A stretch of 64,000 nucleotides of DNA, taken from the NCBI GenBank assembly GCA_902580765.1, contig CACHLW010000004.1, positions 19,888-83,887 of the forward strand, read 5' to 3'. The translations under genes and the position numbers were made by a program. This document shows, one piece after another, positions 1 through 64,000 of this stretch. The stretch is from an uncultured Alphaproteobacteria bacterium. GTDB taxonomy: Bacteria; Pseudomonadota; Alphaproteobacteria; HIMB59; GCA-002718135. The notes under the pieces are model-generated. The model ran no database searches. It saw only the letters and a program-made list of their open reading frames with translations, and was not told the origin of the DNA. Positions within the stretch are counted from its first letter, which is position 1, and each line of letters begins with the position of its first letter.

Positions 1-720
1 TCCAGATATTCCTCTAGCTCTTGCAGCCATTACATATAGTTTATCATTTTCATCTAGCATTAGTGCTCTAACTGTTTGAAGAGCAAAGGCAGTTGCATTC
101 CAACCTAAAACAAATATTGGAAGCCAAGCTCTACTTAAAAAATCAAATAGTTTTGCTGATGACCAGGGTTCGTTTTCATATTCTTGAGAAAATAAACCTG
201 TCATCGTATCTCCATAGTAAACAGTCATAAAAAGCATAATACAGAGTGCTACTAAAAAATTAGGAAGTGCTATTCCAAGATAACTAATAAATTTAAGCGT
301 ATTATCTAATGATGCATATTTTGTCGTGGCCGATATGATCCCAACTGGTATGGCAATTAAATATGAAAATATTAGTGCAACCAAACATATTGTTAAAGAT
401 AAAGTAAATCTTCCACTTAATAATTCATTAATATTCATTCTTAGAATACAACTATCACCAAAATCTCCATTAAAAACTATATTAGAAACCCATTTGCCGT
501 ATCTATACAAAAAAGGTTTATCTAAACCTAAACGAATTTTTTCTTTTTCTATGTCTTCATAAGTTATTTGTGATCCTTGTGTATTTTTAAATGCTAGATA
601 TCTTTCAGCACAAGTTCCAGGAACTAATTCCATTAATGAAAAAACAATAAAGCATACAAGAAGCAAAGTTATAATTGCAAGTCCTGCTCTTGTGAGAGTA
701 AATTGTATAAAATTAATCAT
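1..720 (-). CDS. ABC transporter permease, DppB/OppB (peptide/nickel) type; C-terminal part runs off the window
   Basis: Own translation from ATG at 720-718 on the minus strand gives MINFIQFTLTRAGLAIITLLLVCFIVFSLMELVPGTCAERYLAFKNTQGSQITYEDIEKEKIRLGLDKPFLYRYGKWVSN..., with no stop in the part I translated. It has a hydrophobic N-terminal TM segment and an LGLDKP motif typical of this permease family. It lies directly downstream of the family-5 binding-protein gene. It is absent from the ORF track because it is open at the window edge. Confidence 0.8.
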   Translation of the reverse strand, partial: MINFIQFTLTRAGLAIITLLLVCFIVFSLMELVPGTCAERYLAFKNTQGSQITYEDIEKEKIRLGLDKPFLYRYGKWVSNIVFNGDFGDSCILRMNINELLSGRFTLSLTICLVALIFSYLIAIPVGIISATTKYASLDNTLKFISYLGIALPNFLVALCIMLFMTVYYGDTMTGLFSQEYENEPWSSAKLFDFLSRAWLPIFVLGWNATAFALQTVRALMLDENDKLYVMAARARGISG

Positions 721-748
721 ATAAAATAATTAGGAGACAAGAATAATT

Positions 749-788
749 AAAAAAAGAAAAGCGGCAATATATAATTGCCGCTTTTTTT
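749..788 (-). terminator. Hairpin plus T-run between the binding-protein gene and the permease gene (intra-operon attenuator or terminator)
   Basis: GCGGCAAT / ATTGCCGC 8-bp stem (761-781), flanked by an A-run on the plus strand, which is a T-run after the stem on the minus strand (TTTTCTTTTTTT). Confidence 0.6.
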
Positions 789-806
789 ATTATTTATTGA
801 GTTAAA

Positions 807-2861
807 TTACTCGTCTAACCACCATTGAGTAGCTAGGTATGGGTATGTTCTATAATACTCATACGAAGTAGTTTTAAACTGCGTAAAGTTTTTCAAAGCA
901 TTTCTATGATAAGTTGGGAAAGGTGCTTTCACCGTACCAATCAATAGACTTTGCTCTGTTAACATTGTTGCAATTTTTTCACCCCACTCATTAGACTCAG
1001 CAGTACCAAGAGCGTAAGATTGGAATTTATCAATTCCATCACTTAAGTCATATACCCACTGAGGAGGTTGAGTACCTTCGTCACCATTACTATCAATGTA
1101 TGCTGCCCAATCTAAACCTTGTGTATGGTTAAAGTAGTTACCAAACGGAGGTTTAAATGTTTCTGGGTTACCAGCAACAATTGCTAATGGTTGACCTTTA
1201 TCCCAAACATGAACGTCAAGTTGGTTAGCAGCTTGCGAACCACGATATTCATCTGGAGTTACCTCTTTAAAAGTAGTTTTTACTCCTACTTCATTGAAGT
1301 ATCTTGCAACAAGTTCAACTTCAACACCACCAATACCTTGAGTAGCATAGTCAATGTTAATAGCTAGAGCATCACCATTTGGTAATTCTCTAAATCCATC
1401 ACCATCAACGTCTTTTAATCCTACTTCATCAAGCAGAGCATTCGCTCCATCTGGATCGTATTGAGTCATATGCATTTTTATACTTTCAGGAACGAAGTCA
1501 GGTGCAGGAGAAAATCCTACAAACTGCTCAACTTTACCTAAACCGTAATATGCAACTTCGTTGATCTCGTCTCTATTCATTGCAATTGACATTGCTTGAC
1601 GGAAACGAATATCCCCATAGACTTTACGTTTTTCAGGATCAGGATGTGTTACATTAAAGCTAAATAATGCAGCACCACAACCTGGATTGATTTGAACTTG
1701 ATATCCACCAGACTCAGCACCATCAAGTAATTGAGGAGCGGACTCTAATTGAACAGACTGTGATTTATAATCAACTTCACCATTAACAAGTTTTAACAAT
1801 CTTATTTCATTTTCATTGATATATCTTTCATTTTGATAATCAATGTATGGTAATTGATTCCCAGCTGTATCAACTTGGAAAAAGTATGGGTTAGCTGCAT
1901 AGACTCTACCTTCTGTAGTATCTTCAATAGTCATGTAAGCTTCTAAAGAAGGATAAGCTGCATAAGGTAATCCAGCAACTAGATCTGGTTTAGCTAGTAA
2001 AGGAGTTGGAGTATCAGTCCAACCTGAGTTACCATAATATGCTGCTAAAGCATCATAACCATCTGCAAATCCTAATGCCTGAGCATTTGCATCAGCATTT
2101 GAATCAATTTCCGGATGGAATTGTTCTAGGAAATGTGAAGGCATGAAGAACTGGTTATATGACCATGCAATAGTTGCAGTTAAACCAGGGAATGGAGATG
2201 GTAAGTTAAATCTTACTGTTTGATCATCAATTACATCAACAGTCATTGGTTCACCACCAACTAAAAGATATGGATATGGTTTTTCACGAATCTTTGGATT
2301 CATCATCAAATCTTCGTACCAAAACTCAACATCTCTAGCCACAAAAGGTTCACCATTTGACCACTTGTGACCTTTACGTAACATGAATGTTAAAGTAGTA
2401 AAATCATCATTCCACTCATAATCTTTAGCAACGTTTGGAACAATTGTAGTTAAGTCATCAGCAAAACGTAATAAGTTAACGTGTCTTGTAGATAACATAT
2501 CAGAAGTTCCAGCTTCAGTTGCGTTCGATAAGAAGTTTATTGTATTTCCATATTTACCAATAGACTCATATGGTACTACAACAAGCGGTTCATCAGGTAA
2601 TCTATCCTCAACTGGAGGTAGACTTCCTGGGTTACCTTGTATTGTAGCGTTTATGCTAGCAATATTTGGATTATCTGAAAACTTCATAGTACAGCCGGCT
2701 GCACTTTCATATTCTGATAACTCATATTGCTGAGGATATTTTCCGCCTGTCTGTGCATCGTTCATTGTTGTACCTACGCAATGACCACCTGCAAAAGAGC
2801 TTCCACTCCAGACAAAAGTTGCGGAAGAAAATACTAACGCTATGAATAGTTTTTTTAACAT
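807..2861 (-). CDS. ABC transporter periplasmic substrate-binding protein, family 5 (peptide/oligopeptide/nickel type), 684 aa
   Basis: N-terminal signal peptide (MLKKLFIALVFSSATFVWSGSSFA). The size and sequence texture fit family-5 SBPs, and a DppB-type permease lies downstream. Confidence 0.8.
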   Translation of the reverse strand: MLKKLFIALVFSSATFVWSGSSFAGGHCVGTTMNDAQTGGKYPQQYELSEYESAAGCTMKFSDNPNIASINATIQGNPGSLPPVEDRLPDEPLVVVPYESIGKYGNTINFLSNATEAGTSDMLSTRHVNLLRFADDLTTIVPNVAKDYEWNDDFTTLTFMLRKGHKWSNGEPFVARDVEFWYEDLMMNPKIREKPYPYLLVGGEPMTVDVIDDQTVRFNLPSPFPGLTATIAWSYNQFFMPSHFLEQFHPEIDSNADANAQALGFADGYDALAAYYGNSGWTDTPTPLLAKPDLVAGLPYAAYPSLEAYMTIEDTTEGRVYAANPYFFQVDTAGNQLPYIDYQNERYINENEIRLLKLVNGEVDYKSQSVQLESAPQLLDGAESGGYQVQINPGCGAALFSFNVTHPDPEKRKVYGDIRFRQAMSIAMNRDEINEVAYYGLGKVEQFVGFSPAPDFVPESIKMHMTQYDPDGANALLDEVGLKDVDGDGFRELPNGDALAINIDYATQGIGGVEVELVARYFNEVGVKTTFKEVTPDEYRGSQAANQLDVHVWDKGQPLAIVAGNPETFKPPFGNYFNHTQGLDWAAYIDSNGDEGTQPPQWVYDLSDGIDKFQSYALGTAESNEWGEKIATMLTEQSLLIGTVKAPFPTYHRNALKNFTQFKTTSYEYYRTYPYLATQWWLDE

Positions 2862-3012
2862 ATATTTTCTCCTATAAGATAAATTTATCGTATGATTTTG
2901 TTTGTAAACAATTTTGACTTTTTAGCAAAAATATTTGACGTTTTTATTACAATTTTTTTAAAAAAATTGTGTATTTCTTCTTAATTAATTACTTTAATAA
3001 TTATTAGTAAAT

Positions 3013-4548
3013 ATGGAAAAACCTAAAAAATCTGTTCTTTTTATATGTGCTGATCAATGGCGTTTTGACTGCTTTAGCTTCCTAAATCATCCATATGCTC
3101 TAACACCAAACTTAGACAAACTTGCTTCACAAAGTATAATTTTTAAATCACATTTTGCTGGAATTGTCCCTTGTGGTCCATCAAGAACTACTATGCTGAC
3201 TGGCTTATATCCATTTATACATCGTTCAGTATATAATGGTGCTCCTCTTGATAAAAGATTTACAAATATAGCTAAAGAAGTTCGTAAACTAAATTATAAT
3301 CCAAGACTTTACGGATACACTGATACCTCTTGGGATCCGAGATATTTGGATCCAAAAGATAAAAAAAATTTTACCTATGAATCACCAATGGAAGGGTTTG
3401 ATGATGGTTGTGTTTTACCAGGAGGAAAACCGGAGTCTTGGGCAAACCATCTTAATCAAAATGGTTTTGAAATTAATAAAGCAGAAGATTTGTACAAAGG
3501 AAGAAAGCCTAAAGATGATCAAGCGTATATTTATGAACCATATTATATTCCAACTGAATTTTCAGACACCGCATTTTTAGCAGACAAAGTTGTTAAAGAC
3601 TTAAAAAAGGTTAAAGATTCATTTTTTATGCATGTGTCTTTTTTAAAACCACACCCACCCTTTCATGTTGCAGATCCATGGTTTAGTAAGTTTAATCCAG
3701 ATAGTATTAACTTATCTAAAAATGATATTTCACTGAAAGAGTTATCAAAAAAACATCCACTACTTGAAGAGTTATGTAAAAAATTTTTATTAAAAGAAAA
3801 TTATTCTGAAATTAATTATGATCTTTTAAAAGATCAAGATATCAAAAATATTATGAGTGTCTATTTTGCTATGTGCGCAGAAGTTGATTTTAATATTGGT
3901 AAAATTTTGAATGCTCTTAAAGAATCAGGGCAAGAAGAAAATACAATGATAATTTTTACTAGTGATCATGGAGAGATGTTAAATGAAAATAATTTATGGG
4001 GGAAATTAGGTTGGTGGGACTCTTCTTATAGAATTCCATTATTTATTTATCTGCCTCAAAACAATCCAAAAGAAATTAACCATTTAACAGAATCTGTAGA
4101 TGTTGCTCCTACAATTTTAGAGTGGCTTGGTGGTGACATCCCCATTGATTGGAATGGTCAATCACTGATGCACAATATCAATCAAAAATACGAAAAATCA
4201 CCTAATAAAGAATATGTTGTTTTTGATTATGATTTTAGAGAAAGTACTTCATTTGTTAAAGATAAAAAATTAGCACCCGAACAATGTAATCTATCGGTCA
4301 TTAGAAATAATAAATGGAAATATGTTCATTTTCCTTCATTGCCATGTTTATTATTTGATTTAGAAAAAGATCCTGAGGAAATAAATAATCTATCAGACTT
4401 AAGAGAATTTCAAGATATAAAACATGAACTAGTATCAAAATTGTTAAGTCACCGCATGATTCATCAGGAGCGACAATTATCAAACACTAAACTTTCCAGC
4501 TCAGGTGTTAATACAAATTCTGGACCGTTTAGCAGAAAAATGGAATAA
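3013..4548 (+). CDS. Sulfatase family enzyme (alkaline-phosphatase superfamily), resembling phosphonate monoester hydrolase / arylsulfatase
   Basis: Sulfatase signature C-x-P-x-R in VPCGPSRTTMLTGLYP (formylglycine site). The N-terminal metal-binding segment is VLFICADQWRFD. TSDHGE occurs near residue 320. Length is 511 aa. Confidence 0.8.
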   Translation: MEKPKKSVLFICADQWRFDCFSFLNHPYALTPNLDKLASQSIIFKSHFAGIVPCGPSRTTMLTGLYPFIHRSVYNGAPLDKRFTNIAKEVRKLNYNPRLYGYTDTSWDPRYLDPKDKKNFTYESPMEGFDDGCVLPGGKPESWANHLNQNGFEINKAEDLYKGRKPKDDQAYIYEPYYIPTEFSDTAFLADKVVKDLKKVKDSFFMHVSFLKPHPPFHVADPWFSKFNPDSINLSKNDISLKELSKKHPLLEELCKKFLLKENYSEINYDLLKDQDIKNIMSVYFAMCAEVDFNIGKILNALKESGQEENTMIIFTSDHGEMLNENNLWGKLGWWDSSYRIPLFIYLPQNNPKEINHLTESVDVAPTILEWLGGDIPIDWNGQSLMHNINQKYEKSPNKEYVVFDYDFRESTSFVKDKKLAPEQCNLSVIRNNKWKYVHFPSLPCLLFDLEKDPEEINNLSDLREFQDIKHELVSKLLSHRMIHQERQLSNTKLSSSGVNTNSGPFSRKME

Positions 4549-4555
4549 TAAAGAT

Positions 4556-5605
4556 ATGTTAACGACTGTTATAGGCGCCTATCCAAAACCAAGCTACTTA
4601 AAAATAACTGATTGGTTTAATGCTTCTGGTGGTACAGATACAGAATATCCAACTAAATTTTACGAAGATGAAATAAAAAAAATGGGCAATAATGTTGAAG
4701 AGTTATTTAATAAAGCTACCAAAGAAATAATTAGTGATCAGGAAGAATGCGGTATTGATATCCTAACCGATGGTGAAGTTAGAAGAGAAAATTATATTCA
4801 CTATCATTGTAGATATTTAGAAGGAATTGACTTTGAGAATCTCACAGAAAAAGTTGCTAGGACAGGGAATTATAAATGCTGGTTACCAACAATAACTTCA
4901 AAAGTTAAAGCAAAAGAATCTTTTTTGGTTGAAGAGTGGAAAAAAAATCAGAGTTTAACGAATAAAGATTTAAAAATTACTATACCTGGACCAATGACTA
5001 TAACAGACACCATAGCAAATACATTTTATGATTCAGATGAACATATGGGTGAAGACTTAGCTGATGCTATTAATGTAGAAATTAAAAGATTGATTGATGC
5101 AGGATGTAAATACATTCAAGTCGATGAACCGTTGTTTGCTAGAAAACCAGAAAATGCTCTTAATTTTGGAATTAAAAACCTAGAAAGATGTTTTAAGGAT
5201 ATTAATAATCAAAGTATAGAAAAAATTACTCATATTTGTTGCGGCTATCCTGATAAATTAGATGCAGTAGATTATCCAAAAGCGCCTTTAGATTCTTACA
5301 GCAAAATTAGTAAAGCTTTAGATGAGTCAATTATAGACACAGTTTCTATTGAAGATGCTCATCGATATAATGATTTAAATTTTTTAAAAGATTTTAAACA
5401 AACAAAAGTTATTTTTGGTTTAGTAAAAATAGCAAGCTCTCAAGTTGAGACTAAAGAAGAAATTGTCTCAAGAATAAATGATGCATTAAAGTTTATTGAT
5501 ACGGAACAATTAATTGTTGCTCCTGATTGCGGCCTTGGTCACTTACCTCGAGATTTAGCAAAAATAAAATTAAAAATAATGGTGGAAGCTGCTGATAGTT
5601 TCTAG
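4556..5605 (+). CDS. MetE-fold (cobalamin-independent methionine synthase catalytic-domain-only) Zn-dependent methyltransferase family protein
   Basis: MLTTVIGAYPKP start, DILTDGEVRREN, HICCGYP and APDCGLG (His/Cys zinc-ligand positions of the MetE C-terminal domain). I prefer the ATG at 4556 over the tracked GVNTN... extension at 4505, which would overlap the sulfatase by 44 nt. Confidence 0.75.
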   Translation: MLTTVIGAYPKPSYLKITDWFNASGGTDTEYPTKFYEDEIKKMGNNVEELFNKATKEIISDQEECGIDILTDGEVRRENYIHYHCRYLEGIDFENLTEKVARTGNYKCWLPTITSKVKAKESFLVEEWKKNQSLTNKDLKITIPGPMTITDTIANTFYDSDEHMGEDLADAINVEIKRLIDAGCKYIQVDEPLFARKPENALNFGIKNLERCFKDINNQSIEKITHICCGYPDKLDAVDYPKAPLDSYSKISKALDESIIDTVSIEDAHRYNDLNFLKDFKQTKVIFGLVKIASSQVETKEEIVSRINDALKFIDTEQLIVAPDCGLGHLPRDLAKIKLKIMVEAADSF

Positions 5606-6717
5606 TGGATTAAAGTTTCTGGATTAGCATAATCATAATTTAAATCATCAGCAATAGCTTTATATGTAACGGCACCTTTAAAAATATTTAAACCATTCAT
5701 AAAATTTTTATCATTTTTTAAAGCATCATTAAAACCGTTAGAAGCTAAGTTTTGAATAAATGGTAAAGTAACTGCATTTAAAGCAAGTGTAGAAGTTCTA
5801 GGAACTCCCCCTGGCATATTTGCAACACAGTAATGAACAACGTCATCAACAACATATGTAGGGTTTGCATGAGTTGTTGGTTTACTAGTTTCAACACAAC
5901 CACCTTGATCAATTGCAACATCAACAATTACAGATCCACTTTTCATCTCTTTTATCATGTCCTTAGTTATAATCTTTGGAGCATTAGAGCCAGGAACAAG
6001 CACACCACCAATTAGTAAATCACATTCAGAAATATAATCTTTTAGATTTATTTTATCACTGTGTAGTGGTTCTATTTTATCACCAAATTTTTCTTGTAAT
6101 TCTTCTAATCTTTTTTCTGATTTATCAACGATGAAAACTTTTGCTTGCATACCGGTAGCAATTATTGCTGCATTTTCACCTACAACACCTCCACCTAAAA
6201 TTAAGACATTTCCAGGTTGAACCCCAGGCGCACCCCCTAAGAGTAAACCACTTCCACCCTTATGTTTTTCAAGTGAATACGCACCAGCTTGAATCGACAT
6301 TCTACCGGCTACAGCACTCATAGGTGCAAGAAGTGGTAATTTATTATTATGATCACTTACTGTTTCATAAGCTATACAAATTGAATTTGAATCAATTAAA
6401 CCCTTTGTCAATTCTGGAGCTGCTGAAAGATGTAAATAAGTAAACAAAATTTGGTTTTCTCTTATCATTGATACTTCATTCATTAGAGGTTCTTTTACTT
6501 TTACAATCATTTCAGAGTCATTGAAAATATCTTCAGCTGAATTTACAATTTTTGCACCTGATAATTCATAATCACTATTGGTAAATCCAGCACCAATACC
6601 GGCATCTTTTTGAATTAGTATTGTATGTTTATTCTTTACTAATTCTTTAACACTTTGCGGAGTAAGCCCAACCCTAGACTCCTGAGCTTTAATCTCAGAG
6701 GGAACACCTATTTTCAT
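5602..6717 (-). CDS. ald: Alanine dehydrogenase
   Basis: MKIGVPSEIKAQESRVGLTP N-terminus, GGGVVGENAA Rossmann motif, 371 aa. Confidence 0.9.
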   Translation of the reverse strand: MKIGVPSEIKAQESRVGLTPQSVKELVKNKHTILIQKDAGIGAGFTNSDYELSGAKIVNSAEDIFNDSEMIVKVKEPLMNEVSMIRENQILFTYLHLSAAPELTKGLIDSNSICIAYETVSDHNNKLPLLAPMSAVAGRMSIQAGAYSLEKHKGGSGLLLGGAPGVQPGNVLILGGGVVGENAAIIATGMQAKVFIVDKSEKRLEELQEKFGDKIEPLHSDKINLKDYISECDLLIGGVLVPGSNAPKIITKDMIKEMKSGSVIVDVAIDQGGCVETSKPTTHANPTYVVDDVVHYCVANMPGGVPRTSTLALNAVTLPFIQNLASNGFNDALKNDKNFMNGLNIFKGAVTYKAIADDLNYDYANPETLIH

Positions 6718-8057
6718 TATCTGTCATGCATATAGTTTGAGATACCTGTTCTTAATTTTTCAATTATCTCATCAATATGTTTTTTTTCACAAATAAATGG
6801 AGGTGCAACAATTAAACAATCACCTGTTGCTTTCAAGCTTAAGCCTGCTTCAAATAATTTTTTAAAACAAGCATATCCAGCTTTGCCTAAACGCTCATCC
6901 ATTTTAATATCAATTCCTCCCATCATTCCATATCCTCTTATATCAGTAATGATATCTAAGTCTTTCAAAGTAAATAAACCATCTAAGAAATATGGAGACA
7001 TATCTTTTGCTCTATTAAATAAATCTTCTTTTTCGATTATATCTTGCATTGCTAAACCTGCTGCCATTGAAACAGGTATAGCAGAATAAGTATAACCATG
7101 AAAAAATTCTATAGCTCCTGTAGGTGAAGCATCAACAATAGTGTCATAGATATGATCACGTGAAGCTACTGCGCCTAAAGGTACAACACCATTAGTAATT
7201 GCTTTAGCCATTGTCATGATATCTGGACATACATCAAAAGCTTGGGCTGCAAATGGGGCGCCCATTCTTCCCCAGCCAGTAATAACTTCATCAAAAATTA
7301 AAAGAATTCCGTGTTTGTCACAAATTTCTCTTAGTCTTTTTAAATATCCTTTTGGCGGAACTAAAGTTCCTGTTGATCCTGCTACTGGCTCAACAATACA
7401 TGCAGCAATATTTTCAGCACCTATGTTACCAGCAATCCTTTCAAGATCATCTGCTAGATCAGCACCTGTTTCAGGTTCGCCCTTTACAAATAAATTTTCA
7501 GGTAAATGAGTATGTCTTAGATGATGTACATTTGGCATTAGAATATTTGAGAAAGTTTTTCTATTAGCAATCATTCCGCCAACAGAAATTCCTCCAATAT
7601 TCATTCCATGATAACCTCTTTCTCTTCCTACTATGTGAGATCTATGACCTTCTCCTTTTGCTTTAAAATATGCTATGGCTGTCTTAATTGCTGTTTCTAC
7701 AGCTGATGAACCACAAATAGTAAAAAATATTTTATTTAAATCTTCGGGCGTATGTTTTGAAACTTTTCTAGCTAAATCAAATGAACCACCAAAACCTTGT
7801 TGAAATGGTTGAACATAATCTAATTGCTCTAATTGTTTAGATACTGCTTCTCTTATTTCTGGTCTTGAATGACCCGCTGGACTACAAAATAATCCTGAGC
7901 TAGCATCAATTAATTTATTTCCATAATGATCAGTATAATAAACACCTTCTGCCTTAACCATTAATCTTGGACTATTTTTATAGTCTCTATTAGATGTAAA
8001 TGGCATCCAATGTTCTTCTAATGAATTAGGTATTTCAGTTCTTTTTTCTAAGTCCAT
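6717..8057 (-). CDS. Class-III (omega) aminotransferase, pyruvate-dependent; candidate taurine:pyruvate aminotransferase
   Basis: PLP-lysine context MTMAKAITNG, 446 aa. Its stop overlaps the ald start by 1 nt (TAATG). The aminotransferase + Ald pairing is the classical taurine deamination couple. Confidence 0.7.
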   Translation of the reverse strand: MDLEKRTEIPNSLEEHWMPFTSNRDYKNSPRLMVKAEGVYYTDHYGNKLIDASSGLFCSPAGHSRPEIREAVSKQLEQLDYVQPFQQGFGGSFDLARKVSKHTPEDLNKIFFTICGSSAVETAIKTAIAYFKAKGEGHRSHIVGRERGYHGMNIGGISVGGMIANRKTFSNILMPNVHHLRHTHLPENLFVKGEPETGADLADDLERIAGNIGAENIAACIVEPVAGSTGTLVPPKGYLKRLREICDKHGILLIFDEVITGWGRMGAPFAAQAFDVCPDIMTMAKAITNGVVPLGAVASRDHIYDTIVDASPTGAIEFFHGYTYSAIPVSMAAGLAMQDIIEKEDLFNRAKDMSPYFLDGLFTLKDLDIITDIRGYGMMGGIDIKMDERLGKAGYACFKKLFEAGLSLKATGDCLIVAPPFICEKKHIDEIIEKLRTGISNYMHDR

Positions 8058-8175
8058 CTTTTTCCTTATTAAAGATTGAGTATATGAAATTATCGATAAA
8101 TCAAAGAATATTTCTTACACAATAAAGAAATATCATAGGAAAAATTGTAGCAGTGGTATAGAGAGAATAGCAAAT

Positions 8176-9075
8176 ATGAGCACATTACCAGAAGATCTTA
8201 AAAGTAAAGCTTTAGAGACTCCCGACATACCAGCAGCAGTTGTGTGCCCCAATCAAGAAAGCATATTATCAGCTGTAATTGAAGGTAAGAATATGAACCT
8301 CATCGATCCAACATTGATTGGAAATAAAAGTTTAATTGCAGAAACAGCGAAAAAATTAAGTTTGGATATTTCTAATTTTAATATTGTAGAGGCTAAAGAT
8401 GAAGAGGATAGTGCTTCAATTGCTTGTCAAATGTCTAATGAAAATAAAAGTAAAATTATAATTAAAGGGAATCTTCATACTGATATTTTAATGCGCTCTT
8501 ATTTAAAAAAAGAATTTAATTTACTTGATGGTAGAAGATTAAGTCATATTTGGCATATGACTACACCGCAGCTTAAAAAACCTCTTTTTATTACTGATGG
8601 CGCCTTAAATGTTTTACCAAGAGTTGATATAAAATTACAAATTCTTAAAAATGCTGTTCAATTTTGTAATAAATTAAATATTAGTAAACCAAAAGTTGCA
8701 ATTTTATCAGGTACAGAAGATCCAATTGAAAGTATGCCAAGTTCAGTTGATGCCAAAAAAGTTATGGAACTTGCGTCAGAAGAAAAAATTAATGCATTTA
8801 TTCATGGACCGCTTGCTTTTGATAATGCTGTTTCTGAGGAAGCAGCGAAAATAAAAGGAATCAATAATGATGTTGCTGGTGATGCCGATGTATTATTAGT
8901 ACCTAATTTAGAAACTGGAAATTCTTTGTCTAAAATAATGGTTTATTTTATGAAGGCTTGTGCGGCAGGAATAGTAATTGGTGGTAAAGTACCAGTTGTA
9001 GTCCCTAGCAGAGCAGATAGTAAAAATTCTAAACTTGCATCAATTATGGCAGCTGTAGTTGCTGCAAATAAGTAA
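8176..9075 (+). CDS. pta: Phosphate acetyl/butyryl-transferase family protein (Pta-like, 299 aa)
   Basis: PTA_PTB-type segments AILSGTEDPIE and DVLLVPNLETGNSLSKI. It is divergent from the aminotransferase-ald operon. Xsc pathways need Pta to convert acetyl phosphate to acetyl-CoA. Confidence 0.65.
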   Translation: MSTLPEDLKSKALETPDIPAAVVCPNQESILSAVIEGKNMNLIDPTLIGNKSLIAETAKKLSLDISNFNIVEAKDEEDSASIACQMSNENKSKIIIKGNLHTDILMRSYLKKEFNLLDGRRLSHIWHMTTPQLKKPLFITDGALNVLPRVDIKLQILKNAVQFCNKLNISKPKVAILSGTEDPIESMPSSVDAKKVMELASEEKINAFIHGPLAFDNAVSEEAAKIKGINNDVAGDADVLLVPNLETGNSLSKIMVYFMKACAAGIVIGGKVPVVVPSRADSKNSKLASIMAAVVAANK

Positions 9076-9098
9076 TTAGAAAATAAATTTTAGCTCGA

Positions 9099-9956
9099 AT
9101 GCTTTTAAGACATTACTTCTTAATTTTAATAATCACTTTTTTATTTGGAAGTGCTTACCCTGTTCAGAAAGTTATTTTTAATGAAAATGTACCACCATTA
9201 TTAATGGGAAGTTTAAGAATGTTAGTGGTTTTCATATGCCTTTTGCCTTTTTGGCGATTTAGACTTCCTGAAAAAAAATACTGGCTACCACTTCTCTTTT
9301 TTTCAATTTCTATGGGTTTTTTGGCAAATGTTTTTATGACATTATCTTTAAATGAAGCAAACATAGTTTCTCCAATAATTATTGGTTCTCAACTGGCTGT
9401 ACCATTTGCAATACTATTAAGCTCATTTTTTTTAAAAGAAAAAGTAAGTATTAAAAAATGGATACTTATATTTATTTCTTTTTTTGGAATTATTTTATTG
9501 GGCTTTGATCCATTATTAAGAAATGAAATTTTTGCGTTAATCTTAATTACCTTAATGGCATTCTTCTATGCAAGTGCACAGGTATTTTCCAGATACCTAA
9601 AAGATTTAGAAGTCACACTCACAAATGCGGTGATGGGATTAATTGGATTTATATTATTAATTGTCTCATCATCAATATTTGAAGGACAAACATTAAATGA
9701 AATAAAAAATATTAGTTTTCAGTCATGGTTATTAATATTGCATTCAGGCATCTTTGTTTCAATCGCTGCTCACATGTCGATGTTCTATTTATATAGGATG
9801 TATCCTGTTAATAGAGTATTTCCATTTTACGCTTTATTTCCTGTATTTGGTGTGTTGTTAACATTTATAATTTTTTATGAAATACCAACTTTAATTACTT
9901 TTATTGGTGGTATGATTGTAATAGTAGCAACTTATTTTATAAATAAAGAAAATTAA
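9099..9956 (+). CDS. EamA/DMT-family membrane transporter
   Basis: 285 aa, about 10 hydrophobic segments, internally duplicated 5-TM architecture. Confidence 0.6.
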   Translation: MLLRHYFLILIITFLFGSAYPVQKVIFNENVPPLLMGSLRMLVVFICLLPFWRFRLPEKKYWLPLLFFSISMGFLANVFMTLSLNEANIVSPIIIGSQLAVPFAILLSSFFLKEKVSIKKWILIFISFFGIILLGFDPLLRNEIFALILITLMAFFYASAQVFSRYLKDLEVTLTNAVMGLIGFILLIVSSSIFEGQTLNEIKNISFQSWLLILHSGIFVSIAAHMSMFYLYRMYPVNRVFPFYALFPVFGVLLTFIIFYEIPTLITFIGGMIVIVATYFINKEN

Positions 9957-9963
9957 TTTTTGA

Positions 9964-10731
9964 TTATTTAGCTGTCCACCCTCCATCAATTACTAGGGAT
10001 GAACCAGTCATCATTGATGCGGCATCTGAAGCAAGATACACTACTGCACTAGCAATATCACTTTCTGTTGCTATTTTTCCTAAAGGTATGTTTTCAATAA
10101 CAGATTTTTTAAAACTTTTATCTTTGAAAAATTTTTTGACCATTGGGGTTTCCACAAATGTAGGACAAACGGAATTAACTCTAATGTTGTGCTTAGCCAA
10201 ATCAATAGCCATCCCTTTGGTAAGACCTTCAACACCAAACTTAGTCATATTATAAACACTTCTAAGAGGGGCTCCTACTTTACCTAACTGAGAAGAGATA
10301 TTTATTATTGATCCACCAATTTTTTTTCTATTTTTTGATTTAAGCATAACTTTTGTAGCTAATTGAGCAATATCGAATGATGCTTTAATATTAAGATCAA
10401 CCACATCACTCATATCTTTTCTTTTAATTTTGGTGAAATATTCAGGTCTATTTGTGCCAGCATTATTTACTAATATGTCTAATTTATTAATTTCAGAAAA
10501 TATTTTTTTTATTTCTTTTAAATTAGTTACATCACACACATAATAACTACATTTCTTTTTGAGTTTTTTAATTTTGCTTTGAACAATTAAAAGATCTTTC
10601 TCTGTACGACTAAGAATTATTACATTTGCGCCTGCTTCTGCTAATGCTATAGCACATGCTTTACCTATTCCTTTGCCTGACCCTGTCACAAGAGCAGTCT
10701 TATTTTTTACATTAAAATTTTTTAGAAACAT
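9964..10731 (-). CDS. Short-chain dehydrogenase/reductase (SDR)
   Basis: TGSGKGIGKA cofactor motif, NNAG, and a catalytic S...YNMTK (YxxxK). Confidence 0.85.
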   Translation of the reverse strand: MFLKNFNVKNKTALVTGSGKGIGKACAIALAEAGANVIILSRTEKDLLIVQSKIKKLKKKCSYYVCDVTNLKEIKKIFSEINKLDILVNNAGTNRPEYFTKIKRKDMSDVVDLNIKASFDIAQLATKVMLKSKNRKKIGGSIINISSQLGKVGAPLRSVYNMTKFGVEGLTKGMAIDLAKHNIRVNSVCPTFVETPMVKKFFKDKSFKKSVIENIPLGKIATESDIASAVVYLASDAASMMTGSSLVIDGGWTAK

Positions 10732-10744
10732 TTGATCTGATTAT

Positions 10745-11404
10745 TTACAATGAAAAAATAGATTGATCTAATAAATTCATTTTTTTAATACACATTTGAA
10801 AACTATCTTCTAAATGGTAATCACCTGGGAACCCAATGCATTTAATTCCAGCGTTTACAGCAGAATTACTACTTTCTTCAGTATCCTCTATTGCAAGACA
10901 ATCTTCTGGCTGTAAATTTAATTTATCTAATGTGACTTTGTATATTTCTGGATGTGGTTTTTCATTTTTAACAAATGATTTATTACCAATGAATTCAAAT
11001 TCTTCTTTTGAAATTTGACCAGAAAGACTTTCAAATACTGCATCGACATTATTTAAAGTTGTAGAAGTTGAGAAAGCAAGTTTAATATTATTATCTTTTG
11101 TATACTTAATTATTTCACCAACGCTCTTTCTTAATTTTTGTTTATTCTGAATAATGTACGAGCTAAAGATTTCTGTTTTTCTATTTCTAATTTGTGAAGC
11201 ATTTACATTAGTATTATTTTTTTCAGCAAAATCTTCTACCCTTTTTGTCCCACCAGATTTTTTTAACAAAATTTTATAATCTTGCTCATCCCAATACCAA
11301 TCAAGTCCAGCTTCTTTAAAAGCTTCATTAAATGAGTTACGTTGAATGTTAGAAGATTCAATTAGTGTCCCGATAGATCCAAATATAAGTGCTTTATATT
11401 TCAT
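10745..11404 (-). CDS. HAD-superfamily (beta-phosphoglucomutase-like) protein with degenerate motif I
   Basis: Motifs II-IV are recognisable (LAFSTST; KPHPEIY; AIEDTEESSNSAVNAGI). Motif I reads FGSIGTL instead of FDxDGTL. Confidence 0.7.
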   Translation of the reverse strand: MKYKALIFGSIGTLIESSNIQRNSFNEAFKEAGLDWYWDEQDYKILLKKSGGTKRVEDFAEKNNTNVNASQIRNRKTEIFSSYIIQNKQKLRKSVGEIIKYTKDNNIKLAFSTSTTLNNVDAVFESLSGQISKEEFEFIGNKSFVKNEKPHPEIYKVTLDKLNLQPEDCLAIEDTEESSNSAVNAGIKCIGFPGDYHLEDSFQMCIKKMNLLDQSIFSL

Positions 11405-11422
11405 AAGATTAGAAATTTATTA

Positions 11423-12304
11423 TTAACCTTTTACTGCTCCAGCAGTTAAACCACTTATTAATTGTCTTTGGAAAAACATGATTATCATAAAAAGTGGCGC
11501 AGTTGCTGAAACAACACTTGAGACGGCCCACATATAATTTCCACTATGTTCAATTGTGCCCAAATAAGCATTAATTTTAGGAACCATAGTATAATTCTGC
11601 TGATTTAAAAGAAGTGAAGTAACTGTAAAATCATTATAGGCTAACATCATACTGAATAAACCTGCTGTAACAACTCCAGGCCACATAACAGGCATTATAA
11701 CAAAGCGAAACGCTTGAAAATATGAACAGCCATCAATTAGTGCACTTTCATCTAACTCTTTAGGAACTGTTTTAAAGAAGGAATAAAGTAACCATAATGT
11801 AAAGGGTTGATTGATTGCAACTAAAACAATTATGGTAGTTGGAAGTATGCCCCAAACGTTCAATTGGAAGAAAGGAAACAGATAACCAGAAACTAATGTA
11901 ATGTGTGGCATCGCTCTAAAAATCAAGGCAGCTATTAAAATCCAAAAAGTATATTTGTATGTCGATCTAGATAAGGCATAAGCACCTAATGTTCCTAAAA
12001 ATAAAGAGATCGTAACAACTGAAACAGTGATAATAATTGTATTCATTGTTGCTTTCCAAAATTCACCTTCAGTCCAAGACTCTACATATGCCTTAACTGT
12101 AGAAGTATCTCCTGTTTCTATCAAAGTATTAACTCCTGTGACTGCAAACATCCAATCAGCTCTTGAGAAAAAGTCGGCTTTTACTTTAAATGATCCCCAA
12201 AAAGTCCATATAAAAGGAAACACAGAAATAATTAACCAAGCAAGAATAAAAAAACTATTTATTAAAATTAGTTGTTTTGAGTATCTGTTAATTTTTGATT
12301 CCAT
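11423..12304 (-). CDS. ABC transporter permease, CUT1 (MalG-like) type
   Basis: 293 aa multi-TM protein with an EAA-like loop (ELDESALIDGCSYFQAFRFVIMP). Confidence 0.85.
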   Translation of the reverse strand: MESKINRYSKQLILINSFFILAWLIISVFPFIWTFWGSFKVKADFFSRADWMFAVTGVNTLIETGDTSTVKAYVESWTEGEFWKATMNTIIITVSVVTISLFLGTLGAYALSRSTYKYTFWILIAALIFRAMPHITLVSGYLFPFFQLNVWGILPTTIIVLVAINQPFTLWLLYSFFKTVPKELDESALIDGCSYFQAFRFVIMPVMWPGVVTAGLFSMMLAYNDFTVTSLLLNQQNYTMVPKINAYLGTIEHSGNYMWAVSSVVSATAPLFMIIMFFQRQLISGLTAGAVKG

Positions 12305-12305
12305 A

Positions 12306-13334
12306 TTATCTTTCTGTCCTAAATTCTCTCCATGTTCTTATAAGTACTGGTGTTAATAGAATTGCTACACCAATAATAGTTAACATAGAAGTTGCTCCTG
12401 CAGACCCAAATAACATTTTGTTTTCACTTCTTAAGTCGTTATAAATCATCCAAGAAAGTGATTGAGCAACACCTTCAGCAGCGAACCCAATTATTGGCTC
12501 AAGAACCCTAAAATTATCCATTAGACAAATTAATATAATAAATGTTGCTACCGGATAAAGATGTGGAATAACAATGTGTCTGACTCTTTCATATCTTGAG
12601 GCGCCATCTATGATCGCTGCTTCAATTGGATCTTGAGGAACAGTTTGTAATGCAGCATAAAAGACAACAAAAGCAAATGGTGTATTGTGCCAGATCCCAT
12701 AAATAATCAGAGTAATCCAAGTCAATTGACTTGAAGACTTTAGAGATAGATTTGGATCATCAAATAAGAATTGAATGAATGAACCTAATATTCCTTTAGC
12801 ATCTATCATCCAAAATAAAACGAGAGACCCAATCAATGGTGTTACAATCATAGGCAGTATAACACCAAAAATGGTTGGGCCTTTTAAGCTTTTTGTAATT
12901 GTATTTACACTTAAAGCAACAATGAAACCTAAAACTACAACTGGTGGCGTAACTGCAAAACAAAATGTAAGTGTAAATAAAAGTGCTTTGTAAAAAGGTA
13001 AATTTAGTAAGATATCTGTAAACTCAGCTATAGATGAGGAATTAGTCCAAGCCTCTTTAATTTCATCAAAAGCTAAATGATTTCTATCGCCGTATGTTCC
13101 TAAACCATTAAATCTTCCAAGAGGTTGTTCTTCTTGTAATTTTGTAGTGGCCTCAATATCTACTTTAGTTTCAGTTTTACATCCAAATGGATCGCATTTT
13201 TCTACTTCCATTAAAATTTGTTCAGGTTCAATGTGAAGAGATTGAAAAAAACTTGAAATAATTGGAAGGCCAATAAATAATAGCATTGCCAATCCACTTG
13301 GAAAGAAGAACCAAAAAAATGTTCTGTGGGGCAT
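12306..13334 (-). CDS. ABC transporter permease, CUT1 (MalF-like) type
   Basis: 342 aa multi-TM protein with an EAA-like loop (PIEAAIIDGASRYERVRHIVIP). Confidence 0.85.
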   Translation of the reverse strand: MPHRTFFWFFFPSGLAMLLFIGLPIISSFFQSLHIEPEQILMEVEKCDPFGCKTETKVDIEATTKLQEEQPLGRFNGLGTYGDRNHLAFDEIKEAWTNSSSIAEFTDILLNLPFYKALLFTLTFCFAVTPPVVVLGFIVALSVNTITKSLKGPTIFGVILPMIVTPLIGSLVLFWMIDAKGILGSFIQFLFDDPNLSLKSSSQLTWITLIIYGIWHNTPFAFVVFYAALQTVPQDPIEAAIIDGASRYERVRHIVIPHLYPVATFIILICLMDNFRVLEPIIGFAAEGVAQSLSWMIYNDLRSENKMLFGSAGATSMLTIIGVAILLTPVLIRTWREFRTER

Positions 13335-13346
13335 CTATTTCTTGCT

Positions 13347-13380
13347 AAAAAAAAAGTGGAACATAATAATGTTCCACTTT
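13347..13380 (-). terminator. Hairpin plus T-run between the SBP gene and the permease genes (attenuator or terminator)
   Basis: On the minus strand: AAAGTGGAACAT-TATT-ATGTTCCACTTT followed by TTTTTTTTT. Confidence 0.7.
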
Positions 13381-13400
13381 ATCATAAATAATTATACGGT

Positions 13401-14636
13401 TTATAGAAAACCTTGCTCAGTAGCTTTTGCTACATAAGCAGCTTCTACATCCGCTAATGCTTTTTCAGCAGACTCATTTCCTTGAAGGAATTCAACAAGT
13501 TCTGTACTCAAAGCACCATGTAATAGACTCATGTATGGTAAGCTTGGATAAGGTGTTGCACCTCTGTTAGCAGCATCAACAACTGGTCCTGCTGTATCTC
13601 CAGGCGAATAACCATCAATCAACCAAATTGTTGCATTTGGATTAGCATTTGCCATTTCTGTTGAAGTTGCTGCACCTAAAAGAGCTCTAAAAGATGCTTC
13701 TGCATTTTCATCAGAAGTATTTGTTGCAATTCCAAATCCATCCCACCATAGAGTTGTTGCTGGTTTACTTCCACCACCTACAGATGGAGAAGGAGCTAAT
13801 CTAGTATCAGCTTTAATTGCTTGATCACCTTCATCATCTAACAATGAAGCTGCACCTGAATTCCAGATATGCATTAAAGCTACATTACCAGACTCCCATT
13901 CTTCTTTAACTGCATTTGTATCTTGAGTTAAGAAATCAGGGTTACTTACTTCTGTTAATCTTTTAAGCATGTTAAGAGCAGCTACACCTTTAGCGTTATT
14001 TACACTAACTTCAGCTGTTCCAGCTTTAAAGAAATCACCTCCATGACCAAGGTACATATTTACGAACTCTTGACCTAGGTTCCATCCAGATTTAAAAGCA
14101 CCAGCATATGGGTTAGCCATTTTACCAGAAGCTTTAATTTTTTCTGCAGCTGCAATTACTTCTTCATATGTTGAAGGAACTGCGATACCTAGATCATTAA
14201 GAATACTTTCTCTGTACCAAAGATGCTGAGCATTAGCCATGAATGCTATTGCATAGATCTTTCCATCAATCACGATTTTTTGATTGTCTTGTAATGCACT
14301 TCCGTATTTAGCAACTAAATCATCAAGTGGACGAATTAAGTTATCATTCATTAAAGTTGTAATTGAACCATTAGTTACAAGTTTAGCAGAGAATTCAGCT
14401 GGGTTAGCTGATAGGGCTGCAACTTGTAATTTATTATGATCAACGGAATGAGTGACAGAAAAATCTGCACTAGGTCCTGCACAACTTTTTACTTCATCCA
14501 TGAAAATTCTGTATGTTGTAAATTCGTTTGCTAGAATCTTTATTGATCCATCTGTTACTCCACAAGGTGAATGCCCGCCGGCATATGCACTTGTGCTAAC
14601 AAATGTGAACAATAGAGCTATTAATAGTTTTTTCAT
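13401..14636 (-). CDS. ABC transporter periplasmic substrate-binding protein, family 1 (sugar/polyol type)
   Basis: Signal peptide MKKLLIALLFTFVSTSAYA, 411 aa, first gene of the operon with the two CUT1 permeases. Confidence 0.8.
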   Translation of the reverse strand: MKKLLIALLFTFVSTSAYAGGHSPCGVTDGSIKILANEFTTYRIFMDEVKSCAGPSADFSVTHSVDHNKLQVAALSANPAEFSAKLVTNGSITTLMNDNLIRPLDDLVAKYGSALQDNQKIVIDGKIYAIAFMANAQHLWYRESILNDLGIAVPSTYEEVIAAAEKIKASGKMANPYAGAFKSGWNLGQEFVNMYLGHGGDFFKAGTAEVSVNNAKGVAALNMLKRLTEVSNPDFLTQDTNAVKEEWESGNVALMHIWNSGAASLLDDEGDQAIKADTRLAPSPSVGGGSKPATTLWWDGFGIATNTSDENAEASFRALLGAATSTEMANANPNATIWLIDGYSPGDTAGPVVDAANRGATPYPSLPYMSLLHGALSTELVEFLQGNESAEKALADVEAAYVAKATEQGFL

Positions 14637-14658
14637 ATATTTCCCCTTATTAATAAAG

Positions 14659-14671
14659 TGTGAAATTCACA
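14659..14671. promoter_or_regulatory. Palindrome TGTGAA-A-TTCACA 22 nt upstream of the SBP start codon; candidate operator
   Basis: 6-bp perfect arms around one central base, located in the SBP/lacI divergent intergenic region. Confidence 0.3.
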
Positions 14672-14727
14672 TTTAAGTATAAATCCTTTATATTGGTATT
14701 AGAAAATAATGCAATAATATGAATTGA

Positions 14728-14745
14728 TATTCAAGATTTTGAATA
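14728..14745. promoter_or_regulatory. Inverted repeat TATTCA-N6-TGAATA (copy 1); candidate LacI-family operator
   Basis: ATATTCAAGATTTTGAATAT, 20 nt upstream of the lacI-family ATG. The same motif recurs at 17375, 21557 and 21577. Confidence 0.55.
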
Positions 14746-14765
14746 TTGAAATGGGGGGATAATTC

Positions 14766-15764
14766 ATGAGTTTTAAAAAGACTGCGACATCACAGGACGT
14801 AGCAAAATTAGCAGGAGTATCCCAATCAGCAGTTTCCAGATGTTTTACTAAAGGTGCAAGCATTTCTAGCAGGACAAAGTTGAGAGTCTTGGAAGCAGCT
14901 AGAAAATTAAAATATAAAGCACCTAATATATCTTCTAATTCAGTATCTAATGATGATAGTGGATTAGTGGCTGTCATTTTACCTTACGTTACAAGTAGAT
15001 ATTATCCAGAAGTTTTAATTGAGTTACATGAAGCACTTAGGAATGGAGGCTTTAGAATTTTATTAATTACGACTGATGATGGTGAAGAATTAGATGAAAA
15101 ATTAATACAGCCATACTTAAAAGAAAAACTTATTGCAATAATATCAGCAACAAAACCTACTGAAAAATTTGTTGAAGATTGCAATCAAAAAAGAATACAG
15201 TTTATTGCCTATAATAGAAGTTGGAATATACCAACAATAAGTTCCGTTGCGTGTGATCATCGTAATGGAGGAGAAATAGTTGCAGAATATTTTACAAAGA
15301 AAAACCATGAAAATATTGGCCTCATTGAAGGGCCAAAAGGATCTTTTGTTAGCGATGAGCGATGCAAAGGTTTTAAAAATTATCTTAAAAAAAATAAAAA
15401 AATTAAATTAAATATTGAAAAAGGTTTTTTTACCTATGAAGGTGGATATCAAGCAACTGAAAAAATTTTTAATAAAAACATAAGTGCAATATTTTGCGCT
15501 GATGACACAATGGCATTTGGTTGTTTAGATTATATTAAAAAAAATACTTCATTAAAAACACCTTCTCAATTAGAAATTATTGGTTATGACGATATATCTA
15601 TGTCATCTTGGGAATCATATAACCTGACAACTGTGAGACAGCCTATTAGACAAATGTCAAAACTAGCAACTCAATTAATAAATGAATTTATTAAGGATCC
15701 AGATTTTGAACCTATAAATCATATTGTACAGGGAAGACTTATAAAAAGAAAAACTACAAAATAA
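14766..15764 (+). CDS. LacI-family transcriptional regulator
   Basis: N-terminal HTH ATSQDVAKLAGVSQSAVSRCF plus a periplasmic-binding-protein-like effector domain, 332 aa. Confidence 0.9.
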   Translation: MSFKKTATSQDVAKLAGVSQSAVSRCFTKGASISSRTKLRVLEAARKLKYKAPNISSNSVSNDDSGLVAVILPYVTSRYYPEVLIELHEALRNGGFRILLITTDDGEELDEKLIQPYLKEKLIAIISATKPTEKFVEDCNQKRIQFIAYNRSWNIPTISSVACDHRNGGEIVAEYFTKKNHENIGLIEGPKGSFVSDERCKGFKNYLKKNKKIKLNIEKGFFTYEGGYQATEKIFNKNISAIFCADDTMAFGCLDYIKKNTSLKTPSQLEIIGYDDISMSSWESYNLTTVRQPIRQMSKLATQLINEFIKDPDFEPINHIVQGRLIKRKTTK

Positions 15765-15765
15765 T

Positions 15766-16185
15766 TTACTTAAATTTTAATCCCATCTGTTCGAATACAC
15801 CATGATTATCTACCATAACGTAATTATCTAAAAACTTTCCGTCTTTAATGGTCCAAAAATCTGAAAATTGCATTTTGATAGATTTGCCTGTTGGCTCTAC
15901 TCCAAGATATTTTCCACTATGTGTGCCTGTTAGAAATCCCGTTGCACTAATCCACTCACCTTCAGCAACTACAATATCATTTTTTACATGATAATCTGGA
16001 AATGCTTCATAAAAAGGTTTTAGAACTTTATATTTAAAATTATCTATACCATGGATATCACCAAAACCTGGAGGACCATGCCAGACCATATCATCATGCC
16101 AGTACTTGTGTTGTGCTTCTAGATCTTGAGCATTAAGTGCGTCATACATATCAGCTAATAATTTTTTACTTTCATCTAAAGTCAT
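15766..16185 (-). CDS. Single-domain NTF2/SnoaL-like (predicted ester cyclase family) protein
   Basis: 139 aa. The W-x-DDMVWHGPPGFGDIHGIDNF segment matches the C-terminal domains of the 17429 and 21633 proteins. Its start overlaps the upstream gene by 4 nt (ATGA). Confidence 0.7.
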   Translation of the reverse strand: MTLDESKKLLADMYDALNAQDLEAQHKYWHDDMVWHGPPGFGDIHGIDNFKYKVLKPFYEAFPDYHVKNDIVVAEGEWISATGFLTGTHSGKYLGVEPTGKSIKMQFSDFWTIKDGKFLDNYVMVDNHGVFEQMGLKFK

Positions 16186-17321
16186 TTTTTATCTCCTAAA
16201 ATTTGCATTAGAATTGCAAGCTCATTAAAACCAGTCCACTCTTTAATAATTTTATTATTTTTAATTTCCCATTGAGTGATTCCCCACAAATAGACTTCTC
16301 TATTAGTTGGTTGGCCATATGAGCCATTACCTTTATGAGTTCCTACAGCACCCCAACGAACCGATACCAAGTAACCATCTTTTGTATTTCCCATCCAGTA
16401 TAAATCTTCAATACTGAGTGCAAGATCAGGAAATGAAGCTAAAAGTGATATTATAAATTTTCTTAATTGCAAAACTCCTTTAAATTTACGACCAGTTGAA
16501 CCTTCAAATTCTACATTACTAGAGTATGCTTTATTTATTGCAGAAAAGTTTCGTCTATTCCAAATTGTATCATAAACTGCATGAACAAACTCTCTTACAT
16601 TTTTGATTTTATCTGGAATATCAAAACTAATTGGTTTTAATTTAGTAATATTTCTTGTTGGCTTAGAGTTTTTAAAATGGGGAGCATAAGGCCCTGCAAT
16701 TCCCTCATCAACAAGTTGCTTGGCAACTTGATTTAAATCTAATCCGAGTTGTTTAATTAATCCTGCTGTATCGTAAACAACATTTTCGTAATAAATTTCA
16801 TTATTTTTTGCTACACAATTTGCAATACAAAATAATCTTACTTTTTTACCAGTTGGTTTAGAAAATTTGCTAAATCCCGTATTTGTTCCGGTAATAATTG
16901 TTCTATGAGAAGTATGAAAACTTGCATTTTCATCCCCTGCCCAAATAACTTCATCTGCAAATAATCGAATATCTGGAAAGGCGTTATTTGTGTGTACAGT
17001 ATCAGCTACTATTTTTTCAGATCCGGATTGTAAACCAAATTCATCCCAAACTCTGCAGTCTTTACTGTAGGTGTCATAGATATAACCAATATTTTTTTCT
17101 TCCCATATTTGATACGTAATCCTTACAATATAATCAATTATATTTTTATACTGATCCTCAAACCCCTTCATTGATTGATGTTTAAGTTTTTTTGGTTTTG
17201 GATTTAATGATTTAGCTGTTCCTCCACCCCCATATGCTTTTAATGAAATATCATAACTCTTAGGCATATGATGATCTTGAAGGGCTTGTGGTCTTTTATC
17301 TGTAATTTTATTTAATTTCAT
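16182..17321 (-). CDS. Fused double NTF2/SnoaL-like protein, type A (copy 1)
   Basis: It aligns by eye along its length with the 19566-20558 protein (IVRITYQIWE/ILKITYQIWE; DEVIWAGD/EDVIWTGN; PTGKK/ATGKK; VRWGAVGTH/VRWSMVGKH). The first 50 codons have no counterpart in the paralog, so an alternative start at 17171 is possible. Confidence 0.7.
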   Translation of the reverse strand: MKLNKITDKRPQALQDHHMPKSYDISLKAYGGGGTAKSLNPKPKKLKHQSMKGFEDQYKNIIDYIVRITYQIWEEKNIGYIYDTYSKDCRVWDEFGLQSGSEKIVADTVHTNNAFPDIRLFADEVIWAGDENASFHTSHRTIITGTNTGFSKFSKPTGKKVRLFCIANCVAKNNEIYYENVVYDTAGLIKQLGLDLNQVAKQLVDEGIAGPYAPHFKNSKPTRNITKLKPISFDIPDKIKNVREFVHAVYDTIWNRRNFSAINKAYSSNVEFEGSTGRKFKGVLQLRKFIISLLASFPDLALSIEDLYWMGNTKDGYLVSVRWGAVGTHKGNGSYGQPTNREVYLWGITQWEIKNNKIIKEWTGFNELAILMQILGDKK

Positions 17322-17374
17322 AATTAGTATTTGTAATGAGATACATTTAAAAATATTTCAAAGCAATGAAATTT

Positions 17375-17392
17375 TATTCAAAAAAATGAATA
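17375..17392. promoter_or_regulatory. Inverted repeat TATTCA-N6-TGAATA (copy 2)
   Basis: TATTCAAAAAAATGAATA in the divergent intergenic region between the type A1 and type B1 genes. Confidence 0.5.
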
Positions 17393-17428
17393 TTGTCTTT
17401 TTTAGTTTATTAATATAATCAAAATGAA

Positions 17429-18433
17429 ATGACTGATCTCCAAGCAGAAAAAAAATTAGTATTAGATTATTTCAATGAAATAGATAGTTGCAACATTGAT
17501 TCATTATCTGAAGTTATATCTAAATACACATCAGAAGATTTTACTATGAAATGCACACATCCATTCAACGAACTAGGTAGTATAGATCTTGTTGCTAATA
17601 ATCTTTGGAAGCCAATTAAAGATTCATTTTCACCTATACAACGTCGATTAGATATATTTTATGCTGGGATAAATTCATTAGATAAAAATCAAGGGAAATG
17701 GATCTCCAGTATGGGTCATTTCATGGGTGTTTTCAATAAACCGTTTGTAGGCCTTAAACCAAATTATAAATCTATTTTATTGAGATTTGCTGAATTTTAT
17801 AAAGTGGAGAATAATAAAATTACTGAAGGAGCAATTTTTTTAGATGTAATGAATTTAATGCAGCAACTAGGTCTTTCTATAATTCCTGAATCTACAGGTC
17901 TCGTTTGTGTAACACCAGGACCAATGAATCATAAAGGTTTAAAATTTGATATTTCTAATGAAAGTGAAAGTCAAAAAACATTGGATTTAATTCATAGAAT
18001 GCGCGATCGACTTGTTAAAGAATCCAAAATGCAATCTTATAAAGAAGAATTAGAATTAGATTGGCATAATGACATGATTTGGTGGGGACCAGGAGGTATA
18101 GGGGCTTCATATACTATTGATGGTTATCAAAAAGGTCACACAAAACCATTTCAAGATGGTTTAGAGTTTGTTCGCTTCAATGGACACATACTTAGTAGCT
18201 CTGAAGATGATCTTGGAGGTTGGTTTGGTTGGCCAAATTTAATTATGAAACCTAAGGGAGAATATTTAGGATTAACAAATGCAAGTGATATTGAATCAGA
18301 AATGAGAGTTGTAGATTTATATCGAAGAGATGGAGATAAACTGGCTGAAAACTGGATCTTTATTGATCATTTACATTTTTTAAAAAAACTAGGAGTTGAT
18401 CTTTTAGAAAGAGCAAAATTTTTAAATCAGTAA
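17429..18433 (+). CDS. Fused double NTF2/SnoaL-like protein, type B (copy 1)
   Basis: 334 aa. It is a paralog of the 21633-22730 protein (WHNDMIWWGPGGIG / WHPKMMWYGPSGIG; LGLSI / IGIDI C-terminal helices). Confidence 0.7.
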   Translation: MTDLQAEKKLVLDYFNEIDSCNIDSLSEVISKYTSEDFTMKCTHPFNELGSIDLVANNLWKPIKDSFSPIQRRLDIFYAGINSLDKNQGKWISSMGHFMGVFNKPFVGLKPNYKSILLRFAEFYKVENNKITEGAIFLDVMNLMQQLGLSIIPESTGLVCVTPGPMNHKGLKFDISNESESQKTLDLIHRMRDRLVKESKMQSYKEELELDWHNDMIWWGPGGIGASYTIDGYQKGHTKPFQDGLEFVRFNGHILSSSEDDLGGWFGWPNLIMKPKGEYLGLTNASDIESEMRVVDLYRRDGDKLAENWIFIDHLHFLKKLGVDLLERAKFLNQ

Positions 18434-19561
18434 TTAGATAACTTTTGATGCAAGTTTAGTACCCTCAACTAATGCATGAAGCTTTTCATAACAAATTTTT
18501 TCATCGATTTTTCCAAAACCAGCAAATGTACTAAAACCACAATCTGTCCCTGCCATTAATTGATCTTTTGGAATGACTGTAGAAAACTGAATTAATCTAT
18601 CTGCAACAACTTCTGGATGTTCAACAAAATTAGAGGTTGAGTCGATTACCCCAGGTACTAAGACTTTATCTTTTGGTAACTTTATATCTTGAAAAACTTT
18701 CCATTCATGTGCGTGCCTAGGATTAGAAGATTCAATGAGAAAGTATTTTACCTTTGATTTCAAAATTATAGGTAATATTTTCTCTAGAGCAATATCGTGT
18801 GTGTGGGGTCCTTCATAATTGCCCCAACATATATGCATTCTAGTTTGTTCAACATCTACATTAGATAATGCTGAGTTTAGGCATTCAATTTGTAGTTCTG
18901 CACGTTTAATAAACTCATCTTCAGATAAATTTTTAAAATTCATATGTCTTGCTAAAGCAAGGTCTGGGCAATCTAATTGAACTTGGATATCTGATTTTGT
19001 TATTAGCTCATATTCTTTAGCCATAATATTAGATAATTTATCCAAATATTCATCTTCGGTACTATAAAATTTATTTGGCATAAAAACATTTATGACGCCA
19101 GGTGATGCTGAGTTCATAAATGCATGTCGGTGATTAAGTTTATCAAGTGAATTTTTAAAATTATTTATATCCTGTAGAAGAGACGTTTCATCTTTTACTT
19201 TTAATTCGTTTGTACAACATGGTCTGGTATAAGTTGGCGTGCCACCACTTTTAGCAATCTTTTCTTTGTATTCTGGAAAATCATCAAGATCAGCAGGTGC
19301 TCTTCTTTCGCTTTCACCTGAGAACCCATCAATTCTGTCTTTAATATATGTAGCGTAGCTAATTTTACTCATCTCCCCATCACTGACAAAATCAATTCCA
19401 ACATCAAGTTGACTCTTAACAACACTTTCCACGTTATTTTTTAATACTTCATCAAAACTACTTTGACTAAATTTCTCTCCTTTATCTTTTGCAAATAAAA
19501 ATTCTGAAAGTTCTTTTGATCTAGGAAGGCTTCCAACATGTGTTGTTAAAATATTAGACAT
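18434..19561 (-). CDS. MetE-fold (cobalamin-independent methionine synthase II family, catalytic domain only) protein
   Basis: MSNILTTHVGSLPRS, FVSDGEMSK, MHICWGNYEGPH and AGTDCGFS (zinc-ligand positions), 375 aa. Confidence 0.75.
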   Translation of the reverse strand: MSNILTTHVGSLPRSKELSEFLFAKDKGEKFSQSSFDEVLKNNVESVVKSQLDVGIDFVSDGEMSKISYATYIKDRIDGFSGESERRAPADLDDFPEYKEKIAKSGGTPTYTRPCCTNELKVKDETSLLQDINNFKNSLDKLNHRHAFMNSASPGVINVFMPNKFYSTEDEYLDKLSNIMAKEYELITKSDIQVQLDCPDLALARHMNFKNLSEDEFIKRAELQIECLNSALSNVDVEQTRMHICWGNYEGPHTHDIALEKILPIILKSKVKYFLIESSNPRHAHEWKVFQDIKLPKDKVLVPGVIDSTSNFVEHPEVVADRLIQFSTVIPKDQLMAGTDCGFSTFAGFGKIDEKICYEKLHALVEGTKLASKVI

Positions 19562-19565
19562 TAAA

Positions 19566-20558
19566 TTAACCTGTTTTTAATAAAATCTGTTTCCAGATCA
19601 TAGTTTCATCATAGAGAACCCATTCATTTTTAATACCTCTTTCTCCAAATTCAACATGATTAATACCCATTATATAAATTTTCGAATTAGAGGCTTTCCC
19701 GAAAAGACCATCCTCTTCATGTTTACCTACCATAGACCATCGAACTGAAGCTTTTTTAGGTTCATATTTTTCTTCTGTAAAAGCAATGTGCTCAACTGAG
19801 AACAATGCGTTAGGAAAAGCATCTCTTAATTGTTTCCAAAATTTTATTACCTCATCTCTACCATAGTGAGTATTTCCCCCTGGTTGAAATTGCTGTATAG
19901 CTCTGTCATAACTATCATTTATTGTTTTCTCTAAATTGATGTTCATAATAGAGGTTAAGATATTTGCATATAATTCTCCAATGTTACCAGATGCTAAAAT
20001 AGGAGATTTATAAATTGATTTAACAGGTGTATTTTCATCAAAAGGTTTACTAGCTTTTTCATGACCACCCTCATCTTTAATAAGATTGCTTGCAAATTTC
20101 TTGGGGTCAATTCCAATTTGTCTCACAATTGCTCCTTGATCTCTCACAAGCCACTCATCATAAACTTGATTATTCATGCATGCACAATCAGCGATAGTTC
20201 GGTAATATAGTTTTTTTCCTGTTGCTTTCCCATACATCCCATCAACAGAATGAGTAGAGGTTGATAAAATGCGATGCGATGAAAAATATCCCTCATCATC
20301 ATTTCCTGTCCAAATTACATCTTCACCTAAAAGTGTTCTATCGGGAAATAGTTTTTTACTAGCATAGGTATTTTCAATTACTGGGTCTGCACCATAAATT
20401 ACTCCAGATGGAGATCTTGTAGGTGTGGGGAGGCTTACATTTGGAGTATCAGCATAATAATCTCTTATTGCTTCAACATCGTTTTTTTCCCAAATTTGAT
20501 ATGTAATCTTTAAAATATAATCAGGAAAATCTTTGAATTGTGCATCAAATCCTTTCAT
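19566..20558 (-). CDS. Fused double NTF2/SnoaL-like protein, type A (copy 2)
   Basis: 330 aa paralog of 16182-17321 (see that entry). Confidence 0.7.
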   Translation of the reverse strand: MKGFDAQFKDFPDYILKITYQIWEKNDVEAIRDYYADTPNVSLPTPTRSPSGVIYGADPVIENTYASKKLFPDRTLLGEDVIWTGNDDEGYFSSHRILSTSTHSVDGMYGKATGKKLYYRTIADCACMNNQVYDEWLVRDQGAIVRQIGIDPKKFASNLIKDEGGHEKASKPFDENTPVKSIYKSPILASGNIGELYANILTSIMNINLEKTINDSYDRAIQQFQPGGNTHYGRDEVIKFWKQLRDAFPNALFSVEHIAFTEEKYEPKKASVRWSMVGKHEEDGLFGKASNSKIYIMGINHVEFGERGIKNEWVLYDETMIWKQILLKTG

Positions 20559-20569
20559 ATAATTAATTT

Positions 20570-21541
20570 TTAATTAGTTTGTCGTATTATAAATAAATTA
20601 CCATCATGATCACTTATCTGTCTTATTGAACGAAGTGAATTTTTGGGAACAGAAAAAGTATCTTTTTCTTTAATTACAACTTTGTCTCCATCACAATCTA
20701 TTTCCCATTCACCAGATAAACAATGATACACTTCTGATTTCTCCAGCTTGTATTCATGTATATGAGCACTCTTGCCGTTGAGAAGTGAAAGGCTAAAACC
20801 TGTTGCATGTGGTATTTTAGGAGCAAAAGATTTATCATGAATTTTAAACTGATCAATGTAGTTGATAATTTTATTGGATTGATAGTGGTCATCATCGACA
20901 AAATATTTATCTTTATCATTAAATCGAATAACAAACTTTTCTATGTCTTCTGAAGAGTAATGATCGAAATTCTCTAATTCATTATCTTCTAGTGGCTGAA
21001 TAATTTTAGTTTCATCTGTTATTTTCTGTTTCTCTGTGTCGATTAAAGAATTATCATTCATTAATACCATGCCAGATTCTTTTGCATCTTTTAAAAGTTT
21101 AGGTGTCCAAGTAATAACACCTGGATCATTTTCACCTAACACAACAAACATTAAAGCTTCTTCATCACTTACATTTTGAAAACCTCTGAACATGTTTGTG
21201 GGAAAAGAAGCGATGTCACCTTTATTTAGTATTACTTCTCCTTCAGTGCCATCAACACCCCAATAAAAACGCCAGGCACCTGAGTGAATTATAAAAACTT
21301 CTGCTGTTGTGTGACTATGTAATCCAGAACCATTCATCGGCGCAGCACTAACAGCACCAATATTAAAGCCATGTTCTTCAGCTATTTTAACATTTTGTTT
21401 AGCATCTTCACTTACACCAGGTCCTATAACTGAATAATTTTTCCTATCTTGATGACCTTTTAGTTTTCCCTCAACAAATGGTATATTACTAGGAATAAGT
21501 TCATCGAATTTTGCTAATCTAGATGTAATATTAATTGACAT
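20570..21541 (-). CDS. Bicupin protein (N-terminal metal-binding cupin)
   Basis: GSGLHSHTTAEVFIIHSG fits the cupin motif G-x5-H-x-H-x3,4-E-x6-G. A second beta-barrel-like half (HIHEYKLEKSEVYHCLSGEW) is less canonical. Confidence 0.65.
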   Translation of the reverse strand: MSINITSRLAKFDELIPSNIPFVEGKLKGHQDRKNYSVIGPGVSEDAKQNVKIAEEHGFNIGAVSAAPMNGSGLHSHTTAEVFIIHSGAWRFYWGVDGTEGEVILNKGDIASFPTNMFRGFQNVSDEEALMFVVLGENDPGVITWTPKLLKDAKESGMVLMNDNSLIDTEKQKITDETKIIQPLEDNELENFDHYSSEDIEKFVIRFNDKDKYFVDDDHYQSNKIINYIDQFKIHDKSFAPKIPHATGFSLSLLNGKSAHIHEYKLEKSEVYHCLSGEWEIDCDGDKVVIKEKDTFSVPKNSLRSIRQISDHDGNLFIIRQTN

Positions 21542-21556
21542 ATTGTAATGATCTTT

Positions 21557-21575
21557 TATTCATTTTTTTTGAATA
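21557..21575. promoter_or_regulatory. Inverted repeat TATTCA-N7-TGAATA (copy 3)
   Basis: TATTCATTTTTTTTGAATA, 15 nt upstream of the bicupin ATG. Confidence 0.45.
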
Positions 21576-21576
21576 T

Positions 21577-21594
21577 TATTCAAAATAATGAATA
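21577..21594. promoter_or_regulatory. Inverted repeat TATTCA-N6-TGAATA (copy 4)
   Basis: TATTCAAAATAATGAATA, adjacent to copy 3 and 38 nt upstream of the type B2 ATG. Confidence 0.5.
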
Positions 21595-21632
21595 AATCAA
21601 TTATTATTTAACAATAGTTTTATTAAATTATT

Positions 21633-22730
21633 ATGGCAAATAAAATACAAAACTTTGATACAGGTGAGAAAGATAACTCAAACATAATTCATTTAGATCT
21701 TGATCCAAAGATAAATATTGAAAACAAAATATATTTTAAAAATTTATTAAAAAAAATTGCCGAGTGCTCTTTAGATAATTTAGAAGAAAATCTTGAAAAT
21801 TTATATCACGTAGATGCTGAGTTTAATGGATTTCATCCAATTAATGAAATTAAAGGTATTGAAGAAATAAAAAATAAATATTTAATACCTCTAAAGAAGG
21901 CATTCCCCGACCTCGAAAGAAGAAATAATCTAGTTATTGGAGGATCATTTAGAGATAAAGTTTTTGTTTCATTTATTAGTCATTTAACTGGAACTTTTAA
22001 AAATGAGTGGTTGGGCGTAAAGCCGACTAACAAAACAATTTATCTTAGAACATGTGAAGCACATCAGATTACAAATAATAAAATAATAAAATCCTATACA
22101 TTAATTGATACTGTAGATTTTATCCGTCAGGCTGGATATTGGCCTATAAATAAATCTCTTGGGGTAGAAGGGATGTGGCCTAGTCCAATCACAGGTGATG
22201 GAGAAAATAATCAAAATTTAGATAAGGAACTGTCTCTTCAATCTTTGAATCAAGATTTAACCATGCAAAGAAGTTTAAATATTAAACCTGAGACTGAGGA
22301 AGGTCTATCAAAAGATCAAATAAGGGAGAAATTAATTAATCATCCTCAACAAGATTATTGGCACCCAAAAATGATGTGGTATGGGCCAAGTGGTATAGGT
22401 ACAGCTAGAGGTTTAGATGGTTTTGTTGATCATCATCAGCTCCCATTTAGACTTACATTCAAGGACAGAGATTATTGGAAAATCGGTCATTATATTGAAA
22501 TTGGAGATGGAAATTATTCTATGACTGGTGGTTGGCATAGTATTCAATGTGTTCATGGATCAAGTGATTGGCTAGGATATGAACCTACTCAAAAAAAAAT
22601 AACAATGAGAGTCATGGATTTTTATTTACATCACGAAGGGTTAATTAGAGAAAATTGGGTACCAATCGATATAGCACACATATTAGATCAAATAGGCATT
22701 GATATCTTTAAATTAATTCATAAAAAATAA
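21633..22730 (+). CDS. Fused double NTF2/SnoaL-like protein, type B (copy 2)
   Basis: 365 aa paralog of 17429-18433. Confidence 0.7.
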   Translation: MANKIQNFDTGEKDNSNIIHLDLDPKINIENKIYFKNLLKKIAECSLDNLEENLENLYHVDAEFNGFHPINEIKGIEEIKNKYLIPLKKAFPDLERRNNLVIGGSFRDKVFVSFISHLTGTFKNEWLGVKPTNKTIYLRTCEAHQITNNKIIKSYTLIDTVDFIRQAGYWPINKSLGVEGMWPSPITGDGENNQNLDKELSLQSLNQDLTMQRSLNIKPETEEGLSKDQIREKLINHPQQDYWHPKMMWYGPSGIGTARGLDGFVDHHQLPFRLTFKDRDYWKIGHYIEIGDGNYSMTGGWHSIQCVHGSSDWLGYEPTQKKITMRVMDFYLHHEGLIRENWVPIDIAHILDQIGIDIFKLIHKK

Positions 22731-22732
22731 TT

Positions 22733-24052
22733 ATGGCAATAGAATATTTAAAAAAAGGTTTAGACGAAAAACAAAGAATTGAAGATAATGATAAAGTAAA
22801 AAAAATTGTTGAGGAAACGTTAAGTACAATTGAATCAGAAGGCGATAAACATATTAGAGAGTTATCTCAAAAATTTGATAACTATTCTCCAGATAGTTTT
22901 AGATTAAGTGAAGATCAAATTAATCAATTAATGAATGAAGTCTCTGATGATGACAAAGAAGATATTAAATTTGCTCAAAAACAAGTGCGATCATTTGCAG
23001 AAGCACAACTTAAAACTTTAAGTGAATTAGAAGTAGAAACGCATCCAGGTGTGATACTTGGTCATAAAAATATACCAGTACAAGCAGTAGGATGTTATGT
23101 ACCTGCCGGAAAATTCCCAATGGTAGCTTCTGCTCATATGTCAGTTGTTACTGCCTCTGTTGCTGGGGTTCCAAGAATTGTTGCTACTACCCCACCTTTT
23201 AAAGGTAAGCCAAATCCAGCTGTCGTTACAGCAATGAAAATGGGTGGTGCTCACGAAATTTATGTTTTGGGAGGAATGCAAGGAGTTGGTGCTATGGCTA
23301 TTGGTACAGAAACTATTAAACCTGTAGATATGCTTGTTGGACCTGGCAATGCATTTGTTGCTGAAGCGAAAAGACAATTGTATGGCAAAGTTGGTATCGA
23401 TTTATTTGCTGGTCCAACTGAAACAATGGTAATTGCAGATGAAACTGTTGATGGTGAAATATGTGCAACAGACTTATTAGGACAAGCTGAACATGGATAT
23501 AATTCTCCTGCTGTGATGATAACAAACTCAAGAAAACTTGCAGAAGAAACATTTAAAGAAATTGATAGAATTTTAGAAATTTTACCTACTAAAGAAACAG
23601 CAAGCACAAGCTGGAGAGATTATGGAGAAATAATTTTATGTGATACTTATGAGGAGATGTTATCTAAAGCAAATGAAATAGCTTCAGAGCATGTTCAAGT
23701 TATGACAAAAAAAGATGATTGGTTTTTAGAAAATATGACATCTTATGGTGCTCTATTTTTGGGCGCTAGAACTAATGTTGCTAATGGTGATAAAGTTATA
23801 GGCACTAACCATACTCTTCCTACTAAAAAAGCTGGTAGATATACTGGTGGTTTGTGGGTTGGTAAGTTCATTAAAACCCATACTTATCAAAAGATTATGA
23901 CAGATGAAGCTGCAACTCTCATCGGAGAATATGGATCTAGACTTTCACATTTAGAAGGTTTTATAGGTCATGCAGAACAATGTAATGTGAGAGTAAGACG
24001 ATATGGAAAAAAAAATGTTGGATATGGAAAACCAGCAGGAGAAAAAATTTAG
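22733..24052 (+). CDS. Histidinol dehydrogenase family protein (HisD paralog; HpsN-like candidate)
   Basis: 439 aa with LLGQAEHG and typical HisD-fold segments (GPGNAFVAEAKR). It lies in a catabolic operon rather than a his operon, 2 nt after the type B2 gene. Confidence 0.75.
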   Translation: MAIEYLKKGLDEKQRIEDNDKVKKIVEETLSTIESEGDKHIRELSQKFDNYSPDSFRLSEDQINQLMNEVSDDDKEDIKFAQKQVRSFAEAQLKTLSELEVETHPGVILGHKNIPVQAVGCYVPAGKFPMVASAHMSVVTASVAGVPRIVATTPPFKGKPNPAVVTAMKMGGAHEIYVLGGMQGVGAMAIGTETIKPVDMLVGPGNAFVAEAKRQLYGKVGIDLFAGPTETMVIADETVDGEICATDLLGQAEHGYNSPAVMITNSRKLAEETFKEIDRILEILPTKETASTSWRDYGEIILCDTYEEMLSKANEIASEHVQVMTKKDDWFLENMTSYGALFLGARTNVANGDKVIGTNHTLPTKKAGRYTGGLWVGKFIKTHTYQKIMTDEAATLIGEYGSRLSHLEGFIGHAEQCNVRVRRYGKKNVGYGKPAGEKI

Positions 24053-24053
24053 C

Positions 24054-24449
24054 TTATTTTAATTCCCCTTTAACTCTCATTTCATTTCTAATTTTTGTTG
24101 CCGAGATATCATGTATTTCTTTTCCTAAATCATGTTCTGTAAATGAATAACCAACTCCTCTTCCATAAGAAATATCAATAATGTTTGGAACCTTAACAAC
24201 TACATATTCTTTGCCATCAGTAAAACCATGTTGAGCTAAACCTTCATTAATTTTTGCTTTTACTTCTTCAAATTGAAATGGATTGTCAGCTTGACCTTCT
24301 ACACCTGCATCTACACCTCCCACGTCACGATACATAATACATACCTGACCTGTTTTCTGAAGTGCTCTTTTAAATAATTCTGTATGTCCGTCATGCCATG
24401 GTTGCCATCTACCTAACATTTGTACTGTTGGTTTTTTCCAATCAAACAT
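24054..24449 (-). CDS. Small cytidylyltransferase-like (HxGH nucleotidyltransferase) protein
   Basis: 131 aa. GRWQPWHDGH matches the G-x-F-x-P-x-H-x-G-H signature of the nucleotidylyl-transferase superfamily. It overlaps the upstream kinase gene by 8 nt. Confidence 0.55.
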   Translation of the reverse strand: MFDWKKPTVQMLGRWQPWHDGHTELFKRALQKTGQVCIMYRDVGGVDAGVEGQADNPFQFEEVKAKINEGLAQHGFTDGKEYVVVKVPNIIDISYGRGVGYSFTEHDLGKEIHDISATKIRNEMRVKGELK

Positions 24450-24855
24450 TTTTAATCTCCTTTGCTAGATTTTCTATTTCTTCATCTGATAAAAATTTAG
24501 TTATTTTAATGTCAGTTTTATTTGGTTGTTCAAACATTTTATTTGTATCTTCAAACCTACCTTCTTTAATAGTATCCAGCCAGATAACAAAATCAGGCTC
24601 AAAAGCTTCTCTTGCTTTTTCAGTTGGTGCTACGAAGTCACAAATTACCCATCTTCCATTTTGTTTTTCGAAATCGGCAAATGTTTTCATTCTATTGGCT
24701 TGTCGTATTCTACCTTCCATCGTAAAATCCCAATCGTTTGCTGACTTCCTGACTACATCTGCGTTATACCAAGCACAATTATCAATAACTTTAATAAGCC
24801 TTTCTGCTAACCAAGTTTTGCCAGCACCAGGAAGACCACAAATAAGTATTTTCAT
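24442..24855 (-). CDS. P-loop kinase, adenylylsulfate (APS) kinase-like, short form
   Basis: 137 aa. P-loop GLPGAGKT. NADVVRKSANDWDF...RIRQANRM...ICDFVAP resembles the APS kinase core (LDGDNVR..L..DLGF...R.ENIRR...ISFISP, from memory). Confidence 0.55.
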   Translation of the reverse strand: MKILICGLPGAGKTWLAERLIKVIDNCAWYNADVVRKSANDWDFTMEGRIRQANRMKTFADFEKQNGRWVICDFVAPTEKAREAFEPDFVIWLDTIKEGRFEDTNKMFEQPNKTDIKITKFLSDEEIENLAKEIKNV

Positions 24856-24866
24856 ATAATTATAAT

Positions 24867-25658
24867 TTATATTTTAGCGATAAAATTAGGGTTAATAACA
24901 CTTTCTTTCGTGTTGTATAGTAATATATTTTTATTAAAATCTTTAACTGAACCTCCTGCCTCTTCAAGAATAATATGTCCCGCAGCAATATCCCATTCTG
25001 AAGTTGGACCTAGTCTTGGATAGATATTTGCCTTACTTTCAGCTAAGTAACAAAATTTAAGAGAACTTCCAATTTGGATTAACTCAAAATTATTACAATT
25101 ATCATTTATCCAATTATCAAAATCTTTATTAGAATGTGATCGACTACCAATAACCTTTGTTAAATTACTTTTGTCTTTTACTGAATTTATTTTTATAAAA
25201 TCTTTAGTTGTTTCAATATTTGACTCTGTAATTAATTTATATGCGCCATTGTTTTTTAAAGCATAATAAAGCAAAGACTTAGCAGGCGCATATATAATAC
25301 CAAATATTGGTGAATTATTTTTTATTAATGCAATGTTAACTGTAAATTCTCCATTTTTTTTAATAAATTCTTTAGTTCCATCTAATGGATCTATTAACCA
25401 ATATGAATTCCAAGTTTTTCTTTCTTTCCATTCTATTAGACTTTCTTCACTTAATATAGGAACATTAGGGCTAAAAGATTTTAATCTATTTAAAATTAAA
25501 TTATTTGATTTTATATCAGCTTCGGTAATAGGTGAATTATCATCTTTTATTTCTACATTAAAAGATTTTTTATATACTTTTTGAACTTCCTTACCTGCAT
25601 CTATAGCAGTATTTAATATTTTTAATAAATTTTTTGATTTATGTAATTCTAAGTTCAT
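24867..25658 (-). CDS. cysQ: 3'(2'),5'-bisphosphate nucleotidase (inositol monophosphatase family)
   Basis: WLIDPLDGTKEF and WDIAAGHIILEEAGG motifs, 263 aa. Confidence 0.8.
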   Translation of the reverse strand: MNLELHKSKNLLKILNTAIDAGKEVQKVYKKSFNVEIKDDNSPITEADIKSNNLILNRLKSFSPNVPILSEESLIEWKERKTWNSYWLIDPLDGTKEFIKKNGEFTVNIALIKNNSPIFGIIYAPAKSLLYYALKNNGAYKLITESNIETTKDFIKINSVKDKSNLTKVIGSRSHSNKDFDNWINDNCNNFELIQIGSSLKFCYLAESKANIYPRLGPTSEWDIAAGHIILEEAGGSVKDFNKNILLYNTKESVINPNFIAKI

Positions 25659-25692
25659 GATTCTTTTAACAGAATTTTTTTATTAATTAAAA

Positions 25693-26604
25693 TTATATAT
25701 AAATGAAATACATATATCCAAAATACAAAGTTAATCCAATAATTCCATAAATACGTCCAATTTTTTTTGCAAAAATCATAAACATTAAAATTAATGCTGT
25801 AATTGATAACATGAAGTATAAGTCTTGATTTGCTAAAACTGCAGGAACTTTAAAATTACCAAAAAATGAACTAATACCTAGAACACCTAATACATTATAA
25901 ATATTAGACCCCAGAATATTTCCTAAAGCAAAATCAATTTTTTTTCTAAAGGCAGAAACAATACCAACTGCAAGTTCTGGAAGGGAAGTTCCAAAAGCTA
26001 CTAATGATAATCCAATTACTGAAGCTGGAACATTATAAGTTCTTGCAATATTAATTGCTGAATCAACAAGTAAATCTGCACCAAATACTAAACATGCTAT
26101 ACCTATTATAATTAATATTAATGAGATTGTTATTGAATAATCGTTTTTGTCTATTTCTAAATTATCAATTTCTCCTTTTTTTATTTGAATATACATTAGA
26201 TAAATCAATGATGTAGTTGCAACTAATCCAAAAATAAAATTAAAATAAAAAAAAGTCATAATTATTAATACAATTCCTAAAATAATATTTATCCAAGCTT
26301 GGTTAATTTGATTTTTATTTATATTTACAATTGGAAAAATTAATGTTGTGGTGGCCATTACAAGTATCAAGTTTGCAATATTACTCCCAACTACAGCGCC
26401 TAAAGCAAGATCCGAAAAATCATTAAGAACAGCATTAATGCTACTTGCTAATTCAGGTAATGATGTTCCTCCAGCTACAATTACAACACCAATTGCAAAC
26501 AATGAGATATTAATCTTTCTTCCAAAACTAACTGAACCTCTTATAATTATTTCAGCACCTAAAACTAAAAGCCCTAATCCAATTATCGAAAATAAAATAT
26601 CCAT
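25693..26604 (-). CDS. Ca2+/Na+ antiporter family (CaCA, YrbG-like) membrane protein
   Basis: Two GTSLPEL alpha-repeat motifs (GGTSLPELASS, FGTSLPELAVG), 303 aa, multi-TM. Confidence 0.8.
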   Translation of the reverse strand: MDILFSIIGLGLLVLGAEIIIRGSVSFGRKINISLFAIGVVIVAGGTSLPELASSINAVLNDFSDLALGAVVGSNIANLILVMATTTLIFPIVNINKNQINQAWINIILGIVLIIMTFFYFNFIFGLVATTSLIYLMYIQIKKGEIDNLEIDKNDYSITISLILIIIGIACLVFGADLLVDSAINIARTYNVPASVIGLSLVAFGTSLPELAVGIVSAFRKKIDFALGNILGSNIYNVLGVLGISSFFGNFKVPAVLANQDLYFMLSITALILMFMIFAKKIGRIYGIIGLTLYFGYMYFIYI

Positions 26605-26678
26605 TGAAAATTTTTAATTATTTAAGTTAGTTATATGTTTAAATTAAATAGTATATAATAAATAAATTTTTCTAAATT

Positions 26679-28283
26679 ATGAACCAAAGTTTTGACTATA
26701 TTATTATTGGTGCAGGTACAGCTGGTTGCATATTAGCAAATAGACTTTCAGAGAATGAAAACATTAAAGTACTTTTGATTGAAGCTGGAGGAAAAGATAC
26801 TAATCCTTGGATACATATTCCGGGTGGTTATTTTAAAACAATGCATAATCCTAAAACTGATTGGTGTTTCACAACTGAAGAGGAAAAATTTTGTAATAAT
26901 AGAAAAATGCTTATTCCAAGAGGAAAAACATTGGGTGGAAGTTCATCAATTAATGGGATGTTATATATAAGAGGTCATGCAAATGACTACAATTACTGGA
27001 GACAATTAGGTAATATTGGATGGTCTTGGGAAGACGTATTACCTTACTTTAAAAAATCTGAAGATTACAGAATTTCTAAAAGTGAATTTCATGGTACCAA
27101 TGGACCCATCAAAGTAGAGAAAATTAGATCAAATTTTAAATTATTGGATTTATTTTTAGAGGCCTCTCAAGAATTTGGATACAAAAAAAATGAAGACTTT
27201 AACAATGGTGACAATGAAGGAATGGGTTATTTTCCAATGACAATTGATAAAGGGTATAGATGTAGTGCTGCAGTTGCTTTCTTGAATCCTATAAAAAATA
27301 GAAAAAATTTAAAAATTATAACCAAGGCACATGTTAAAAAATTAACAATTGAAAATTTAAAAGTAAAAACTGTAAATTTATGGAAAAATAATGAAGAATT
27401 TTCATATTCTGTAAATAAAGAAGTTTTATTGTCAGCAGGAACGATTGGATCTCCTCACATATTACAAGCTTCAGGTATTGGTCCAGGTAAATTATTAAAT
27501 GAAAATAATATTAATATTGTAAAAGAAATTAAAGGTGTTGGAAAAAATTTAACCGATCATTTAATGTTAAGACCAGTTTACAAAATTAAAAACTTAGAAA
27601 CATTAAATGATATATATCACAGTTTTACTAAAAAATTTTTAACAGGATTAAATTATTTAATTTATAAAAAAGGACCTTTAACAGTTGGAGCAAGTTACTT
27701 GTGCGGCTTTATTAAAAGTGATTCGTATTTAGAAAACCCAAATCTACAATTTCATATCTCACCAGCTAGCACTGATTTATTAGGAAAAGCAGATCTACAT
27801 AAATTTCCAGCATTCACTCCTACAATAACAAATATACAACCTACGAGTAGAGGCTCTGTAGAAATTAAATCTTCAGATACAAGAATTTATCCTCAAATAA
27901 AAATGAACTATTTATCTACTGATGAAGATAGGGAAATTGCAGGAAAATCAATTAAAATTGTAAGAAAAATAGTTTTAGAATCAAAAGCATATAAAAATTA
28001 TGAACCAGAAGAATATAGACCGGGAATACAATTTAAAGATAATCAATCTCTAGCAAAAGAAGCGGGTAAATTTGCAAACACTATTTTTCATCCAGTAAGT
28101 ACCTGTAAAATGGGTAATGATGAAAACTCAGTTGTAAGTGATAATCTTAAAGTAAAAGGAATAAACAACTTAAGAGTTGTTGATGCATCTGTGATGCCAA
28201 CTATAACTTCAGGTAATACTAATGCCCCTACTATGATGATTGCTGAAAAAGCATCAGACTTAATTATTAACGATCAGAAATAA
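26679..28283 (+). CDS. GMC-family FAD oxidoreductase (choline dehydrogenase-like)
   Basis: DYIIIGAGTAGCILANRLSE, GGSSSINGM and the C-terminal HPVSTCKMG, 534 aa. Confidence 0.85.
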   Translation: MNQSFDYIIIGAGTAGCILANRLSENENIKVLLIEAGGKDTNPWIHIPGGYFKTMHNPKTDWCFTTEEEKFCNNRKMLIPRGKTLGGSSSINGMLYIRGHANDYNYWRQLGNIGWSWEDVLPYFKKSEDYRISKSEFHGTNGPIKVEKIRSNFKLLDLFLEASQEFGYKKNEDFNNGDNEGMGYFPMTIDKGYRCSAAVAFLNPIKNRKNLKIITKAHVKKLTIENLKVKTVNLWKNNEEFSYSVNKEVLLSAGTIGSPHILQASGIGPGKLLNENNINIVKEIKGVGKNLTDHLMLRPVYKIKNLETLNDIYHSFTKKFLTGLNYLIYKKGPLTVGASYLCGFIKSDSYLENPNLQFHISPASTDLLGKADLHKFPAFTPTITNIQPTSRGSVEIKSSDTRIYPQIKMNYLSTDEDREIAGKSIKIVRKIVLESKAYKNYEPEEYRPGIQFKDNQSLAKEAGKFANTIFHPVSTCKMGNDENSVVSDNLKVKGINNLRVVDASVMPTITSGNTNAPTMMIAEKASDLIINDQK

Positions 28284-30053
28284 TTATTGAACTACTGTAT
28301 CTTTTGGATCAATTCCAGCAACTTCAACTGGGGCCTTCATAGCATCTCGTCTAAAAGGTTCTCCTAGTTCTTGATTTAACATAACTTCTATGAAAGTAGT
28401 TATACCTTCCATTTGATCCTTGCAAGATTGTTGCAAAGCTTCTGTTAGTTCCTCTTGAGTATGAACCTTGACACCTTTAAATCCGCACGCTTCTGCGATC
28501 TTTGCATAGCTTAATTTAGGATCAAGTTCTGTTCCAACAAAATTATTATTATACCAGAGTGTAGTGTTTCTTTTCTCCGCTCCCCATTGATAATTTCTAA
28601 AAATTATCATTGTAATATTTGGCCAACCTTCTCTATTACAAGAAGTCATCTCACTCATACTAATTCCAAATGCGCCGTCACCTGCAAAGCCAACAACTGG
28701 TGTATTAGGACAACCAATCTTTGCTCCAATTACAGATGGAAAACCATATCCACATGGCCCAAATAAACCAGGTGCCAAATACTTTCTACCATTATCAAAT
28801 GTTGGATAAGCGTTACCAATTGCACAATTATTTCCTATATCACTTGATATAATTGCATCTTCAGGAAGACCTGCTTGAATAGCTCGCCATGCCATTCTTG
28901 GTGACATTTTTTCTGGTTCTCTATCTCGTGAATCTTTATTCCAAGATGTGCCAGGATCATCTTCTTCATGATCAAGGCCAGTTAATGTTTGAAGCCAAGC
29001 TGACTTTGTCTTATGAATTAACTCCTCTCGTTCTTTTCTATCTTTATCACCTGCATTTGTTGTAAGGTTTTCTAAAATTTGTTCAGCAACTAGTTTTGCA
29101 TCTCCACAAATACCAACACTTATTTTTTTTGTTAAACCAATACGATCAGAATTGATATCAACTTGAATGACATCAGCATTTTTTGGCCAATAATCTATTC
29201 CATAACCTGGTAAAGTTGAGAAGGGGTTTAATCTTGTGCCAAGTGCTAAAACTACATCTGCTTTAGATATTATTTCCATTGCTGCTTTAGATCCGTTGTA
29301 TCCTAAGGGACCAACTGCAAGAGGATGTTTGCCAGGAAAACTATCATTGTGTTGGTATCCGCAAGCAACTGGAGCACTTAATTTTTCTGCAAGTTTTTTG
29401 CAATCATTAATAGCATCAGCTAAAATCACTCCAGCACCAGATAAAATGACTGGGAATTTTGCATTAGATAAAAGATAAGCAGCTTCTTTAATTGCCTCTA
29501 TTCCACCTGAAGGTCTTTCAAATTTAATTATAGGTGGCAGATCAATATCAACAACTTGAGTCCAAAAATCTCTTGGTATATTTAATTGAGCAGGAGCAGA
29601 TCCTTTAATAGCTTTTGAAATAACTCGATTTAAAACTTCTGCAACTCTGGAAGGATCTCTTACTTCTTCTTGATAACATACCATATCTTTAAATAAGTTC
29701 ATTTGCTCGACTTCTTGAAAACCTCCTTGACCAATAGTTTTATTGGCTGCTTGAGGGGTAACCAAGAGCATTGGAGTATGATTCCAAAAAGCAGTTTTTA
29801 TAGGTGTAACCAAGCCAGTTATACCAGGTCCATTTTGCGCAATACACATTGCAATTTTACCAGTAGATCTTGTGTAGCCATCAGCCATAATTCCACCGTT
29901 TGACTCATGAGCAACATCCCAAAATGTTATACCAGCTTTAGGAAATAGATCTGATATTGGCATAAACGCTGATCCAATTATTCCAAAAGCGTGTTGAATA
30001 CCGTGTTTTTGTAAAACTTTTACAAAAGCTTCTTCTGTTGTCATTTTTGCCAT
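28284..30053 (-). CDS. xsc: Sulfoacetaldehyde acetyltransferase (ThDP-dependent)
   Basis: 589 aa. The N-terminus MAKMTTEEAFVKVLQKHGIQHAFGIIGSAFMPISDLFPKAGITFWD is very close to what I remember of characterised Xsc. ThDP motif GDGAFG. Confidence 0.8.
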   Translation of the reverse strand: MAKMTTEEAFVKVLQKHGIQHAFGIIGSAFMPISDLFPKAGITFWDVAHESNGGIMADGYTRSTGKIAMCIAQNGPGITGLVTPIKTAFWNHTPMLLVTPQAANKTIGQGGFQEVEQMNLFKDMVCYQEEVRDPSRVAEVLNRVISKAIKGSAPAQLNIPRDFWTQVVDIDLPPIIKFERPSGGIEAIKEAAYLLSNAKFPVILSGAGVILADAINDCKKLAEKLSAPVACGYQHNDSFPGKHPLAVGPLGYNGSKAAMEIISKADVVLALGTRLNPFSTLPGYGIDYWPKNADVIQVDINSDRIGLTKKISVGICGDAKLVAEQILENLTTNAGDKDRKEREELIHKTKSAWLQTLTGLDHEEDDPGTSWNKDSRDREPEKMSPRMAWRAIQAGLPEDAIISSDIGNNCAIGNAYPTFDNGRKYLAPGLFGPCGYGFPSVIGAKIGCPNTPVVGFAGDGAFGISMSEMTSCNREGWPNITMIIFRNYQWGAEKRNTTLWYNNNFVGTELDPKLSYAKIAEACGFKGVKVHTQEELTEALQQSCKDQMEGITTFIEVMLNQELGEPFRRDAMKAPVEVAGIDPKDTVVQ

Positions 30054-30185
30054 AATAATCCCTTAATATATTATTCTTAGCTACATTAAATTAATTTTTA
30101 AATGAACTACAATAATCTTGTTAGTTATTTATTAATTTTATAAAATTCCTATTTAATGAAAAAATAATTATTTACGATTGATAAA

Positions 30186-32018
30186 ATGACGCTTCTTGGA
30201 CAAGAGATTATTAAGGCTACATCTAAAACTTTGCCTAACCAACCTGGTGTATACCAGATGCAAGATGAAAATGGTAACATTCTATATATTGGAAAAGCAA
30301 AAGTATTATCCAATAGAGTAAAGAATTATCTATCTTTAAATAACCTAACCAGAAGAATTCAAAGAATGGTTAGTCTAACTAAATCAATGAACTTCTTTGT
30401 AACAAATACAGAGTTAGAAGCAATCATACTTGAATGTAATTTAATTAAGAAACATAAACCTCGATTTAATGTTCTATTAAGAGACGATAAATCATTCCCT
30501 TATATATTTATTTCATCTGAACATGATTTTCCTAGAATTGAAAAACATCGTGGCCCTCAAAAGAAAAAGGGTAGATATTACGGACCATTTGCAAGTCCAG
30601 ATGCTGTAAATAGAACTATTAATACAATACAACGAATATTTCTTTTAAGGTCATGCACGGATAAAGAGGTAAATGCAGGAAATAAATTGTGCTTCAATTA
30701 TTATCTTAAAAGATGTTCTGGTCCTTGCGGAGGAAAAATAACTAAAGAAGCCTATTCAAAATTAATAGAGGAAGCAGATGATTTTTTAAGTAGTGGCAAT
30801 TCTCAAAAAATACAAAAAAATTTTACAGATCAAATGTATAAGGCATCAAAAAAAAATAATTTTGAATTAGCAGCATCTTTAAGAGATAGACTTAAAGCTT
30901 TAAGACATATTGAACAAAATAATTCAATTAAGATTAAGGATATAAAAAATGCTGACATTTTTGCAATAACAACAAATGAAGGAAAAACATGTATTTATGG
31001 AAGTTTTTTTAGAAATAATACATCTTATGGTGGTAAAGCGTTCTATCCAGATCATGACAACTTATTGGATCACGAAGAAATAATGTTAGGTTTCCTAAAT
31101 ATATTTTATGCAGAAAAAGATATCCCTGAAACAATTATTACCAATATAGTTATTGATAAAGATAATAATTCACAAATTTTAGGAAAAAATTTTGATAAAA
31201 CAAAATTTATTAAACCATTAAAAGGACCTAAAAAAAATTTACTTAAATTTGCAGAAAAAAATTCTAAAATAAATTTAGATATCAAATTAAATAAACTTAA
31301 ATCTTTTGATAATTTTAATGAAGAAATTAAAAAAATATTCAAACTCAAAGATGAAATTATAAAAATAGAAGCTTACGATAATAGTCATACTTTTGGAAAA
31401 TATCCTATAGGTGTAATGGTTGCGTATAATCAAAATGGATTTATAAAATCAAATTATAGAAAATTTAATATTCGATTTGATCTTGAAGAAAACAAAAATA
31501 AAGTTGATGACTATTATATGATGAAAGAAATGCTTACTAGGAGATTTAGTAATTCAAAATTTCAAGACGAATTGGATTTGCCAAGTTTATTGCTTATAGA
31601 TGGAGGCAAAGGACAATATAATTCTGCAAAAAAAGTATTAGATAATTTAAAAATAGATATACCAATTATCTCTATGGCAAAAGGTGAGGAAAGAGATGCA
31701 GGAAGAGAAATTCTGATACATGATAAATTTACACATAGATTAAACGAAAATAATCCACTTCTTCACTTTTTACAAAATATTAGAGACGAAGTTCACAGAT
31801 TTGCAATAACAACACATCGTTCAAAAAGAGCAAAGATGAGCGTCAAATCTGTATTTGATGATATAGAAGGAGTAGGTCCTGAAAGAAAGAAAATTTTAAA
31901 AAAACACTTTGGTACAGTGGAAAATTTAAAATTAGCTAGTTTAGATGAATTAAAAGAGGTTAAATCTATACCTGAGTCAATTCTAACAAAAATTTATGAA
32001 TATTTTCATAGCGTTTAA
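30186..32018 (+). CDS. uvrC: Excinuclease ABC subunit C
   Basis: GIY-YIG N-terminus (GVYQMQDENGNILYIGKA), central UVR domain, C-terminal HhH, 610 aa. Confidence 0.95.
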   Translation: MTLLGQEIIKATSKTLPNQPGVYQMQDENGNILYIGKAKVLSNRVKNYLSLNNLTRRIQRMVSLTKSMNFFVTNTELEAIILECNLIKKHKPRFNVLLRDDKSFPYIFISSEHDFPRIEKHRGPQKKKGRYYGPFASPDAVNRTINTIQRIFLLRSCTDKEVNAGNKLCFNYYLKRCSGPCGGKITKEAYSKLIEEADDFLSSGNSQKIQKNFTDQMYKASKKNNFELAASLRDRLKALRHIEQNNSIKIKDIKNADIFAITTNEGKTCIYGSFFRNNTSYGGKAFYPDHDNLLDHEEIMLGFLNIFYAEKDIPETIITNIVIDKDNNSQILGKNFDKTKFIKPLKGPKKNLLKFAEKNSKINLDIKLNKLKSFDNFNEEIKKIFKLKDEIIKIEAYDNSHTFGKYPIGVMVAYNQNGFIKSNYRKFNIRFDLEENKNKVDDYYMMKEMLTRRFSNSKFQDELDLPSLLLIDGGKGQYNSAKKVLDNLKIDIPIISMAKGEERDAGREILIHDKFTHRLNENNPLLHFLQNIRDEVHRFAITTHRSKRAKMSVKSVFDDIEGVGPERKKILKKHFGTVENLKLASLDELKEVKSIPESILTKIYEYFHSV

Positions 32019-32045
32019 AAAATTCTTAATCTACATAGAATAGAA

Positions 32046-32588
32046 ATGAATATATCAAATATTCTAACTATAATTAGAATAGCTATAATCCCAATTATAG
32101 TTCTTTGTATATATCTTACGAATCCATATTTTGGCTGGATTGCCTTTATATTATTTTGTTTAGCTGGGATAACAGATTACTTTGATGGTTATTTAGCAAG
32201 GCTAAGAAATGAAGTGACAAATTTTGGGACATTTTTAGATCCAATTGCAGATAAATTATTAGTAGCAGCAGTTATTCTTATTTTAACTTCTAAGGGTGTA
32301 ATTAAAGACTGGGATACTATTCCAGCTCTAATAATATTATTAAGAGAAATAACAGTCTCAGGTTTAAGGGAATACTTAGCTGGGATAAAAATTAGTATAC
32401 CAGTTTCAAGAATTGCAAAAGCAAAAACCTTCCTTCAGCTAGCATCGCTTGGATTACTTATTTTATCTGAAAGTAATTTAAATTTATTATTTATTATTTA
32501 TTTAGGAAAAACTTTTCTATGGATTGCTGGAATTCTAACTCTTTATACAGCTTATGATTATATTAAAGGATCAATAAAACATTTTTAA
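32046..32588 (+). CDS. pgsA: CDP-diacylglycerol--glycerol-3-phosphate 3-phosphatidyltransferase
   Basis: CDP-alcohol phosphatidyltransferase motif DYFDGYLAR...G..LDPIADK, 180 aa. Confidence 0.85.
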   Translation: MNISNILTIIRIAIIPIIVLCIYLTNPYFGWIAFILFCLAGITDYFDGYLARLRNEVTNFGTFLDPIADKLLVAAVILILTSKGVIKDWDTIPALIILLREITVSGLREYLAGIKISIPVSRIAKAKTFLQLASLGLLILSESNLNLLFIIYLGKTFLWIAGILTLYTAYDYIKGSIKHF

Positions 32589-32589
32589 A

Positions 32590-32835
32590 ATGAGAATTCG
32601 ATATTTTGCTTGGATTAAGGATATAACAAATAAAGATCATGACATAATTGATATAAATCATCCTAAAAACATAAAAGAATTAAAAAAATATTTAGAAAAT
32701 TTATATCCTGAACTAAAAAAACATTTTTTACAAAATGTCTTAAGATTTGCAGTTAATCAGGAATATGTTTCAGAAAACTTGAATTTAAAACCAACTGATG
32801 AAATTGCAATCTTTCCACCGGTTAGTGGTGGGTAA
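32590..32835 (+). CDS. moaD: Molybdopterin synthase sulfur-carrier subunit
   Basis: 81 aa ubiquitin-like protein ending in GG, immediately upstream of moaE. Confidence 0.8.
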   Translation: MRIRYFAWIKDITNKDHDIIDINHPKNIKELKKYLENLYPELKKHFLQNVLRFAVNQEYVSENLNLKPTDEIAIFPPVSGG

Positions 32836-33251
32836 TGATAAAAATTCAAAAAAAAAATTTTAATTTAGAAGAAGAAATTGAGAAAATTAAAAATAAACAC
32901 TCTGACATAGGAGCTCTTACTTCTTTTGTTGGTTATGTAAGAGATTTAAATAACAATAAAGATGTTAAATATTTAAATTTAGAAGTTTATGAAGAGATGG
33001 CATTTAAAGAATTATCAAAAATTGAAAATAACGCTACTAAAAAATGGAGTTTAATTGATACTTTGATAATTCATAGATATGGAAAATTAATCGTTAATGA
33101 AAAAATTGTTTTAGTATGTTGTTTTTCACACCATAGAAAAAATAGTTTTGAAGCTTGTGAGTTTATTATGGACTATTTAAAAAAAGAAGCTCCTTTCTGG
33201 AAAAATGAATTTTATTATAAAGATGATGAATGGTTAGAAAATTCTAGCTAG
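32835..33251 (+). CDS. moaE: Molybdopterin synthase catalytic subunit
   Basis: 138 aa. GALTSFVGYVRD and APFWKNE segments are typical of MoaE. Its start overlaps the moaD stop by 1 nt. Confidence 0.85.
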   Translation: MIKIQKKNFNLEEEIEKIKNKHSDIGALTSFVGYVRDLNNNKDVKYLNLEVYEEMAFKELSKIENNATKKWSLIDTLIIHRYGKLIVNEKIVLVCCFSHHRKNSFEACEFIMDYLKKEAPFWKNEFYYKDDEWLENSS

Positions 33252-34128
33252 CGTTTTTAACCATATCACTAAAATCATTCATAAATTTAAAAGTAGTAGT
33301 ATTATCACCAGTATTATATTTAAAATCATCAATGGATTTAATAGGGGTAATTTCTGCAGCAGTTCCTGTTAAAAAAGCTTCATCATAATTTCCAATTTCA
33401 TCAGGCATTAAATGCTTTTCTGTTATTTCAAAACCTTGATTAGTTGCCATTTCAATAACTGTTTGACGTGTAATCCCATTAAGAAAACAATCTGGAATAG
33501 GAGTATGGATATTATTGCCTTTAATAAAAAATATGTTTGCACCTGTTCCTTCAGCAACATAACCTCTGTAATCTAGCATCAAGGCATCGTGATAACCTTT
33601 TTTTTCAGCAAATTCTTTTGACAGAGTACAAATAATGTAGGGTCCAGAAGCTTTTGCTTCATATGGAGCAGTATCTGGTGCAGGTCTTTTCCAAGGAGAT
33701 GTAATTAATCTCAAACCTGCTTTTTGATCTTCAATTTTAAAATAAGTTGCCCAATCATCCCAAACAGCAATGGCTACATTGATGTTCGATTTACCTGTTG
33801 ATAGACCCATCTGATCTCCGCCTCTCCAAGCAAGTGGTCTTACATAACAATTTTTATAATTCATTTTATTAATAAGTTCATATTTTGCTTTATTAATTTG
33901 ATCATGCGTGAAAGGAATTTCCATTCCAATTATTTCAGCAGATTTAAAAAACCTTTTAGTATGTTCGTCTGATTTAAAAATTTTACCATTGTAGGCCCTT
34001 TCACCCTCAAATACTGCACTTGCATAATGAAGACCTTGTGAGATTACATGGGAATTTGCATCTTGCCATGGAATTATTTTACCATTCATCCAAATCCATC
34101 CATCCCTATTTTCAAATGATTTAAACAT
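33244..34128 (-). CDS. ilvE: Branched-chain amino acid aminotransferase
   Basis: 294 aa class-IV aminotransferase (HYASAVFEGERAY, EGTGANIFF, LNGITR). Confidence 0.9.
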   Translation of the reverse strand: MFKSFENRDGWIWMNGKIIPWQDANSHVISQGLHYASAVFEGERAYNGKIFKSDEHTKRFFKSAEIIGMEIPFTHDQINKAKYELINKMNYKNCYVRPLAWRGGDQMGLSTGKSNINVAIAVWDDWATYFKIEDQKAGLRLITSPWKRPAPDTAPYEAKASGPYIICTLSKEFAEKKGYHDALMLDYRGYVAEGTGANIFFIKGNNIHTPIPDCFLNGITRQTVIEMATNQGFEITEKHLMPDEIGNYDEAFLTGTAAEITPIKSIDDFKYNTGDNTTTFKFMNDFSDMVKNAS

Positions 34129-34187
34129 ATTTTTTATTATCTTTTTTTAATGACAATTGACTATCAGTGATGCATAATTAAGTCAAT

Positions 34188-34673
34188 ATGGCTGACCTAA
34201 ATAAGTTGTTAACACCTCTCTTTTTAAATGAGGGAGAAATTAGAAAAATTATAGAGCTATTATTTTTCTCATATAGAGATTTTACAGAAGGTCCTGATAA
34301 AGTTTTGGAAAAAATAAATTTTGGTAGAGCACATCATAGAGTGATATATTTTGTTGGAAAGCAAAAAAATCTTACTATCAAAGAACTTCTTTCAATATTG
34401 AAAATAACTAAACAAAGTTTGTCTAGAGTATTGAACCAACTTGTAAACGAAAAATATATTATATTATCTGTAGGTGAAGATAAACGTACTAAGAAATTAA
34501 TACTTTCAAAAAAAGGGCAAGAATTAGAAAAAAGACTGTCTGAAATTCAAATAAAAAAAATACGTAACGTTTTATTAAAATTTAATGAAATGGATATAAA
34601 TGGTTTTAAAAAAATACTGTATGAGATGGTCGATGACAAAAATAAAGAAAAGTTTGATGAAATAAATAGATAA
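34188..34673 (+). CDS. MarR-family transcriptional regulator
   Basis: Winged-helix segment LTIKELLSILKITKQSLSRVLNQLVNEKYI, 161 aa. Confidence 0.75.
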   Translation: MADLNKLLTPLFLNEGEIRKIIELLFFSYRDFTEGPDKVLEKINFGRAHHRVIYFVGKQKNLTIKELLSILKITKQSLSRVLNQLVNEKYIILSVGEDKRTKKLILSKKGQELEKRLSEIQIKKIRNVLLKFNEMDINGFKKILYEMVDDKNKEKFDEINR

Positions 34674-34675
34674 TA

Positions 34676-35356
34676 ATGAATAAAAATATCTTGATTGTTG
34701 ACGATGATAAAAGATTGAGAGAACTTCTAAAAGATTATTTAACCGAAAAAAATTTACAAGTTTATCAAAGTGAGGATTACAATGAAGCAAAAGAAATTTT
34801 ATCTCTTGTTTTGTTTGATTTAATCATCCTTGATAGAATGATGCCAAGTGGTGATGGCATAGAGCTTGTTGAACATATAAAACAATTTTCTAATACGCCG
34901 ATAATCATGCTTACAGCAATGGGAGAGGATAAAGACAAAATTGATGGATTAAAAATTGGTGCTGATGATTATTTATCTAAACCATTTGAACCAGAAGAAT
35001 TATTTTTAAGAATTAAAAATTTACTAGATTTATTTGAAAACTTTAAAAACAAAAAAATTAAGATTTCGTTTGGAGAATTTACCTTTGATACATCTAATTT
35101 TAAATTACAAAAAAATGATAGATTAATTTATTTAACAGAAGGAGAAAATAATTTACTTTTAAAATTAATAAATAAAAGAAATGATATTGTTTTAAGAGAA
35201 GAACTAGCAGACCAGGAATTTGACGAAACTGAACTTAGAAAAGTTGATGTACAAGTTACACGTTTAAGACAAAAAATTGAAATAAATGCAAAACAACCTC
35301 AATTTATTAAAACTATTAGAGGTAAAGGATATAAATTAATTTGTAATGAAATTTAA
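34676..35356 (+). CDS. OmpR-family response regulator
   Basis: Receiver domain (ILIVDDD, DLIILDRMMP, K at LSKPF) plus a winged-helix output domain (TIRGKGYKL). Confidence 0.9.
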   Translation: MNKNILIVDDDKRLRELLKDYLTEKNLQVYQSEDYNEAKEILSLVLFDLIILDRMMPSGDGIELVEHIKQFSNTPIIMLTAMGEDKDKIDGLKIGADDYLSKPFEPEELFLRIKNLLDLFENFKNKKIKISFGEFTFDTSNFKLQKNDRLIYLTEGENNLLLKLINKRNDIVLREELADQEFDETELRKVDVQVTRLRQKIEINAKQPQFIKTIRGKGYKLICNEI

Positions 35357-36648
35357 TGATTAAAAAAATAATACCTTCTACCCTAATTGGAAGATCAATA
35401 ATTATTATCTTTGTACCTATAATTATTATAGTCCTACTTACTTCTTTTGTTTTTTATCAGACCTCATGGAGTATTATTTCTAAAAGACTAACGGAGTCTG
35501 TGGCTGCAGATATCAATGTTCTAGTAAAATTAATAAATAATGATCTTAATGATAATGCATTTAATATAGCTAGTCAGGATTTCAAAATGAAAATCAAAAT
35601 TATTAATGATAAACAATTATTGACTTCAAAATTTACGTTAAATTCAGGAATATTATCTAATAGGTTAAATCAATCCTTAAGTAATTTGAACAAAAAGTTT
35701 GATTATGATTTGTCTAATCTTGAAGAAGGTGTTTTAATATATATTCAGATTGATAATGATATTTTAGAAATTAATGTTGATAAAGACAGGCTATATAGTG
35801 AATCTGCATTTGTCTTTCTACTTTGGATGATTTTTGCTTCTATCATTCTTTTTTTTATGTCTTACTTTTTAATGAGTAGACAATTAAGACCTTTAAAAAG
35901 ACTGGCGATAATTGCTGAAACATTTGGAAGAGGTTTAGATGCTCCAGATATTAAGACTGCAGGTGCATATGAAATAAGGCAAACGGCCAATGCTTTCAAT
36001 CAGATGAGAACTAGAATTAAAAGATTTTTAAAGCAAAGAACAGAAATGCTAGCTGGTGTTAGCCATGATCTTAGAACTCCTTTAACAAGAATGAAATTGC
36101 AAATTTCATTGATGAAAGATGAGAAAGCAAAATCTGAACTAGAAGTAGATGTTAATGAAATGACTTCAATGTTGGATAGTTATGTTAGTTTTGTAAAAAC
36201 GGAATCACCTGAACCAATAGAAACAATTGTAATAAATGAATTAATTGGTGATATTGTTAAAACTGTTGAAAGAAATGGTGTTGAGTTAACTATTAAAGAG
36301 AAAAATACTATTCAAACTTCTGGTAGACAGATCCAACTTAAAAGAGCTTTCAATAACATAATTGATAATTCAAAAAGATATGCAAAACAAATTGAAATAA
36401 TTCTTTATACAAATGAAAAAGACTGTGTAATTGAATTTAACGATAATGGTGAAGGTATACCAAGAGATAAATATGAAGATGTTTTTAAACCATTTTTTAC
36501 TTTAGATCCCTCCAGGAACAAGCTTAAAGGAGAAAGTGGTTTAGGATTAACTATTACTAGGGATATTATTAGATCACATGGAGGTGACGTTAAATTATCT
36601 GAGTCAAATCTAGGAGGTCTTCAGCTTAAAGTTTTACTTCCTCTTTGA
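35356..36648 (+). CDS. Sensor histidine kinase (EnvZ-like)
   Basis: Two TM segments, HAMP, H-box AGVSHDLRTPLT, N/G boxes (DNSKRYA, DNGEGIP, GLGLTI). Its start overlaps the regulator stop by 1 nt. Confidence 0.9.
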   Translation: MIKKIIPSTLIGRSIIIIFVPIIIIVLLTSFVFYQTSWSIISKRLTESVAADINVLVKLINNDLNDNAFNIASQDFKMKIKIINDKQLLTSKFTLNSGILSNRLNQSLSNLNKKFDYDLSNLEEGVLIYIQIDNDILEINVDKDRLYSESAFVFLLWMIFASIILFFMSYFLMSRQLRPLKRLAIIAETFGRGLDAPDIKTAGAYEIRQTANAFNQMRTRIKRFLKQRTEMLAGVSHDLRTPLTRMKLQISLMKDEKAKSELEVDVNEMTSMLDSYVSFVKTESPEPIETIVINELIGDIVKTVERNGVELTIKEKNTIQTSGRQIQLKRAFNNIIDNSKRYAKQIEIILYTNEKDCVIEFNDNGEGIPRDKYEDVFKPFFTLDPSRNKLKGESGLGLTITRDIIRSHGGDVKLSESNLGGLQLKVLLPL

Positions 36649-36650
36649 TT

Positions 36651-36998
36651 TTAAAATAATTTACCACCATTATTTACCAGTTTATCTGGAGATAATAAAA
36701 CTGGTTCATTTTCTAAATCTGGCACACCAAGAACTAATACTTCTGAAATAATTTTACCAATTTGTTTAGGTTCAAAATTTACGACAGCAATAACTTGCTT
36801 ATTGATTAATTCATCACTTTTATAATATTTTCGTAATTGTGCAGAAGTCTTTTTTATACCAATTTTTTCACCAAAATCTATTTTCAAAATTATGGATGGT
36901 TTTTTAAGTTCATTATATTCATATGCTTTAATTACTGTTCCTATTCTTATATCAACATTTTCAAATTCTTTGTAATTTATAAAATTTTGAGAGCTCAT
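36651..36998 (-). CDS. tRNA-binding domain protein (CsaA/EMAP-like)
   Basis: 115 aa. ILKIDFGE...KKTSAQL...INKQVIAVVNFEPKQIG pattern of CsaA-type OB folds. Confidence 0.7.
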   Translation of the reverse strand: MSSQNFINYKEFENVDIRIGTVIKAYEYNELKKPSIILKIDFGEKIGIKKTSAQLRKYYKSDELINKQVIAVVNFEPKQIGKIISEVLVLGVPDLENEPVLLSPDKLVNNGGKLF

Positions 36999-37531
36999 GA
37001 AAATTTAATAACTTTTTCAATAGTGTTTAAATATTTATCTAAAACACTCATTGTTTTTTCTAAACTTTCATTTTCATCATTATACCATGTAAATAGGGTT
37101 AGATAATAAAGAGCAAAAATAATTTTTATTTTTATAAGACCCTGAATACCACTAGGCTTAATATTTGCAAAAGTCGCAATTAAAATTTTGCTCTCAATTA
37201 ATTTGGGAATAAGTTTTAATACTCCTTGTGGTCTAGACATAAAATGATTGATTATATTTTTTACAGAAGTTCTATATTTATTCAATATATCATAACGTGC
37301 CATCATAATTTCAAATAACATATCTCTTTGTGAAGACTTTTCTATATTAACAAGATTTTTTTTTAATTGAAAATCAAAGAAGTCATTTATATTTATGATT
37401 AAATCAATTTTATTATTCATATTTGGCACTTTAGTATTAGATAAAAAATTTTTGATATTAATGTCTCTTAATTTTTTTTTCTCTAAATATTGTAATGTTT
37501 TTTTTGCTAAAGATATTTTATTTTGATTCAC
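36995..37531 (-). CDS. Hypothetical protein, possibly COQ9-family (TetR-like fold)
   Basis: 178 aa. The weak C-terminal pattern LFTWYNDENESLEKTMSVLDKYL resembles COQ9-type proteins. The call rests on context and is low confidence. Confidence 0.35.
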   Translation of the reverse strand: MNQNKISLAKKTLQYLEKKKLRDINIKNFLSNTKVPNMNNKIDLIININDFFDFQLKKNLVNIEKSSQRDMLFEIMMARYDILNKYRTSVKNIINHFMSRPQGVLKLIPKLIESKILIATFANIKPSGIQGLIKIKIIFALYYLTLFTWYNDENESLEKTMSVLDKYLNTIEKVIKFS

Positions 37532-38343
37532 TTACTTTCACCTTGTTGTTTTGCTCTTGTGTATGCTGCCTTAAAAACTTGATTAAAAATATTATCAACC
37601 TTATTTATTTTCATTTTCTTGATCCCTGCTTCGGTTGTACCTCCTCTAGTTGCAACAGTTTCAACCATTTTTTCAGCAGAAACATTATTTGAGTTTAATA
37701 GATTTAAAGAACCTCTAAAAGTTTCATTAATTAAAATTTTAGCTGTATTTTTAGAAAAACCTAAATTAATTGCAGATTTTTCCATAATATCAATTAACTG
37801 AAATATAAAACCAGGACCACTTCCTGATACAGCGGTTGCCTTGTCTATGAAAGTTTCACTATTAAAAAAAAGAGTTTTGCCACTTAGAGAGAATAATTGA
37901 TCAATTTCTTTAATTTCTTTTTTATTAATAGATTTATTTGTATAAATGCAATGAACACCCTCTCCTATTAAAGCAGGCATATTTGGCATTACTCTTACAA
38001 TTTTATTAATATTTAATAAATTTTTAGTAAAAATTTCTGTTTTTTTGCCAGCTATTACACTTATTGCTATAGATTTTTTATGAAAATTTGCATTTTTTAA
38101 TTCTTTAAAGACATTTGTTAATTCAAGAGGTCGAGTTGCAAATATTATATAATCAAGATTATTTTGATTATTTATATTATCAATTGATTTAAAAAATTTT
38201 ATTTTCTTATTTCTATTTCTTTTTTTAAGAATTGCATATTTTTTTTTATCTATAACACTGATGTTGTAATTCTTAGATTTTGACCATCCAGACATTAAAG
38301 ATCCCCCCATATGACCACATCCAATTAATAAAATATTTTTCAT
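37528..38343 (-). CDS. proC: Pyrroline-5-carboxylate reductase
   Basis: N-terminal GCGHMGGSL Rossmann motif and the C-terminal VATRGGTTEAG signature. Confidence 0.9.
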   Translation of the reverse strand: MKNILLIGCGHMGGSLMSGWSKSKNYNISVIDKKKYAILKKRNRNKKIKFFKSIDNINNQNNLDYIIFATRPLELTNVFKELKNANFHKKSIAISVIAGKKTEIFTKNLLNINKIVRVMPNMPALIGEGVHCIYTNKSINKKEIKEIDQLFSLSGKTLFFNSETFIDKATAVSGSGPGFIFQLIDIMEKSAINLGFSKNTAKILINETFRGSLNLLNSNNVSAEKMVETVATRGGTTEAGIKKMKINKVDNIFNQVFKAAYTRAKQQGESK

Positions 38344-38375
38344 CTAGCTATAATATAGCAGTTTTATAATAAAAA

Positions 38376-38864
38376 TTAAGCTCTACCAATAACTTCAAAA
38401 TTAGAAAATTTTATAGCTTCTTTAGGTGGAATATCGTCAAAGAGAACTTGCTGGAAACTTGGATAAAATTTTTCACATTCATAAATTCCAATATCAACAA
38501 GATCTTCAAATTTTTTGTGCAATGTTTCTGTTGAATTATTTGATAATAAAGTATGTCTAAAAGCTGGGATACCATTTTTACTTGTTATATCAAAATGCCC
38601 AATCCATAAGTTCTCATTTATAAGGCCAAGTAGTTCATAAGCCTTATTGAGTTTAGTTTCAGGAAACTTAATATCAAAAGTTATTGAAAAACTTAGCGCA
38701 TTAATATTTTCAGACCATGTGAAATATAATCTGTAAGCACACCAATGGGATGCTATCTCAGCAACTAACTCATGGTCAGCAGCCCTGCTAAAATTCCATT
38801 TTTTTTGATGAATAACATCTTCAATTATATCTATGGGATTTAACAATATATTCTCATTTTCCAT
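38376..38864 (-). CDS. YbjN-domain protein
   Basis: 162 aa. W..HFDI...G.P.FRHTLL pattern. In alphaproteobacteria a YbjN-domain gene upstream of proC is a conserved arrangement, as I remember it. Confidence 0.6.
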   Translation of the reverse strand: MENENILLNPIDIIEDVIHQKKWNFSRAADHELVAEIASHWCAYRLYFTWSENINALSFSITFDIKFPETKLNKAYELLGLINENLWIGHFDITSKNGIPAFRHTLLSNNSTETLHKKFEDLVDIGIYECEKFYPSFQQVLFDDIPPKEAIKFSNFEVIGRA

Positions 38865-38972
38865 ACACTATATAGTCATGGCACATATAATAAGTACTAT
38901 ATATTGATTACTAGATTGGACTCGTATTTTGCAAGGAAAAATCTATAAAAAATGTGAATTAATTGAGGATTC

Positions 38973-39263
38973 CTACCTTTTTGATTTCTTTTTAATAGTT
39001 TTTTTCTTTTTAACTGTTTTTTTCTTGGATTTAACTGATCTTGAAGATGTCTTTTTTAATTTTTCATTTTCCATCATTACTTTTTGCACCATTTTTTTCA
39101 GCGCATCAAATTCATCTTTTTTAACAAGATTCATTTTTTTTATTATTTTGTTAACTCGTAAAGATACAATTGTTTCAATCTCTTCTTTAACACCTGAAAA
39201 AGTGCTCATAGCATCAACTGCGAATTTTGATAAATCGGAAAGTATTTTGTTTCTATCAACCAT
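38973..39263 (-). CDS. UbiK/BMFP-family accessory factor with a polybasic C-terminal tail
   Basis: 96 aa with a coiled-coil core (NLVKKDEFDALKKMVQKVMMENEKLKK). It sits upstream of lgt on the opposite strand, as in other alphaproteobacteria. The plus-strand ORF 38929-39270 is its mirror image. Confidence 0.6.
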   Translation of the reverse strand: MVDRNKILSDLSKFAVDAMSTFSGVKEEIETIVSLRVNKIIKKMNLVKKDEFDALKKMVQKVMMENEKLKKTSSRSVKSKKKTVKKKKTIKKKSKR

Positions 39264-39286
39264 GTTATAATATTAAATATAGATAA

Positions 39287-40078
39287 ATGAATTTTATTCA
39301 ACCATCAATAGATCCTGTAATCTTATCAATCGGTTTTATTGAGATAAGATGGTACAGTTTAGCATATATCTTGGGATTCCTATTAGGGATTTATATTATT
39401 AAAAGATTAAACAAAATTTATGGAAATCAATACAATAATAAAGAAATAGATAGCTTTCTTATTTGGTCAGTATTAGGTGTGATTATCGGAGGACGAACTG
39501 GTTATGTTATTTTTTATCAACTTAATGAATTTTTGACTAATCCTTTTTATCTATTTGAAATTTGGAATGGAGGAATGTCATTTCATGGTGGGTTGATGGG
39601 CATAATAATAAGTACTTTAATTTTTGCAAAAATTAATAGCAAAAGTTTTTTCTACCTATCTGATTTAGTTTCAATCGTTGCTCCTATTGGATTATTCTTA
39701 GGGAGAATTGCAAACTTTATTAATACAGAACTAATAGGTAGACCAACTGATTTTTATATTTCAGTTATTTATCCATCAATAGATAATATACCAAGGCATC
39801 CTTCTCAAATATATGAAGCTTTTCTCGAAGGAATTATTTTATTTCTAATATTATTAATCTATTTTTATAATATAAAAAAATACAAAATTTATGGAGTAAT
39901 TAGTGGTCTATTTTTAGTATTTTATTCCATATTTAGATTTATAATTGAATACGTCAGAGAACCAGATTTGCACCTAGGATTATTTTTTAATTTTATTTCA
40001 ATGGGTCAAATACTATGTATACCTTTTTTTATTTTTGGAATATTGATAATTATAAATGTTAAGCAAAAGAAAAATTAA
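39287..40078 (+). CDS. lgt: Prolipoprotein diacylglyceryl transferase
   Basis: IRWYSLAYILGF, GGRTGYV, GGMSFHGG and GRIANFINTELIGRP motifs. Confidence 0.95.
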   Translation: MNFIQPSIDPVILSIGFIEIRWYSLAYILGFLLGIYIIKRLNKIYGNQYNNKEIDSFLIWSVLGVIIGGRTGYVIFYQLNEFLTNPFYLFEIWNGGMSFHGGLMGIIISTLIFAKINSKSFFYLSDLVSIVAPIGLFLGRIANFINTELIGRPTDFYISVIYPSIDNIPRHPSQIYEAFLEGIILFLILLIYFYNIKKYKIYGVISGLFLVFYSIFRFIIEYVREPDLHLGLFFNFISMGQILCIPFFIFGILIIINVKQKKN

Positions 40079-41108
40079 TAAAGTAAAACTTCTTAACAAT
40101 AAAAAAAATTTTCGTTTAGATAAATTTATAGAAACGGCTCTTTTCGCAAGTAATGGTTATTACCTAAGAAAAAAACCTATAGGAAGAAAATTTGACTTTG
40201 TTACATCTCCAGAAATTTCACAAATGTTTGGAGAAATTATTGGTGTGTATTTAGTTTATCATTGGAAAGAAAAAATTAATTCAAAATTTAATTTAATTGA
40301 ATTAGGACCAGGGAATGGAACCTTATTTAAAGATATTGAAAGAACTGCAAAAATACTTCCTAACTTTTTCGAAAATGCTAATGTTAATTTAATAGAAATA
40401 AATAAAGAATTAAGAAAAATACAAGAGAAAAATTTAAATTATTTTAAGCAATCAAAAATTAGATGGTCAAAAGCTTTAAATTTCACATCTAAACTGCCTT
40501 CAATAATATATTCAAATGAATTTTTTGACTGCTTTCCTGTAAGGCAATTTTTAAATAATAATAAAAATTGGTTTGAAAGATATGTGAAATTTAATGAAAA
40601 GGAAAATAAATATTATTCTATAAATAAACGAGTAATTAGTGAAAAAATATTAGATTATTTAAATAAATACAAAAGACAAAAAATTTATGAAGTTTCTTTT
40701 TCAAGAAATAAATATTTCGAGCAAATTTGCAAATATCTAAAAAAAAATAGAGGTATATGTATTTTAATCGATTATGGATATAATAAAAAATTAAAAAGCT
40801 TTACGTTACAAGCAATATATAATCATAAAAAAACCAGTATATTTGAAAATATAGGGCAACAAGACATTTCAAGTCATGTAAATTTCAATGAATTAATTGA
40901 AATAGCAAAACAAAACAAATTACAAATCAACGAATTTGTTACACAAAGAGATTTTTTATTAAAATATGGAATACTAGAACGAAAGAAAAAATTGCTAACT
41001 AAAAATTCAAATTTAAATAAAAATTTATTAGATGAAGAAGTAGATAGATTAATTAATGTTGATAGGATGGGAAAATTATTTAAATTTCTTGTTGTTTCTA
41101 ACCTATGA
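40056..41108 (+). CDS. SAM-dependent methyltransferase, DUF185/NDUFAF7-like
   Basis: DFVTSPEISQMFGE and ELGPGNGTL motifs. The lgt-DUF185-pgeF order is conserved in alphaproteobacteria. It overlaps lgt by 23 nt. Confidence 0.8.
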   Translation: MLSKRKINKVKLLNNKKNFRLDKFIETALFASNGYYLRKKPIGRKFDFVTSPEISQMFGEIIGVYLVYHWKEKINSKFNLIELGPGNGTLFKDIERTAKILPNFFENANVNLIEINKELRKIQEKNLNYFKQSKIRWSKALNFTSKLPSIIYSNEFFDCFPVRQFLNNNKNWFERYVKFNEKENKYYSINKRVISEKILDYLNKYKRQKIYEVSFSRNKYFEQICKYLKKNRGICILIDYGYNKKLKSFTLQAIYNHKKTSIFENIGQQDISSHVNFNELIEIAKQNKLQINEFVTQRDFLLKYGILERKKKLLTKNSNLNKNLLDEEVDRLINVDRMGKLFKFLVVSNL

Positions 41109-41869
41109 TAATTAAAAATTATTTTACACATGCAAAAATTAAGTCTTTTGTTAAAGTTGGTTTTTTTACTAGAAATGGTGGAGTATCAAAAAAAGAAAAC
41201 TATTCATTGAACTGTAGCTTAAATAGCAAAGATACAAAGGTAAATGTAAATAAAAATATTGATATCTGTCTTAAAAATTTAAAGATTAAAAAAAAAATTA
41301 AATTTATTAGTCAAATACACTCCAACAAGATTGTAGAAATTAATAAAAAAAATATAGGTAATAAATATTCTGGAGATGGATTAATCACAAGCAATAAGCA
41401 AATAGCTTTAGGAGTTTTAACTGCAGATTGCTGTCCAATTTTTATTTTTGATAAAAATAAAAAATATATTTGCGCTCTTCATTCCGGTTGGAAAGGGGCA
41501 TTAAAAAATATAGCTGCTAAAGGTATAGAATATTTTGTTAAACAAAAAATAATTAAAAAAAATATTGTGGTTCTTATTGGTCCCTGTTTGAGCTTTAAAA
41601 ACTTTGAAGTATCAAAAAACTTTAAAAATAAGTTTATAAGCAAAAATAAAAAATACTCTATTTTTTTCAAATACAAAAATAAAGACAAAGATTTATTTAA
41701 TTTAAGAAGATTGATTAACTATCAATTCAAGGAATTGGGGATTAAAAATATATATAATATTAACAAAGATACCTTCTCAAATAAGAAAGTTTTTTTTAGC
41801 CATCGAAGGGAATCACAAAAATTTAGAGATACTGGAAGAATGCTCAATATCATTGCATTTAATGATTAA
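41105..41869 (+). CDS. pgeF: Peptidoglycan editing factor PgeF (YfiH/DUF152 family)
   Basis: LTADCCPIF and HSGWKG motifs, 254 aa. Confidence 0.85.
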   Translation: MIIKNYFTHAKIKSFVKVGFFTRNGGVSKKENYSLNCSLNSKDTKVNVNKNIDICLKNLKIKKKIKFISQIHSNKIVEINKKNIGNKYSGDGLITSNKQIALGVLTADCCPIFIFDKNKKYICALHSGWKGALKNIAAKGIEYFVKQKIIKKNIVVLIGPCLSFKNFEVSKNFKNKFISKNKKYSIFFKYKNKDKDLFNLRRLINYQFKELGIKNIYNINKDTFSNKKVFFSHRRESQKFRDTGRMLNIIAFND

Positions 41870-41916
41870 TTTTAGTTGATCTATTATTATTCTAATATAG
41901 TAATTAAATTGATTAT

Positions 41917-42852
41917 ATGAAAATAATCGCCTGTAATAGTAGCAAATCCCTAGCAGAAAAAATTTCTAAACATATTGATGTTCCATTGGCAGATGCCTCT
42001 GTTAGAACTTTTAATGATAGAGAAATATTTGTAGAAATAAATGAAAATATTAGAGGTGAAGATGTGTTTATTATTCAATCGACATCACATCCGGCTAATG
42101 ACCATTTGATGGAACTTTTAATTACAATAGATGCTGCAAGGAGGGGATCAGCAAAAAGGATTACTGCTGTTATCCCATATTATGGATATGCAAGACAAGA
42201 TAGAAAGACTGGACCTAGAACACCAATCACTGCCAAACTTGTAGCAAATTTAATTACATCCGCGGGTGCTGATAGGGTATTAACAATGGATTTACATGCT
42301 GGTCAAATTCAAGGTTTTTTTGACATTCCTTTAGATAATATTTTTTCTGTAAGACCGATAATTGATGATGTTAAAGAAAGATTTAATGGAAACAAAGATT
42401 TAGTTGTTGCTTCACCTGATGTTGGTGGTGTTGTTAGAGCCAGAGCTTTTGCTAAAAGATTAGAGGCTGGACTGGCAATTGCCGATAAAAGAAGAGAAAA
42501 AGCTGGTGAGTCTGAAGTAATGAATATCATCGGAGATGTAAAAGATAAAACTTGTATCTTACTAGATGACATAGCTGACTCTGCAGGCACGTTATGCAAC
42601 GCTGCTGAAGCTCTGAGTAAAAATGGGGCTAAAGAAATTTATTCTTATATTGTTCACGGTGTATTATCTGGAGATGCGCTAAAAAAGATTGAAAATTCAA
42701 GCATAAAAGAATTGGTATTAACAGATACAATAGAGCCTTCTAAAGAGGTAAAAAGCACAAAAAACATTAGACATATTAGTATTGCTCCTTTAATGGGTGA
42801 TGCGATAAAAAGGATTAACACTGATACCTCAGTGTCCGCCCTTTTTGATTAA
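41917..42852 (+). CDS. prs: Ribose-phosphate pyrophosphokinase
   Basis: [21 protein letters not shown] and the PRPP loop [12 protein letters not shown]. Confidence 0.95.
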
Positions 42853-42866
42853 ATTTTTTTTATTTT

Positions 42867-43544
42867 ATGAGTGATTTTAAAGCGATAGAAAGAAATAAAG
42901 ATATTGGTTCAAATCATAGTCTTTTAATGAAGGGATTAGTCCCTGGTATTATTTATGGCAAGGGAACTGAGCCTAAAAAAATTGCTCTAGAAGATAAAAT
43001 ACTCAAAAAATTAATGGGTACTGGTTCTTTTTATTCAACAATTATCGATCTTGATGTCGATGGAAAGAAAGAAAAAATACTTCCTAAACAGTTGCAATAT
43101 CACCCTGTTAGTGATCGACTTATGCATTTTGATTTTTTAAGAGTACAAGAAAATACAAAAGTAAACGTTGAAATTCCTGTTGAATTTTTAAATCAAGATA
43201 AATGTCCAGGTTTGAAAAAAGGTGGAGTTTTAAATACTGTTAGAAGACTTGTTGAACTAACATGTAATGCAAATAATATACCTAGCAAACTAGAATTTGA
43301 TTTAATTGAAAGTGAAATAGGTGATGCAGTAAAAATTAGTAATATTCAACTACCTGAGGGAGTTGCTCCTACTATTTCAGATAGAGATTTCGTAGTAGCT
43401 ACTTTGGTGCCTCCAACTGTAGAAGTTGAAACTAAAGCTGAAGAAACAACTGAAGAAGGTGCAGCAGAAGGTGGTGAAGAGAAATCAGAGGAAAAGAAGG
43501 AAGAATCTTCTGATAATAAAGAAGAAAATAAAGAATCTAAGTAA
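42867..43544 (+). CDS. rplY: 50S ribosomal protein L25 / general stress protein Ctc
   Basis: Long-form L25 with an acidic/lysine-rich C-terminal tail. It is followed by pth and ychF, the conserved order. Confidence 0.9.
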   Translation: MSDFKAIERNKDIGSNHSLLMKGLVPGIIYGKGTEPKKIALEDKILKKLMGTGSFYSTIIDLDVDGKKEKILPKQLQYHPVSDRLMHFDFLRVQENTKVNVEIPVEFLNQDKCPGLKKGGVLNTVRRLVELTCNANNIPSKLEFDLIESEIGDAVKISNIQLPEGVAPTISDRDFVVATLVPPTVEVETKAEETTEEGAAEGGEEKSEEKKEESSDNKEENKESK

Positions 43545-43565
43545 CTTTACTTTATATTTCATTAT

Positions 43566-44126
43566 ATGTTTTTAATTTGTGGACTTGGAAACCCAGGTGT
43601 AAATTATAATAATACCAGACATAATGTAGGTTTCCATTTAGCGGATAATATAATCTTACATTTTAATATGGATAAAATCAAAGAAGATAAAAAAAAAGAA
43701 TTATATTCAGGTGTAATTAATAATCAAAAAATCTTTGTATTAAAACCTCTTACATTCATGAATTTATCTGGAAAAGCTGTTTCAGAAATTGTGAATTTTT
43801 ATAAAATAAAATTAGACCATACTTTTGTTATACATGATGACCTTGATTTAGAATTATCAAAAGTAAAAATAAAACAAGGTGGTGGAAACGGAGGTCATAA
43901 TGGATTGGAAAGTATTGACCAATTTATAGGAGAAAATTATTTTAGAATACGCATTGGAATTGATCATCCTGGGCATAAAGATTTAGTTTCAAGTTATGTT
44001 TTAAATAAATTTTCAAAATCAGAAGAAGAAATAATAAATATAAAAATTGATAAAATGGTTAAAAATATAGAATTAATATTTTCAGATATTGCTCTATTTT
44101 TAACAAAAATAAGTGAGCAAAATTAA
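43566..44126 (+). CDS. pth: Peptidyl-tRNA hydrolase
   Basis: GLGNPG...TRHNVGF, HDDLDL and GGHNGL motifs. Confidence 0.95.
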   Translation: MFLICGLGNPGVNYNNTRHNVGFHLADNIILHFNMDKIKEDKKKELYSGVINNQKIFVLKPLTFMNLSGKAVSEIVNFYKIKLDHTFVIHDDLDLELSKVKIKQGGGNGGHNGLESIDQFIGENYFRIRIGIDHPGHKDLVSSYVLNKFSKSEEEIINIKIDKMVKNIELIFSDIALFLTKISEQN

Positions 44127-44128
44127 TT

Positions 44129-45229
44129 ATGGGATTTAAGTGCGGGATAGTTGGATTACCAAATGTAGGTAAATCTACTTTATTTAATGCTCTTACCCAA
44201 TCAAATAAAGCAGAGGCTGCAAATTACCCATTTGCAACTATAGAACCAAATATAGGAAGAGTTGCAGTGCCCGATGACAGATTAGACAAACTTGCAATCA
44301 TTGGAAAAAGTGAAAAAATAATCCCATCTTTCATGGATTTTGTTGATATTGCAGGATTAGTAAAAGGAGCCTCACAAGGAGAAGGTTTAGGAAATAAATT
44401 TTTAGGACATGTAAGAGAAGTTGATGCAATAGCACATGTTGTTAGATGTTTTGAAGATACTAATATTACTCATGTATCATCAAAAATTGATCCATTAGAT
44501 GATATTGAAACAATAAATTTAGAATTGCAATTAGCTGATCTTGAAAGCTTAAATAATAAAAAAGCTAGTTTAGAAAAAAAATTAAAAGCAAACGATAAAG
44601 AAGTTAAACATCAATTTGAGATAATAAATAAAATCTTACAAATACTAGATGCTAATAGTATCTTAAAAATTGAGGAATTTGCTAGTAATGAAATTGACTT
44701 TGTAAATAGTCTTAACTTAATTAGTCTAAAGCCAACTATGTACATATGTAATTTAGATGAAGAATCGATTCATACTGGAAACGAATTATCAAAAAAAGTC
44801 ATCGAGTTTGCCAAAAAGAATAATCATTCTGTAGTTTTAATCTCTGCATCAATAGAAGCACAAATAGCAGAATTAGATAATGAAGAAGAAAAACTTGAAT
44901 TTCTAAAAGAACTTAATTTAGATCAAACAACATTGAATAAAGTTATAAAGTCAGGATATGAACTTTTAGGTTTGATAAACTATTTTACATGTGGTCCAAA
45001 AGAAACAAGATCATGGACAATAAAAAAAGAAACACTTGCGCCTCAAGCTGCTGGAAAAATTCACACTGATTTTGAAAAAGGATTTATTAGAGCAGAGACT
45101 ATCTCTTATGGAGACTATATAGAAAATAATGGTGATGCTGGAAGTAGAGATTCAGGAAAGCTAAGACAAGAAGGTAAAGATTATATTGTCAAAGATGGTG
45201 ATGTAATGAACTTTTTATTTAATGTCTAA
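44129..45229 (+). CDS. ychF: Redox-regulated ATPase YchF
   Basis: GIVGLPNVGKSTLFNALT, 366 aa, with the C-terminal TGS-like domain ending DGDVMNFLFNV. Confidence 0.95.
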   Translation: MGFKCGIVGLPNVGKSTLFNALTQSNKAEAANYPFATIEPNIGRVAVPDDRLDKLAIIGKSEKIIPSFMDFVDIAGLVKGASQGEGLGNKFLGHVREVDAIAHVVRCFEDTNITHVSSKIDPLDDIETINLELQLADLESLNNKKASLEKKLKANDKEVKHQFEIINKILQILDANSILKIEEFASNEIDFVNSLNLISLKPTMYICNLDEESIHTGNELSKKVIEFAKKNNHSVVLISASIEAQIAELDNEEEKLEFLKELNLDQTTLNKVIKSGYELLGLINYFTCGPKETRSWTIKKETLAPQAAGKIHTDFEKGFIRAETISYGDYIENNGDAGSRDSGKLRQEGKDYIVKDGDVMNFLFNV

Positions 45230-45975
45230 GTGACGTCTCGCCAAAGTCTATTTTTTGCTAAGAAAACAATTGTTCCTAGAATAATAAAGAATAATATTAC
45301 TTTGATTCCTAAATTTTTTCTTTCTTCCATTTCTGGTTCAGCAGCCCAGTGAAGAAAATGTGTTACATCAGCTGATAACTGTTCTGCATTATTATCAGTG
45401 CCATCATCATAATCTACGCTTCCATCAGCTATAGGTGCTGGCATAGCTATTTGATTTCCAGCCATCCATTTATTGTACCACATTCCATTACCGACCTCCA
45501 TTCCCTTTGGAGGTTCAACATAGCCTAGAAGAAGGTTATAAATATAATCAACCCCATATTTTCTAGCTTTTGTAATTACACTCAAATCTGGGGGATAAGC
45601 TCCATTATTATTTGCTCTTGCCTCGTTATCATTGGCATATGGATTAACAAATCTATCTGCTGGTCTAGCCGGTCTTTCAAACATTTCACCATCATCATTT
45701 GGACCGTCTAATACAGTATATTCAGAAGCAATTACTTTTACTTGAGCTTCGGAAAAACCAACATCAATAAGATCTCTGTAATATAGCAGTTTCATTGAAT
45801 GACATCCTGCACACACCTCTCGGTAAACTTTGTAACCTCTTTGAATTGCAGCTCTATCAAAAGTTCCCGTTACTCCTTGAAATGACCATTCATGTTTGGG
45901 CATTTTCTCACTACTCATCTCAGCTGCAAATATATTTGAAGAGAAAAATAAACAAATAATGAATAATAAACGCAT
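45226..45975 (-). CDS. petC: Cytochrome c1 (bc1 complex)
   Basis: Signal peptide, heme motif CAGCHS, C-terminal TM anchor. Confidence 0.9.
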   Translation of the reverse strand: MRLLFIICLFFSSNIFAAEMSSEKMPKHEWSFQGVTGTFDRAAIQRGYKVYREVCAGCHSMKLLYYRDLIDVGFSEAQVKVIASEYTVLDGPNDDGEMFERPARPADRFVNPYANDNEARANNNGAYPPDLSVITKARKYGVDYIYNLLLGYVEPPKGMEVGNGMWYNKWMAGNQIAMPAPIADGSVDYDDGTDNNAEQLSADVTHFLHWAAEPEMEERKNLGIKVILFFIILGTIVFLAKNRLWRDVT

Positions 45976-47267
45976 TATAGATTGGTATCTTTTTGCATTG
46001 CTGGTGAAGGTATTCCTTTTTCTCCTCCTCCTATATTTGGTGCTATGTTTTTAGCATAGACATCACTTATACTAAGAGGAAGTTTGTTTGGTTTTTCTAT
46101 CCAACCAACAAATGGGGTAATGATAAAGAAGAAACCAAAATAATACAGCAAACCAACTCTTGCGATTAAAAGATATAAACCCTCAGCTGGAAGCATTCCA
46201 ACATAACCTAATACAAAAAAGTTAACGAAAAAACCCATCATAAACCATTTATATATTGGTCTATAATTACAACTTCTAACTTTTGATCTATCAAGCCAAG
46301 GCAGAACAAAGAGAATTACTATCGCCCCAAACATAAGTAGAACTCCTCCTAATTTATCAGGTACTGCTCTTAAAATTGCATAAAAAGGTGCAAGATACCA
46401 GTTTGGAACAATATGAGCTGGAGTCACAAGTGGGTCAGCTGGAATATAGTTATCAACCTCGGCCATAAGGTTTGGTCCAAAGAAAATTACCGCAGAAATC
46501 GCAACACCAAATGCACACATTGCAATCGTATCTTTGATAAGCATATATGGAAAGAAATTTACTGAGTCATTTTTACTTTTAATATCAATTCCATCAGGAT
46601 TGTTTGATCCATGAACGTGAACAGCAGCAACATGCAATCCAACAACACCAAAAATAACAAATGGTAAAACGTAATGAAGAGCAAAGAAACGATTTAAAGT
46701 AGCATTTCCAACATTGTAATCACCAAGAAGCCATGTTTTTAATCCTTCACCAATAATTGGAATAGCACTGAATAAATTAGTTATAACTGTTGCTCCCCAA
46801 TAAGACATTTGTCCCCACGGTAAAGTGTATCCAAGAAAAGAAGTTGCCATCATTAAAAGAAATATGAATACTCCTAAAATCCAATTGAGTTCTCTAGGAT
46901 ATTTATAGGAACCAAAATACATTGCCCTTACAATATGAATGTAAACAATGATGAAGAAAAAGGCTGCACCGTTAGAATGAATATATCGCATTAACCAACC
47001 ATAATTCACATCTCGCATTATTCTTTCAACACTATCAAACGCCATATCAGTGTGTGGTGTGTAATTCATTGCAAGAAAAATTCCGCTTACAATCATTGTA
47101 ACAAGTGTAATTGTTGCTAATGCACCAAAGCTCCAAAAATAATTACAATTCTTAGGCATTGGATAATCACCATATTCTTTTTTGAAATATGAAATTATTG
47201 GTAAACGAAATTCAATCCAGTTTAGGACAGGATTTTTAAATTGATGTACTTTTCTATTTTGATCCAT
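45975..47267 (-). CDS. petB: Cytochrome b (bc1 complex)
   Basis: 430 aa, multi-TM, with conserved heme-ligand histidine contexts (RYIHSNGAAFFF, FALHYVLPF) and PEWY-region equivalents. Confidence 0.95.
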   Translation of the reverse strand: MDQNRKVHQFKNPVLNWIEFRLPIISYFKKEYGDYPMPKNCNYFWSFGALATITLVTMIVSGIFLAMNYTPHTDMAFDSVERIMRDVNYGWLMRYIHSNGAAFFFIIVYIHIVRAMYFGSYKYPRELNWILGVFIFLLMMATSFLGYTLPWGQMSYWGATVITNLFSAIPIIGEGLKTWLLGDYNVGNATLNRFFALHYVLPFVIFGVVGLHVAAVHVHGSNNPDGIDIKSKNDSVNFFPYMLIKDTIAMCAFGVAISAVIFFGPNLMAEVDNYIPADPLVTPAHIVPNWYLAPFYAILRAVPDKLGGVLLMFGAIVILFVLPWLDRSKVRSCNYRPIYKWFMMGFFVNFFVLGYVGMLPAEGLYLLIARVGLLYYFGFFFIITPFVGWIEKPNKLPLSISDVYAKNIAPNIGGGEKGIPSPAMQKDTNL

Positions 47268-47269
47268 AA

Positions 47270-47797
47270 TTATCCAATCTTTATCGTAGTATCATTTAAA
47301 AAGGTATAGGGCGGAACGTCCAAGTTTTTAGGAGCTGGTCCCTTTCTAATTCTTCCAGATGTATCATAGTGAGAACCATGACATGGGCAATACCAACCAT
47401 CGTACTCACCTTTCATATCAGAAACCTTCTGGCCAAGTGGAACACAACCTAAGTGTGTACATACTCCCACTAAAACTAACCATTCTTCTTTTTGTACTCG
47501 ATCTGCATCATCTTGTGGGTCTCTTAAATCACCAGCCTGAACCATTTTAGCAGCTTCGATCTCATCTTTTGTTCTCTTCTTTATAAAAACTGGTTTTCCT
47601 CGCCATTTTATTGTTATACTTTGACCTTCTTCAATAGCGCTAATATCTACTTCAGTTGATCCTGCAGCTAATGTATCTTCTGCTGGACTCATACTTTTTA
47701 GAAATGGCCATATAAATGCAGCTGTTCCTACAGCACCAAGCGTTACTGTACTAAGTTGTAGGAAATCTCTTCTCTTATTTTTGGGTTTTTTAGCCAT
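47270..47797 (-). CDS. petA: Ubiquinol-cytochrome c reductase Rieske iron-sulfur subunit
   Basis: Tat-like N-terminus (KRRDFL) and Rieske boxes CTHLGC and CPCHGS. Confidence 0.95.
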
Positions 47798-47892
47798 TTA
47801 TTATGAATTTCTTATATCTTAATTACTTAAAAAAATACTTTTTAAATATGTGCCAGCGTGACGCAAGTAATAAAATAATATAGTAAAAAAAC

Positions 47893-48339
47893 ATGAGAAT
47901 TGCTCTATTTGAACCTGACATACCACAGAATGCAGGAAACATATTTAGACTAGGTGCCTGTCTAGGAATACCAGTAGATATAATAGAGCCAGCTGGCTTT
48001 GTGATTGATGATAAGAGATTAAAAAGAGCATCAATGGATTACTATGATTATCTAGAATTAAAAAAACATTTAAGTTGGGAAAAATTTTATGAGTGGTCAA
48101 AAGATAACTCATATCGACTCATTCTTCTAACAACGAAAAGTAAAAAAAGTTATTTCGATTATAAATTTCAATCAAATGATATTATTTTATTTGGCAGAGA
48201 AAGTGCAGGAGCACCTGATTTTGTCCATAGCTCTGTCGATGAAAGATTAACAATACCAATGATAAAGGGCCCTAGATCGATTAATCTTAGTAGTTCAGTT
48301 GCTATTGTAGCTGGTGAAATGTTACGTCAATTAGCTTAA
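47893..48339 (+). CDS. trmL: tRNA (cytidine/uridine-2'-O)-methyltransferase TrmL (SpoU family)
   Basis: 148 aa with LFEPDIPQNAGNIFRLGA and the C-terminal SLNLSSSVAIV knot region. Confidence 0.85.
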   Translation: MRIALFEPDIPQNAGNIFRLGACLGIPVDIIEPAGFVIDDKRLKRASMDYYDYLELKKHLSWEKFYEWSKDNSYRLILLTTKSKKSYFDYKFQSNDIILFGRESAGAPDFVHSSVDERLTIPMIKGPRSINLSSSVAIVAGEMLRQLA

Positions 48340-49193
48340 GCTAAGCTTCCCATTTTTCCTTCTTGATAGTCCATCATTGCTTGCTTGATTTCACCTTCAG
48401 AATTAGCCACAAAAGGACCATAACGTGCAACAGGTTCTTTAAGTGGCTTACCTGCTAAAACTAGGTAGGATCCTTTTTCTGATATTGATGTAAGTTGAAT
48501 CTCATCACTTGACTGATCAAAGTAAATCATATCACCTTTATTAGCGATTTTATCTTCCTCGTTAAATTGTAATTGACCATCGATAATATAGATCATAAGA
48601 TTTTGTTCTTTATCAACATTAAACTTTGTCATATCTGGTTTTGAAAATTGAATATCAAATATTGATACAGGTGAATATGTTTGAACTTTGGATTTGGTTC
48701 CATTTATTTCTCCCACAAGAACTTTAATTTCTATATTTGCATTTTCAGATACTGTTGGAATAGTGTTTCTTTTAATATGTTGGTACCAAGGTTTAACTTT
48801 TTTATTTTTTTTTGGAAGGTTAACCCAGATTTGTAAACCTTGCATGATACCACCACTCTTCTTAAATTTTTCTGTTACTAACTCAGAATGGATTAAACCT
48901 GACCCAGTTGTCATCCATTGTACATCACCAGTTTCAATTTCTGCTTGTCCGCCAAATGAGTCTCTATGCTCTACTTCACCACCAAGCATATAAGTAATTG
49001 CCTCAAATCCACAATGAGGATGTGCTGGTACACCAGTTGCACCTCCCGGTTCATAATTAATTGGGCCGAAATGATCAAAAAGAAGAAATGGATCATTTTC
49101 TCTCATTCCGGGGACAGGGAAAGCTCTCGTTACAGGTATCCCGTCACCCTCGAAAGTCTTCATACACTCTTTAATTTCTAATATTTTTCTCAT
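48336..49193 (-). CDS. Pirin family protein
   Basis: 285 aa bicupin with the HPHCGFEAITYML...E metal site. Confidence 0.85.
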   Translation of the reverse strand: MRKILEIKECMKTFEGDGIPVTRAFPVPGMRENDPFLLFDHFGPINYEPGGATGVPAHPHCGFEAITYMLGGEVEHRDSFGGQAEIETGDVQWMTTGSGLIHSELVTEKFKKSGGIMQGLQIWVNLPKKNKKVKPWYQHIKRNTIPTVSENANIEIKVLVGEINGTKSKVQTYSPVSIFDIQFSKPDMTKFNVDKEQNLMIYIIDGQLQFNEEDKIANKGDMIYFDQSSDEIQLTSISEKGSYLVLAGKPLKEPVARYGPFVANSEGEIKQAMMDYQEGKMGSLA

Positions 49194-49227
49194 TTGTATT
49201 TTAAATTATTATAAAAAATATATAGGT

Positions 49228-49317
49228 ATGATTATGAAAAATCAAAACCCAAACCCACCAAAGTGTGGTTGCAGCTGCAGCTGTTGTTGCACTTGTGAAG
49301 GTGGAGATTGCTGTTAA
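49228..49317 (+). CDS. Untracked 29-codon Cys-rich micro-ORF (metallothionein-like peptide candidate)
   Basis: Own translation gives MIMKNQNPNPPKCGCSCSCCCTCEGGDCC, followed by TAA TAA. There are 9 Cys in the last 17 residues. AGG lies 2 nt before the first ATG and 8 nt before the second (49234). It is a locally GC-rich patch inside the largest intergenic gap of the window (49194-49384). Confidence 0.45.
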   Translation: MIMKNQNPNPPKCGCSCSCCCTCEGGDCC

Positions 49318-49384
49318 TAATACATTCTAAATTAAACAAAATTCAGAAATAAATAATTATAATTTAATTTTTTTTAAAATTTTA

Positions 49385-49792
49385 CTATTTAAAATTAATA
49401 ATAATATCTGACTTACTATTTATTGGAGGAAATCTACCAACGATATTAGATCTATATATTTCAGGTCTATGTCTACGTCTCAAAAAACCATCATCAGATT
49501 TGCTATAGGATAATAGCAGTTCCTCTATTGAATCAATATAAGCAGAATTTTCAGGATCTATATCTCCAAACACATAGGTAAAACAATTTTCTGCGGTAAA
49601 GGATACAATACATGAACGTTTACAATTACTCATGCAATTTACACCTCTTAAAGTTACATTTTTTGTATTTTTAAATTTATCAATTAATTTTTGTGCAAGT
49701 TTTTCTCCTGCAAGTTTATTATTATTTTGAGCTTTATTAAGGGTACATGTGAGACAAACAGATAATATTATTTCTTTTTGTTTTTTTGACAT
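49385..49792 (-). CDS. DUF1636-like predicted metal-binding (thioredoxin-like) protein
   Basis: 135 aa with Cys clusters CLTC and CMSNCKRSC. This family often accompanies CobW/COG0523 genes. Confidence 0.5.
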   Translation of the reverse strand: MSKKQKEIILSVCLTCTLNKAQNNNKLAGEKLAQKLIDKFKNTKNVTLRGVNCMSNCKRSCIVSFTAENCFTYVFGDIDPENSAYIDSIEELLLSYSKSDDGFLRRRHRPEIYRSNIVGRFPPINSKSDIIINFK

Positions 49793-49813
49793 TTTTATTC
49801 TAAATTTAATAAT

Positions 49814-50068
49814 CTAATGGGTGTGGTTTGTTAGATTATTAATATCTGACTCCTCTATTTCTTCTATTGATTTTGCAACTCGCCAATTTTTCATTGATCC
49901 GTCTTCATTTCTTGCAGTAATTACAGTTTCGATTGGTGGACAATCAGGCTCATGACAACTGAGCTCAGCAATACTTATTATAGTATTTTCTCGTAATTTA
50001 TATTTCTTGGAAATTAAATGTTTAAGATTTCTTATTTTTTCAACATTTTGAGTTTTACGATTAAACAT
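49814..50068 (-). CDS. Hypothetical small protein (84 aa) with a CHEPDC motif
   Basis: ORF tightly packed between the WD40 and DUF1636-like genes. I recognise no family. Confidence 0.5.
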   Translation of the reverse strand: MFNRKTQNVEKIRNLKHLISKKYKLRENTIISIAELSCHEPDCPPIETVITARNEDGSMKNWRVAKSIEEIEESDINNLTNHTH

Positions 50069-50078
50069 ATTTTCTCCT

Positions 50079-51116
50079 TTAATTGTCTGCCCATAAAGAT
50101 GATAAAAGAATAGAACCTTTCATATCCCCAATTAATATTTGTGAATTATCACTAGATATCGCTATTGTTGAAACTTCCGAACCTGTTGAACTTCTAATCA
50201 TAATTGGTTTTTTACTTTCATCAATTTCTGCTAATAAAACTGACCCATCTGTAAAACCGGTGAAAACAGCTTTTTCTCCATTTAGTGCTTTAACAAATGT
50301 TGCAAGTTCTTTACCACAGTTTGCAACAACAATTGGCTTTCTCCCCATTGGTCCTTCTTTACCATCAAATGGCCAGCAAACTGCATCACTGGATCCAGAT
50401 GTTACCAAATACGGTGTATCACCAACCCAAGTAAAACTTTTAATTTTTGATGGATAACCTCTCATTGCTAAATCAGCTTTGTCGTTTATGCGCCAACCAT
50501 GAATTTGATTTTCTTGCATTGCAGTTACAATATATTTTGTATCTGGGCTAAACGTTACAGTTCCATGCGATCCTTTCCAGGTAAAGTTTGATGCTGTCCA
50601 TTTATTATTATTAAGTTTCCACACTGTTACTCCACCGTATCTTGAGACCGCAAGACGCTTACCTTTATTATCAAATGCTAATCCAGCAACAGTACTTTGA
50701 TGCTCTAAAGTTTGTGGTTTATCTTTGTTTTTTGTCCAAATATAAACAGTCTTTCCTGATGAACAAACTTTAGTATCTTTGTGGGAAGCTACACAGTCAA
50801 CCCACTTTGAGCCAAAATTAAAAATTTCTTCAATATTTCCATCAGATGATATTTTTAGAAAACGTCCATCATCTCCTCCCGTTAACACATGATCTTCATA
50901 ATTTGTCATACTCAACACTACACCCTTATGTGCTTTAACAGTTTTAGGATCAGATCCAGATTGAAAAAACCTTACAGTGCCGTCTCCAAATCCTACTGCT
51001 ATTTGATCACGAATTGTAACCGCTTCTGTAGCTGGGGCTCCAATATTAAAAATTGAACCTCTTCTTTCAAGTTCAGTTTTATTTGATTCTTGAAGTTTTT
51101 CTAAATCAGCGTTCAT
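50079..51116 (-). CDS. WD40/beta-propeller repeat protein
   Basis: 345 aa with about 7 repeats of the type GDGTVRFF, GGDDGRFLKI, GKTVYIW, YGGVTVWKL, ENQIHGWRI, SSDAVCWPF, TDGSVLLAEI. Its start overlaps the COG0523 gene stop by 4 nt. Confidence 0.75.
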   Translation of the reverse strand: MNADLEKLQESNKTELERRGSIFNIGAPATEAVTIRDQIAVGFGDGTVRFFQSGSDPKTVKAHKGVVLSMTNYEDHVLTGGDDGRFLKISSDGNIEEIFNFGSKWVDCVASHKDTKVCSSGKTVYIWTKNKDKPQTLEHQSTVAGLAFDNKGKRLAVSRYGGVTVWKLNNNKWTASNFTWKGSHGTVTFSPDTKYIVTAMQENQIHGWRINDKADLAMRGYPSKIKSFTWVGDTPYLVTSGSSDAVCWPFDGKEGPMGRKPIVVANCGKELATFVKALNGEKAVFTGFTDGSVLLAEIDESKKPIMIRSSTGSEVSTIAISSDNSQILIGDMKGSILLSSLWADN

Positions 51117-52084
51117 GCTGATTTACAATTTTCAAAGCCTTCCTTGAGATTCATATTATCAAGATCACGACCAATAAAAACTACTCGAGAACTTCTATCT
51201 TTTCCTTTAGGCCAAGGTCCCATTGGAGAAGCATCCATAAGCATATGCACTCCTTGAAATACATATCGCTCTTCTTCACCTTTAAAGTTCAAAATTCCTT
51301 TTGATCGAAGAATATCCTGACCCTTAGTCCTCAGTAAATTTCCAAACCAATCTTGAAACTTATCCATATCTAATGGTGTATCAGATACAAAGGATAGACT
51401 AGTAACATCATCATCATGTTCATGATCATGATCTGATTCAAGAAAGTCAGGTTCAATATCTAATACTCTATCTAGACTAAATGCATTTAAGCCTACGATT
51501 TCATCAAGAGGTGCATCACAACGTGTTGTTTTGATAATCTTTGCAAAAGGGTTAATTTTTCTAATACGATCATTAACTTTCACAATGTCATTATCTTCGA
51601 CAAGTTCAACTTTATTTAGTAAAATTACATCAGCAAAAGCAATTTGTTCTTCTGCTTCATGATGATCCACTAATTGAGAACTTAGATGAACAGCATCGGC
51701 AACTGTAACAATTGCATCTAATTTTGTACGATCAGCAACATCTTGATCAACAAAAAATGTCTGAGCAACTGGTGCTGGATCAGCTAAACCAGTTGTTTCA
51801 ACTATAATTGCATCTAGTTTATCAGCACGTTTCATTAAACCACTTAGAATTCTGATTAAATCACCTCTAACAGTGCAACAAATGCACCCGTTGTTCATTT
51901 CAAATACTTCTTCATCAGCATCAACGACAAGGTCATTATCAATTCCCTGCTCACCAAATTCATTTACAATGACAGCATATTTCCGTCCATGCTGTTCAGT
52001 TAAAATTCGATTTAAAAGTGTTGTTTTTCCAGCTCCAAGAAACCCTGTTAAAACCGTAACTGGAACCTGAGAAGTATTTTCCAT
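51113..52084 (-). CDS. COG0523-family metallochaperone GTPase (CobW/ZigA/YeiR-like)
   Basis: P-loop GFLGAGKTTLLNRIL, metal motif GCICCT, His/Asp-rich linker ESDHDHEHDDD, CobW C-terminal domain. Confidence 0.9.
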   Translation of the reverse strand: MENTSQVPVTVLTGFLGAGKTTLLNRILTEQHGRKYAVIVNEFGEQGIDNDLVVDADEEVFEMNNGCICCTVRGDLIRILSGLMKRADKLDAIIVETTGLADPAPVAQTFFVDQDVADRTKLDAIVTVADAVHLSSQLVDHHEAEEQIAFADVILLNKVELVEDNDIVKVNDRIRKINPFAKIIKTTRCDAPLDEIVGLNAFSLDRVLDIEPDFLESDHDHEHDDDVTSLSFVSDTPLDMDKFQDWFGNLLRTKGQDILRSKGILNFKGEEERYVFQGVHMLMDASPMGPWPKGKDRSSRVVFIGRDLDNMNLKEGFENCKSA

Positions 52085-52108
52085 ATCAATTTCCTTATAA
52101 TTAGTTCT

Positions 52109-52141
52109 ATAAATTCCACCTTAATAAAAGGTGGAATTTAT
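52109..52141 (-). terminator. 14-bp perfect hairpin between znuA and the COG0523 gene (terminator, attenuator or RNA stabiliser)
   Basis: ATAAATTCCACCTT-AATAA-AAGGTGGAATTTAT. There is no clear T-run after it on the minus strand. Confidence 0.4.
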
Positions 52142-52155
52142 TTAAATATTAAAAA

Positions 52156-53238
52156 TTAACAGCCTTTAAGCTCGTCCCCGAGATTACTAATCAACGTAAA
52201 GTAAAGTGACTTACCAGCGTCGATGTTAGCACCTAAAGGATCAAAAACTCCTGTTTTGATATTCATATCCTCAGCTATTGTTGTAATAATCTTTGGATTA
52301 AATTGAGGTTCAGAGAAAATACATTTTATTCCCTTATCCTTAATAACATCCTGAATATCAGCTATTTGCTTTGCACCAGGTAAAACATCAGTATTCAATG
52401 TTAAAGCTCCTGCAGCTCTTACACCAAATCTTTCTTCAAAGTATTGGTATGCGTCATGGAAAACGACAAATTTTGCATCGGAATTAATATCCTTGCTAAC
52501 GTCATTTATCAATTGGTCTAAAGCTTTGATTGTTGCATCAGCATTTGCTTCATATTTCTCTTTATTTGCAGGATCTAAATCACCTAACTCATGAGCAATC
52601 TCATGAACCATTTCTTTAGCATTCATTGGATCTAACCAAATGTGAGCATCAAATTCACCATGTGCATGACCGTGGTGATCGTGTCCACTGTGATCGTCGT
52701 GGTCATCGTGATCGTCATGATCGTCATGGTCATCGTGATCGTCATGATCGTCATGGTCATCATGGTCATCGTGGTCATCGTGATCGTCATGATCGTCATG
52801 ATCGTCATGGTTATCATGGTCATCGTGGTCATCGTGATCGTCATGATCATCGTGGTCACCAAATATAGATTCTTCTCTAAATTTTAATTTAGCAATTGTT
52901 TCAACTTCCATAAACTCTACGACTTCAGCACTTTTTGCTATTGACTCCAGAGGTTCTTCTAATGATGTCTCAATACTCTCCCCAATCCAAAATACTATAT
53001 CTGCTTCTTCAAGCATTTTTGCGTGAGATGGTTTCATTGTAAAACTATGTGGAGATATGCTTCCATCAATTATAAGTCCAGGTTCACCAATTCCATTCAT
53101 AACATTAGCAATCAATGAATGAAGTGGTTTAATAGTCGTTACAACTTTTATTTCTGCTCTAGCAGATGCAGTTGCAACAAGAATTCCTGAAAACAAGATA
53201 ATTTTAAAAACATGTAGAAAAATATTCATTTGTTTCAT
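52156..53238 (-). CDS. znuA: Zinc ABC transporter periplasmic binding protein with an extended His/Asp-rich loop
   Basis: Signal peptide, cluster-9 SBP fold segments (VVTTIKPLHSL, HIWLDP, FHDAYQYF), a His-rich insert, and a position divergent from znuCB. Confidence 0.9.
   Translation of the reverse strand: MKQMNIFLHVFKIILFSGILVATASARAEIKVVTTIKPLHSLIANVMNGIGEPGLIIDGSISPHSFTMKPSHAKMLEEADIVFWIGESIETSLEEPLESIAKSAEVVEFMEVETIAKLKFREESIFGDHDDHDDHDDHDDHDNHDDHDDHDDHDDHDDHDDHDDHDDHDDHDDHDDHDDHDDHSGHDHHGHAHGEFDAHIWLDPMNAKEMVHEIAHELGDLDPANKEKYEANADATIKALDQLINDVSKDINSDAKFVVFHDAYQYFEERFGVRAAGALTLNTDVLPGAKQIADIQDVIKDKGIKCIFSEPQFNPKIITTIAEDMNIKTGVFDPLGANIDAGKSLYFTLISNLGDELKGC
52693..52854 (-). repeat. In-frame tandem 9-bp repeat encoding 18 consecutive His-Asp-Asp/Asn triplets inside znuA
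   Basis: Codon-by-codon reading gives 17 x HDD and 1 x HDN, using mixed CAT/CAC and GAT/GAC codons. A 27-nt super-unit CATGACGAT-CATGACGAT-CACGATGAC occurs twice in tandem. Confidence 0.9.
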
Positions 53239-53278
53239 AAAAGTATTCCTATTAGATTTAAGTGTGTTAAAGTATTGT

Positions 53279-53297
53279 AATGTTATAATATAACATT
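53279..53297. promoter_or_regulatory. Zur box (perfect 19-bp palindrome AATGTTATAATATAACATT)
   Basis: It lies in the 78-bp znuA/znuC divergent intergenic region, 41 nt from the znuA ATG and 20 nt from the znuC ATG. It matches the core of the published gammaproteobacterial Zur consensus GAAATGTTATAWTATAACATTTC (from memory). Confidence 0.85.
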
Positions 53298-53316
53298 TTA
53301 CGTTGTAAATAATAAA

Positions 53317-54066
53317 ATGGCAGAAAATAATAATTTATTGGTTAAACTAGATAACTGTGGTGTGTACAAGTCATCCAAGTGGATTGTACGAGGAATAAGC
53401 TTGGAAATTCACAAGGGGAAAATTGTTACTCTAATAGGGCCTAATGGTTCTGGAAAAACAACTTCAGCTAAAATGATACTTAAGATACTTAAGTCTGATG
53501 AAGGACAAATAAAAAACTTTGCTTCTAAAATGGCTTACGTACCACAAAAAATTAATATTGATTGGACAATGCCTCTTCGTGTCGTTGATTTTATGAAATT
53601 AACAAGTCATATAAATAATCTTGAAATTGTTGATGCTTTAAAATTAACTGGAGTAGATAACCTTCTCTATAACGATATTCATAATTTATCTGGCGGAGAA
53701 TTTCAAAGAGTCTTAATCGCCAGAGCAATCGCAAAAAAACCAGACTTACTTGTTTTGGATGAACCAGTTCAAGGTGTAGATTTTAATGGAGAAATTGCAC
53801 TTTATAATCTTATTAAAAAAATTTGTTCAACACTTAATTGTGGAATATTACTGATATCGCATGATCTTCATTTTGTTATGTCAGCTACAGATCATGTAAT
53901 TTGCTTAAATGGTCATATATGTTGTTCTGGAACGCCAAGATCAATTGTAAAGAATTCGGCATACATAGAATTATTTGGTGAACATAACGCCACAACTCTA
54001 TCACTTTATCAACATGATCATGATCATTCTCATGAAACAGATGGGAGGGTTACAAATAATGTTTGA
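53317..54066 (+). CDS. znuC: Zinc ABC transporter ATP-binding protein
   Basis: Walker A GPNGSGKTT, signature LSGGEFQR, Walker B LLVLDEP, His-rich C-terminus. Confidence 0.9.
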   Translation: MAENNNLLVKLDNCGVYKSSKWIVRGISLEIHKGKIVTLIGPNGSGKTTSAKMILKILKSDEGQIKNFASKMAYVPQKINIDWTMPLRVVDFMKLTSHINNLEIVDALKLTGVDNLLYNDIHNLSGGEFQRVLIARAIAKKPDLLVLDEPVQGVDFNGEIALYNLIKKICSTLNCGILLISHDLHFVMSATDHVICLNGHICCSGTPRSIVKNSAYIELFGEHNATTLSLYQHDHDHSHETDGRVTNNV

Positions 54067-54862
54067 TGATTTTTTTACTAGAGCTCTCATAGCTGGCATT
54101 GGTATTGCAATAATTGCCGGACCTCTCGGATGTCTTGTAATTTGGAGAAGGTTATCCTATTTTGGAGATACGCTGTCTCACTCGGCATTATTGGGCGTAA
54201 CTTTAGCTTATTCTTTTAGCTTTAATATTACATTTTCAGTTTTTATAATTTCAGCTGTTGTTGCTTTACTATTAATTAATTTACAAAAAAGAACAAAACT
54301 CGCAGGAGACTCATTACTCGGTCTACTTGCTCACTCTACACTTGCTATAGGCTTGGTATTAATTGGGTTTCTTACATCAATTAGATTTGACCTTATGGGT
54401 TTATTATTTGGAGATATACTTGCAGTTAATGTAGAAGATATAACCATAGTTTATTTAGGTGGTGCTGCAATATTATTGATTTTGTACTTTATTTGGAAAT
54501 CTTTATTTTCAGCAACGGTAAATTATGATCTGTCAGCAGCAGAAGGAATGCGACCAGAAGTTTCTAATTTTATATTTACACTCTTATTGGCAGGAGTAAT
54601 TGCTTTATCTATTAAAATGATTGGTGCTTTATTGATAACTGGTTTACTTTTAATACCTGCAGCAATTGCAAGAAATATTAGCAGCAGTCCTCGTCAAATG
54701 GTTATAATTGCAACTTTAGCTGGTGTCGTATCAGTAATTGCAGGGTTGTTTGTTTCGCTTGAGATTAATACTTCTTCAGGGCCTTCTATAATTGTAGTTG
54801 CATTATTATTATTTATTATTTCACTTATTCCTCTGGAGATAAAGGGTCAGTTGCAAAAATGA
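54059..54862 (+). CDS. znuB: Zinc ABC transporter permease
   Basis: Multi-TM protein beginning MFDDFFTRALIAG. I prefer the ATG at 54059 (8-nt overlap with znuC) over the tracked start at 53975, which lies deep inside znuC. Confidence 0.85.
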   Translation: MFDDFFTRALIAGIGIAIIAGPLGCLVIWRRLSYFGDTLSHSALLGVTLAYSFSFNITFSVFIISAVVALLLINLQKRTKLAGDSLLGLLAHSTLAIGLVLIGFLTSIRFDLMGLLFGDILAVNVEDITIVYLGGAAILLILYFIWKSLFSATVNYDLSAAEGMRPEVSNFIFTLLLAGVIALSIKMIGALLITGLLLIPAAIARNISSSPRQMVIIATLAGVVSVIAGLFVSLEINTSSGPSIIVVALLLFIISLIPLEIKGQLQK

Positions 54863-54884
54863 AAACTATTTGTTAATTAAAATT

Positions 54885-55289
54885 ATGGCATTAGCATCAG
54901 AAAATTTAACCAAAAACCAGAAAACAGTTCTTGATATTTTAGAAAACTCGTCTGAGCCTCTTAAAGCATATACAATCCTTTTTGATATTCAAAAAAAAGG
55001 AATTAAATCTCCTCTTCAAGTTTATAGAGCTTTAGATAAGCTTATAGAAATTGGGAAAGTACATAAAATAGAGAGTAGAAATTCATATGTTGCTTGTAAG
55101 CATGAAGGCTGTAATGCAAAAACTTCTACATCTTTTTTGATATGTGAAAACTGTGATAGTGTTACTGAGCTAACTGGAAATAATTTGTTTTCTTATTTTT
55201 CAAAACAAGCAGAAAAAAATAACTTCAATTATAAAAAACATAATTTAGAAATATTTGGTTTGTGCGAAAATTGTAAACTAAAAAACTAA
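54885..55289 (+). CDS. zur: Fur-family zinc uptake regulator
   Basis: Winged-helix N-domain, then Cys pairs (CKHEGC, CENC, CENCK). It lies adjacent to znuB. I prefer the ATG at 54885 over the tracked TTG at 54870. Confidence 0.8.
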   Translation: MALASENLTKNQKTVLDILENSSEPLKAYTILFDIQKKGIKSPLQVYRALDKLIEIGKVHKIESRNSYVACKHEGCNAKTSTSFLICENCDSVTELTGNNLFSYFSKQAEKNNFNYKKHNLEIFGLCENCKLKN

Positions 55290-56080
55290 TTTATTAAATT
55301 ATCAATCTTATTGAGACATTTATTTAATCCAAGGTCGTATTTTGTTCGTATGAAATGCTCTTGTACTATTTCAACCCATTTAAATTTTTGAAACGTTTGA
55401 TGAGATATGTAAAAACAATTTAAAGGAAAAGACATATTAAACATTTTTAATATTTCTTGCCTTATTACATCGTTGGTCAACACTGCCAAAGATTCGTGAA
55501 TGTATTTTTCTACAATTTTTTGATCACTTAAAGATGTATTAGGTAAATTAAATAAACCTCTAAATCTAAAGTATCGATAGATTCTTAAGTAGTCTTCTTT
55601 TATTCTATCCTCTATTTCACCAATAAAACAAATTTTACTTTCATTTAAATCTGATTGGCCATTGTAATAATCATGTAGTTTATTATTGTTTCCAACATAT
55701 AAAGCATTGAAAGTAAAATCTCTTCTGGCTGAATCTTTTTTCCAGCTGTTGGTGTAAATTACATTTGTATGTCTTCCCATTTGATTAACATCTTCACGTA
55801 AAGTTGTAATTTGTATTTTTCGATTATGAGGATAAGCAATTATAGATCCATATTGAATAGCAAAATCATCATATTCAATATTGTTATCTTTTAGTAATGA
55901 CAAAACATCCTGAGGCTCCAAAGTTGTTGCTGTATCAATATCTTTGATTTCTCTTTCAAGAAGAGCATCTCGTATACATCCTCCTACTAATCGAATTTCA
56001 ATATTATTTTCTTTAAAGATAGATATTAAAAACTTAACATGCTCCAGATTCAATAAATTCGTAATTTTATTTATTTCCAT
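55286..56080 (-). CDS. tRNA nucleotidyltransferase / poly(A) polymerase family protein, short form (264 aa)
   Basis: Head-domain motifs LVGGCIRDALL..KDIDTAT and RRDFTFNA, and the neck motif EDRIKEDYLRIYRYFRF. The usual C-terminal body/tail is missing. Confidence 0.75.
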   Translation of the reverse strand: MEINKITNLLNLEHVKFLISIFKENNIEIRLVGGCIRDALLEREIKDIDTATTLEPQDVLSLLKDNNIEYDDFAIQYGSIIAYPHNRKIQITTLREDVNQMGRHTNVIYTNSWKKDSARRDFTFNALYVGNNNKLHDYYNGQSDLNESKICFIGEIEDRIKEDYLRIYRYFRFRGLFNLPNTSLSDQKIVEKYIHESLAVLTNDVIRQEILKMFNMSFPLNCFYISHQTFQKFKWVEIVQEHFIRTKYDLGLNKCLNKIDNLIN

Positions 56081-56121
56081 TATCTAGCTATTTCTTCAAA
56101 ACAATTTATATTACAATAACA

Positions 56122-56730
56122 ATGTCGACTTCTTCAAAAGAAAATGCTGCAGAAATATTTGAGGATATAAAGAAAAATTTAACTAGAGGAGTTAAAGATA
56201 GAAAACACGCATTTCATACGCCAGTCTTTAGTAATATTGATAGTAAAGGTGGAATTGATTCTAGAGTTGTAGTCTTAAGAAAGTTTGATCCCAGTAGCAT
56301 GACACTAAATTTTCACACAGACTTTAGATCTCCGAAGGTTCCTAATTTAAAAAAAAATAGTAGTTCTCAATTTGTTTTTTATGATCATAAATTAAAAATT
56401 CAAATGCGAATCAAAACAACGTCTTTGGTTAATAATCAAAATGATAAAGCTAAAGAAATGTGGGACAAAACAAGATTGTTTAGTAGAAAATGTTACTTAA
56501 CATTGAAAGATCCAAGTTCAATCACTGAGTTTCCAGAAGATGGTATCCCTGAACACTTAACCGGAAAGGAACCAAGTCATGAAGAAAGTGAAAAAGGATA
56601 TAAAAATTTTACAGTAGTTGAAAATAAAATTAATGAAATTGATTGGCTTTATTTAGAAATTTCAGGTCATCGTAGATTAAAATTAACATTTAAAAATAAT
56701 GAACCAGAATATAATTGGTTAATACCTTAA
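56122..56730 (+). CDS. Pyridoxamine 5'-phosphate oxidase-related FMN-binding family protein
   Basis: KHAFHTPVFSNID...SRVVVLRKFD...LNFHTDFRSPK pattern, 202 aa. Confidence 0.65.
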   Translation: MSTSSKENAAEIFEDIKKNLTRGVKDRKHAFHTPVFSNIDSKGGIDSRVVVLRKFDPSSMTLNFHTDFRSPKVPNLKKNSSSQFVFYDHKLKIQMRIKTTSLVNNQNDKAKEMWDKTRLFSRKCYLTLKDPSSITEFPEDGIPEHLTGKEPSHEESEKGYKNFTVVENKINEIDWLYLEISGHRRLKLTFKNNEPEYNWLIP

Positions 56731-57557
56731 TATAATTTAAAATTATCAATAATTCTTATATCACCAATATATAAAGCAATAAATAATCTAGCTTCAGAAT
56801 AATTTTTTGTTATTTCTAAATTATTTTCATTTCTTATCTCTAAATAGTCAATTTTATTTATATTATTTTGAAGAAACTCTATTTTTAATTGATCTAAATT
56901 ATTAATTTCATTTTGTTTTAATAGATTAATATGTTCTTTAATTTTATTTCCTAATACATCAAAAATTTTTAATTGATCATTAGAAAATTTAGAGTTCCTT
57001 GAAGATAAACTCATACCTGTTTTATCTCGTACAGATGGACATTGAATTATTTTAATATTGTGATTTTTAATTTTTACTAAATCTTGTATTATTTTTACTT
57101 GCTGAAAATCCTTCTCACCAAAATAACTGTTCGTTGGTTTAATCATATTAAAAAAAAGATCCACAACAGTAGTAACTCCATCAAAATGACCAGGTCGAAA
57201 TTTATCACATAAAATATCTCTAAAATTGTATACAATTTTTTTCTTTGCCAATCCTTTAGGGTATATCTCTTGAACGTCAGGTAAGAAGAGTACATTACAA
57301 CCAATATTTTCTAGTTTAGAAATATCATCATCAATTGTCTTTGGATAAGAATTGAAATCATTTTCATTGTTAAATTGAGTAGGATTAATAAATATAGAAC
57401 AGATCACAAATTCGTTATGTAATTGTGCCTCTCTAATGAGAGATAAATGTCCATCGTGTAAGTTTCCCATTGTTAAAACTAAACCAATAGACTGACCTTT
57501 GTCTTTGATTGAAACTAGATTTGGCTCTAATTCACTAGCTTTTCTGAAAATTTTCAT
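56727..57557 (-). CDS. panC: Pantoate--beta-alanine ligase
   Basis: GLVLTMGNLHDGHLSLI (HxGH) and GEKDFQQ motifs. Confidence 0.9.
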   Translation of the reverse strand: MKIFRKASELEPNLVSIKDKGQSIGLVLTMGNLHDGHLSLIREAQLHNEFVICSIFINPTQFNNENDFNSYPKTIDDDISKLENIGCNVLFLPDVQEIYPKGLAKKKIVYNFRDILCDKFRPGHFDGVTTVVDLFFNMIKPTNSYFGEKDFQQVKIIQDLVKIKNHNIKIIQCPSVRDKTGMSLSSRNSKFSNDQLKIFDVLGNKIKEHINLLKQNEINNLDQLKIEFLQNNINKIDYLEIRNENNLEITKNYSEARLFIALYIGDIRIIDNFKLY

Positions 57558-57576
57558 CGATTACATAAGTAAATAT

Positions 57577-57605
57577 TTGACTTATATATAATGAATTCGT
57601 ATTAG
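57577..57605 (+). promoter_or_regulatory. Candidate sigma-70 promoter of the rpmH operon
   Basis: TTGACT, a 17-nt spacer, then TATTAG, ending 15 nt before the rpmH ATG. Confidence 0.35.
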
Positions 57606-57620
57606 GCCCAGAGATTTATT

Positions 57621-57755
57621 ATGAAACGCACTTACCAACCTAGTAGAGTAATTAGAAAAAGAAGACACGGTTTTAGAGCTAGAATGGCAACTAAAGCAGG
57701 TCGTCAAATCATTAATAGAAGACGTGCAAAAGGAAGAGCTCAATTAAGCGCTTAA
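57621..57755 (+). CDS. rpmH: 50S ribosomal protein L34
   Basis: Own translation gives [44 protein letters not shown]. It is below the ORF-track size cutoff. Confidence 0.95.
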
Positions 57756-57764
57756 AAAGGCCAA

Positions 57765-58094
57765 ATGGCCCAAACATTATTTACAATTAAGAAAAGATCG
57801 ACTTTCGTTATGATACGAAACCAGGGAGAATTTATAAAAGGTAAAAATATGAATATCCAAATTTTACACAATCAAGATCTAGAAAATTCTATAGGTGTAG
57901 GATACACAGCTTCCAAAAAAATTGGCAACGCAGTAAAAAGAAATAGAGCAAAGAGAATAATGAGAGAATTAGCTAGAAAAATTATTATTAATGGTAAAAT
58001 TAATTCATATTATGTGTTAATAGCTAAAACGTCATTGCTCGAAGAGAAATTTGATAAACTTTTATTAGAACTTAAGGGAAAGATAAATGGTTAG
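57765..58094 (+). CDS. rnpA: Ribonuclease P protein component
   Basis: 109 aa basic protein with [14 protein letters not shown] (RNR motif), directly after rpmH. Confidence 0.9.
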
Positions 58095-58332
58095 TAAATA
58101 TATTTCATTACCTTTAATCATAATAATTAGATTATACCAGTTATTGATTTCCCCAATACTTGGGCAGAATTGTCGGTATTTACCAACCTGCTCTGAGTAT
58201 TCTATTAAATCGTTAAAGGAACATGGGTTATTTAAAGGATCAATTTTATCGGTGAAAAGAGTTTCAAAATGTCATCCCTGGGGTTCCCACGGATTTGATC
58301 CAGTACCAAAAAAATCTGAGTTAAATAAATGA
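58087..58332 (+). CDS. yidD: Membrane protein insertion efficiency factor
   Basis: [11 protein letters not shown] and [12 protein letters not shown] motifs, 81 aa. Confidence 0.9.
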
Positions 58333-60056
58333 ACGAGCAAAGAAATTTATATTTGGCTATTGGTATTTCAATTGCGATAATTATTTTTTTTCAATTATTA
58401 TTTCCAACTCAACCAATTCAAACAACATCCTTTGAAGAAGATGAAGTATTAGAGCCAGCAACATCCATTGACGGACAAAGCAACCAAGTTGTTTCAGAAA
58501 TACAAAGTAGAGATGAAGCTTTAATTCAAACCGACAGAGTTATTTTTGAAAATGCATCTATTAAAGGTTCTATAAATTTAAAAGGAGCAATTTTAGATGA
58601 CCTCATATTATCAAAATATAAAACTAGCTTAGAACCTGATTCGAATAATATACAGCTTTTGTTACCGGATGGGACTGCTAATCCATATTATATTGAAACA
58701 GGTTGGAAAGAGCTAAAAAATTCTAACATTGAATTACCTAATTTAGAAACAAATTGGAAAACTAACTCTACCACTCTAAGCCCCTCAAGCCCTGTTACAC
58801 TTAGTTGGACGAATAATAAAAATATAACTTTCAAAATCAACTATCAAGTTGATGATGAGTATATGTTTACAATTACACAGGAAATAGAAAATAACAGTGG
58901 TGAAGATATTGAAGTTTTTCCATACAGATTAATCAAAAGAATAAACACACCAGATACAATTAATTTTTTTATACTTCACGAGGGTTTAATTAGTCTAATA
59001 AACGACGAATTATTGGAAAAAAATTATGATGATATTGCAGATGATTGTAATTCATCAATGCAAACAAAAAAAGAGTTTTGCGATAATAAAACACAAGGAG
59101 GTTGGTTAGGTTTTACAGACAAATATTGGATGTCTGCTTTAATTCCTGATGCTGACCAATCAATTAACGTCAATTATAGATACGGAAATAATGGACGTGA
59201 TAGCTATAGGACAGGTTATGTTGGTCAGATATATAAAATTAACTCGGGTGAAAATATATCTTACGGCGGAAAATTATTTGTGGGTGCAAAAAAATTAAAT
59301 GTCTTAAGTTCTTATGATGAAAATCTCTCTATACCAAGATTTACTGATGCAATTGACTGGGGCTGGTTTAGTTTTTTAACTAAACCTGTTTCATATGCCA
59401 TTAATTGGTTTTTTGGTTATGCAGGTAATTTTGGTCTAGCAATAATTGCCTTTACCATTTTAATGCGTTTAATTTTATTCCCACTGGCACAAGCATCTTT
59501 TAAATCTATGGCAAAGATGAAAAAACTTCAGCCTGATATGCAAAGATTAAAAGAAACATATCCAAATGACAGACAAAAAATGCAGCAAGAATTAATGGCC
59601 TTGTATAAAAGAGAGGGAGCTAATCCTGTTGCGGGTTGTCTACCAATTTTAGTACAAATACCAATTTTCTTTTCTTTGTATAAAGTGTTGTTTGTTACGA
59701 TAGAGATGTATCACGCTCCTTTTTATGGATGGATTCATGATCTATCTGCGCCAGACCCATTAGGCTTAATGACAATATTTGGATTAGTTCCTTGGGATGT
59801 GCCACCTATACTTTCAATAATTGATATTGGTATTCTTCCTATCATTATGGGGTTCACTATGTGGTTACAACAAAAACTAAATCCTGCTCCCACTGATCCA
59901 ACACAAGCTAGAATTTTTGCATTACTTCCATTTGTATTTACTTTTGTACTAGCTGGTTTTGCAGCTGGTTTAGTTTTATATTGGTCAGTGAACAATATTT
60001 TATCAATTGCACAGCAATGGTATATTCAAAGAAGAATTTTAGCCAAAAATGGCTAG
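58329..60056 (+). CDS. yidC: Membrane protein insertase YidC
   Basis: 575 aa with an N-terminal TM segment, a large periplasmic domain and a C-terminal 5-TM core ([31 protein letters not shown]). Confidence 0.95.
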
Positions 60057-60669
60057 CTTAAATAAAAATTTAAATAACTTTTTTAGTAATAATAAGTTTT
60101 TAGGTTCCTTTCAGTCATTTAAAGATATTCCTTATTCAGATATAAAAAAAGAATGTTGTTTTATAGGTAGATCTAATGTTGGAAAATCTAGTTTAATAAA
60201 TTCATTAACTAAAACAAAAAAATTAGCAAAAACTAGTAAAACTCCAGGAAGAACGCAGGCTATAAATGTTTTTTTAATTAGTGAAAAAATAAATATGATT
60301 GATTTACCTGGTTATGGTTTTGCCAAAGTATCAAAAGTTGCACGAGAAAATTTAATGACCTTGATTGAAGAATATATAGAAAATAGAGATACACTTGATC
60401 ATGTTTTTTTACTCATTGACTCAAAAGTTGGTATCAAAAATTCTGATATTGATATGTTGGATTTATTGAGTGATTGTTCAAGAAAATTTTCCATAATTTT
60501 AACTAAAATAGATAAAATATCTAATAACTATTTAGAATATCAAAAAAAATCAATTTTAAGTTTAATGCAAAATTATGAAAAATCATTTACGAAAATATAT
60601 CAATCTGAGACCAAAAAAAATAATGGTATTACAGAGATTCAAAGATCTATATACGGGTTATCACAATAA
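60049..60669 (+). CDS. engB: Ribosome biogenesis GTP-binding protein YihA/EngB
   Basis: GRSNVGKSSLINSL, DLPGYGFAKVSK and TKIDK motifs. Confidence 0.9.
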   Translation: MASLNKNLNNFFSNNKFLGSFQSFKDIPYSDIKKECCFIGRSNVGKSSLINSLTKTKKLAKTSKTPGRTQAINVFLISEKINMIDLPGYGFAKVSKVARENLMTLIEEYIENRDTLDHVFLLIDSKVGIKNSDIDMLDLLSDCSRKFSIILTKIDKISNNYLEYQKKSILSLMQNYEKSFTKIYQSETKKNNGITEIQRSIYGLSQ

Positions 60670-60671
60670 AT

Positions 60672-61583
60672 ATGAAATTTGATTTTTTATCAGAGAGTGA
60701 TCAGGCTTATTTTATTCATAAAGCCTCAACCTTAGTTGAAGCTCTTCCATACATTCGAGAACATAGTGGTGATACCATTGTAATAAAATACGGTGGACAT
60801 GCAATGGGAGATAAAAAACTGTCTGAGAGTTTTTCAAGAGATATTGGGTTATTAAAAGAAGTAGGTGTGTCACCAATTATTATTCATGGTGGAGGGCCTC
60901 AAATTGGTGAGAGACTTAAATCAAAAAATATATCAACACAATTTGTTGAAGGATTACGAGTTACTGATAAAGAAACAATTAAGGTAGTTGAGGAAGTTTT
61001 ATCTAAGGATATCAATTCAGAAATAGTAGAATCTATAAGTGCCTCTGGAGGAAAAGCGATAGGAGTATCTGGTAATGATAACTTAGTCACTGCAACTAAA
61101 TTGAATGTGGAAATTAAAGACAGTGATTCAAATATTGAAAAAATAGTTGATATTGGTTTTGTTGGACAACCAAAAAAATTAAACAAAGATATGCTAACTA
61201 GCTTTATAAAAAATGGTCAAATACCTGTCATATCTCCTTTAGGTAAGGATGAAAATAATTTTACATATAATATTAATGCTGACACTGTTGCGGGTTTTAT
61301 AGCAGGTGAGTTACAGGCAAGTAAATTATTATTACTAACCGATGTACCTGGAATTTTAGACAAAGATGAAAAATTAATATCATCAATAACTTTAGAAGAA
61401 GCTAAAAATATTGCTAATAAAGAATATATTTCTGGAGGTATGAAGCCGAAAATTAATACATGTATTGATGCAATGAAAAAAGGTGTTAAAAAATCTACTA
61501 TTTTAGATGGAAGAATTCCTCATTCAGTAATATTAGAGTTATTCACTGAACATGGAATTGGTACACAAATAACAAGTAATTAA
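60672..61583 (+). CDS. argB: Acetylglutamate kinase
   Basis: IVIKYGGHAM, IIHGGGPQI and NINADTVAG motifs. Confidence 0.95.
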   Translation: MKFDFLSESDQAYFIHKASTLVEALPYIREHSGDTIVIKYGGHAMGDKKLSESFSRDIGLLKEVGVSPIIIHGGGPQIGERLKSKNISTQFVEGLRVTDKETIKVVEEVLSKDINSEIVESISASGGKAIGVSGNDNLVTATKLNVEIKDSDSNIEKIVDIGFVGQPKKLNKDMLTSFIKNGQIPVISPLGKDENNFTYNINADTVAGFIAGELQASKLLLLTDVPGILDKDEKLISSITLEEAKNIANKEYISGGMKPKINTCIDAMKKGVKKSTILDGRIPHSVILELFTEHGIGTQITSN

Positions 61584-62258
61584 ATGAGCTTTAAAGATAA
61601 CATCAATACCTGGATATTTGATCTAGATAACACACTGTACTCTGCAGACAGTGGAATTTTTCAGCAAGTACATAAGTTAATGGGTGAGTTTGTAGCTAAA
61701 AATTTAAATATGGAATTAGCTGAAGCAAAAAAACTACAAGCAAAATATTACAAGCAACATGGAACTACATTAAGAGGTATGATGGATAATCATGGTGTAG
61801 ATCCTGATTATTTTTTAGAAGAAGTTCATAAGTTAGATTACTCAATTATTGGTCCAAATCAAAATCTTAATGATGAATTATATAAACTTGAGGGAAGAAA
61901 AATTATTTATACAAATGCTAATAAGCAACATGTCTTAGATGTGTTAGAGAAAATAAATCTAACAAATTTTTTTGATGAAATATATGATATTAAAATGGCT
62001 AATTATATTCCTAAGCCAGAAATTTCTCCCTATGAAAAAATTATCGACTTATTTGATATCGAAGCAAATAAATCCGTAATGTTTGATGATATTGCAAAGA
62101 ATTTAGTTCCAGCAAAAAAAGTTGGTTTTACACCTGTCTGGGTTGATGCTGGTTATGAAAATTTTTCCGATGATATTGAAGCATCTAAAGAATATTTAGA
62201 TTTTCAAACAAGAGATTTGAGTTTATTTTTAAAAGATGTAAATGAGGGTAAAATATGA
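61584..62258 (+). CDS. Pyrimidine 5'-nucleotidase (HAD family)
   Basis: Canonical motif [11 protein letters not shown], motif IV FDDIAKN. The position between argB and dapD is the same as in other alphaproteobacteria. Confidence 0.75.
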
Positions 62259-63079
62259 GTGATCTGGAAAGAATTATAAATGATGCCTTTGAGGAGAGAG
62301 ATAATATTAATGTCAATACTGCAGGTGATATTAGAAATGCAGTAGATGAAACTTTAAACAAACTTGATAGTGGAAGCTTAAGGGTTTGTGAAAAAATTAA
62401 TAATGAATGGCAAGTTAATCAATGGATTAAAAAGGCAATTCTTTTAAGTTTCAGATTAAATGATAATGAAATCATTAAAGCATCGCATGCTACTTGGTTT
62501 GACAAAGTAGAAAGTAAAACTGCAAATTGGACTAAAGATGATCATCTGAAAGCAGGATTTCGATATGTACCAGACGCTGTTGTAAGAAAATCTGCATTTA
62601 TTGCTAAAGGTGTTGTTTTAATGCCTTCTTTTGTAAATCTTGGTGCATATGTTGACGAAGGAACAATGATTGATACTTGGGCAACAGTTGGATCATGTGC
62701 ACAAATAGGTAAAAACTGTCATATTTCTGGAGGTGCTGGTATTGGCGGTGTACTTGAACCTCTTCAAGCAAATCCTGTAATTATTGAAGACAATTGTTTT
62801 ATTGGAGCTAGAAGTGAAGTGGCTGAAGGTGTTATTGTTGGTGAAGGTGCGGTTTTATCAATGGGTGTATTTATTGGAGCATCTACAAAAATAGTCGATC
62901 GATCAACTGGGGAAATTCATATGGGAAAAGTTCCAGCGTATTCAGTTGTGGTACCAGGTACATTACCAGGAAAAAAAGAAGGAGATATTAATCCTTCTTT
63001 ATACTGTGCAGTTATTGTTAAAAGAGTTGATGAAAAAACTAGAAGCAAAACATCAATCAATGATCTTTTAAGAGATTAA
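62255..63079 (+). CDS. dapD: 2,3,4,5-tetrahydropyridine-2,6-dicarboxylate N-succinyltransferase
   Basis: Left-handed beta-helix hexapeptide repeats ([40 protein letters not shown]), 274 aa. Confidence 0.95.
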
Positions 63080-64000
63080 TGTCAGAAATTAATTTTGATC
63101 CAGTTATTCTTACACAATCCTTAGTTAAATGTGCGAGTATAACTCCAAAAGATGAGGGCGCTTTAACAGTCGTTGAAAATCATCTAAGTGCTATAGGATG
63201 TGACTGTCATCCATTAATTTTCTCTGGAAACAATTCTTATGAAGTAAAAAATTTATTTGCAACGATAGGAAATGAAGGAAAGCATTTTGCTTATGCTGGT
63301 CACACAGATGTAGTTCCAGTAGGAAATGAAAATTCTTGGAAATATCCTCCTTTTTCAGCAAGAATAGATGATGGTAAACTTTATGGAAGAGGTAGTGAAG
63401 ATATGAAAAGCAGTGTTGCTTGTTTCATCAGTGCCGCTAAAAGATTTGTAGATAAATATAAAAATATTCCAGGTAAGATTTCATTTATTATTACAGGAGA
63501 TGAAGAAAGAGATTCTGTAAACGGCACACCAAGAATTCTAGAATGGGCAAGTAAACAAAATTATAAATTTGATCATTGTCTTGTTGGTGAACCAACTTCT
63601 AAAAATGAGGTCGGCGATAAAGTAAAAATTGGAAGAAGAGGATCAGTTAGTTTCTTTTTTCAAGTAAAAGGTATTCAAGGACATACGGCGAATTCTCATT
63701 TAGCTGAAAATTCTTCACATCACTTAGTGAATTTATTAAATAGTATATTAGAAGAGCCGCTAGATGAAGGTAACGAAAATTTTTTACCAACATCAGTTCA
63801 AATCGCTACTATTGATATTGGCAATCCTGTTCAAAACGTAATTCCGGAATTAGCTAAAGCAACAGTTAATATTAGATTTAATGATATACATTCATCTGAC
63901 TCACTTATAAAATGGATTGATAATAAAATAGAAAAGATTTTCTCTAAACTGGAAAATGCTAGTTGCGCTTATACTTATGATGCAACAGCTGAGTCATTTT
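63079..64000 (+). CDS. dapE: Succinyl-diaminopimelate desuccinylase; C-terminal part runs off the window
   Basis: Own translation from ATG 63079 gives [29 protein letters not shown]...AGHTDVVPVG...GRGSEDMKSS... (M20 peptidase motifs). Its start overlaps the dapD stop by 1 nt. Confidence 0.9.
   Translation, partial: MSEINFDPVILTQSLVKCASITPKDEGALTVVENHLSAIGCDCHPLIFSGNNSYEVKNLFATIGNEGKHFAYAGHTDVVPVGNENSWKYPPFSARIDDGKLYGRGSEDMKSSVACFISAAKRFVDKYKNIPGKISFIITGDEERDSVNGTPRILEWASKQNYKFDHCLVGEPTSKNEVGDKVKIGRRGSVSFFFQVKGIQGHTANSHLAENSSHHLVNLLNSILEEPLDEGNENFLPTSVQIATIDIGNPVQNVIPELAKATVNIRFNDIHSSDSLIKWIDNKIEKIFSKLENASCAYTYDATAESF

Follow-up and report, generated by a model that had tools for sequence, protein, structure and literature searches.

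A co-conserved, LacI-linked catabolic gene set without a described pathway counterpart in a SAR11-type marine bacterium

Gene content and regulation of the island

The island comprises 14 genes over about 14 kb of the genome of a SAR11-type marine bacterium, within a 64-kb window (the whole stretch of DNA analysed). Gene families were assigned through Pfam and NCBIfam profile searches (Table 1). On re-checking, the 14 genes of the set that the initial annotation had delimited at 9964-24052 were all found there. The island lies between pta and xsc, as had been reported; tpa also belongs to its flanks, and about 4.2 kb of unrelated genes lie between the HisD-like gene and xsc.

Table 1. Genes, putative operators and flanking genes of the island (window positions)
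Feature	Position	Strand	Evidence
pta (flank)	8176-9075		
SDR oxidoreductase, 3'-most gene of the binding-protein operon	9964-10731	-	PF13561 and PF00106, E 1e-60
HAD-fold protein without the catalytic Asp pair	10745-11404	-	PF13419
Two ABC permeases, CUT1 type, 293 and 342 aa	11423-13334	-	PF00528 (BPD_transp_1)
Periplasmic solute-binding protein (SBP_bac_1)	13401-14636	-	PF01547
Putative LacI operator 1, TGAATTGATATTCA, between the binding-protein gene and lacI	14720-14733	.	Palindrome
LacI-family repressor	14766-15764	+	PF00356 plus periplasmic-binding-protein domain
Single-domain SnoaL protein, 139 aa	15766-16185	-	PF07366, E 3e-25
Tandem SnoaL protein, 379 aa (Sno330 paralogue)	16182-17321	-	Two PF07366 stretches
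Putative LacI operator 2, TGAAATTTTATTCA, one mismatch	17367-17380	.	Palindrome
Tandem SnoaL protein, 334 aa (Sno365 paralogue)	17429-18433	+	PF07366
Single-domain MetE-like zinc (thiol) alkyltransferase	18434-19561	-	PF01717
Tandem SnoaL protein, 330 aa	19566-20558	-	SnoaL family
Bicupin: predicted active N-terminal cupin, degenerate C-terminal cupin	20570-21541	-	PF07883
Putative LacI operator 3, TGAATATTATTCA, within the 15-base palindrome TTGAATATTATTCAA	21570-21582	.	Palindrome
Tandem SnoaL protein, 365 aa, co-transcribed with the HisD-like gene	21633-22730	+	SnoaL family
HisD-family four-electron alcohol dehydrogenase, 'type A'	22733-24052	+	PF00815, 446 bits
xsc (flank)	28284-30053		TIGR03457, 952 bits (cut-off 676)

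The palindrome TGAAT-N3/4-ATTCA is present in all three divergent promoter regions. It is kept at equivalent positions in related loci that retain LacI (operator 1 in L001, L013, L014 and L017; operator 2 in L001, at 12177, and in L013, at 7890), and has decayed in L015, L016 and L033, from which LacI has been lost. An operator-linked set under LacI control, as first described, agrees with both its occurrence in 3/3 control regions and a conservation that tracks the presence of LacI.

The permeases are 52-79% identical to counterparts in other lineages, while the PDB matches of the binding protein are all remote (E 1e-11 for a trehalose/maltose-binding protein) and include a sulfoquinovosyl-glycerol binding protein. 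The same comparison rejected the SAR11 glucose-binding protein 8HQQ as its identity. Of the ABC importer originally proposed, the permeases and binding protein stand but the ATPase does not: the island encodes no ABC ATPase, and the whole window no MalK-type ATPase. In gammaproteobacteria, a TonB receptor plus an SSF symporter take the importer's place.

Motif I of the HAD-fold protein reads IFGSIGTL, so that the catalytic Asp pair is absent; all nine orthologues compared (SAR11, SAR116 and a SUP05 single-cell genome) have FGSIGT unchanged. The protein matches the beta-phosphoglucomutase family, with no MtnC model among its 20 NCBIfam matches. Judged by motif I it is not a phosphatase, which fits its first description as a HAD-like pseudo-phosphatase. 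Orthologues of the SDR (35-49% identity) lie inside the cluster in Roseobacters and gammaproteobacteria.

Predicted enzymes

The five SnoaL proteins contain nine SnoaL domains, which fall into two paralogue groups. The 139-aa protein groups with the domains of the 334- and 365-aa proteins, and the N-terminal domains of the 379- and 330-aa proteins are 34% identical. Best conserved across taxa is the 330-aa protein, with 40-53% identity in alpha- and gammaproteobacteria, where its gene nearly always adjoins those of the bicupin and the MetE-like protein.

The MetE-like protein has more than 595 relatives in GTDB species genomes. Its zinc motif H-x-C...E...C (H243, C245, E277 and C341) is invariant, as are S11, E63 and D197, the aligned counterparts of MetE's GS, GE and IDEP motifs. 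Known methionine synthases of the MetE type include single-domain 'core' forms that have accessory proteins (MesA-D; MesD with DUF1852). These share with the MetE-like protein the single catalytic barrel, the zinc motif and the residues at the three motifs; neither has the folate-binding N-terminal barrel, and both have a small accessory partner in some genomes. Unlike the core synthases, the MetE-like protein sits within a catabolic regulon, and its partner has an NTF2 fold, whereas that of MesD is DUF1852. Plain methionine synthase might be an alternative role; the protein scores 107 bits against a cut-off of 406, far under every NCBIfam methionine-synthase cut-off. In sphingomonads, the MetE-like gene and a gene for a 130-aa NTF2 protein lie within clusters for methoxylated aromatic compounds, accompanied by a ligM-like gene, metF, purU and folD; in one sphingomonad locus (L005), the protocatechuate 4,5-cleavage genes ligABK, ending in the LigK aldolase, stand alongside the pair.

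In the bicupin, H75, H77, E81 and R119 are invariant, the motif-2 His being replaced by Arg. The conserved metal residues are confined to the N-terminal domain, so the earlier label of metal bicupin applies to this domain and not to the degenerate C-terminal one. A fourth metal His occurs in most metal-binding cupins, including the DMSP lyase DddK; the bicupin lacks it, which speaks against the DMSP-lyase hint of the initial annotation. The predicted model (mean pLDDT 73) reaches a TM of about 0.5 to generic bicupins, oxalate decarboxylase and quercetinase, and weak sequence matches were obtained to KdgF and, for the N-terminal cupin, to acireductone dioxygenase. Quercetinase and acireductone dioxygenase, the best though weak fold and sequence matches, share the bicupin architecture and the N-terminal H-x-H...E, but differ in the invariant Arg, in the degenerate C-terminal barrel and in an identity of only 10-14%. 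Since the fourth metal His is missing and the fold matches are generic, the bicupin could be an isomerase or decarboxylase instead of cleaving C-C bonds.

Among solved structures, the HisD-like protein is closest to HpsN (402 bits to CpHpsN 8V35, with about 48% identity, vs 259 bits to HisD), and across classes it is 62-80% identical. It shares the zinc ligands, the catalytic Glu-His pair and Lys353 with HpsN (CpHpsN and RpHpsN, 8WWE), and because these are kept, it very probably also converts R-CH(OH)-CH2OH to the acid by a four-electron oxidation. The HpsN signature G-R-Y-A/S-H holds the sulfonate-binding His126 (PMC11382572). The initial annotation was right to point to HpsN within the HisD family, but the motif with this His is absent from every cluster-linked copy (45 loci; 120/120 metagenome matches): here it is PAGKFPM instead of PAGRYAH, a Trp near the pocket is Val, and all cluster-linked copies have G-K-[F/Y]-P-[M/L]. 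The partner genes are also very different from those of HpsN systems, and the cluster has no hpsOP, suyAB, cuyA or TRAP hpsKLM.

Distribution of the gene set

Of the 80 species-level genome loci examined, about 50-60, from several orders, carry the genes of the set together, and the set is not SAR11-specific. Carriers include Roseobacters, SAR116, Rhizobiaceae, Halioglobus, Pseudohongiella, a SUP05 single-cell genome and some soil bacteria; in these, the MetE-like gene adjoins the HisD-like gene, bicupin, tandem SnoaL genes, SDR, LacI and transporter. SAR11 single-cell genomes retain the synteny of the island, and annotated Roseobacter plasmids carry the same set; Ruegeria, Marinovum and Octadecabacter are carriers that can be cultured. 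The cluster is abundant in marine metagenomes, with at least 8000 candidates each for the MetE-like and HisD-like proteins, and some of the 90% clusters have hundreds of members.

Relatives also encode an alpha/beta hydrolase and a class II pyruvate aldolase of the RraA or HpcH type, and some have an Amidohydro_2 enzyme as well. The RraA-type aldolase occurs in 21 loci, including the SAR11-type L015, L016 and L033, and the HpcH-type immediately follows the MetE-like gene in six Halioglobus-type loci (five with Amidohydro_2). Neither the aldolase nor the hydrolase is encoded in the window, and no cluster version examined contains a kinase, glycosidase or desulfonating enzyme. Since the type-A HisD-like gene, the SDR and LacI are missing from the reduced versions in Pelagibacteraceae and SAR116, alcohol oxidation may not be essential.

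The co-occurrence check that had been proposed thus shows conservation of the set well beyond SAR11. Likewise, the claim that it follows no textbook pathway is upheld: no characterised counterpart was found in the genomes compared or in the literature, where our search found no paper describing the cluster. Together, these observations support a co-conserved, LacI-linked catabolic set without a described pathway counterpart.

A proposed route and its alternatives

Our best explanation, to which as a whole we give roughly even odds (about 0.5), is that LacI represses the island as one regulon, with five transcription units and three operator-bearing divergent promoters, and that the encoded proteins import a small polar sugar-derived compound with a transferable methyl group and a CH2OH adjoining a hydroxylated carbon, and break it down without phosphorylation. 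The compound is probably a carbocycle. The 'methylated' and 'polyol-like' parts of the substrate first suggested are still plausible; its sulfonated part and the direction towards DMSP and sulfoacetaldehyde are not supported.

We infer a non-phosphorylative, oxidative route throughout, and give its steps in the order proposed. Uptake would use the binding-protein-dependent ABC system, with an ATPase encoded elsewhere in the genome. The HisD-type enzyme would take the primary alcohol to the carboxylate and the SDR would oxidise a secondary alcohol; next, the MetE-like zinc enzyme would pass the substrate's methyl group to a homocysteine-like thiol, a demethylation yielding methionine. The SnoaL-fold proteins are putative catalysts of cofactor-free isomerisation, dehydration or C-N/C-O hydrolysis of cyclic keto/enol intermediates, and the N-terminal cupin site (two His, one Glu, plus Arg) may cleave or rearrange an alpha-hydroxy-enone (reductone-type) intermediate. 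Finally, in relatives, cleavage of the resulting 4-hydroxy-2-oxo acid by the pyruvate aldolase would give pyruvate together with another acid, for instance oxaloacetate; the presence of this aldolase suggests that their route ends in central carbon metabolism.

This proposal follows the logic of myo-inositol catabolism (iol), in which an imported cyclitol is dehydrogenated and dehydrated, its ring is opened, and a cupin step precedes aldol cleavage. The iol pathway uses the dehydrogenase IolG, dehydratase IolE, hydrolase IolD, cupin isomerase IolB and aldolase IolJ; unlike it, the cluster has no IolE, IolD or IolC homologues and no kinase, and its SnoaL-fold, HisD-type and MetE-like proteins have no counterpart in iol. 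The aldolases, Amidohydro_2 and alpha/beta hydrolase of relatives recall the lower pathway of protocatechuate 4,5-cleavage and gallate degradation (LigI, LigJ, LigK/GalC). However, the bicupin stands where a LigAB- or GalA-type dioxygenase would be, the island has a sugar-type transporter and a LacI regulator, and the window holds no genes of that lower pathway. The sphingomonad MetE-like gene, adjoining ligM-like and THF C1 genes, resembles O-demethylation systems (LigM, DesA), but a zinc enzyme stands in for the THF-dependent demethylase.

The initial annotation pointed towards sulfonates and sulfoacetaldehyde: a DHPS- or sulfoquinovose-type polyol or glycoside would be imported and oxidised by the HisD-like enzyme acting as HpsN, the product feeding Xsc/Pta. 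The closeness to HpsN, the retained Lys353, the tpa, pta and xsc flanks, the JGI name of orthologues ('sulfopropanediol 3-dehydrogenase') and the sulfoquinovosyl-glycerol binding protein among the remote matches all fit. However, the HpsN signature is absent from the cluster copies and the pta/xsc adjacency is confined to SAR11 lineages, leaving this reading unsupported and, in our view, quite improbable; no version examined has a desulfonating enzyme, and outside SAR11 the cluster has neither a sulfolyase nor Xsc as a conserved companion. Pelagibacteraceae have a canonical HpsN next to it, in a separate unit together with Ldh_2 and pta. DHPS uptake in SAR11 proceeds via the TRAP protein SAR11_0864 (PMC13335735), and the Km for R-DHPS of a SAR11 'HpsN', which may be type A or canonical, is about 106 mM (PMC11131964). 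Scavenging of reduced sulfur, which SAR11 requires, is less credible still and seems very unlikely: a thioether sugar (5-methylthioribose or S-ribosylhomocysteine) would be imported, the MetE-like enzyme would handle the homocysteine or methylthio part, and an enolase-like HAD-fold protein and acireductone-dioxygenase-like cupin would process a diketone. The residues retained at MetE's motifs, the weak acireductone dioxygenase match and a HAD fold without the phosphoryl-accepting Asp agree with this, but the HAD protein's family matches do not, the cluster is common in sulfate-assimilating bacteria (Roseobacters, soil taxa), and neither pyruvate aldolase nor HisD-type step has a role.

The substrate might instead be a sugar, sugar acid or uronate that carries an O-methyl or methyl-ester group. 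After oxidation and demethylation, a KdgF/KduI-like cupin would linearise or isomerise it, a KduD-like SDR would reduce it, and a GarL/YfaU-like HpcH aldolase would perform the cleavage. LacI, the CUT1 system, the SDR, the beta-phosphoglucomutase-type fold and the weak KdgF matches suit such a route, as do the gammaproteobacterial HpcH-family aldolases, a family that serves sugar-acid routes. We nevertheless regard it as unlikely, given that no version has an enolase-, IlvD- or UxaA-family dehydratase, kinase or glycosidase, that nine SnoaL domains are foreign to sugar-acid routes, and that Amidohydro_2, the RraA (LigK-type) aldolase and the sphingomonad context point to ring chemistry. These same features, with the HpcH aldolase and the LigI/LigJ affinity of Amidohydro_2, would favour an O-methylgallate- or syringate-type phenolic, demethylated by the MetE-like enzyme and ring-cleaved by the cupin towards CHA (4-carboxy-4-hydroxy-2-oxoadipate), and on to pyruvate plus oxaloacetate. 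This appears less likely still: a LacI regulator with sugar-type ABC or SSF transport would be uncommon in an aromatic-acid system, the HisD-type enzyme requires a hydroxyl or amino group beside CH2OH, which benzylic alcohols lack, and no known gallate dioxygenase is a cupin. Should a hydroaromatic precursor be what is imported, this reading merges with our best explanation. Lastly, the SnoaL proteins are called 'ester cyclase' at NCBI and assigned to the GO term 'polyketide metabolic process', and with the SnoaL Pfam matches this could indicate a biosynthetic, polyketide-like cluster; we find that hardly believable for an importer with a LacI repressor, carried by streamlined SAR11 genomes, with no PKS, NRPS, acyl carrier protein or exporter and with pyruvate aldolase in its relatives.

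Returning to the non-phosphorylative breakdown of a probable carbocycle, catabolism of mycosporine-like amino acids or gadusol may be the function of this gene set. Metagenome surveys give its HisD-like gene the label of a DHPS enzyme despite the missing HpsN signature.

Gene content and flanks of the island

The window has a G+C content of about 30%. An ORF list combined with Pfam and NCBIfam scans bore out the gene set that the initial annotation had placed between 9964 and 24052, and the units into which this island divides are listed in the table below. The flanking genes were also as claimed. Upstream lie ald, an omega-aminotransferase gene, pta and an EamA transporter gene; downstream lies xsc (TIGR03457, 952 bits), separated from the HisD-like gene by five genes (two small genes, cysQ, a Na/Ca exchanger gene and a GMC oxidoreductase gene).

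Gene units of the island and other features of the window (SnoaL proteins are named by their length in amino acids)
Feature	Position	Strand	Content
PehA-like locus	3013-5605	+	PehA-like sulfatase or phosphoric-ester hydrolase; second, single-domain MetE-like gene
Binding-protein operon	14636 to 9964	-	SBP_bac_1 binding protein, two BPD_transp_1 permeases, HAD-fold protein, SDR
LacI-family gene	14766-15764	+	divergent from the binding-protein operon
Sno379 + Sno139 unit		-	
Sno334 unit		+	
Bicupin unit	21541 to 18434	-	bicupin, Sno330, MetE-like
Sno365 + HisD-like unit	21633 to 24052	+	
CysQ trio	24054-25658	-	three co-directional genes: 131-aa nucleotidyltransferase-like, 137-aa P-loop, CysQ
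GMC oxidoreductase gene	26679-28283	+	choline-dehydrogenase-like, adjoins xsc

In the CysQ trio, the P-loop protein resembles the N-terminal half of APS kinase and CysQ itself is bona fide (TIGR01331, 288 bits vs a cut-off of 229). The trio looks like a fragmentary PAPS/PAP-type set; the host lineage is not known to have assimilatory sulfate reduction. Its two small genes are 98-100% conserved in three related loci (L001, L002 and L009) and absent from the other related loci. On the far side of the island, the PehA-like protein scores 411 bits, under the cut-off of 900, and a second MetE-like gene overlaps its gene and lies directly 3' of it. This second copy (PF01717, E 9e-41) is different from that of the island and far closer to the core methionine synthases (219 bits to PRK04326 vs a cut-off of 406). 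The GMC oxidoreductase falls under the BetA cut-off. As a GMC gene 40% identical to it sits inside the cluster of a SUP05 single-cell genome (L079, 12694-14292), between a permease gene and a SnoaL gene, the enzyme may be an occasional cluster member.

A putative LacI regulon

The LacI-family protein combines a PF00356 helix-turn-helix with a PF00532/PF13377 effector domain of the periplasmic-binding-protein type. All three divergent intergenic regions of the island contain TGAAT-N3/4-ATTCA (at 14720, at 17367 with one mismatch, and at 21570), and the site at 21570 sits within a 15-base palindrome, TTGAATATTATTCAA. Within the window alone, the number of exact matches to the pattern is not significant (3 found vs about 2 expected). 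The palindrome is kept at matching positions in related single-cell genomes that retain LacI (L001, L013, L014 and L017), and in three related loci that have lost LacI (L015, L016 and L033) the half-sites carry mutations at their G and C positions. This conservation with the regulator and decay without it is good indirect evidence that LacI uses the palindromes as operators and that the five units together make up a single regulon. The three loci lacking LacI, all of SAR11 type, have not only decayed operators but also a gained gene for an RraA-family aldolase, a combination that looks like a natural switch to constitutive expression.

Distribution of the cluster

Synteny of the island extends to SAR11-type single-cell genomes, with proteins 86% and 99% identical. 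When one genome was scanned for each GTDB species, more than 595 relatives of the MetE-like gene emerged, and we tabulated co-location by tblastn for the best 80 of these loci. Among these 80, the MetE-like gene is found together with HisD-like (62-80% identity), tandem SnoaL (30-53%) and SDR (35-49%) genes, by bicupin and LacI genes (about 30% each), and by a transporter. The carriers among them include Roseobacters (HTCC2255 being one), Rhizobiaceae, Geminicoccaceae, Rhodospirillales, SAR116, Halioglobus, Pseudohalioglobus, Granulosicoccaceae, Pseudohongiella, the SUP05 single-cell genome, Lysobacterales and Sphingomonas yunnanensis. Co-location across so many orders is far beyond chance, and the co-conservation that had been proposed as a check on the island is thus found.

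Annotated plasmids, searched by tblastn, added Ruegeria, Octadecabacter and Marinovum, whose orthologues are 50-53% identical. Besides a binding protein and two permeases, these plasmid clusters encode a UgpC-type ATPase. They also contain several 'ester cyclases', 'hisD', and genes for an SDR, LacI and a cupin, as well as the MetE-like gene, behind which lie genes for an alpha/beta hydrolase and an RraA-family protein. The set is smaller in Pelagibacteraceae and SAR116, where it consists of the ABC system, the HAD-fold and MetE-like proteins, the bicupin, Sno330 and one or two more SnoaL genes, without SDR, LacI or the cluster-linked form of the HisD-like gene (type A, described below). Since they are kept in this reduced set, the bicupin, Sno330 and the MetE-like protein are the core of the cluster. 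In a metagenome protein search, the MetE-like and HisD-like proteins each had at least 8000 matches and the bicupin had 1390, with some 90% clusters holding hundreds of members.

Transporter, HAD-fold and SnoaL proteins

Only part of the ABC importer of the initial annotation is encoded in the island. Pfam identifies the binding protein and two permeases of a CUT1 importer, but there is no ABC ATPase gene in the island and no MalK-type ATPase in the 64-kb window; in other lineages, a UgpC/MalK-type ATPase is found inside the cluster. The binding protein is only a remote match to the SAR11 glucose-binding protein SAR11_0769 (8HQQ), and hence is not its orthologue. SAR11_0271 of strain HTCC1062 has been described as an orphan binding protein for which no ligand was found (PMC11485210). 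The transporter is also replaceable, as Halioglobus-type loci have a TonB-dependent receptor and an SSF symporter. Comparison of the window (11423-14636) with L003, L007, L014 and L017 shows two distinct types of ABC binding protein and permease linked to the cluster: that of the window, whose binding proteins in several other lineages share 46-61% identity with the one encoded here, and a second type, represented in Ruegeria, that is only about 40% identical. These two types may reflect related but different substrates.

In the HAD-fold protein, IFGSIGTL replaces the DxDGT of phosphatases, so that the nucleophilic Asp of motif I is absent. FGSIGT is invariant in nine orthologues, indicating that both Asp residues were lost long ago and that their absence has been maintained, and the earlier description of this protein as a pseudo-phosphatase is apt. 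Lacking D-x-D, it does not belong with the HAD phosphatases or beta-phosphoglucomutases.

The five NTF2/SnoaL-like proteins are all present (PF07366 and PF12680). They contain nine SnoaL domains and fall into two paralogue groups, one of Sno379 and Sno330 and the other of Sno334, Sno365 and Sno139. A profile search of the PDB gave generic SnoaL, SnoL, AclR and IdmH matches only, and no cluster version examined has PKS genes that would give a polyketide context. The number of SnoaL paralogues differs between strains. In some close relatives (L001, at 19633-20721, and also L011, L013 and L017), the SDR gene is followed by a sixth SnoaL gene of about 357 aa, with 32% identity to Sno365, which is absent from the window.

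The HisD-like enzyme and the sulfonate question

The HisD-like protein (PF00815, 446 bits) had no record in an exact-protein database look-up. Its closest solved relatives are the sulfopropanediol (DHPS) 3-dehydrogenases CpHpsN (402 bits, about 48% identity) and RpHpsN (356 bits), followed by true HisD (259 bits). In the alignment with CpHpsN, Q251, H254, D353, H413 and E319-H320 are invariant; the zinc ligands (Gln, His, Asp, His), the catalytic Glu-His pair and Lys353 are all kept. Despite sharing its fold and catalytic residues, the protein differs from HpsN in the substrate-binding motif. HpsN has G-R-Y-A/S-H, the last His of which (His126) binds the sulfonate, and HisD has G-S-A-P-L there (PMC11382572); the window's protein has G-K-F-P-M. 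This type A form, K-[FY]-P-[ML], was found in 45/45 cluster-linked copies in the fetched loci and in 120/120 of the best metagenome matches, several of which are named 'sulfopropanediol 3-dehydrogenase' by JGI. A Trp near the pocket of HpsN is Val in the HisD-like protein, weakly suggesting a larger substrate.

Judged by the absence of the sulfonate motif, the HisD-like enzyme is unlikely to be HpsN. It is not a histidinol dehydrogenase, given its motif, its higher score to HpsN than to HisD, and its catabolic context. The direction initially favoured for the island, towards a sulfonate, DMSP or sulfoacetaldehyde, is not supported. HpsOP, hpsKLM, suyAB, cuyA and slcD/comC are absent from the conserved cluster, and none of the versions examined contains a desulfonating enzyme, a kinase or a glycosidase. 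The proximity to xsc and pta is found only in SAR11 lineages.

Canonical RYAH and a third form, RYNN, were found only in Pelagibacteraceae loci (L018, L021-L032) and a SAR11-related MAG (L017), with one extra RYSH copy in L084. The RYAH gene of Pelagibacter Uisw_092 runs together with pta and Ldh_2 and converges on the cluster's ATPase gene. We interpret this as a DHPS or sulfolactate unit next to the cluster, and accordingly treat the HpsN gene of Pelagibacteraceae as a neighbour and not as a cluster member. The HpsN-like genes of L017, L018 and L021-L032 lie beside pta in both forms; in G-R-Y-N-N the sulfonate-binding His is an Asn, and this form, too, may be something other than a true DHPS dehydrogenase. 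Published work agrees with setting the HisD-like enzyme apart from HpsN: in SAR11, DHPS is taken up via the TRAP protein SAR11_0864 (PMC13335735), and a SAR11 'HpsN' homologue, which may or may not be of type A, has a Km of about 106 mM for R-DHPS (PMC11131964).

The MetE-like protein and the bicupin

The MetE-like protein is a single barrel of 375 aa (PF01717, E 1e-13). The zinc site claimed for it is present, with H243-x-C245, E277 and C341 invariant in nine sequences from three orders. S11, E63 and D197 are likewise invariant and align with the GS, GE and IDEP motifs, which in MetE bind the amino-acid end of homocysteine. There is no N-terminal folate-binding barrel, the best NCBIfam score is 106.6 bits vs a cut-off of 406, and the family lies far under all curated methionine-synthase cut-offs. 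Retention of the zinc site and of S11, E63 and D197 suggests that the methyl acceptor is a homocysteine-like thiol and the methyl donor the pathway substrate. A paper on GBT and methionine synthase (PMC12478193) is not a match, as it concerns the unrelated, cobalamin-dependent MtgBCD.

The description of the cupin as a metal bicupin holds for its N-terminal barrel, in which H75, H77 and E81 are invariant, but not for its C-terminal barrel, which is degenerate and has no conserved ligands. Even in the former, the motif-2 His that would be the fourth metal ligand is replaced by an invariant Arg119. The protein thus shares motif 1 but not motif 2 with metal-dependent cupin dioxygenases (quercetinase, acireductone dioxygenase), and we dropped a reading as a DMSP lyase because of the absent fourth His and the lack of any DMSP context. 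The cupins weakly matched in a profile search of the PDB include quercetinase, acireductone dioxygenase and DddK. The AlphaFold model has a mean pLDDT of 73, with a poorly resolved N-terminal barrel of low confidence, and Foldseek matched it to generic bicupins, oxalate decarboxylase and quercetinase at a TM of about 0.5. With fold and profile matches this generic and weak, dioxygenolytic cleavage is only one option for the bicupin.

Aldolases in related clusters

An RraA-family aldolase is encoded in 21 loci, LigK and GalC being members of this family; in three SAR11-type loci among them its gene lies between Sno330 and the MetE-like gene. In six Halioglobus-type loci, the MetE-like gene is directly followed by an HpcH/HpaI-family aldolase gene, usually beside Amidohydro_2 (the family of LigI and LigJ). 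The HpcH gene of Pelagibacter Uisw_092 lies three genes past the transporter genes, and this type is found in about seven loci altogether. The replacement of one pyruvate aldolase family by another strongly indicates aldol cleavage of a 4-hydroxy-2-oxo acid as the last step of the route. The 64-kb window itself contains no pyruvate aldolase, whether of the RraA family or another class II type, and so could not be assigned a lower pathway of the LigK/GalC type.

Pfam gives no match for two proteins of the Halioglobus-type locus L038, of 470 aa (5382-6794) and 139 aa (19758-20177). L041 has conserved copies of both, and L052 of the larger one.

In sphingomonads, the relatives are surrounded by genes for methoxylated aromatic compounds. 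The MetE-like genes of Croceicoccus and Sphingobium, which are 45-46% identical, each overlap a gene for an NTF2 protein of 130 aa, and the pair lies among ligM-like demethylase, metF, purU and folD genes, alongside the ligABK protocatechuate-cleavage genes in Croceicoccus (L005).

A possible route for mycosporine-like amino acids

Overall, the data support an undescribed catabolic system, as initially proposed, and we found no match to a known route in the literature. The gene families, the operator palindromes, the co-conservation, the aldolase and transporter swaps and the lack of the sulfonate signature are shown; the order of the enzymatic steps is an inference. Our searches also returned nothing relevant on this gene combination, on a MetE-type O-demethylase or on genes degrading mycosporine-like amino acids (MAAs). 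The most far-reaching interpretation, to which we give a probability of only roughly 15%, is that the cluster could be the first catabolic pathway for MAAs and their core, 4-deoxygadusol or gadusol. The MAA core ring is sugar-derived and carries C1=O, C2-OCH3, C3-OH and C5(OH)(CH2OH).

The conserved enzymes would fit the chemistry of this core as follows. The SnoaL-fold proteins and an alpha/beta hydrolase would hydrolyse the enaminone and imine C-N bonds and so free amino acids that SAR11 requires (glycine, serine or threonine). By passing the enol-ether methyl to homocysteine, the MetE-like zinc enzyme would make methionine, an O-demethylation that would need neither cofactor nor oxygen. The type A HisD enzyme would oxidise the CH2OH beside the tertiary OH to a carboxylate. 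By an Fe-type aci-reductone cleavage, the cupin would then open the resulting cyclic aci-reductone between C2 and C3, and the product would be HOOC-CO-CH2-C(OH)(COOH)-CH2-COOH, or 4-carboxy-4-hydroxy-2-oxoadipate. This is the substrate of the LigK-type aldolases of the RraA family, and an aldolase, such as those of the RraA or HpcH family encoded in the clusters of relatives, would split it into pyruvate and oxaloacetate.

If true, the MAA reading would explain the sugar-type transporter and regulator, the HisD variant, the MetE-like protein, the cupin, the many NTF2-fold proteins and the aldolase swap, as well as the sphingomonad link to methoxylated gallate chemistry. The two binding-protein types and several SnoaL paralogues would reflect the variety of compounds, and the MetE-like step would be a new kind of O-demethylase.

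Significance

A repressor-controlled catabolic cluster is of an ordinary kind; the enzyme combination, its spread in dominant marine heterotrophs and the likely mis-annotation of its HisD-like gene as hpsN are not. The HisD-like gene is probably mis-annotated in sulfur-cycle surveys, as it carries the JGI label without the sulfonate signature of HpsN, and estimates of DHPS use by SAR11 that count hpsN-like genes or transcripts may include it. The MetE-like enzyme may represent a new class of thiol-dependent demethylase, and the nucleophile-less HAD-fold protein and the nine SnoaL domains may also offer new enzymology. Culturable carriers of the cluster exist in Ruegeria (sp. AD91A and R. conchae), Marinovum (M. 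algicola DG898) and Octadecabacter (O. arcticus 238). Since the cluster is abundant in metagenomes and is found again and again in SAR11, SAR116, pelagic Roseobacters and gammaproteobacteria of the OM60/NOR5 type, some dissolved compound is probably a substrate that these groups commonly use.

Follow-up and report, generated by a model that had tools for sequence, protein, structure and literature searches.

A compact kinase-nucleotidyltransferase gene pair behind cysQ as a probable route to the sulfate donor PAPS in an uncultured HIMB59 alphaproteobacterium

In an uncultured alphaproteobacterium, cysQ is followed by two small overlapping genes, here called K and N, which most likely constitute an undescribed route to the sulfate donor PAPS. 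They were analyzed in a 64,000-nt stretch of genomic DNA (the window). Judged from the sequences, cysQ, K and N probably form a compact system that both makes and recycles PAPS, with sulfation, not sulfur assimilation, the likely purpose of the pair. Literature searches returned no paper describing the K-N pair or a minimal sulfurylase, and sulfur is not a topic of the AEGEAN-169 paper.

The first gene of the operon, cysQ (24867-25658, minus strand), encodes a 263-aa 3'(2'),5'-bisphosphate nucleotidase (PAP phosphatase) that clears the 228.8-bit cutoff of the CysQ equivalog model TIGR01331 (287.8 bits, covering profile positions 4-249 of 250) and matches Pfam Inositol_P at 5.8e-52. It is separated by 11 nt from K (24442-24855, minus strand), which encodes a 137-aa, short-lid, APS-kinase-like P-loop kinase (GLPGAGKT) predicted to convert APS and ATP to PAPS. 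N (24054-24449, minus strand) encodes a 131-aa minimal HxGH/ISxTxxR nucleotidyltransferase, the putative catalyst of the ATP sulfurylase step (ATP + sulfate -> APS + PPi). At the K-N junction (24442-24462, minus strand), as read from the sequence, an AAGGAG ribosome-binding site (24462-24457) stands 7 nt ahead of the N start codon (ATG, 24449-24447), and K ends at a TGA codon (24444-24442); the resulting 8-nt overlap, ATGTTTGA, implies translational coupling of the two genes. All three open reading frames are as the first-pass annotation had described them, namely packed minus-strand genes for cysQ, a 137-aa P-loop protein and, overlapping it by 8 nt, a 131-aa GRWQPWHDGH protein, and cysQ-K-N is confirmed as a tight operon. 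Neither K nor N is a chance reading frame, given their many homologues (5886 of similar length for K; 1047 representative clusters at E<=1e-3 for N) and their confidently predicted folds (pLDDT of 95 for K and 86 for N). No signature of horizontal transfer was seen for K and N, whose GC content is 33% compared with 30% for the window, and a promoter and terminator scan of 23900-26800 gave signals no better than those in shuffled sequence.

The pair occupies the place of a known sulfate-activating system. In the congener G059, the gene order is bicupin, SnoaL, HisD-like, [cysNC, cysD], cysQ, Na/Ca exchanger, GMC and xsc; the flanking HisD-like, GMC and Xsc proteins share 98% identity with their counterparts in the window, and cysNC and cysD are named by NCBIfam models (NF004035, 895 bits versus 715; NF009214, 517 versus 413). 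When the two loci were aligned by blastn, window positions 19007-24036 matched positions 201-5214 of the G059 locus at 82% identity and positions 24883-31000 matched 8039-14131 at 87% identity, so that within 19007-31000 the collinearity of the DNA is broken only at 24037-24882, a segment that is unaligned with the congener, where cysNC and cysD (2824 nt) are found instead. In G059 cysQ precedes cysD-cysNC, and in another genome of the set (G025) it adjoins them. Because K-N sits in the exact cysD-cysNC slot of sister genomes, it is most likely a compact route to PAPS. The CysD/CysN-CysC complex resembles K-N in its operon position after cysQ, in the overall reaction predicted (sulfate to APS to PAPS) and in having sulfotransferases as downstream users. 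The proteins themselves differ: CysD is an ATP pyrophosphatase of the PP-loop type that the GTPase CysN drives, and with CysN-CysC it amounts to ~930 aa, whereas N, at 131 aa, is an unrelated Rossmann nucleotidyltransferase of the HIGH type that lacks a GTPase partner, and K has only the kinase core in common with the CysC domain. These relatives also qualify the background assumed at first, of a lineage lacking sulfate assimilation: the genome does not belong to Pelagibacteraceae, and its lineage is not uniformly devoid of sulfate activation, since close relatives have CysD and CysNC.

The two systems exclude each other across the order. Among 81 genomes, many of them incomplete (the window's own is 66% complete), 21 carry the K-N pair and 52 a strong CysD match, with no genome carrying both and 8 carrying neither; for the genus, the corresponding numbers are 14, 23, 0 and 1. 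As the compared genomes are relatives, few independent events lie behind this exclusivity. Sat is nearly absent, having been found in 2 of these 81, and three pair-holders also have Sat. Potential users of PAPS are widespread, with Sulfotransfer_1 found in 71 of the 81 genomes, including a full-length 275-aa gene in the window's genome (at G000:C1:77038-77838). Slot replacement, CysD exclusivity and the sulfotransferases together back the original suggestion that an adenylyltransferase, a 3'-kinase and a PAP phosphatase serve PAPS supply for sulfation.

K resembles APS kinase in sequence, fold and active-site residues, in keeping with the APS-kinase-like P-loop core noted at the outset. It scores 30.8 bits against Pfam APS_kinase (PF01583; gathering score 21.1) in a match that covers only positions 5-91 of 152, and lies below the NCBIfam cutoffs (TIGR00455, 21.2 against 138.7; NF004041, 29 against 127); PHROGs labels it only generically, as a 'kinase'. 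Its top sequence match in the PDB is the APS kinase 2yvu (3e-7), and the best Foldseek matches to the K model are again APS kinases (2pey, 3cr7, 4rfv, 4fxp, and 2yvu with a TMq of 0.85), gluconate and shikimate kinases having similar E-values but lower TM. In the CysC of Mycobacterium tuberculosis (Mtb), D480 is catalytic and R483, F492 and R497 bind APS (PMC4373884); these align with D33, R36, F44 and R49 of K, of which D33, R36 and R49 do not vary among 33 K-family members and F44 is kept in at least 90% of them. The LDGD motif reads YNAD in K, so that its first Asp (Mtb CysC D478, a ligand of Mg-bound water) is Asn31. The full APS-kinase lid comprises residues 552-581 of Mtb CysC, with Arg559, Lys562 and Phe576. 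In K the lid is cut down to DTIKEGRFEDTNKMFEQP, with much of it missing, including the region that holds Lys562; by manual alignment, only the second half is represented, as F-x6-F-E-x-P, which parallels FTGxxxxYExP. K forms linked to apr genes have an unrelated 27-aa insert at the lid position. We infer that K is an APS kinase with a shortened lid that phosphorylates the 3'-OH of APS.

N is nearest, by both sequence and fold, to the archaeal and NadM NMN adenylyltransferases, not to Sat, and fits no curated family. The GRWQPWHDGH signature reported initially is present and the model adopts a HIGH-type fold; further motifs are DNPF, YGRGVGY and ISATKIR. Against Pfam CTP_transf_like, N scores 19, just below the cutoff of 21. 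Its model gave VIA Z-scores of 10.1 for NadM NMNAT (2qjt), 9.7 for PPAT, 9.2 for 1f9a and 8.2 for the Thermus ATP sulfurylase 1v47 (118 residues aligned, rmsd 3.5), with 5.7-6.2 for the yeast, soybean and Allochromatium Sat structures. Its likeness to Sat in fold and in the HxxH (HDGH) and ISGTxxR-type (ISATKIR) motifs signifies superfamily membership only. No match to Pfam PF01747 (Sat) was found in N, and hhalign of the N family with three local Sat sequences returned a probability of 1.4%, with the HxxH turn alone aligned. Sat structures have a QxRN sulfate-binding motif and a GRDHAG loop. The local Sat sequences carry R-N-x-P-H and GRDHAG, whereas QxRN and GRDHAG are absent from N, which has GRWQP before HxGH and YGRGVGY instead of GRDHAG. 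With the archaeal and NadM enzymes (MJ0541, 1f9a; 4yp7; 2qjt; Z 9.2-10.1), N shares the motifs GRxQPxHxGH, NPF and ISxTxxR. It is nonetheless 35-50 residues shorter than these chains, and an invariant YGRxVGY stands in for what lies between the PN(I) strand and ISAT, a stretch in which, by manual alignment, N is ~25 residues shorter than MJ0541. Matches to NMNAT profiles cover only the first 70-90 residues and fall far below the family cutoffs (NF002243, 30.4 against 127; TIGR01527, 24 against 181.2), and the genomic partners of N belong to sulfur, not NAD, metabolism. Confident assignment to unrelated families was thus found for neither K nor N. The putative ATP sulfurylase activity of N is the more tentative of the two predictions.

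Genes fused or adjacent to the pair elsewhere in part favor PAPS synthesis. In phrog_10255, K and N are fused, the first half of the protein being K and the second N, and fusions in which the kinase precedes the adenylyltransferase occur in phage proteins (for example, Xylella phage Salvo gp32), many metagenome proteins and many bacteria; where K and N are unlinked, they co-occur in 5 of 5 genomes. The fused gene is present on hundreds of viral contigs, where its commonest immediate neighbor is a sulfotransferase (11 of 80 loci, plus locus L236), and in a Bradyrhizobium MAG a TPR-Sulfotransfer_3 gene follows the fusion. The phage records Salvo and DLP_6 gave no match to Sulfotransfer_1, and their neighbors were uninformative. 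The pair adjoins aprM-aprB-aprA and cysQ in other lineages, true Pelagibacteraceae among them; these links to cysQ and aprMBA take several arrangements across at least six genera plus Pelagibacteraceae. Against the PAPS reading, most Pelagibacteraceae pair loci show no sulfur link and are surrounded by genes of glycine-betaine and dimethylglycine catabolism (Rieske oxygenase, M24 peptidase, enoyl-CoA hydratase, dimethylglycine dehydrogenase and ETF). In SAR86, the neighbors of the pair are lipid and sugar genes that give no functional clue.

In the pathway we propose, N would adenylylate sulfate, yielding APS and PPi from ATP, and K would phosphorylate APS at its 3'-OH to give PAPS for the sulfotransferases of the genome, with CysQ converting the by-product PAP to AMP. 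Coupling of N to K, through overlapping genes in this genome and through fusion in others, would draw the unfavorable sulfurylase step forward, as in the animal PAPS synthase, and a pair of ~268 aa would do the job of CysD plus CysN-CysC (~930 aa) at a three-fold smaller size. PAPS synthases (animal PAPSS1/2 and fusions of Sat and APS kinase such as Aquifex 2gks) have the same domain order as the K-N fusions and follow the same logic of coupling an unfavorable sulfurylase to a kinase, and the PAPSS1 kinase domain superimposes on the K fold with a TMq of 0.77-0.80. They differ from K-N in that PAPSS is ~620 aa long, with a Sat domain (PF01747 plus PUA) of ~390 aa, compared with an N of 131 aa whose likeness to the Sat profile is confined to the HxxH turn, and in that K lacks most of the lid.

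The foremost alternative, which we consider unlikely, is that K is a true APS kinase and N is not a sulfurylase; APS would then come from AprBA, where present, or from another enzyme, and N would transfer a nucleotidyl group to a related adenine nucleotide. The closest relatives of N, NMNAT and PPAT rather than Sat, are in line with this, and K and N are separable, as K lies with aprMBA and N with cysQ in three genomes (G078, G079 and G098). However, 12 pair-holders, including the window's genome, lack both AprB and CysD, and 11 of these lack Sat as well, so that without a sulfurylase N no source of APS would be left in them. It is also K and N together that replace exactly cysD and cysNC, and K-N fusion is very common.

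Operation mainly in a dissimilatory or detoxifying direction is less probable still. N would here be a reverse ATP sulfurylase (APS + PPi -> ATP + sulfate) completing the oxidation of the sulfite that Xsc and similar enzymes release, and xsc does lie 2.6 kb from cysQ-K-N in the window. In many genomes without Sat, the pair adjoins aprM-aprB-aprA, and of the 10 genomes of the order with AprB, 9 carry the pair; in SAR11 strains, aprA is accompanied by a gene annotated cysC, and sat is lacking (PMC5069961). In several lineages, K-N holds beside aprMBA the place that sat has in the dissimilatory sat-aprMBA clusters of sulfur oxidizers (such as Allochromatium vinosum, PMC3779200), with the differences that the K-N loci have no Sat-family protein and have an extra kinase. 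Against this direction in the window's genome, AprB, like any other apr gene, was not found there (66% complete), nor was AprB found in 11 other genomes with the same 137-aa type (80-92% complete), the kinase would be superfluous for such a route, and the slot is common to the assimilatory-type cysD-cysNC. The handling of APS or sulfite envisaged by the first-pass annotation finds support in other lineages, where the pair adjoins aprMBA, and none here: reverse sulfurylase activity may well be a second role of the pair in Apr-bearing lineages but is not its main role in this genome.

About as improbable is the production of another 3'-phosphorylated nucleotide donor. The model for it is Campylobacter Cj1415-Cj1418, in which an APS-kinase homolog acting on a sulfate-free nucleotide (Cj1415, cytidine diphosphoramidate kinase) works alongside Cj1416-1418 and, as proposed for K-N, together with a nucleotidyltransferase to give such a donor, CDP-phosphoramidate 3'-phosphate (PMC11800397), and some fused K-N forms do lie inside polysaccharide gene clusters with NeuB, GT2 and Wzy. 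The Campylobacter system has a phosphoramidate substrate, other partners and no association with cysQ, sulfotransferases or apr, whereas no glutamine-kinase or amidohydrolase partners were seen near K-N, the recurring neighbors are sulfotransferases, cysQ and aprMBA, and the pair replaces and excludes cysD-cysNC.

Least probable of all is NAD salvage by a split NadR analog, with K as nicotinamide riboside kinase and N as NMN adenylyltransferase: the motifs and best fold match of N (NadM) favor it and NAD salvage genes are known in phages, but N is far under every NMNAT cutoff, K matches APS kinases best and conserves the residues that bind APS, the genome already has NadD, nad genes are absent from all neighborhoods examined, and the CysD exclusivity and the sulfotransferase, cysQ and apr neighbors would be left unexplained. 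The earlier suggestion of an unrelated nucleotide-salvage pair is likewise unsupported, K being closest to APS kinases in sequence and structure and N fitting no curated NMNAT model. A CoA-type pair, analogous to PPAT and dephospho-CoA kinase, was rejected as the genome has a canonical CoaD, in addition to NadD, RibF and a small cytidylyltransferase.

Returning to PAPS synthesis, we give roughly even chances to a bolder form of the proposal, in which N would represent a third, previously unrecognized class of ATP sulfurylase (~130 aa, of NMNAT-like ancestry, with no GTPase) and, with K, the smallest known PAPS synthase. N would also run in reverse in SAR11 and related plankton that have Apr, as the 'missing Sat' completing the conversion of sulfite to sulfate with a gain of ATP, and phages, carrying the fusion along with sulfotransferases, would sulfate some target in the course of infection. 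If true, a GTPase-free PAPS synthase of ~260 aa would amount to a new way of carrying out a thermodynamically difficult reaction, and its size would make it a handy part for engineered sulfation. SAR11 has AprBA and a gene annotated cysC, with sat and cysDN absent (PMC5069961; PMC12636525), and an overlooked small gene beside this 'cysC' could be the missing step, which bears on how the dominant ocean heterotrophs dispose of sulfite from organosulfonates and raises the question of whether they sulfate cell-surface or dissolved compounds. Metagenome surveys in which sat or cysDN serve as the markers of sulfate activation would overlook the pair entirely. The fused gene on viral contigs, often with a sulfotransferase alongside, suggests a so far unstudied sulfation step during phage infection.

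Reading the sequence bore out the first-pass annotation of three minus-strand reading frames exactly as described: cysQ (24867-25658, 263 aa), the APS-kinase-like gene K (24442-24855, 137 aa, matching Pfam APS_kinase) and the HxGH nucleotidyltransferase gene N (24054-24449, 131 aa, with GRWQPWHDGH and ISATKIR motifs). CysQ passed its equivalog model (287.8 bits against a cutoff of 228.8). K follows the end of cysQ after a gap of 11 nt, its stop overlaps the start of N (ATGTTTGA), and an AAGGAG lies 7 nt 5' of the N start. Because no distinct promoter or terminator stood out in a scan around the genes, we read cysQ, K and N as a single operon. The annotation had proposed that they could make and recycle PAPS, and a miniature PAPS pathway is the best-supported interpretation, with activities that we infer for K and N: N would convert ATP and sulfate to APS, K would convert APS to PAPS, sulfotransferases would consume the PAPS, and CysQ would clear the PAP.

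In G059, a congener of the window's genome, the gene order is bicupin, SnoaL, HisD-like, cysNC, cysD, cysQ, Na/Ca exchanger, GMC and xsc, with CysNC and CysD each above its NCBIfam cutoff. G059 and the window share 98% protein identity for HisD-like, GMC and Xsc, and the DNA is collinear over window positions 19007-24036 and 24883-31000. The sole break in the alignment pairs window 24037-24882, the 846 nt holding N and K, with a 2824-nt stretch of cysNC and cysD in G059; therefore, the slot downstream of cysQ takes either K-N or the standard genes for sulfate activation. In G025, a complete genome from the order's other family, cysQ adjoins cysD-cysNC. The diverged block is larger than the two swapped genes, because CysQ and the Na/Ca exchanger (window 24867-26604) are 66% and 71% identical to their counterparts at the G059 locus (L156), against 98% for the three proteins named. 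In G025 (L157:5086-6546) and other second-family genomes, the frames that contain CysD span 486-507 aa, of which about 180 aa at the N terminus form an extension outside the coverage of the CysD models.

Two families represent the order of the window's genome in the genome collection, and the named records nearest to this genome are single-cell genomes of uncultured Alphaproteobacteria rather than Pelagibacteraceae. We counted 81 genomes of the order, the window's own, with 66% completeness, plus 80 that are at least 80% complete: 21 held only the pair, 52 only strong CysD, none both and 8 neither. For the 38 genomes of the window's genus, the corresponding counts were 14, 23, 0 and 1. Fisher tests of this exclusivity gave very small p-values, which overstate the independent evidence because the compared genomes are relatives. 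Sulfotransferases, which require PAPS, were present in 71 of the 81 genomes, under either system, and a different contig of the window's genome encodes a full-length Sulfotransfer_1 protein of 275 aa. Sat was found in two of the 81 and in one further genome from a smaller sample of relatives. Three pair-holders (L021 in G008, L160 in G065 and L161 in G072) encode a canonical Sat, about 340-350 aa long with PUA and ATP-sulfurylase domains, flanked by genes that had no Pfam match. In G073 (genus g5, 91% completeness), AprB is present and both the pair and CysD were not found; G022 (genus g1, 88% completeness) yielded no pair, no CysD and no sulfotransferase.

K and N are partners. In one phage family, phrog_10255, the first half of the protein matches K and the second half N. 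Phages encode the two as fusions of about 245 aa, for example in Stenotrophomonas phage DLP_6 and in Xylella phage Salvo (gp32). Metagenomes commonly contain fused proteins of 250-270 aa, and at least 372 viral contig stretches carry a fused form. In five genomes K and N are non-adjacent, and each holds both. In three Pelagibacteraceae single-cell genomes (L104, L110, L112), the otherwise adjacent genes are split by an inserted autotransporter gene of about 760 aa.

K scores 30.8 against Pfam APS_kinase (gathering score 21.1), covering only the first 60% of the profile, and falls below the stricter NCBIfam cutoffs. Its top solved-structure match is the APS kinase 2yvu (3e-7 alone, 2.5e-12 with the family profile), and its AlphaFold model (pLDDT 95) lies nearest to APS kinases (TMq 0.77-0.85), with gluconate and shikimate kinases ranking after them. 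In the structure of M. tuberculosis CysC, D480 is the catalytic base, R483 and R497 bind the phosphosulfate and F492 stacks on the adenine (PMC4373884). These residues correspond to D33, R36, R49 and F44 of K, respectively, which are invariant or nearly so across 33 family members. From the profile and structure matches and the kept active-site residues, we infer an APS-kinase-like action, yet K is an atypical member of the family, since the first Asp of the LDGD motif is Asn and the lid is shortened to about half its usual length. K genes adjoining aprMBA encode 164 aa (L019:8663-9157, L078, L055, L120), with 27 residues inserted after KEGR, precisely where the lid is shortened; cysQ-linked and main Pelagibacteraceae forms are without it. 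Methylocapsa aurea (L121, NZ_CBDIOS010000001.1) has a free-standing 169-aa K homologue with a motif (ISKDLGFS...) intermediate between canonical CysC and the K family, and no N gene was seen within that locus.

Links of the pair to cysQ and aprM-aprB-aprA recur in the family's other genera and in single-cell genomes of true Pelagibacteraceae, in several layouts: K-N diverges from an apr operon preceded by cysQ, K-N is convergent with apr, K adjoins apr with N directly 3' of cysQ elsewhere in the genome, or a K-N fusion precedes cysQ. Of the ten genomes in the order with AprB, nine carry the pair and none carries CysD, and published SAR11 strain tables list 'cysC' exactly where aprA is present, with sat and cysDN absent (PMC5069961; see also PMC12636525). 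Where lineages carry Apr, N may additionally work in the reverse direction and stand in for the missing Sat. The weakest link of the PAPS reading is the sulfurylase role of N; possibly N has another role and K is fed from elsewhere, or the pair may be purely dissimilatory. AprB was not found in the window's genome or in 11 further genomes whose K is of the same 137-aa type, and in these 12 genomes N is the only candidate APS source. In the window's family and in Pelagibacteraceae alike, aprA of the aprM-aprB-aprA operon is without exception followed by a conserved reading frame of about 116-122 aa that has no Pfam match (L019:5029-5397, minus strand; equivalents in L052-L058, L078-L082, L115, L120). 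In two genera, a TauD/TfdA-family dioxygenase gene, convergent with cysQ, directly follows K-N fusion and cysQ (L059:5493-6335, L060:7739-8581) and may be a further sulfite source.

On viral contigs, the fused gene's most frequent immediate neighbor encodes a sulfotransferase of 273 aa (11 of 80 loci and one additional locus) and often abuts the fusion, and in a Bradyrhizobium MAG the fusion is followed by a TPR-sulfotransferase gene. Other recurrent neighbors at viral loci (L162-L241) are a radical-SAM-like protein, RCC1-repeat proteins and a second small CTP_transf_like gene. Not every context bears on sulfur: most Pelagibacteraceae loci hold a 55%-identical pair amid glycine-betaine and dimethylglycine catabolic genes, and some fusions sit in polysaccharide clusters. 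By analogy with Campylobacter Cj1415-1418 (PMC11800397), the pair could possibly make a different 3'-phosphorylated donor.

N carries the motifs GRWQPWHDGH, DNPF, YGRxVGY (invariant) and ISATKIR, and scores slightly below the cutoff of Pfam CTP_transf_like. The predicted structure of N (pLDDT 86) adopts the HIGH nucleotidyltransferase fold, with Z-scores of 10.1 to NadM NMNAT, 9.7 to PPAT, 9.2 to MJ0541 and 8.2 to Thermus ATP sulfurylase. The pair might conceivably serve NAD salvage. N lies far below every NCBIfam cutoff for NMNAT, PPAT and FAD synthase. Compared by profile, N and three Sat sequences taken from related genomes shared no similarity beyond the HxxH turn. The N family comprises 1047 representative clusters at E<=1e-3, whose members either stand alone or form the C-terminal part of proteins about 260 aa long. 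Within the superfamily of NMNAT, PPAT and Sat, N represents a small branch of its own, and neither its sequence nor its fold is enough to assign a substrate. The four alternatives account for less of the evidence than does the miniature PAPS pathway. Our literature search for the K-N pair found no paper describing it; the PAPS chemistry itself is already known, and the enzymes that would perform it here would be new.

What the first reader, a model, noticed from the sequence alone, without database searches (positions are those of the whole stretch)
49228..49317. Untracked 29-codon Cys-rich micro-ORF (9 Cys) in the largest intergenic gap, next to the Zur-controlled metal cluster
- **Location:** the 191-bp gap between the pirin gene and the DUF1636-like gene is exceptional for this genome.
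- **The ORF:** it contains ATG ATT ATG ... encoding MIMKNQNPNPPKCGCSCSCCCTCEGGDCC and terminated by TAA TAA.
- **Metallothionein resemblance:** the CxCxCxCCCxC...CC pattern looks like a miniature metallothionein or metal-thiolate cluster peptide. It lies at the distal end of the znuA / COG0523 / WD40 / DUF1636 operon.
- **Local composition:** the patch is locally GC-rich in otherwise very AT-rich spacer DNA, which suggests selection. Known bacterial metallothioneins (SmtA/BmtA, MymT) are about twice as long, so this would be a new, very small class.
- **Alternatives:** a Cys-rich RiPP precursor; a Cys-codon leader peptide; or a non-coding element. The stretch contains the 12-nt perfect palindrome CAGCTGCAGCTG at 49272-49283, and it overlaps the expected pirin promoter/5' leader.
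Basis: partly seen in the sequence, partly recalled or inferred. Interest (0 to 1): 0.75.

Follow-up and report, generated by a model that had tools for sequence, protein, structure and literature searches.

The report
Tiny cysteine-rich peptide gene in SAR11
An unannotated 27-codon gene for a peptide that is one-third cysteine sits at the end of the zinc-uptake gene cluster of the abundant ocean bacterium SAR11 and is kept intact by selection; it is most likely a miniature metal-binding (metallothionein-like) peptide that no database lists.

Summary
The ORF is real and it codes for protein. The true start is almost certainly the second ATG (49234), giving 27 aa: MKNQNPNPPKCGCSCSCCCTCEGGDCC.

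- **Conservation:** of 36 independent Pelagibacteraceae loci that carry it, 35 are intact. One has a 1-nt deletion in a G-run. One further locus is scrambled and one close relative lacks the ORF.
- **Selection:** pN/pS is 0.09 in this frame, with pS up to about 0.8. Every other frame has stops or a higher pN/pS. The flanks are only 55-60% identical. The 12-nt palindrome is not conserved.
- **Position:** the gene always lies tail-to-tail with the last gene of the znuA-led operon, whether that gene is DUF1636, orf84 or znuA itself. It does so at two chromosomal sites, next to pirin or next to MurJ.
- **Regulation:** a Zur box lies between znuA and znuC. None lies near the micro-ORF.
- **Database searches:** Pfam, NCBIfam, PDB, Rfam and HMMER against 1.84 billion proteins found nothing but over-extended calls of this ORF. 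I found no literature on it.

Best reading: a cytosolic single-cluster metal-thiolate peptide (9 Cys, no His, no aromatic residues), probably for Zn. Metal binding is inferred, not shown. It resembles a metallothionein in composition only and is not a homologue of any known family.

The parts
49234..49317 (+). Micro-ORF proper: 27 codons plus a TAA stop (a second TAA follows at 49318-49320). Product MKNQNPNPPKCGCSCSCCCTCEGGDCC. Proposed metal-thiolate (metallothionein-like) peptide.
   Evidence: The sequence is shown. It is intact in 35 of 36 independent loci. pN/pS is 0.09 in this frame only, and variable sites by codon position are 6/8/20. There are no Pfam, NCBIfam or PDB hits.
49228..49233 (+). 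It is probably 5' UTR or spacer, not coding.
   Evidence: The codon at 49228 is ATA, GTG, ATT, GAA, AAG or ATC in L008, L010, L015, L016/L158, L156 and L161.
49224..49227 (+). AGGT, a Shine-Dalgarno-like element ending about 7 nt before the ATG at 49234. It is conserved only in pirin-context loci.
   Evidence: Seen directly in the alignments. It is absent in MurJ-context loci, so the evidence is weak.
49194..49227 (+). A 34-nt spacer between the divergent pirin start (49193) and the micro-ORF region. It should hold overlapping divergent promoters: TTGTAT at 49194-49199 and TATATA at 49219-49224 on the + strand, and a promoter-like TTGATT-17-TATATT on the - strand spanning 49245 to 49217.
Evidence: These are consensus matches only, and the count of such matches is no higher than in shuffled sequence.
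49318..49384 (.). An AT-rich (8% GC) spacer between the convergent stop codons of the micro-ORF and DUF1636. It has a weak AT-only inverted repeat (AAATTAAA at 49329-49336 and TTTAATTT at 49363-49370) followed by a T-run. It may act as a bidirectional terminator.
   Evidence: The fold is not significant in the window. In short-operon relatives such as L163, the last codons plus the stop form a strong hairpin followed by UUUU (-20.7 kcal/mol, z = -2.6).
49385..53238 (-). The convergent operon whose end the micro-ORF always abuts: znuA (52156-53238), COG0523 GTPase (51113-52084), WD40 (50079-51116), orf84 (49814-50068) and DUF1636 (49385-49792).
   Evidence: Pfam and NCBIfam assignments are.
53279..53297 (.). 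Zur box AATGTTATA-A-TATAACATT in the znuA/znuC divergent promoter region. It is the only such site in the window.
   Evidence: It is conserved with 0-3 mismatches in every locus that covers that region. The Fur-family (Zur) gene is at 54870-55289.

Best explanation
49234-49317 is a stand-alone, monocistronic gene for a 27-residue cytosolic peptide. I propose that its nine cysteine thiolates fold around a single metal-thiolate cluster. The arithmetic fits M(II)3Cys9, as in the beta-domain of vertebrate metallothionein and the Zn3Cys9His cluster of Pseudomonas metallothionein, or alternatively several Cu(I) ions.

Because it is inherited as one block with znuABC-zur, I propose that it buffers or banks zinc taken up by ZnuABC in SAR11.

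**Shown:** the ORF is coding; the whole peptide is under strong purifying selection; it keeps a constant tail-to-tail position at the end of the Zur-box-controlled znuA operon in three operon architectures and at two chromosomal sites; it has no same-strand downstream gene and no maturase nearby.

**Inferred:** metal binding, the identity of the metal, and cytosolic location (there is no signal peptide).

**Speculative:** convergent transcription from the derepressed znuA operon lowers expression of the peptide when zinc is scarce.
For: **Coding.**
- 21 unique DNA versions give pN/pS 0.09 with no stop in this frame. The five other frames carry stops and/or have pN/pS of 0.2-5.8.
- For the window against L020 there are 9 synonymous and 2 non-synonymous changes (Fisher p = 1.4e-7).
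- Flanks are 55-60% identical while the CDS is 79-91% identical.
- Eight of the eleven core codons 11-21 vary only synonymously, apart from single-sequence variants.

**A functional peptide rather than a run of Cys codons.** N5, N7, P9, K10, G12, S14 and G23 are also invariant across the 15 unique coding sequences compared, and P6, P8, S16 and E22 change in only one sequence each.

**Linkage to zinc uptake.**
- The ORF is always convergent with the operon's last gene: DUF1636 (window, L001-L021), orf84 (L169, L170, L173, L174, L176) or znuA (L155-L157, L161, L163).
- Its upstream neighbour is pirin or MurJ.
- A Zur box and a zur gene are present in the cluster.

**Independent transcription unit.** The ORF is divergent from its upstream neighbour. 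In short-operon loci its 3' end forms a hairpin followed by UUUU.

**Metallothionein-like composition.** It has 9 Cys in 27 residues (33%, against 1.0% in the window's long ORFs), four CxC and three CC motifs, and no His or aromatic residues. AlphaFold gives no fold without metal (pLDDT 52).

**Precedent.** A marine oligotroph couples znuABC and a metallothionein through Zur (PMC9337993). A Zn3Cys9His cluster is known in a bacterial metallothionein (PMC7387436). znuA is the one high-affinity metal uptake system SAR11 has kept (PMC4771312).
Against: - There is no experimental or omics evidence of transcription, translation or metal binding.
- There is no homology to any known metallothionein, so the functional call rests on composition and neighbourhood.
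- No Zur box lies near the ORF; the best match has 5-7 mismatches, which equals background.
- The gene is dispensable. L162, with the same MurJ-znuA context, lacks it. More distant SAR11-like znuA loci (L164-L167) lack it. L158 has a frameshift and L177 is scrambled.
- Single sequences lose one Cys (C11F in L016, C27Y in L159).
- The two chromosomal contexts could reflect co-inheritance of an island rather than functional coupling.
- A peptide that is 33% Cys is costly in an organism said to depend on reduced sulfur (my own background knowledge). That could equally point to a sulfur- or redox-related role.
Confidence: 0.55

Rival explanations
1. The peptide is a thiol-rich peptide with a non-zinc role. 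It could sequester Cu(I) or Cd (as MymT and fungal Cu-thioneins do), act as a small Fe-S or redox buffer peptide, or store cysteine/sulfur. Its link to the znu island would then be only historical.
For: The same composition evidence applies. No Zur box lies at the ORF. Runs such as CCC and a C-terminal CC are typical of Cu(I) thioneins (my own knowledge, not tested). The gene is present or absent among close relatives, like an accessory stress gene.
Against: It keeps a constant position at the end of the znuA operon through three operon architectures and two chromosomal sites. No copper, cadmium or Fe-S assembly genes lie in the neighbourhood.
Confidence: 0.2
2. The ORF is a cysteine-responsive regulatory sORF, like the mycobacterial polycysteine leaderless sORFs. 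Ribosome progress through the Cys codons would decide whether the hairpin overlapping the stop codon terminates transcription. That would tune antisense read-through into the convergent znuA operon.
For: Polycysteine sORF attenuators are known (Canestrari et al. 2020, cited in PMC9094748). In short-operon loci the last six codons plus the stop form the 5' arm of a strong hairpin followed by UUUU. A -10-like hexamer lies close to the ATG, which is weak evidence.
Against: No same-strand gene lies downstream in any architecture. The window-type loci have no significant hairpin. Non-Cys residues are conserved as strictly as the Cys residues, which an attenuator does not need.
Confidence: 0.07
3. 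The ORF is the precursor of a ribosomally made, post-translationally modified peptide, for example a thioether-, thiazole- or bufferin-type metal chelator. The modifying enzymes would be encoded elsewhere.
For: It has a Cys/Ser/Thr-rich core behind a conserved N-terminal NPNPPK stretch. Cys-containing RiPPs that chelate copper exist (bufferins; abstract of PMC12452194, listed).
Against: No radical-SAM, MNIO/DUF692, YcaO, lanthipeptide or transporter genes were found in the DNA recovered around it (up to several kb per side) in any of the contexts. No NCBIfam precursor family matches. The would-be leader is only 10 residues. SAR11 genomes are streamlined (my own knowledge).
Confidence: 0.06
4. 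The ORF makes no functional product. The conserved block would then be a DNA or RNA element (the palindrome, the pirin leader or promoter, or a terminator), or a chance ORF.
For: The palindrome CAGCTGCAGCTG is present. A - strand promoter-like match overlaps the first codons. Off-frame Cys-rich ORFs do arise by chance in this genome.
Against: Substitutions concentrate at third codon positions and destroy the palindrome. Folding z-scores are -0.9 and -0.04. There is no Rfam hit. The ORF is kept without pirin. The antisense frame has pN/pS of 5.8.
Confidence: 0.03

Closest known systems
Bacterial metallothioneins of the SmtA/BmtA type (Pfam Metallothio_Pro), including Pseudomonas PflQ2 MT
   Same: Both are small cytosolic Cys-rich metal-buffer proteins. 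Both use nine Cys for one cluster (Zn3Cys9His in PflQ2 MT; PMC7387436). In marine Synechococcus the metallothionein belongs to the same Zur circuit as znuABC (PMC9337993).
   Different: There is no sequence similarity (no Pfam or PDB hit at E <= 10). The SAR11 peptide has no His ligands and is about half as long as the roughly 50-80 aa of these proteins (a length recalled from my own knowledge, not checked here). No zinc-finger-like fold is predicted. It has no adjacent SmtB-type repressor and no Zur box of its own.
Beta-domain of vertebrate metallothionein and the 25-26-residue fungal Cu-thioneins (Neurospora/Agaricus type)
   Same: Size and cysteine arithmetic agree: about 25-30 residues, 7-9 Cys in CxC or CC motifs, one metal-thiolate cluster, and no aromatic residues. 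This comparison is from my own knowledge.
   Different: Those proteins are eukaryotic and no homology is detectable. The PDB search, whose library should include solved metallothioneins (I did not check which), found nothing. The SAR11 peptide has a CxCxCxCCCxC block plus a terminal CC and a Pro/Asn-rich N-terminus, which those lack.
Mycobacterial polycysteine leaderless sORF attenuators (Canestrari et al. 2020)
   Same: Both are very short, unannotated, Cys-codon-rich ORFs missed by gene callers. In some SAR11 loci a terminator-like hairpin is involved.
   Different: The mycobacterial sORFs sit upstream of, and on the same strand as, the operon they control, and only their Cys codons matter. 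Here the next gene is convergent and the whole peptide is conserved.
MymT (Mycobacterium tuberculosis copper metallothionein)
   Same: Both are lineage-restricted small bacterial Cys-rich peptides that were overlooked by annotation. MymT acts in metal detoxification (PMC7387436).
   Different: MymT is 53 aa (my own knowledge), and it is described as crucial for copper detoxification (PMC7387436). The full HMMER scan found no relative outside the SAR11 family.

Membership tests
Metallothionein (operational class) | Low molecular mass (below 10 kDa) | tested here: met
   27 residues, about 2.8 kDa.
Metallothionein (operational class) | High Cys content arranged in CxC, CC or CxxC motifs | tested here: met
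   9 of 27 residues are Cys (33%), arranged as CGCSCSCCCTC...CC. The window's long ORFs have 1.0% Cys.
Metallothionein (operational class) | Few or no aromatic residues | tested here: met
   No F, Y, W or H in the consensus. The exceptions are single variants, C11F in L016 and C27Y in L159.
Metallothionein (operational class) | Binds several metal ions in thiolate clusters | not testable with these tools
   This needs metal titration, ESI-MS, and UV, CD or NMR on the peptide.
SmtA/BmtA family (Pfam Metallothio_Pro) | Sequence match to the family profile | tested here: not met
   No Pfam family at E <= 10 for three peptide variants. No NCBIfam hit. No PDB chain at E <= 10.
SmtA/BmtA family (Pfam Metallothio_Pro) | His ligands and a zinc-finger-like fold | tested here: not met
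   The peptide has no His. AlphaFold gives no secondary structure, with pLDDT 52.
Zur regulon member | A Zur box in its own promoter region | tested here: not met
   The best match within -250 to +120 has 5-7 mismatches out of 19, which equals background. The znuA/znuC box has 0-3 mismatches in every locus.
Polycysteine sORF attenuator | Lies upstream of, and on the same strand as, the regulated genes | tested here: not met
   The downstream gene is convergent in all architectures.
Polycysteine sORF attenuator | Only the Cys codons are constrained | tested here: not met
   Most non-Cys positions are invariant or nearly so. pN/pS is 0.09 over the whole ORF.
RiPP precursor (ranthipeptide/SCIFF, bufferin, lanthipeptide, thiopeptide) | A maturase or exporter encoded next to the precursor | tested here: not met
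   Neighbours are pirin or MurJ, znuABC-zur, COG0523, WD40, orf84, DUF1636 and housekeeping genes.
RiPP precursor (ranthipeptide/SCIFF, bufferin, lanthipeptide, thiopeptide) | Match to a curated precursor family | tested here: not met
   No NCBIfam or Pfam hit.
Structured non-coding RNA or cis-regulatory element | Conserved structure or an Rfam match | tested here: not met
   Only chance-level Rfam matches (E of 2.8 or more, 11-15 bits, far below the gathering scores); the single one touching the ORF (Xist_exon1, 49239-49265) scores 11 bits against a gathering score of 50. Folding z-scores are -0.87 and -0.04. The palindrome is lost through synonymous changes.

The most novel reading that the evidence does not exclude
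SAR11 carries a previously unseen, minimal (27-aa, Cys9, single-cluster) metallothionein that serves as the cell's zinc bank and partners ZnuABC. It has no Zur box of its own. Its expression would be set inversely to zinc uptake by convergent transcription from the Zur-derepressed znuA operon. A single Zur site would then give both 'uptake on' and 'storage off', a streamlined equivalent of the Zur-activated bmtA circuit of marine Synechococcus.
Probability: 0.25. Interest if true: 0.8.

Novelty: new variant of a known kind. Interest (0 to 1): 0.66.

Why it matters
SAR11 is among the most abundant organisms in the surface ocean, and znuA is the one high-affinity trace-metal uptake system it has kept (PMC4771312). 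A hidden metal-thiolate peptide attached to that system would be a missing piece of how these cells hold zinc, and possibly cadmium or copper, at picomolar supply. That bears on bacterial Zn and Cd quotas in ocean biogeochemistry.

It would also be, to my knowledge, the smallest bacterial metallothionein-type peptide, and a sequence family with no known relatives.

It shows what length cut-offs in gene callers hide. In a 5.8-billion-protein database the family appears only as a handful of wrongly 5'-extended calls. The peptide is short enough to synthesise, so the central claim can be tested cheaply.

Tried and rejected
1. **Metagenome scan, wasted.** My pattern TGYGGNTGYNNNTGYNNNTGYTGYTGYNNNTGY let NNN match TGY, so it returned 120 (TGY)n microsatellite loci (L035-L154) and no SAR11 peptide. 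That used the single metagenome-contig scan. I recovered diversity through the look-up of encoding contigs instead.
2. The 29-mer is below the 40-aa minimum. A tandem two-variant query worked.
3. **Viral contigs.** A specific pattern gave 0 hits.
4. **Pfam, NCBIfam and PDB on the peptide.** All gave nothing.
5. **Rfam at permissive E-values.** Only chance-level matches.
6. **AlphaFold2.** Uninformative (pLDDT 52), as expected for a peptide that would fold only around metal.
7. **A Zur box at the ORF.** None found.
8. **A shared promoter motif across the pirin and MurJ contexts.** Only AT-rich -10-like hexamers appear, at inconsistent distances, so I make no claim.
9. **Literature.** Searches for the motif, for SAR11/Pelagibacter plus metallothionein, and for Cys-rich small proteins returned nothing relevant.
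10. **More distant loci.** DUF1636 loci L022-L034 and znuA loci L164-L167 have no analogous Cys-rich micro-ORF.

Full report
**1. What is in the sequence**

- The window holds an ORF at 49228-49317 (+). It translates to MIMKNQNPNPPKCGCSCSCCCTCEGGDCC and ends TAA TAA.
- It lies in a 191-nt gap (49194-49384) between pirin (48336-49193, -) and a DUF1636 gene (49385-49792, -).
- Beyond DUF1636, all on the - strand, come:
  - an 84-codon ORF with no family match;
  - a WD40 propeller;
  - a COG0523/CobW-type GTPase;
  - ZnuA.
- ZnuC, ZnuB and a Fur-family (Zur) gene are transcribed divergently from ZnuA.
- A perfect 9-1-9 palindrome, AATGTTATAATATAACATT, lies between znuA and znuC at 53279-53297. 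It is the only such site in the window.
- Proteins of the window fall in 90%-identity clusters whose named members are labelled 'Pelagibacteraceae bacterium'. The organism is therefore SAR11.
- The ORF is 46% GC. The window is 30% GC and the rest of the gap is 8% GC.
  - The gap is the third largest ORF-free stretch, not the largest.
  - Cys density alone is not exceptional. An off-frame stretch of the cytochrome b gene reaches 8-9 Cys per 25 codons.
  - The start codon is probably 49234, as section 2 explains.

**2. Is it a gene?**

I fetched related loci in four ways:
- through the neighbouring DUF1636 protein;
- through the few database proteins that contain the peptide;
- through ZnuA homologues;
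- through the exact COG0523 protein.

The tally is as follows.
- Thirty-six independent loci carry the core, and 35 of them are intact.
- L158 has a 1-nt deletion in a G-run that shifts the last two Cys codons.
- L177 is a scramble of micro-ORF and DUF1636 fragments. It is either a pseudogene or a long-read assembly artefact.
- L162 has the same MurJ-znuA context but lacks the ORF.

The 21 distinct DNA versions give the following.
- pN/pS is 0.09 with no stop in the proposed frame.
- Each of the five other frames has stops and/or a pN/pS of 0.2-5.8.
- Variable sites by codon position number 6, 8 and 20 (p = 0.006).
- Against the most distant carriers, pS reaches 0.7-0.8 while pN stays at 0.03-0.09.
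- The 60-nt flanks fall to 55-60% identity.

Two further points come from the alignments.
- The 12-nt palindrome is eroded by synonymous changes, to TAGTTGTAGCTG and TAGCTGTAGCTG.
- The ATG at 49228 is ATA, GTG, ATT, GAA, AAG or ATC in relatives, whereas the ATG at 49234 never varies. The product is therefore the 27-mer MKNQNPNPPKCGCSCSCCCTCEGGDCC.

Non-Cys positions (N5, N7, P9, K10, G12, S14, G23) are as invariant as the cysteines.

RNA folding over the ORF is unremarkable on both strands (z = -0.87 and -0.04). Rfam finds only chance-level matches in the region.

I conclude with high confidence (about 0.93) that this is a protein-coding gene under purifying selection on the peptide.

**3. 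Why annotation misses it**

- Eighty-four nucleotides is below the usual gene-caller minimum.
- In the 5.8-billion-protein collection the family appears only as nine 5'-over-extended or frameshifted calls.
- A full HMMER pass over 1.84 billion representatives found eight of those same proteins and nothing else.
- Pfam, NCBIfam and PDB gave no hit at E <= 10.
- Literature searches for the motif, and for SAR11/Pelagibacter with metallothionein, found nothing relevant.

**4. Context**

The ORF is always monocistronic. It is divergent from its upstream neighbour and tail-to-tail with the last gene of the znuA-led operon. That last gene differs between loci:
- DUF1636 in the window and L001-L021;
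- orf84 in L169, L170, L173, L174 and L176;
- znuA itself in L155-L157, L161 and L163.

The whole block occupies two chromosomal sites, beside pirin or beside MurJ.

- The ORF therefore travels with znuABC-zur. It does not travel with pirin, and it does not depend on COG0523, WD40 or DUF1636.
- The Zur box is conserved at znuA/znuC in every locus that covers it. Nothing better than background lies near the micro-ORF.
- In short-operon loci the last six codons plus the stop form a strong hairpin followed by UUUU (-20.7 kcal/mol, z = -2.6). That fits a dedicated terminator. It may also explain the D25G (GAT to GGG) change seen there.
- The window-type spacer has only a weak AT hairpin.

**5. What it most likely does**

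- The peptide is 33% Cys, against 1.0% in the window's long ORFs.
- Its cysteines lie in CxC and CC motifs. It has no His, no aromatic residue and no hydrophobic segment.
- AlphaFold predicts no fold.
- These are the sequence hallmarks of a metallothionein.
- Nine thiolates are what one M(II)3Cys9 cluster needs. The vertebrate beta-domain is the example from my own knowledge, and Zn3Cys9His in Pseudomonas metallothionein is documented (PMC7387436).
- Given the fixed association with the zinc-uptake island, the best-supported reading is a minimal cytosolic zinc-buffering or zinc-storage peptide.
- There is a marine precedent. Synechococcus WH8102 couples znuABC repression and metallothionein activation through one Zur (PMC9337993).
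- Hogle et al. showed that znuA is SAR11's notable retained metal uptake trait (PMC4771312).

The status of each step is this.
- **Shown:** coding, selection and synteny.
- **Inferred:** metal binding, the choice of metal and the cytosolic location.
- **Speculative:** convergent transcription from the derepressed znuA operon down-regulates the peptide under zinc scarcity.

**6. Rivals**

- **A non-zinc thiol peptide (Cu, Cd, Fe-S or redox).** This cannot be separated from the main reading by sequence alone. I give it 0.2.
- **A Cys-responsive sORF attenuator of the mycobacterial type (PMC9094748).** It fails on geometry because there is no same-strand downstream gene. It also fails on whole-peptide conservation. 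I give it 0.07.
- **A RiPP precursor.** No maturase, exporter or curated precursor match appears in any context. I give it 0.06.
- **A non-coding element or chance ORF.** The frame-specific selection pattern essentially excludes it. I give it 0.03.

**7. Novelty and verdict**

- This is not a member of any known metallothionein sequence family, because the profile and PDB tests were not met.
- It does fit the operational class. I therefore rate it a new variant of a known kind.
- It would be an unannotated, lineage-restricted, accessory, very small bacterial metallothionein-like peptide.
- It is interesting because of the organism, the link to ocean zinc cycling and the ease of testing it.
- The main weakness is that there are no expression or metal-binding data.
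- One search was wasted. The single metagenome scan went on a badly designed pattern.

Noticed in passing
window 52156-53238 (-), residues about 127-195 of ZnuA: ZnuA carries a long (HDD)n His/Asp-rich loop. ZnuA homologues in otherwise near-identical operons range from 313 to 511 aa, which suggests a length polymorphism in this repeat loop.
   Followed up: partly
window 49385-49792 (-); L168:6772-7067: DUF1636 is present or absent among near-identical operons; 7 of the 10 loci lack it. L168 keeps a remnant of the DUF1636 3' end, bracketed by a second copy of the 3' half of the micro-ORF. That looks like a recombination scar.
   Followed up: partly
L177:6781-6986: Pieces of the micro-ORF are interleaved with pieces of the DUF1636 3' end. 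This is either a scrambled pseudogene or a long-read/Pilon assembly artefact from mixed strains.
   Followed up: no
window 49814-50068 (-): An 84-aa ORF (MFNRK...SCHEPDCPP...NHTH) has no Pfam or NCBIfam match. It is nevertheless conserved next to COG0523 and WD40, even in more distant low-GC relatives L022-L024, one of them labelled SAR116.
   Followed up: partly
window 53279-53297: A perfect Zur-type palindrome, AATGTTATA-A-TATAACATT, lies between znuA and znuC. It is conserved with 0-3 mismatches in every related locus that covers the region, and it is the only such site in 64 kb.
   Followed up: yes
window 46594-46719 (-), inside the cytochrome b gene but out of frame: A chance off-frame ORF has 8 Cys in 25 codons (9 in some relatives). 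This is a caution that Cys-rich frames arise from codon bias in this genome.
   Followed up: yes
L162:7170-7200 and L163:6800-6830: An ATTAGGT-N7/8-ACCTAAT inverted repeat lies between MurJ and the znu island. It is present whether or not the micro-ORF is there, and its regulator is unknown.
   Followed up: no
window 563-806: This is the largest ORF-free stretch in the window (244 nt). I did not examine it.
   Followed up: no
P0004 (ENA contig of 1079 nt): This database protein fuses the N-terminus of orf84 to the frame upstream of the micro-ORF. It is probably a chimeric assembly joined at a short LIS microhomology.
   Followed up: no
window 49234-49314: The micro-ORF uses C-ending codons in 8 of its 15 two-fold pyrimidine-ending codons, against 18% in the window's long ORFs (p = 0.002). 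This could reflect translational selection, but relatives use more TGT.
   Followed up: partly
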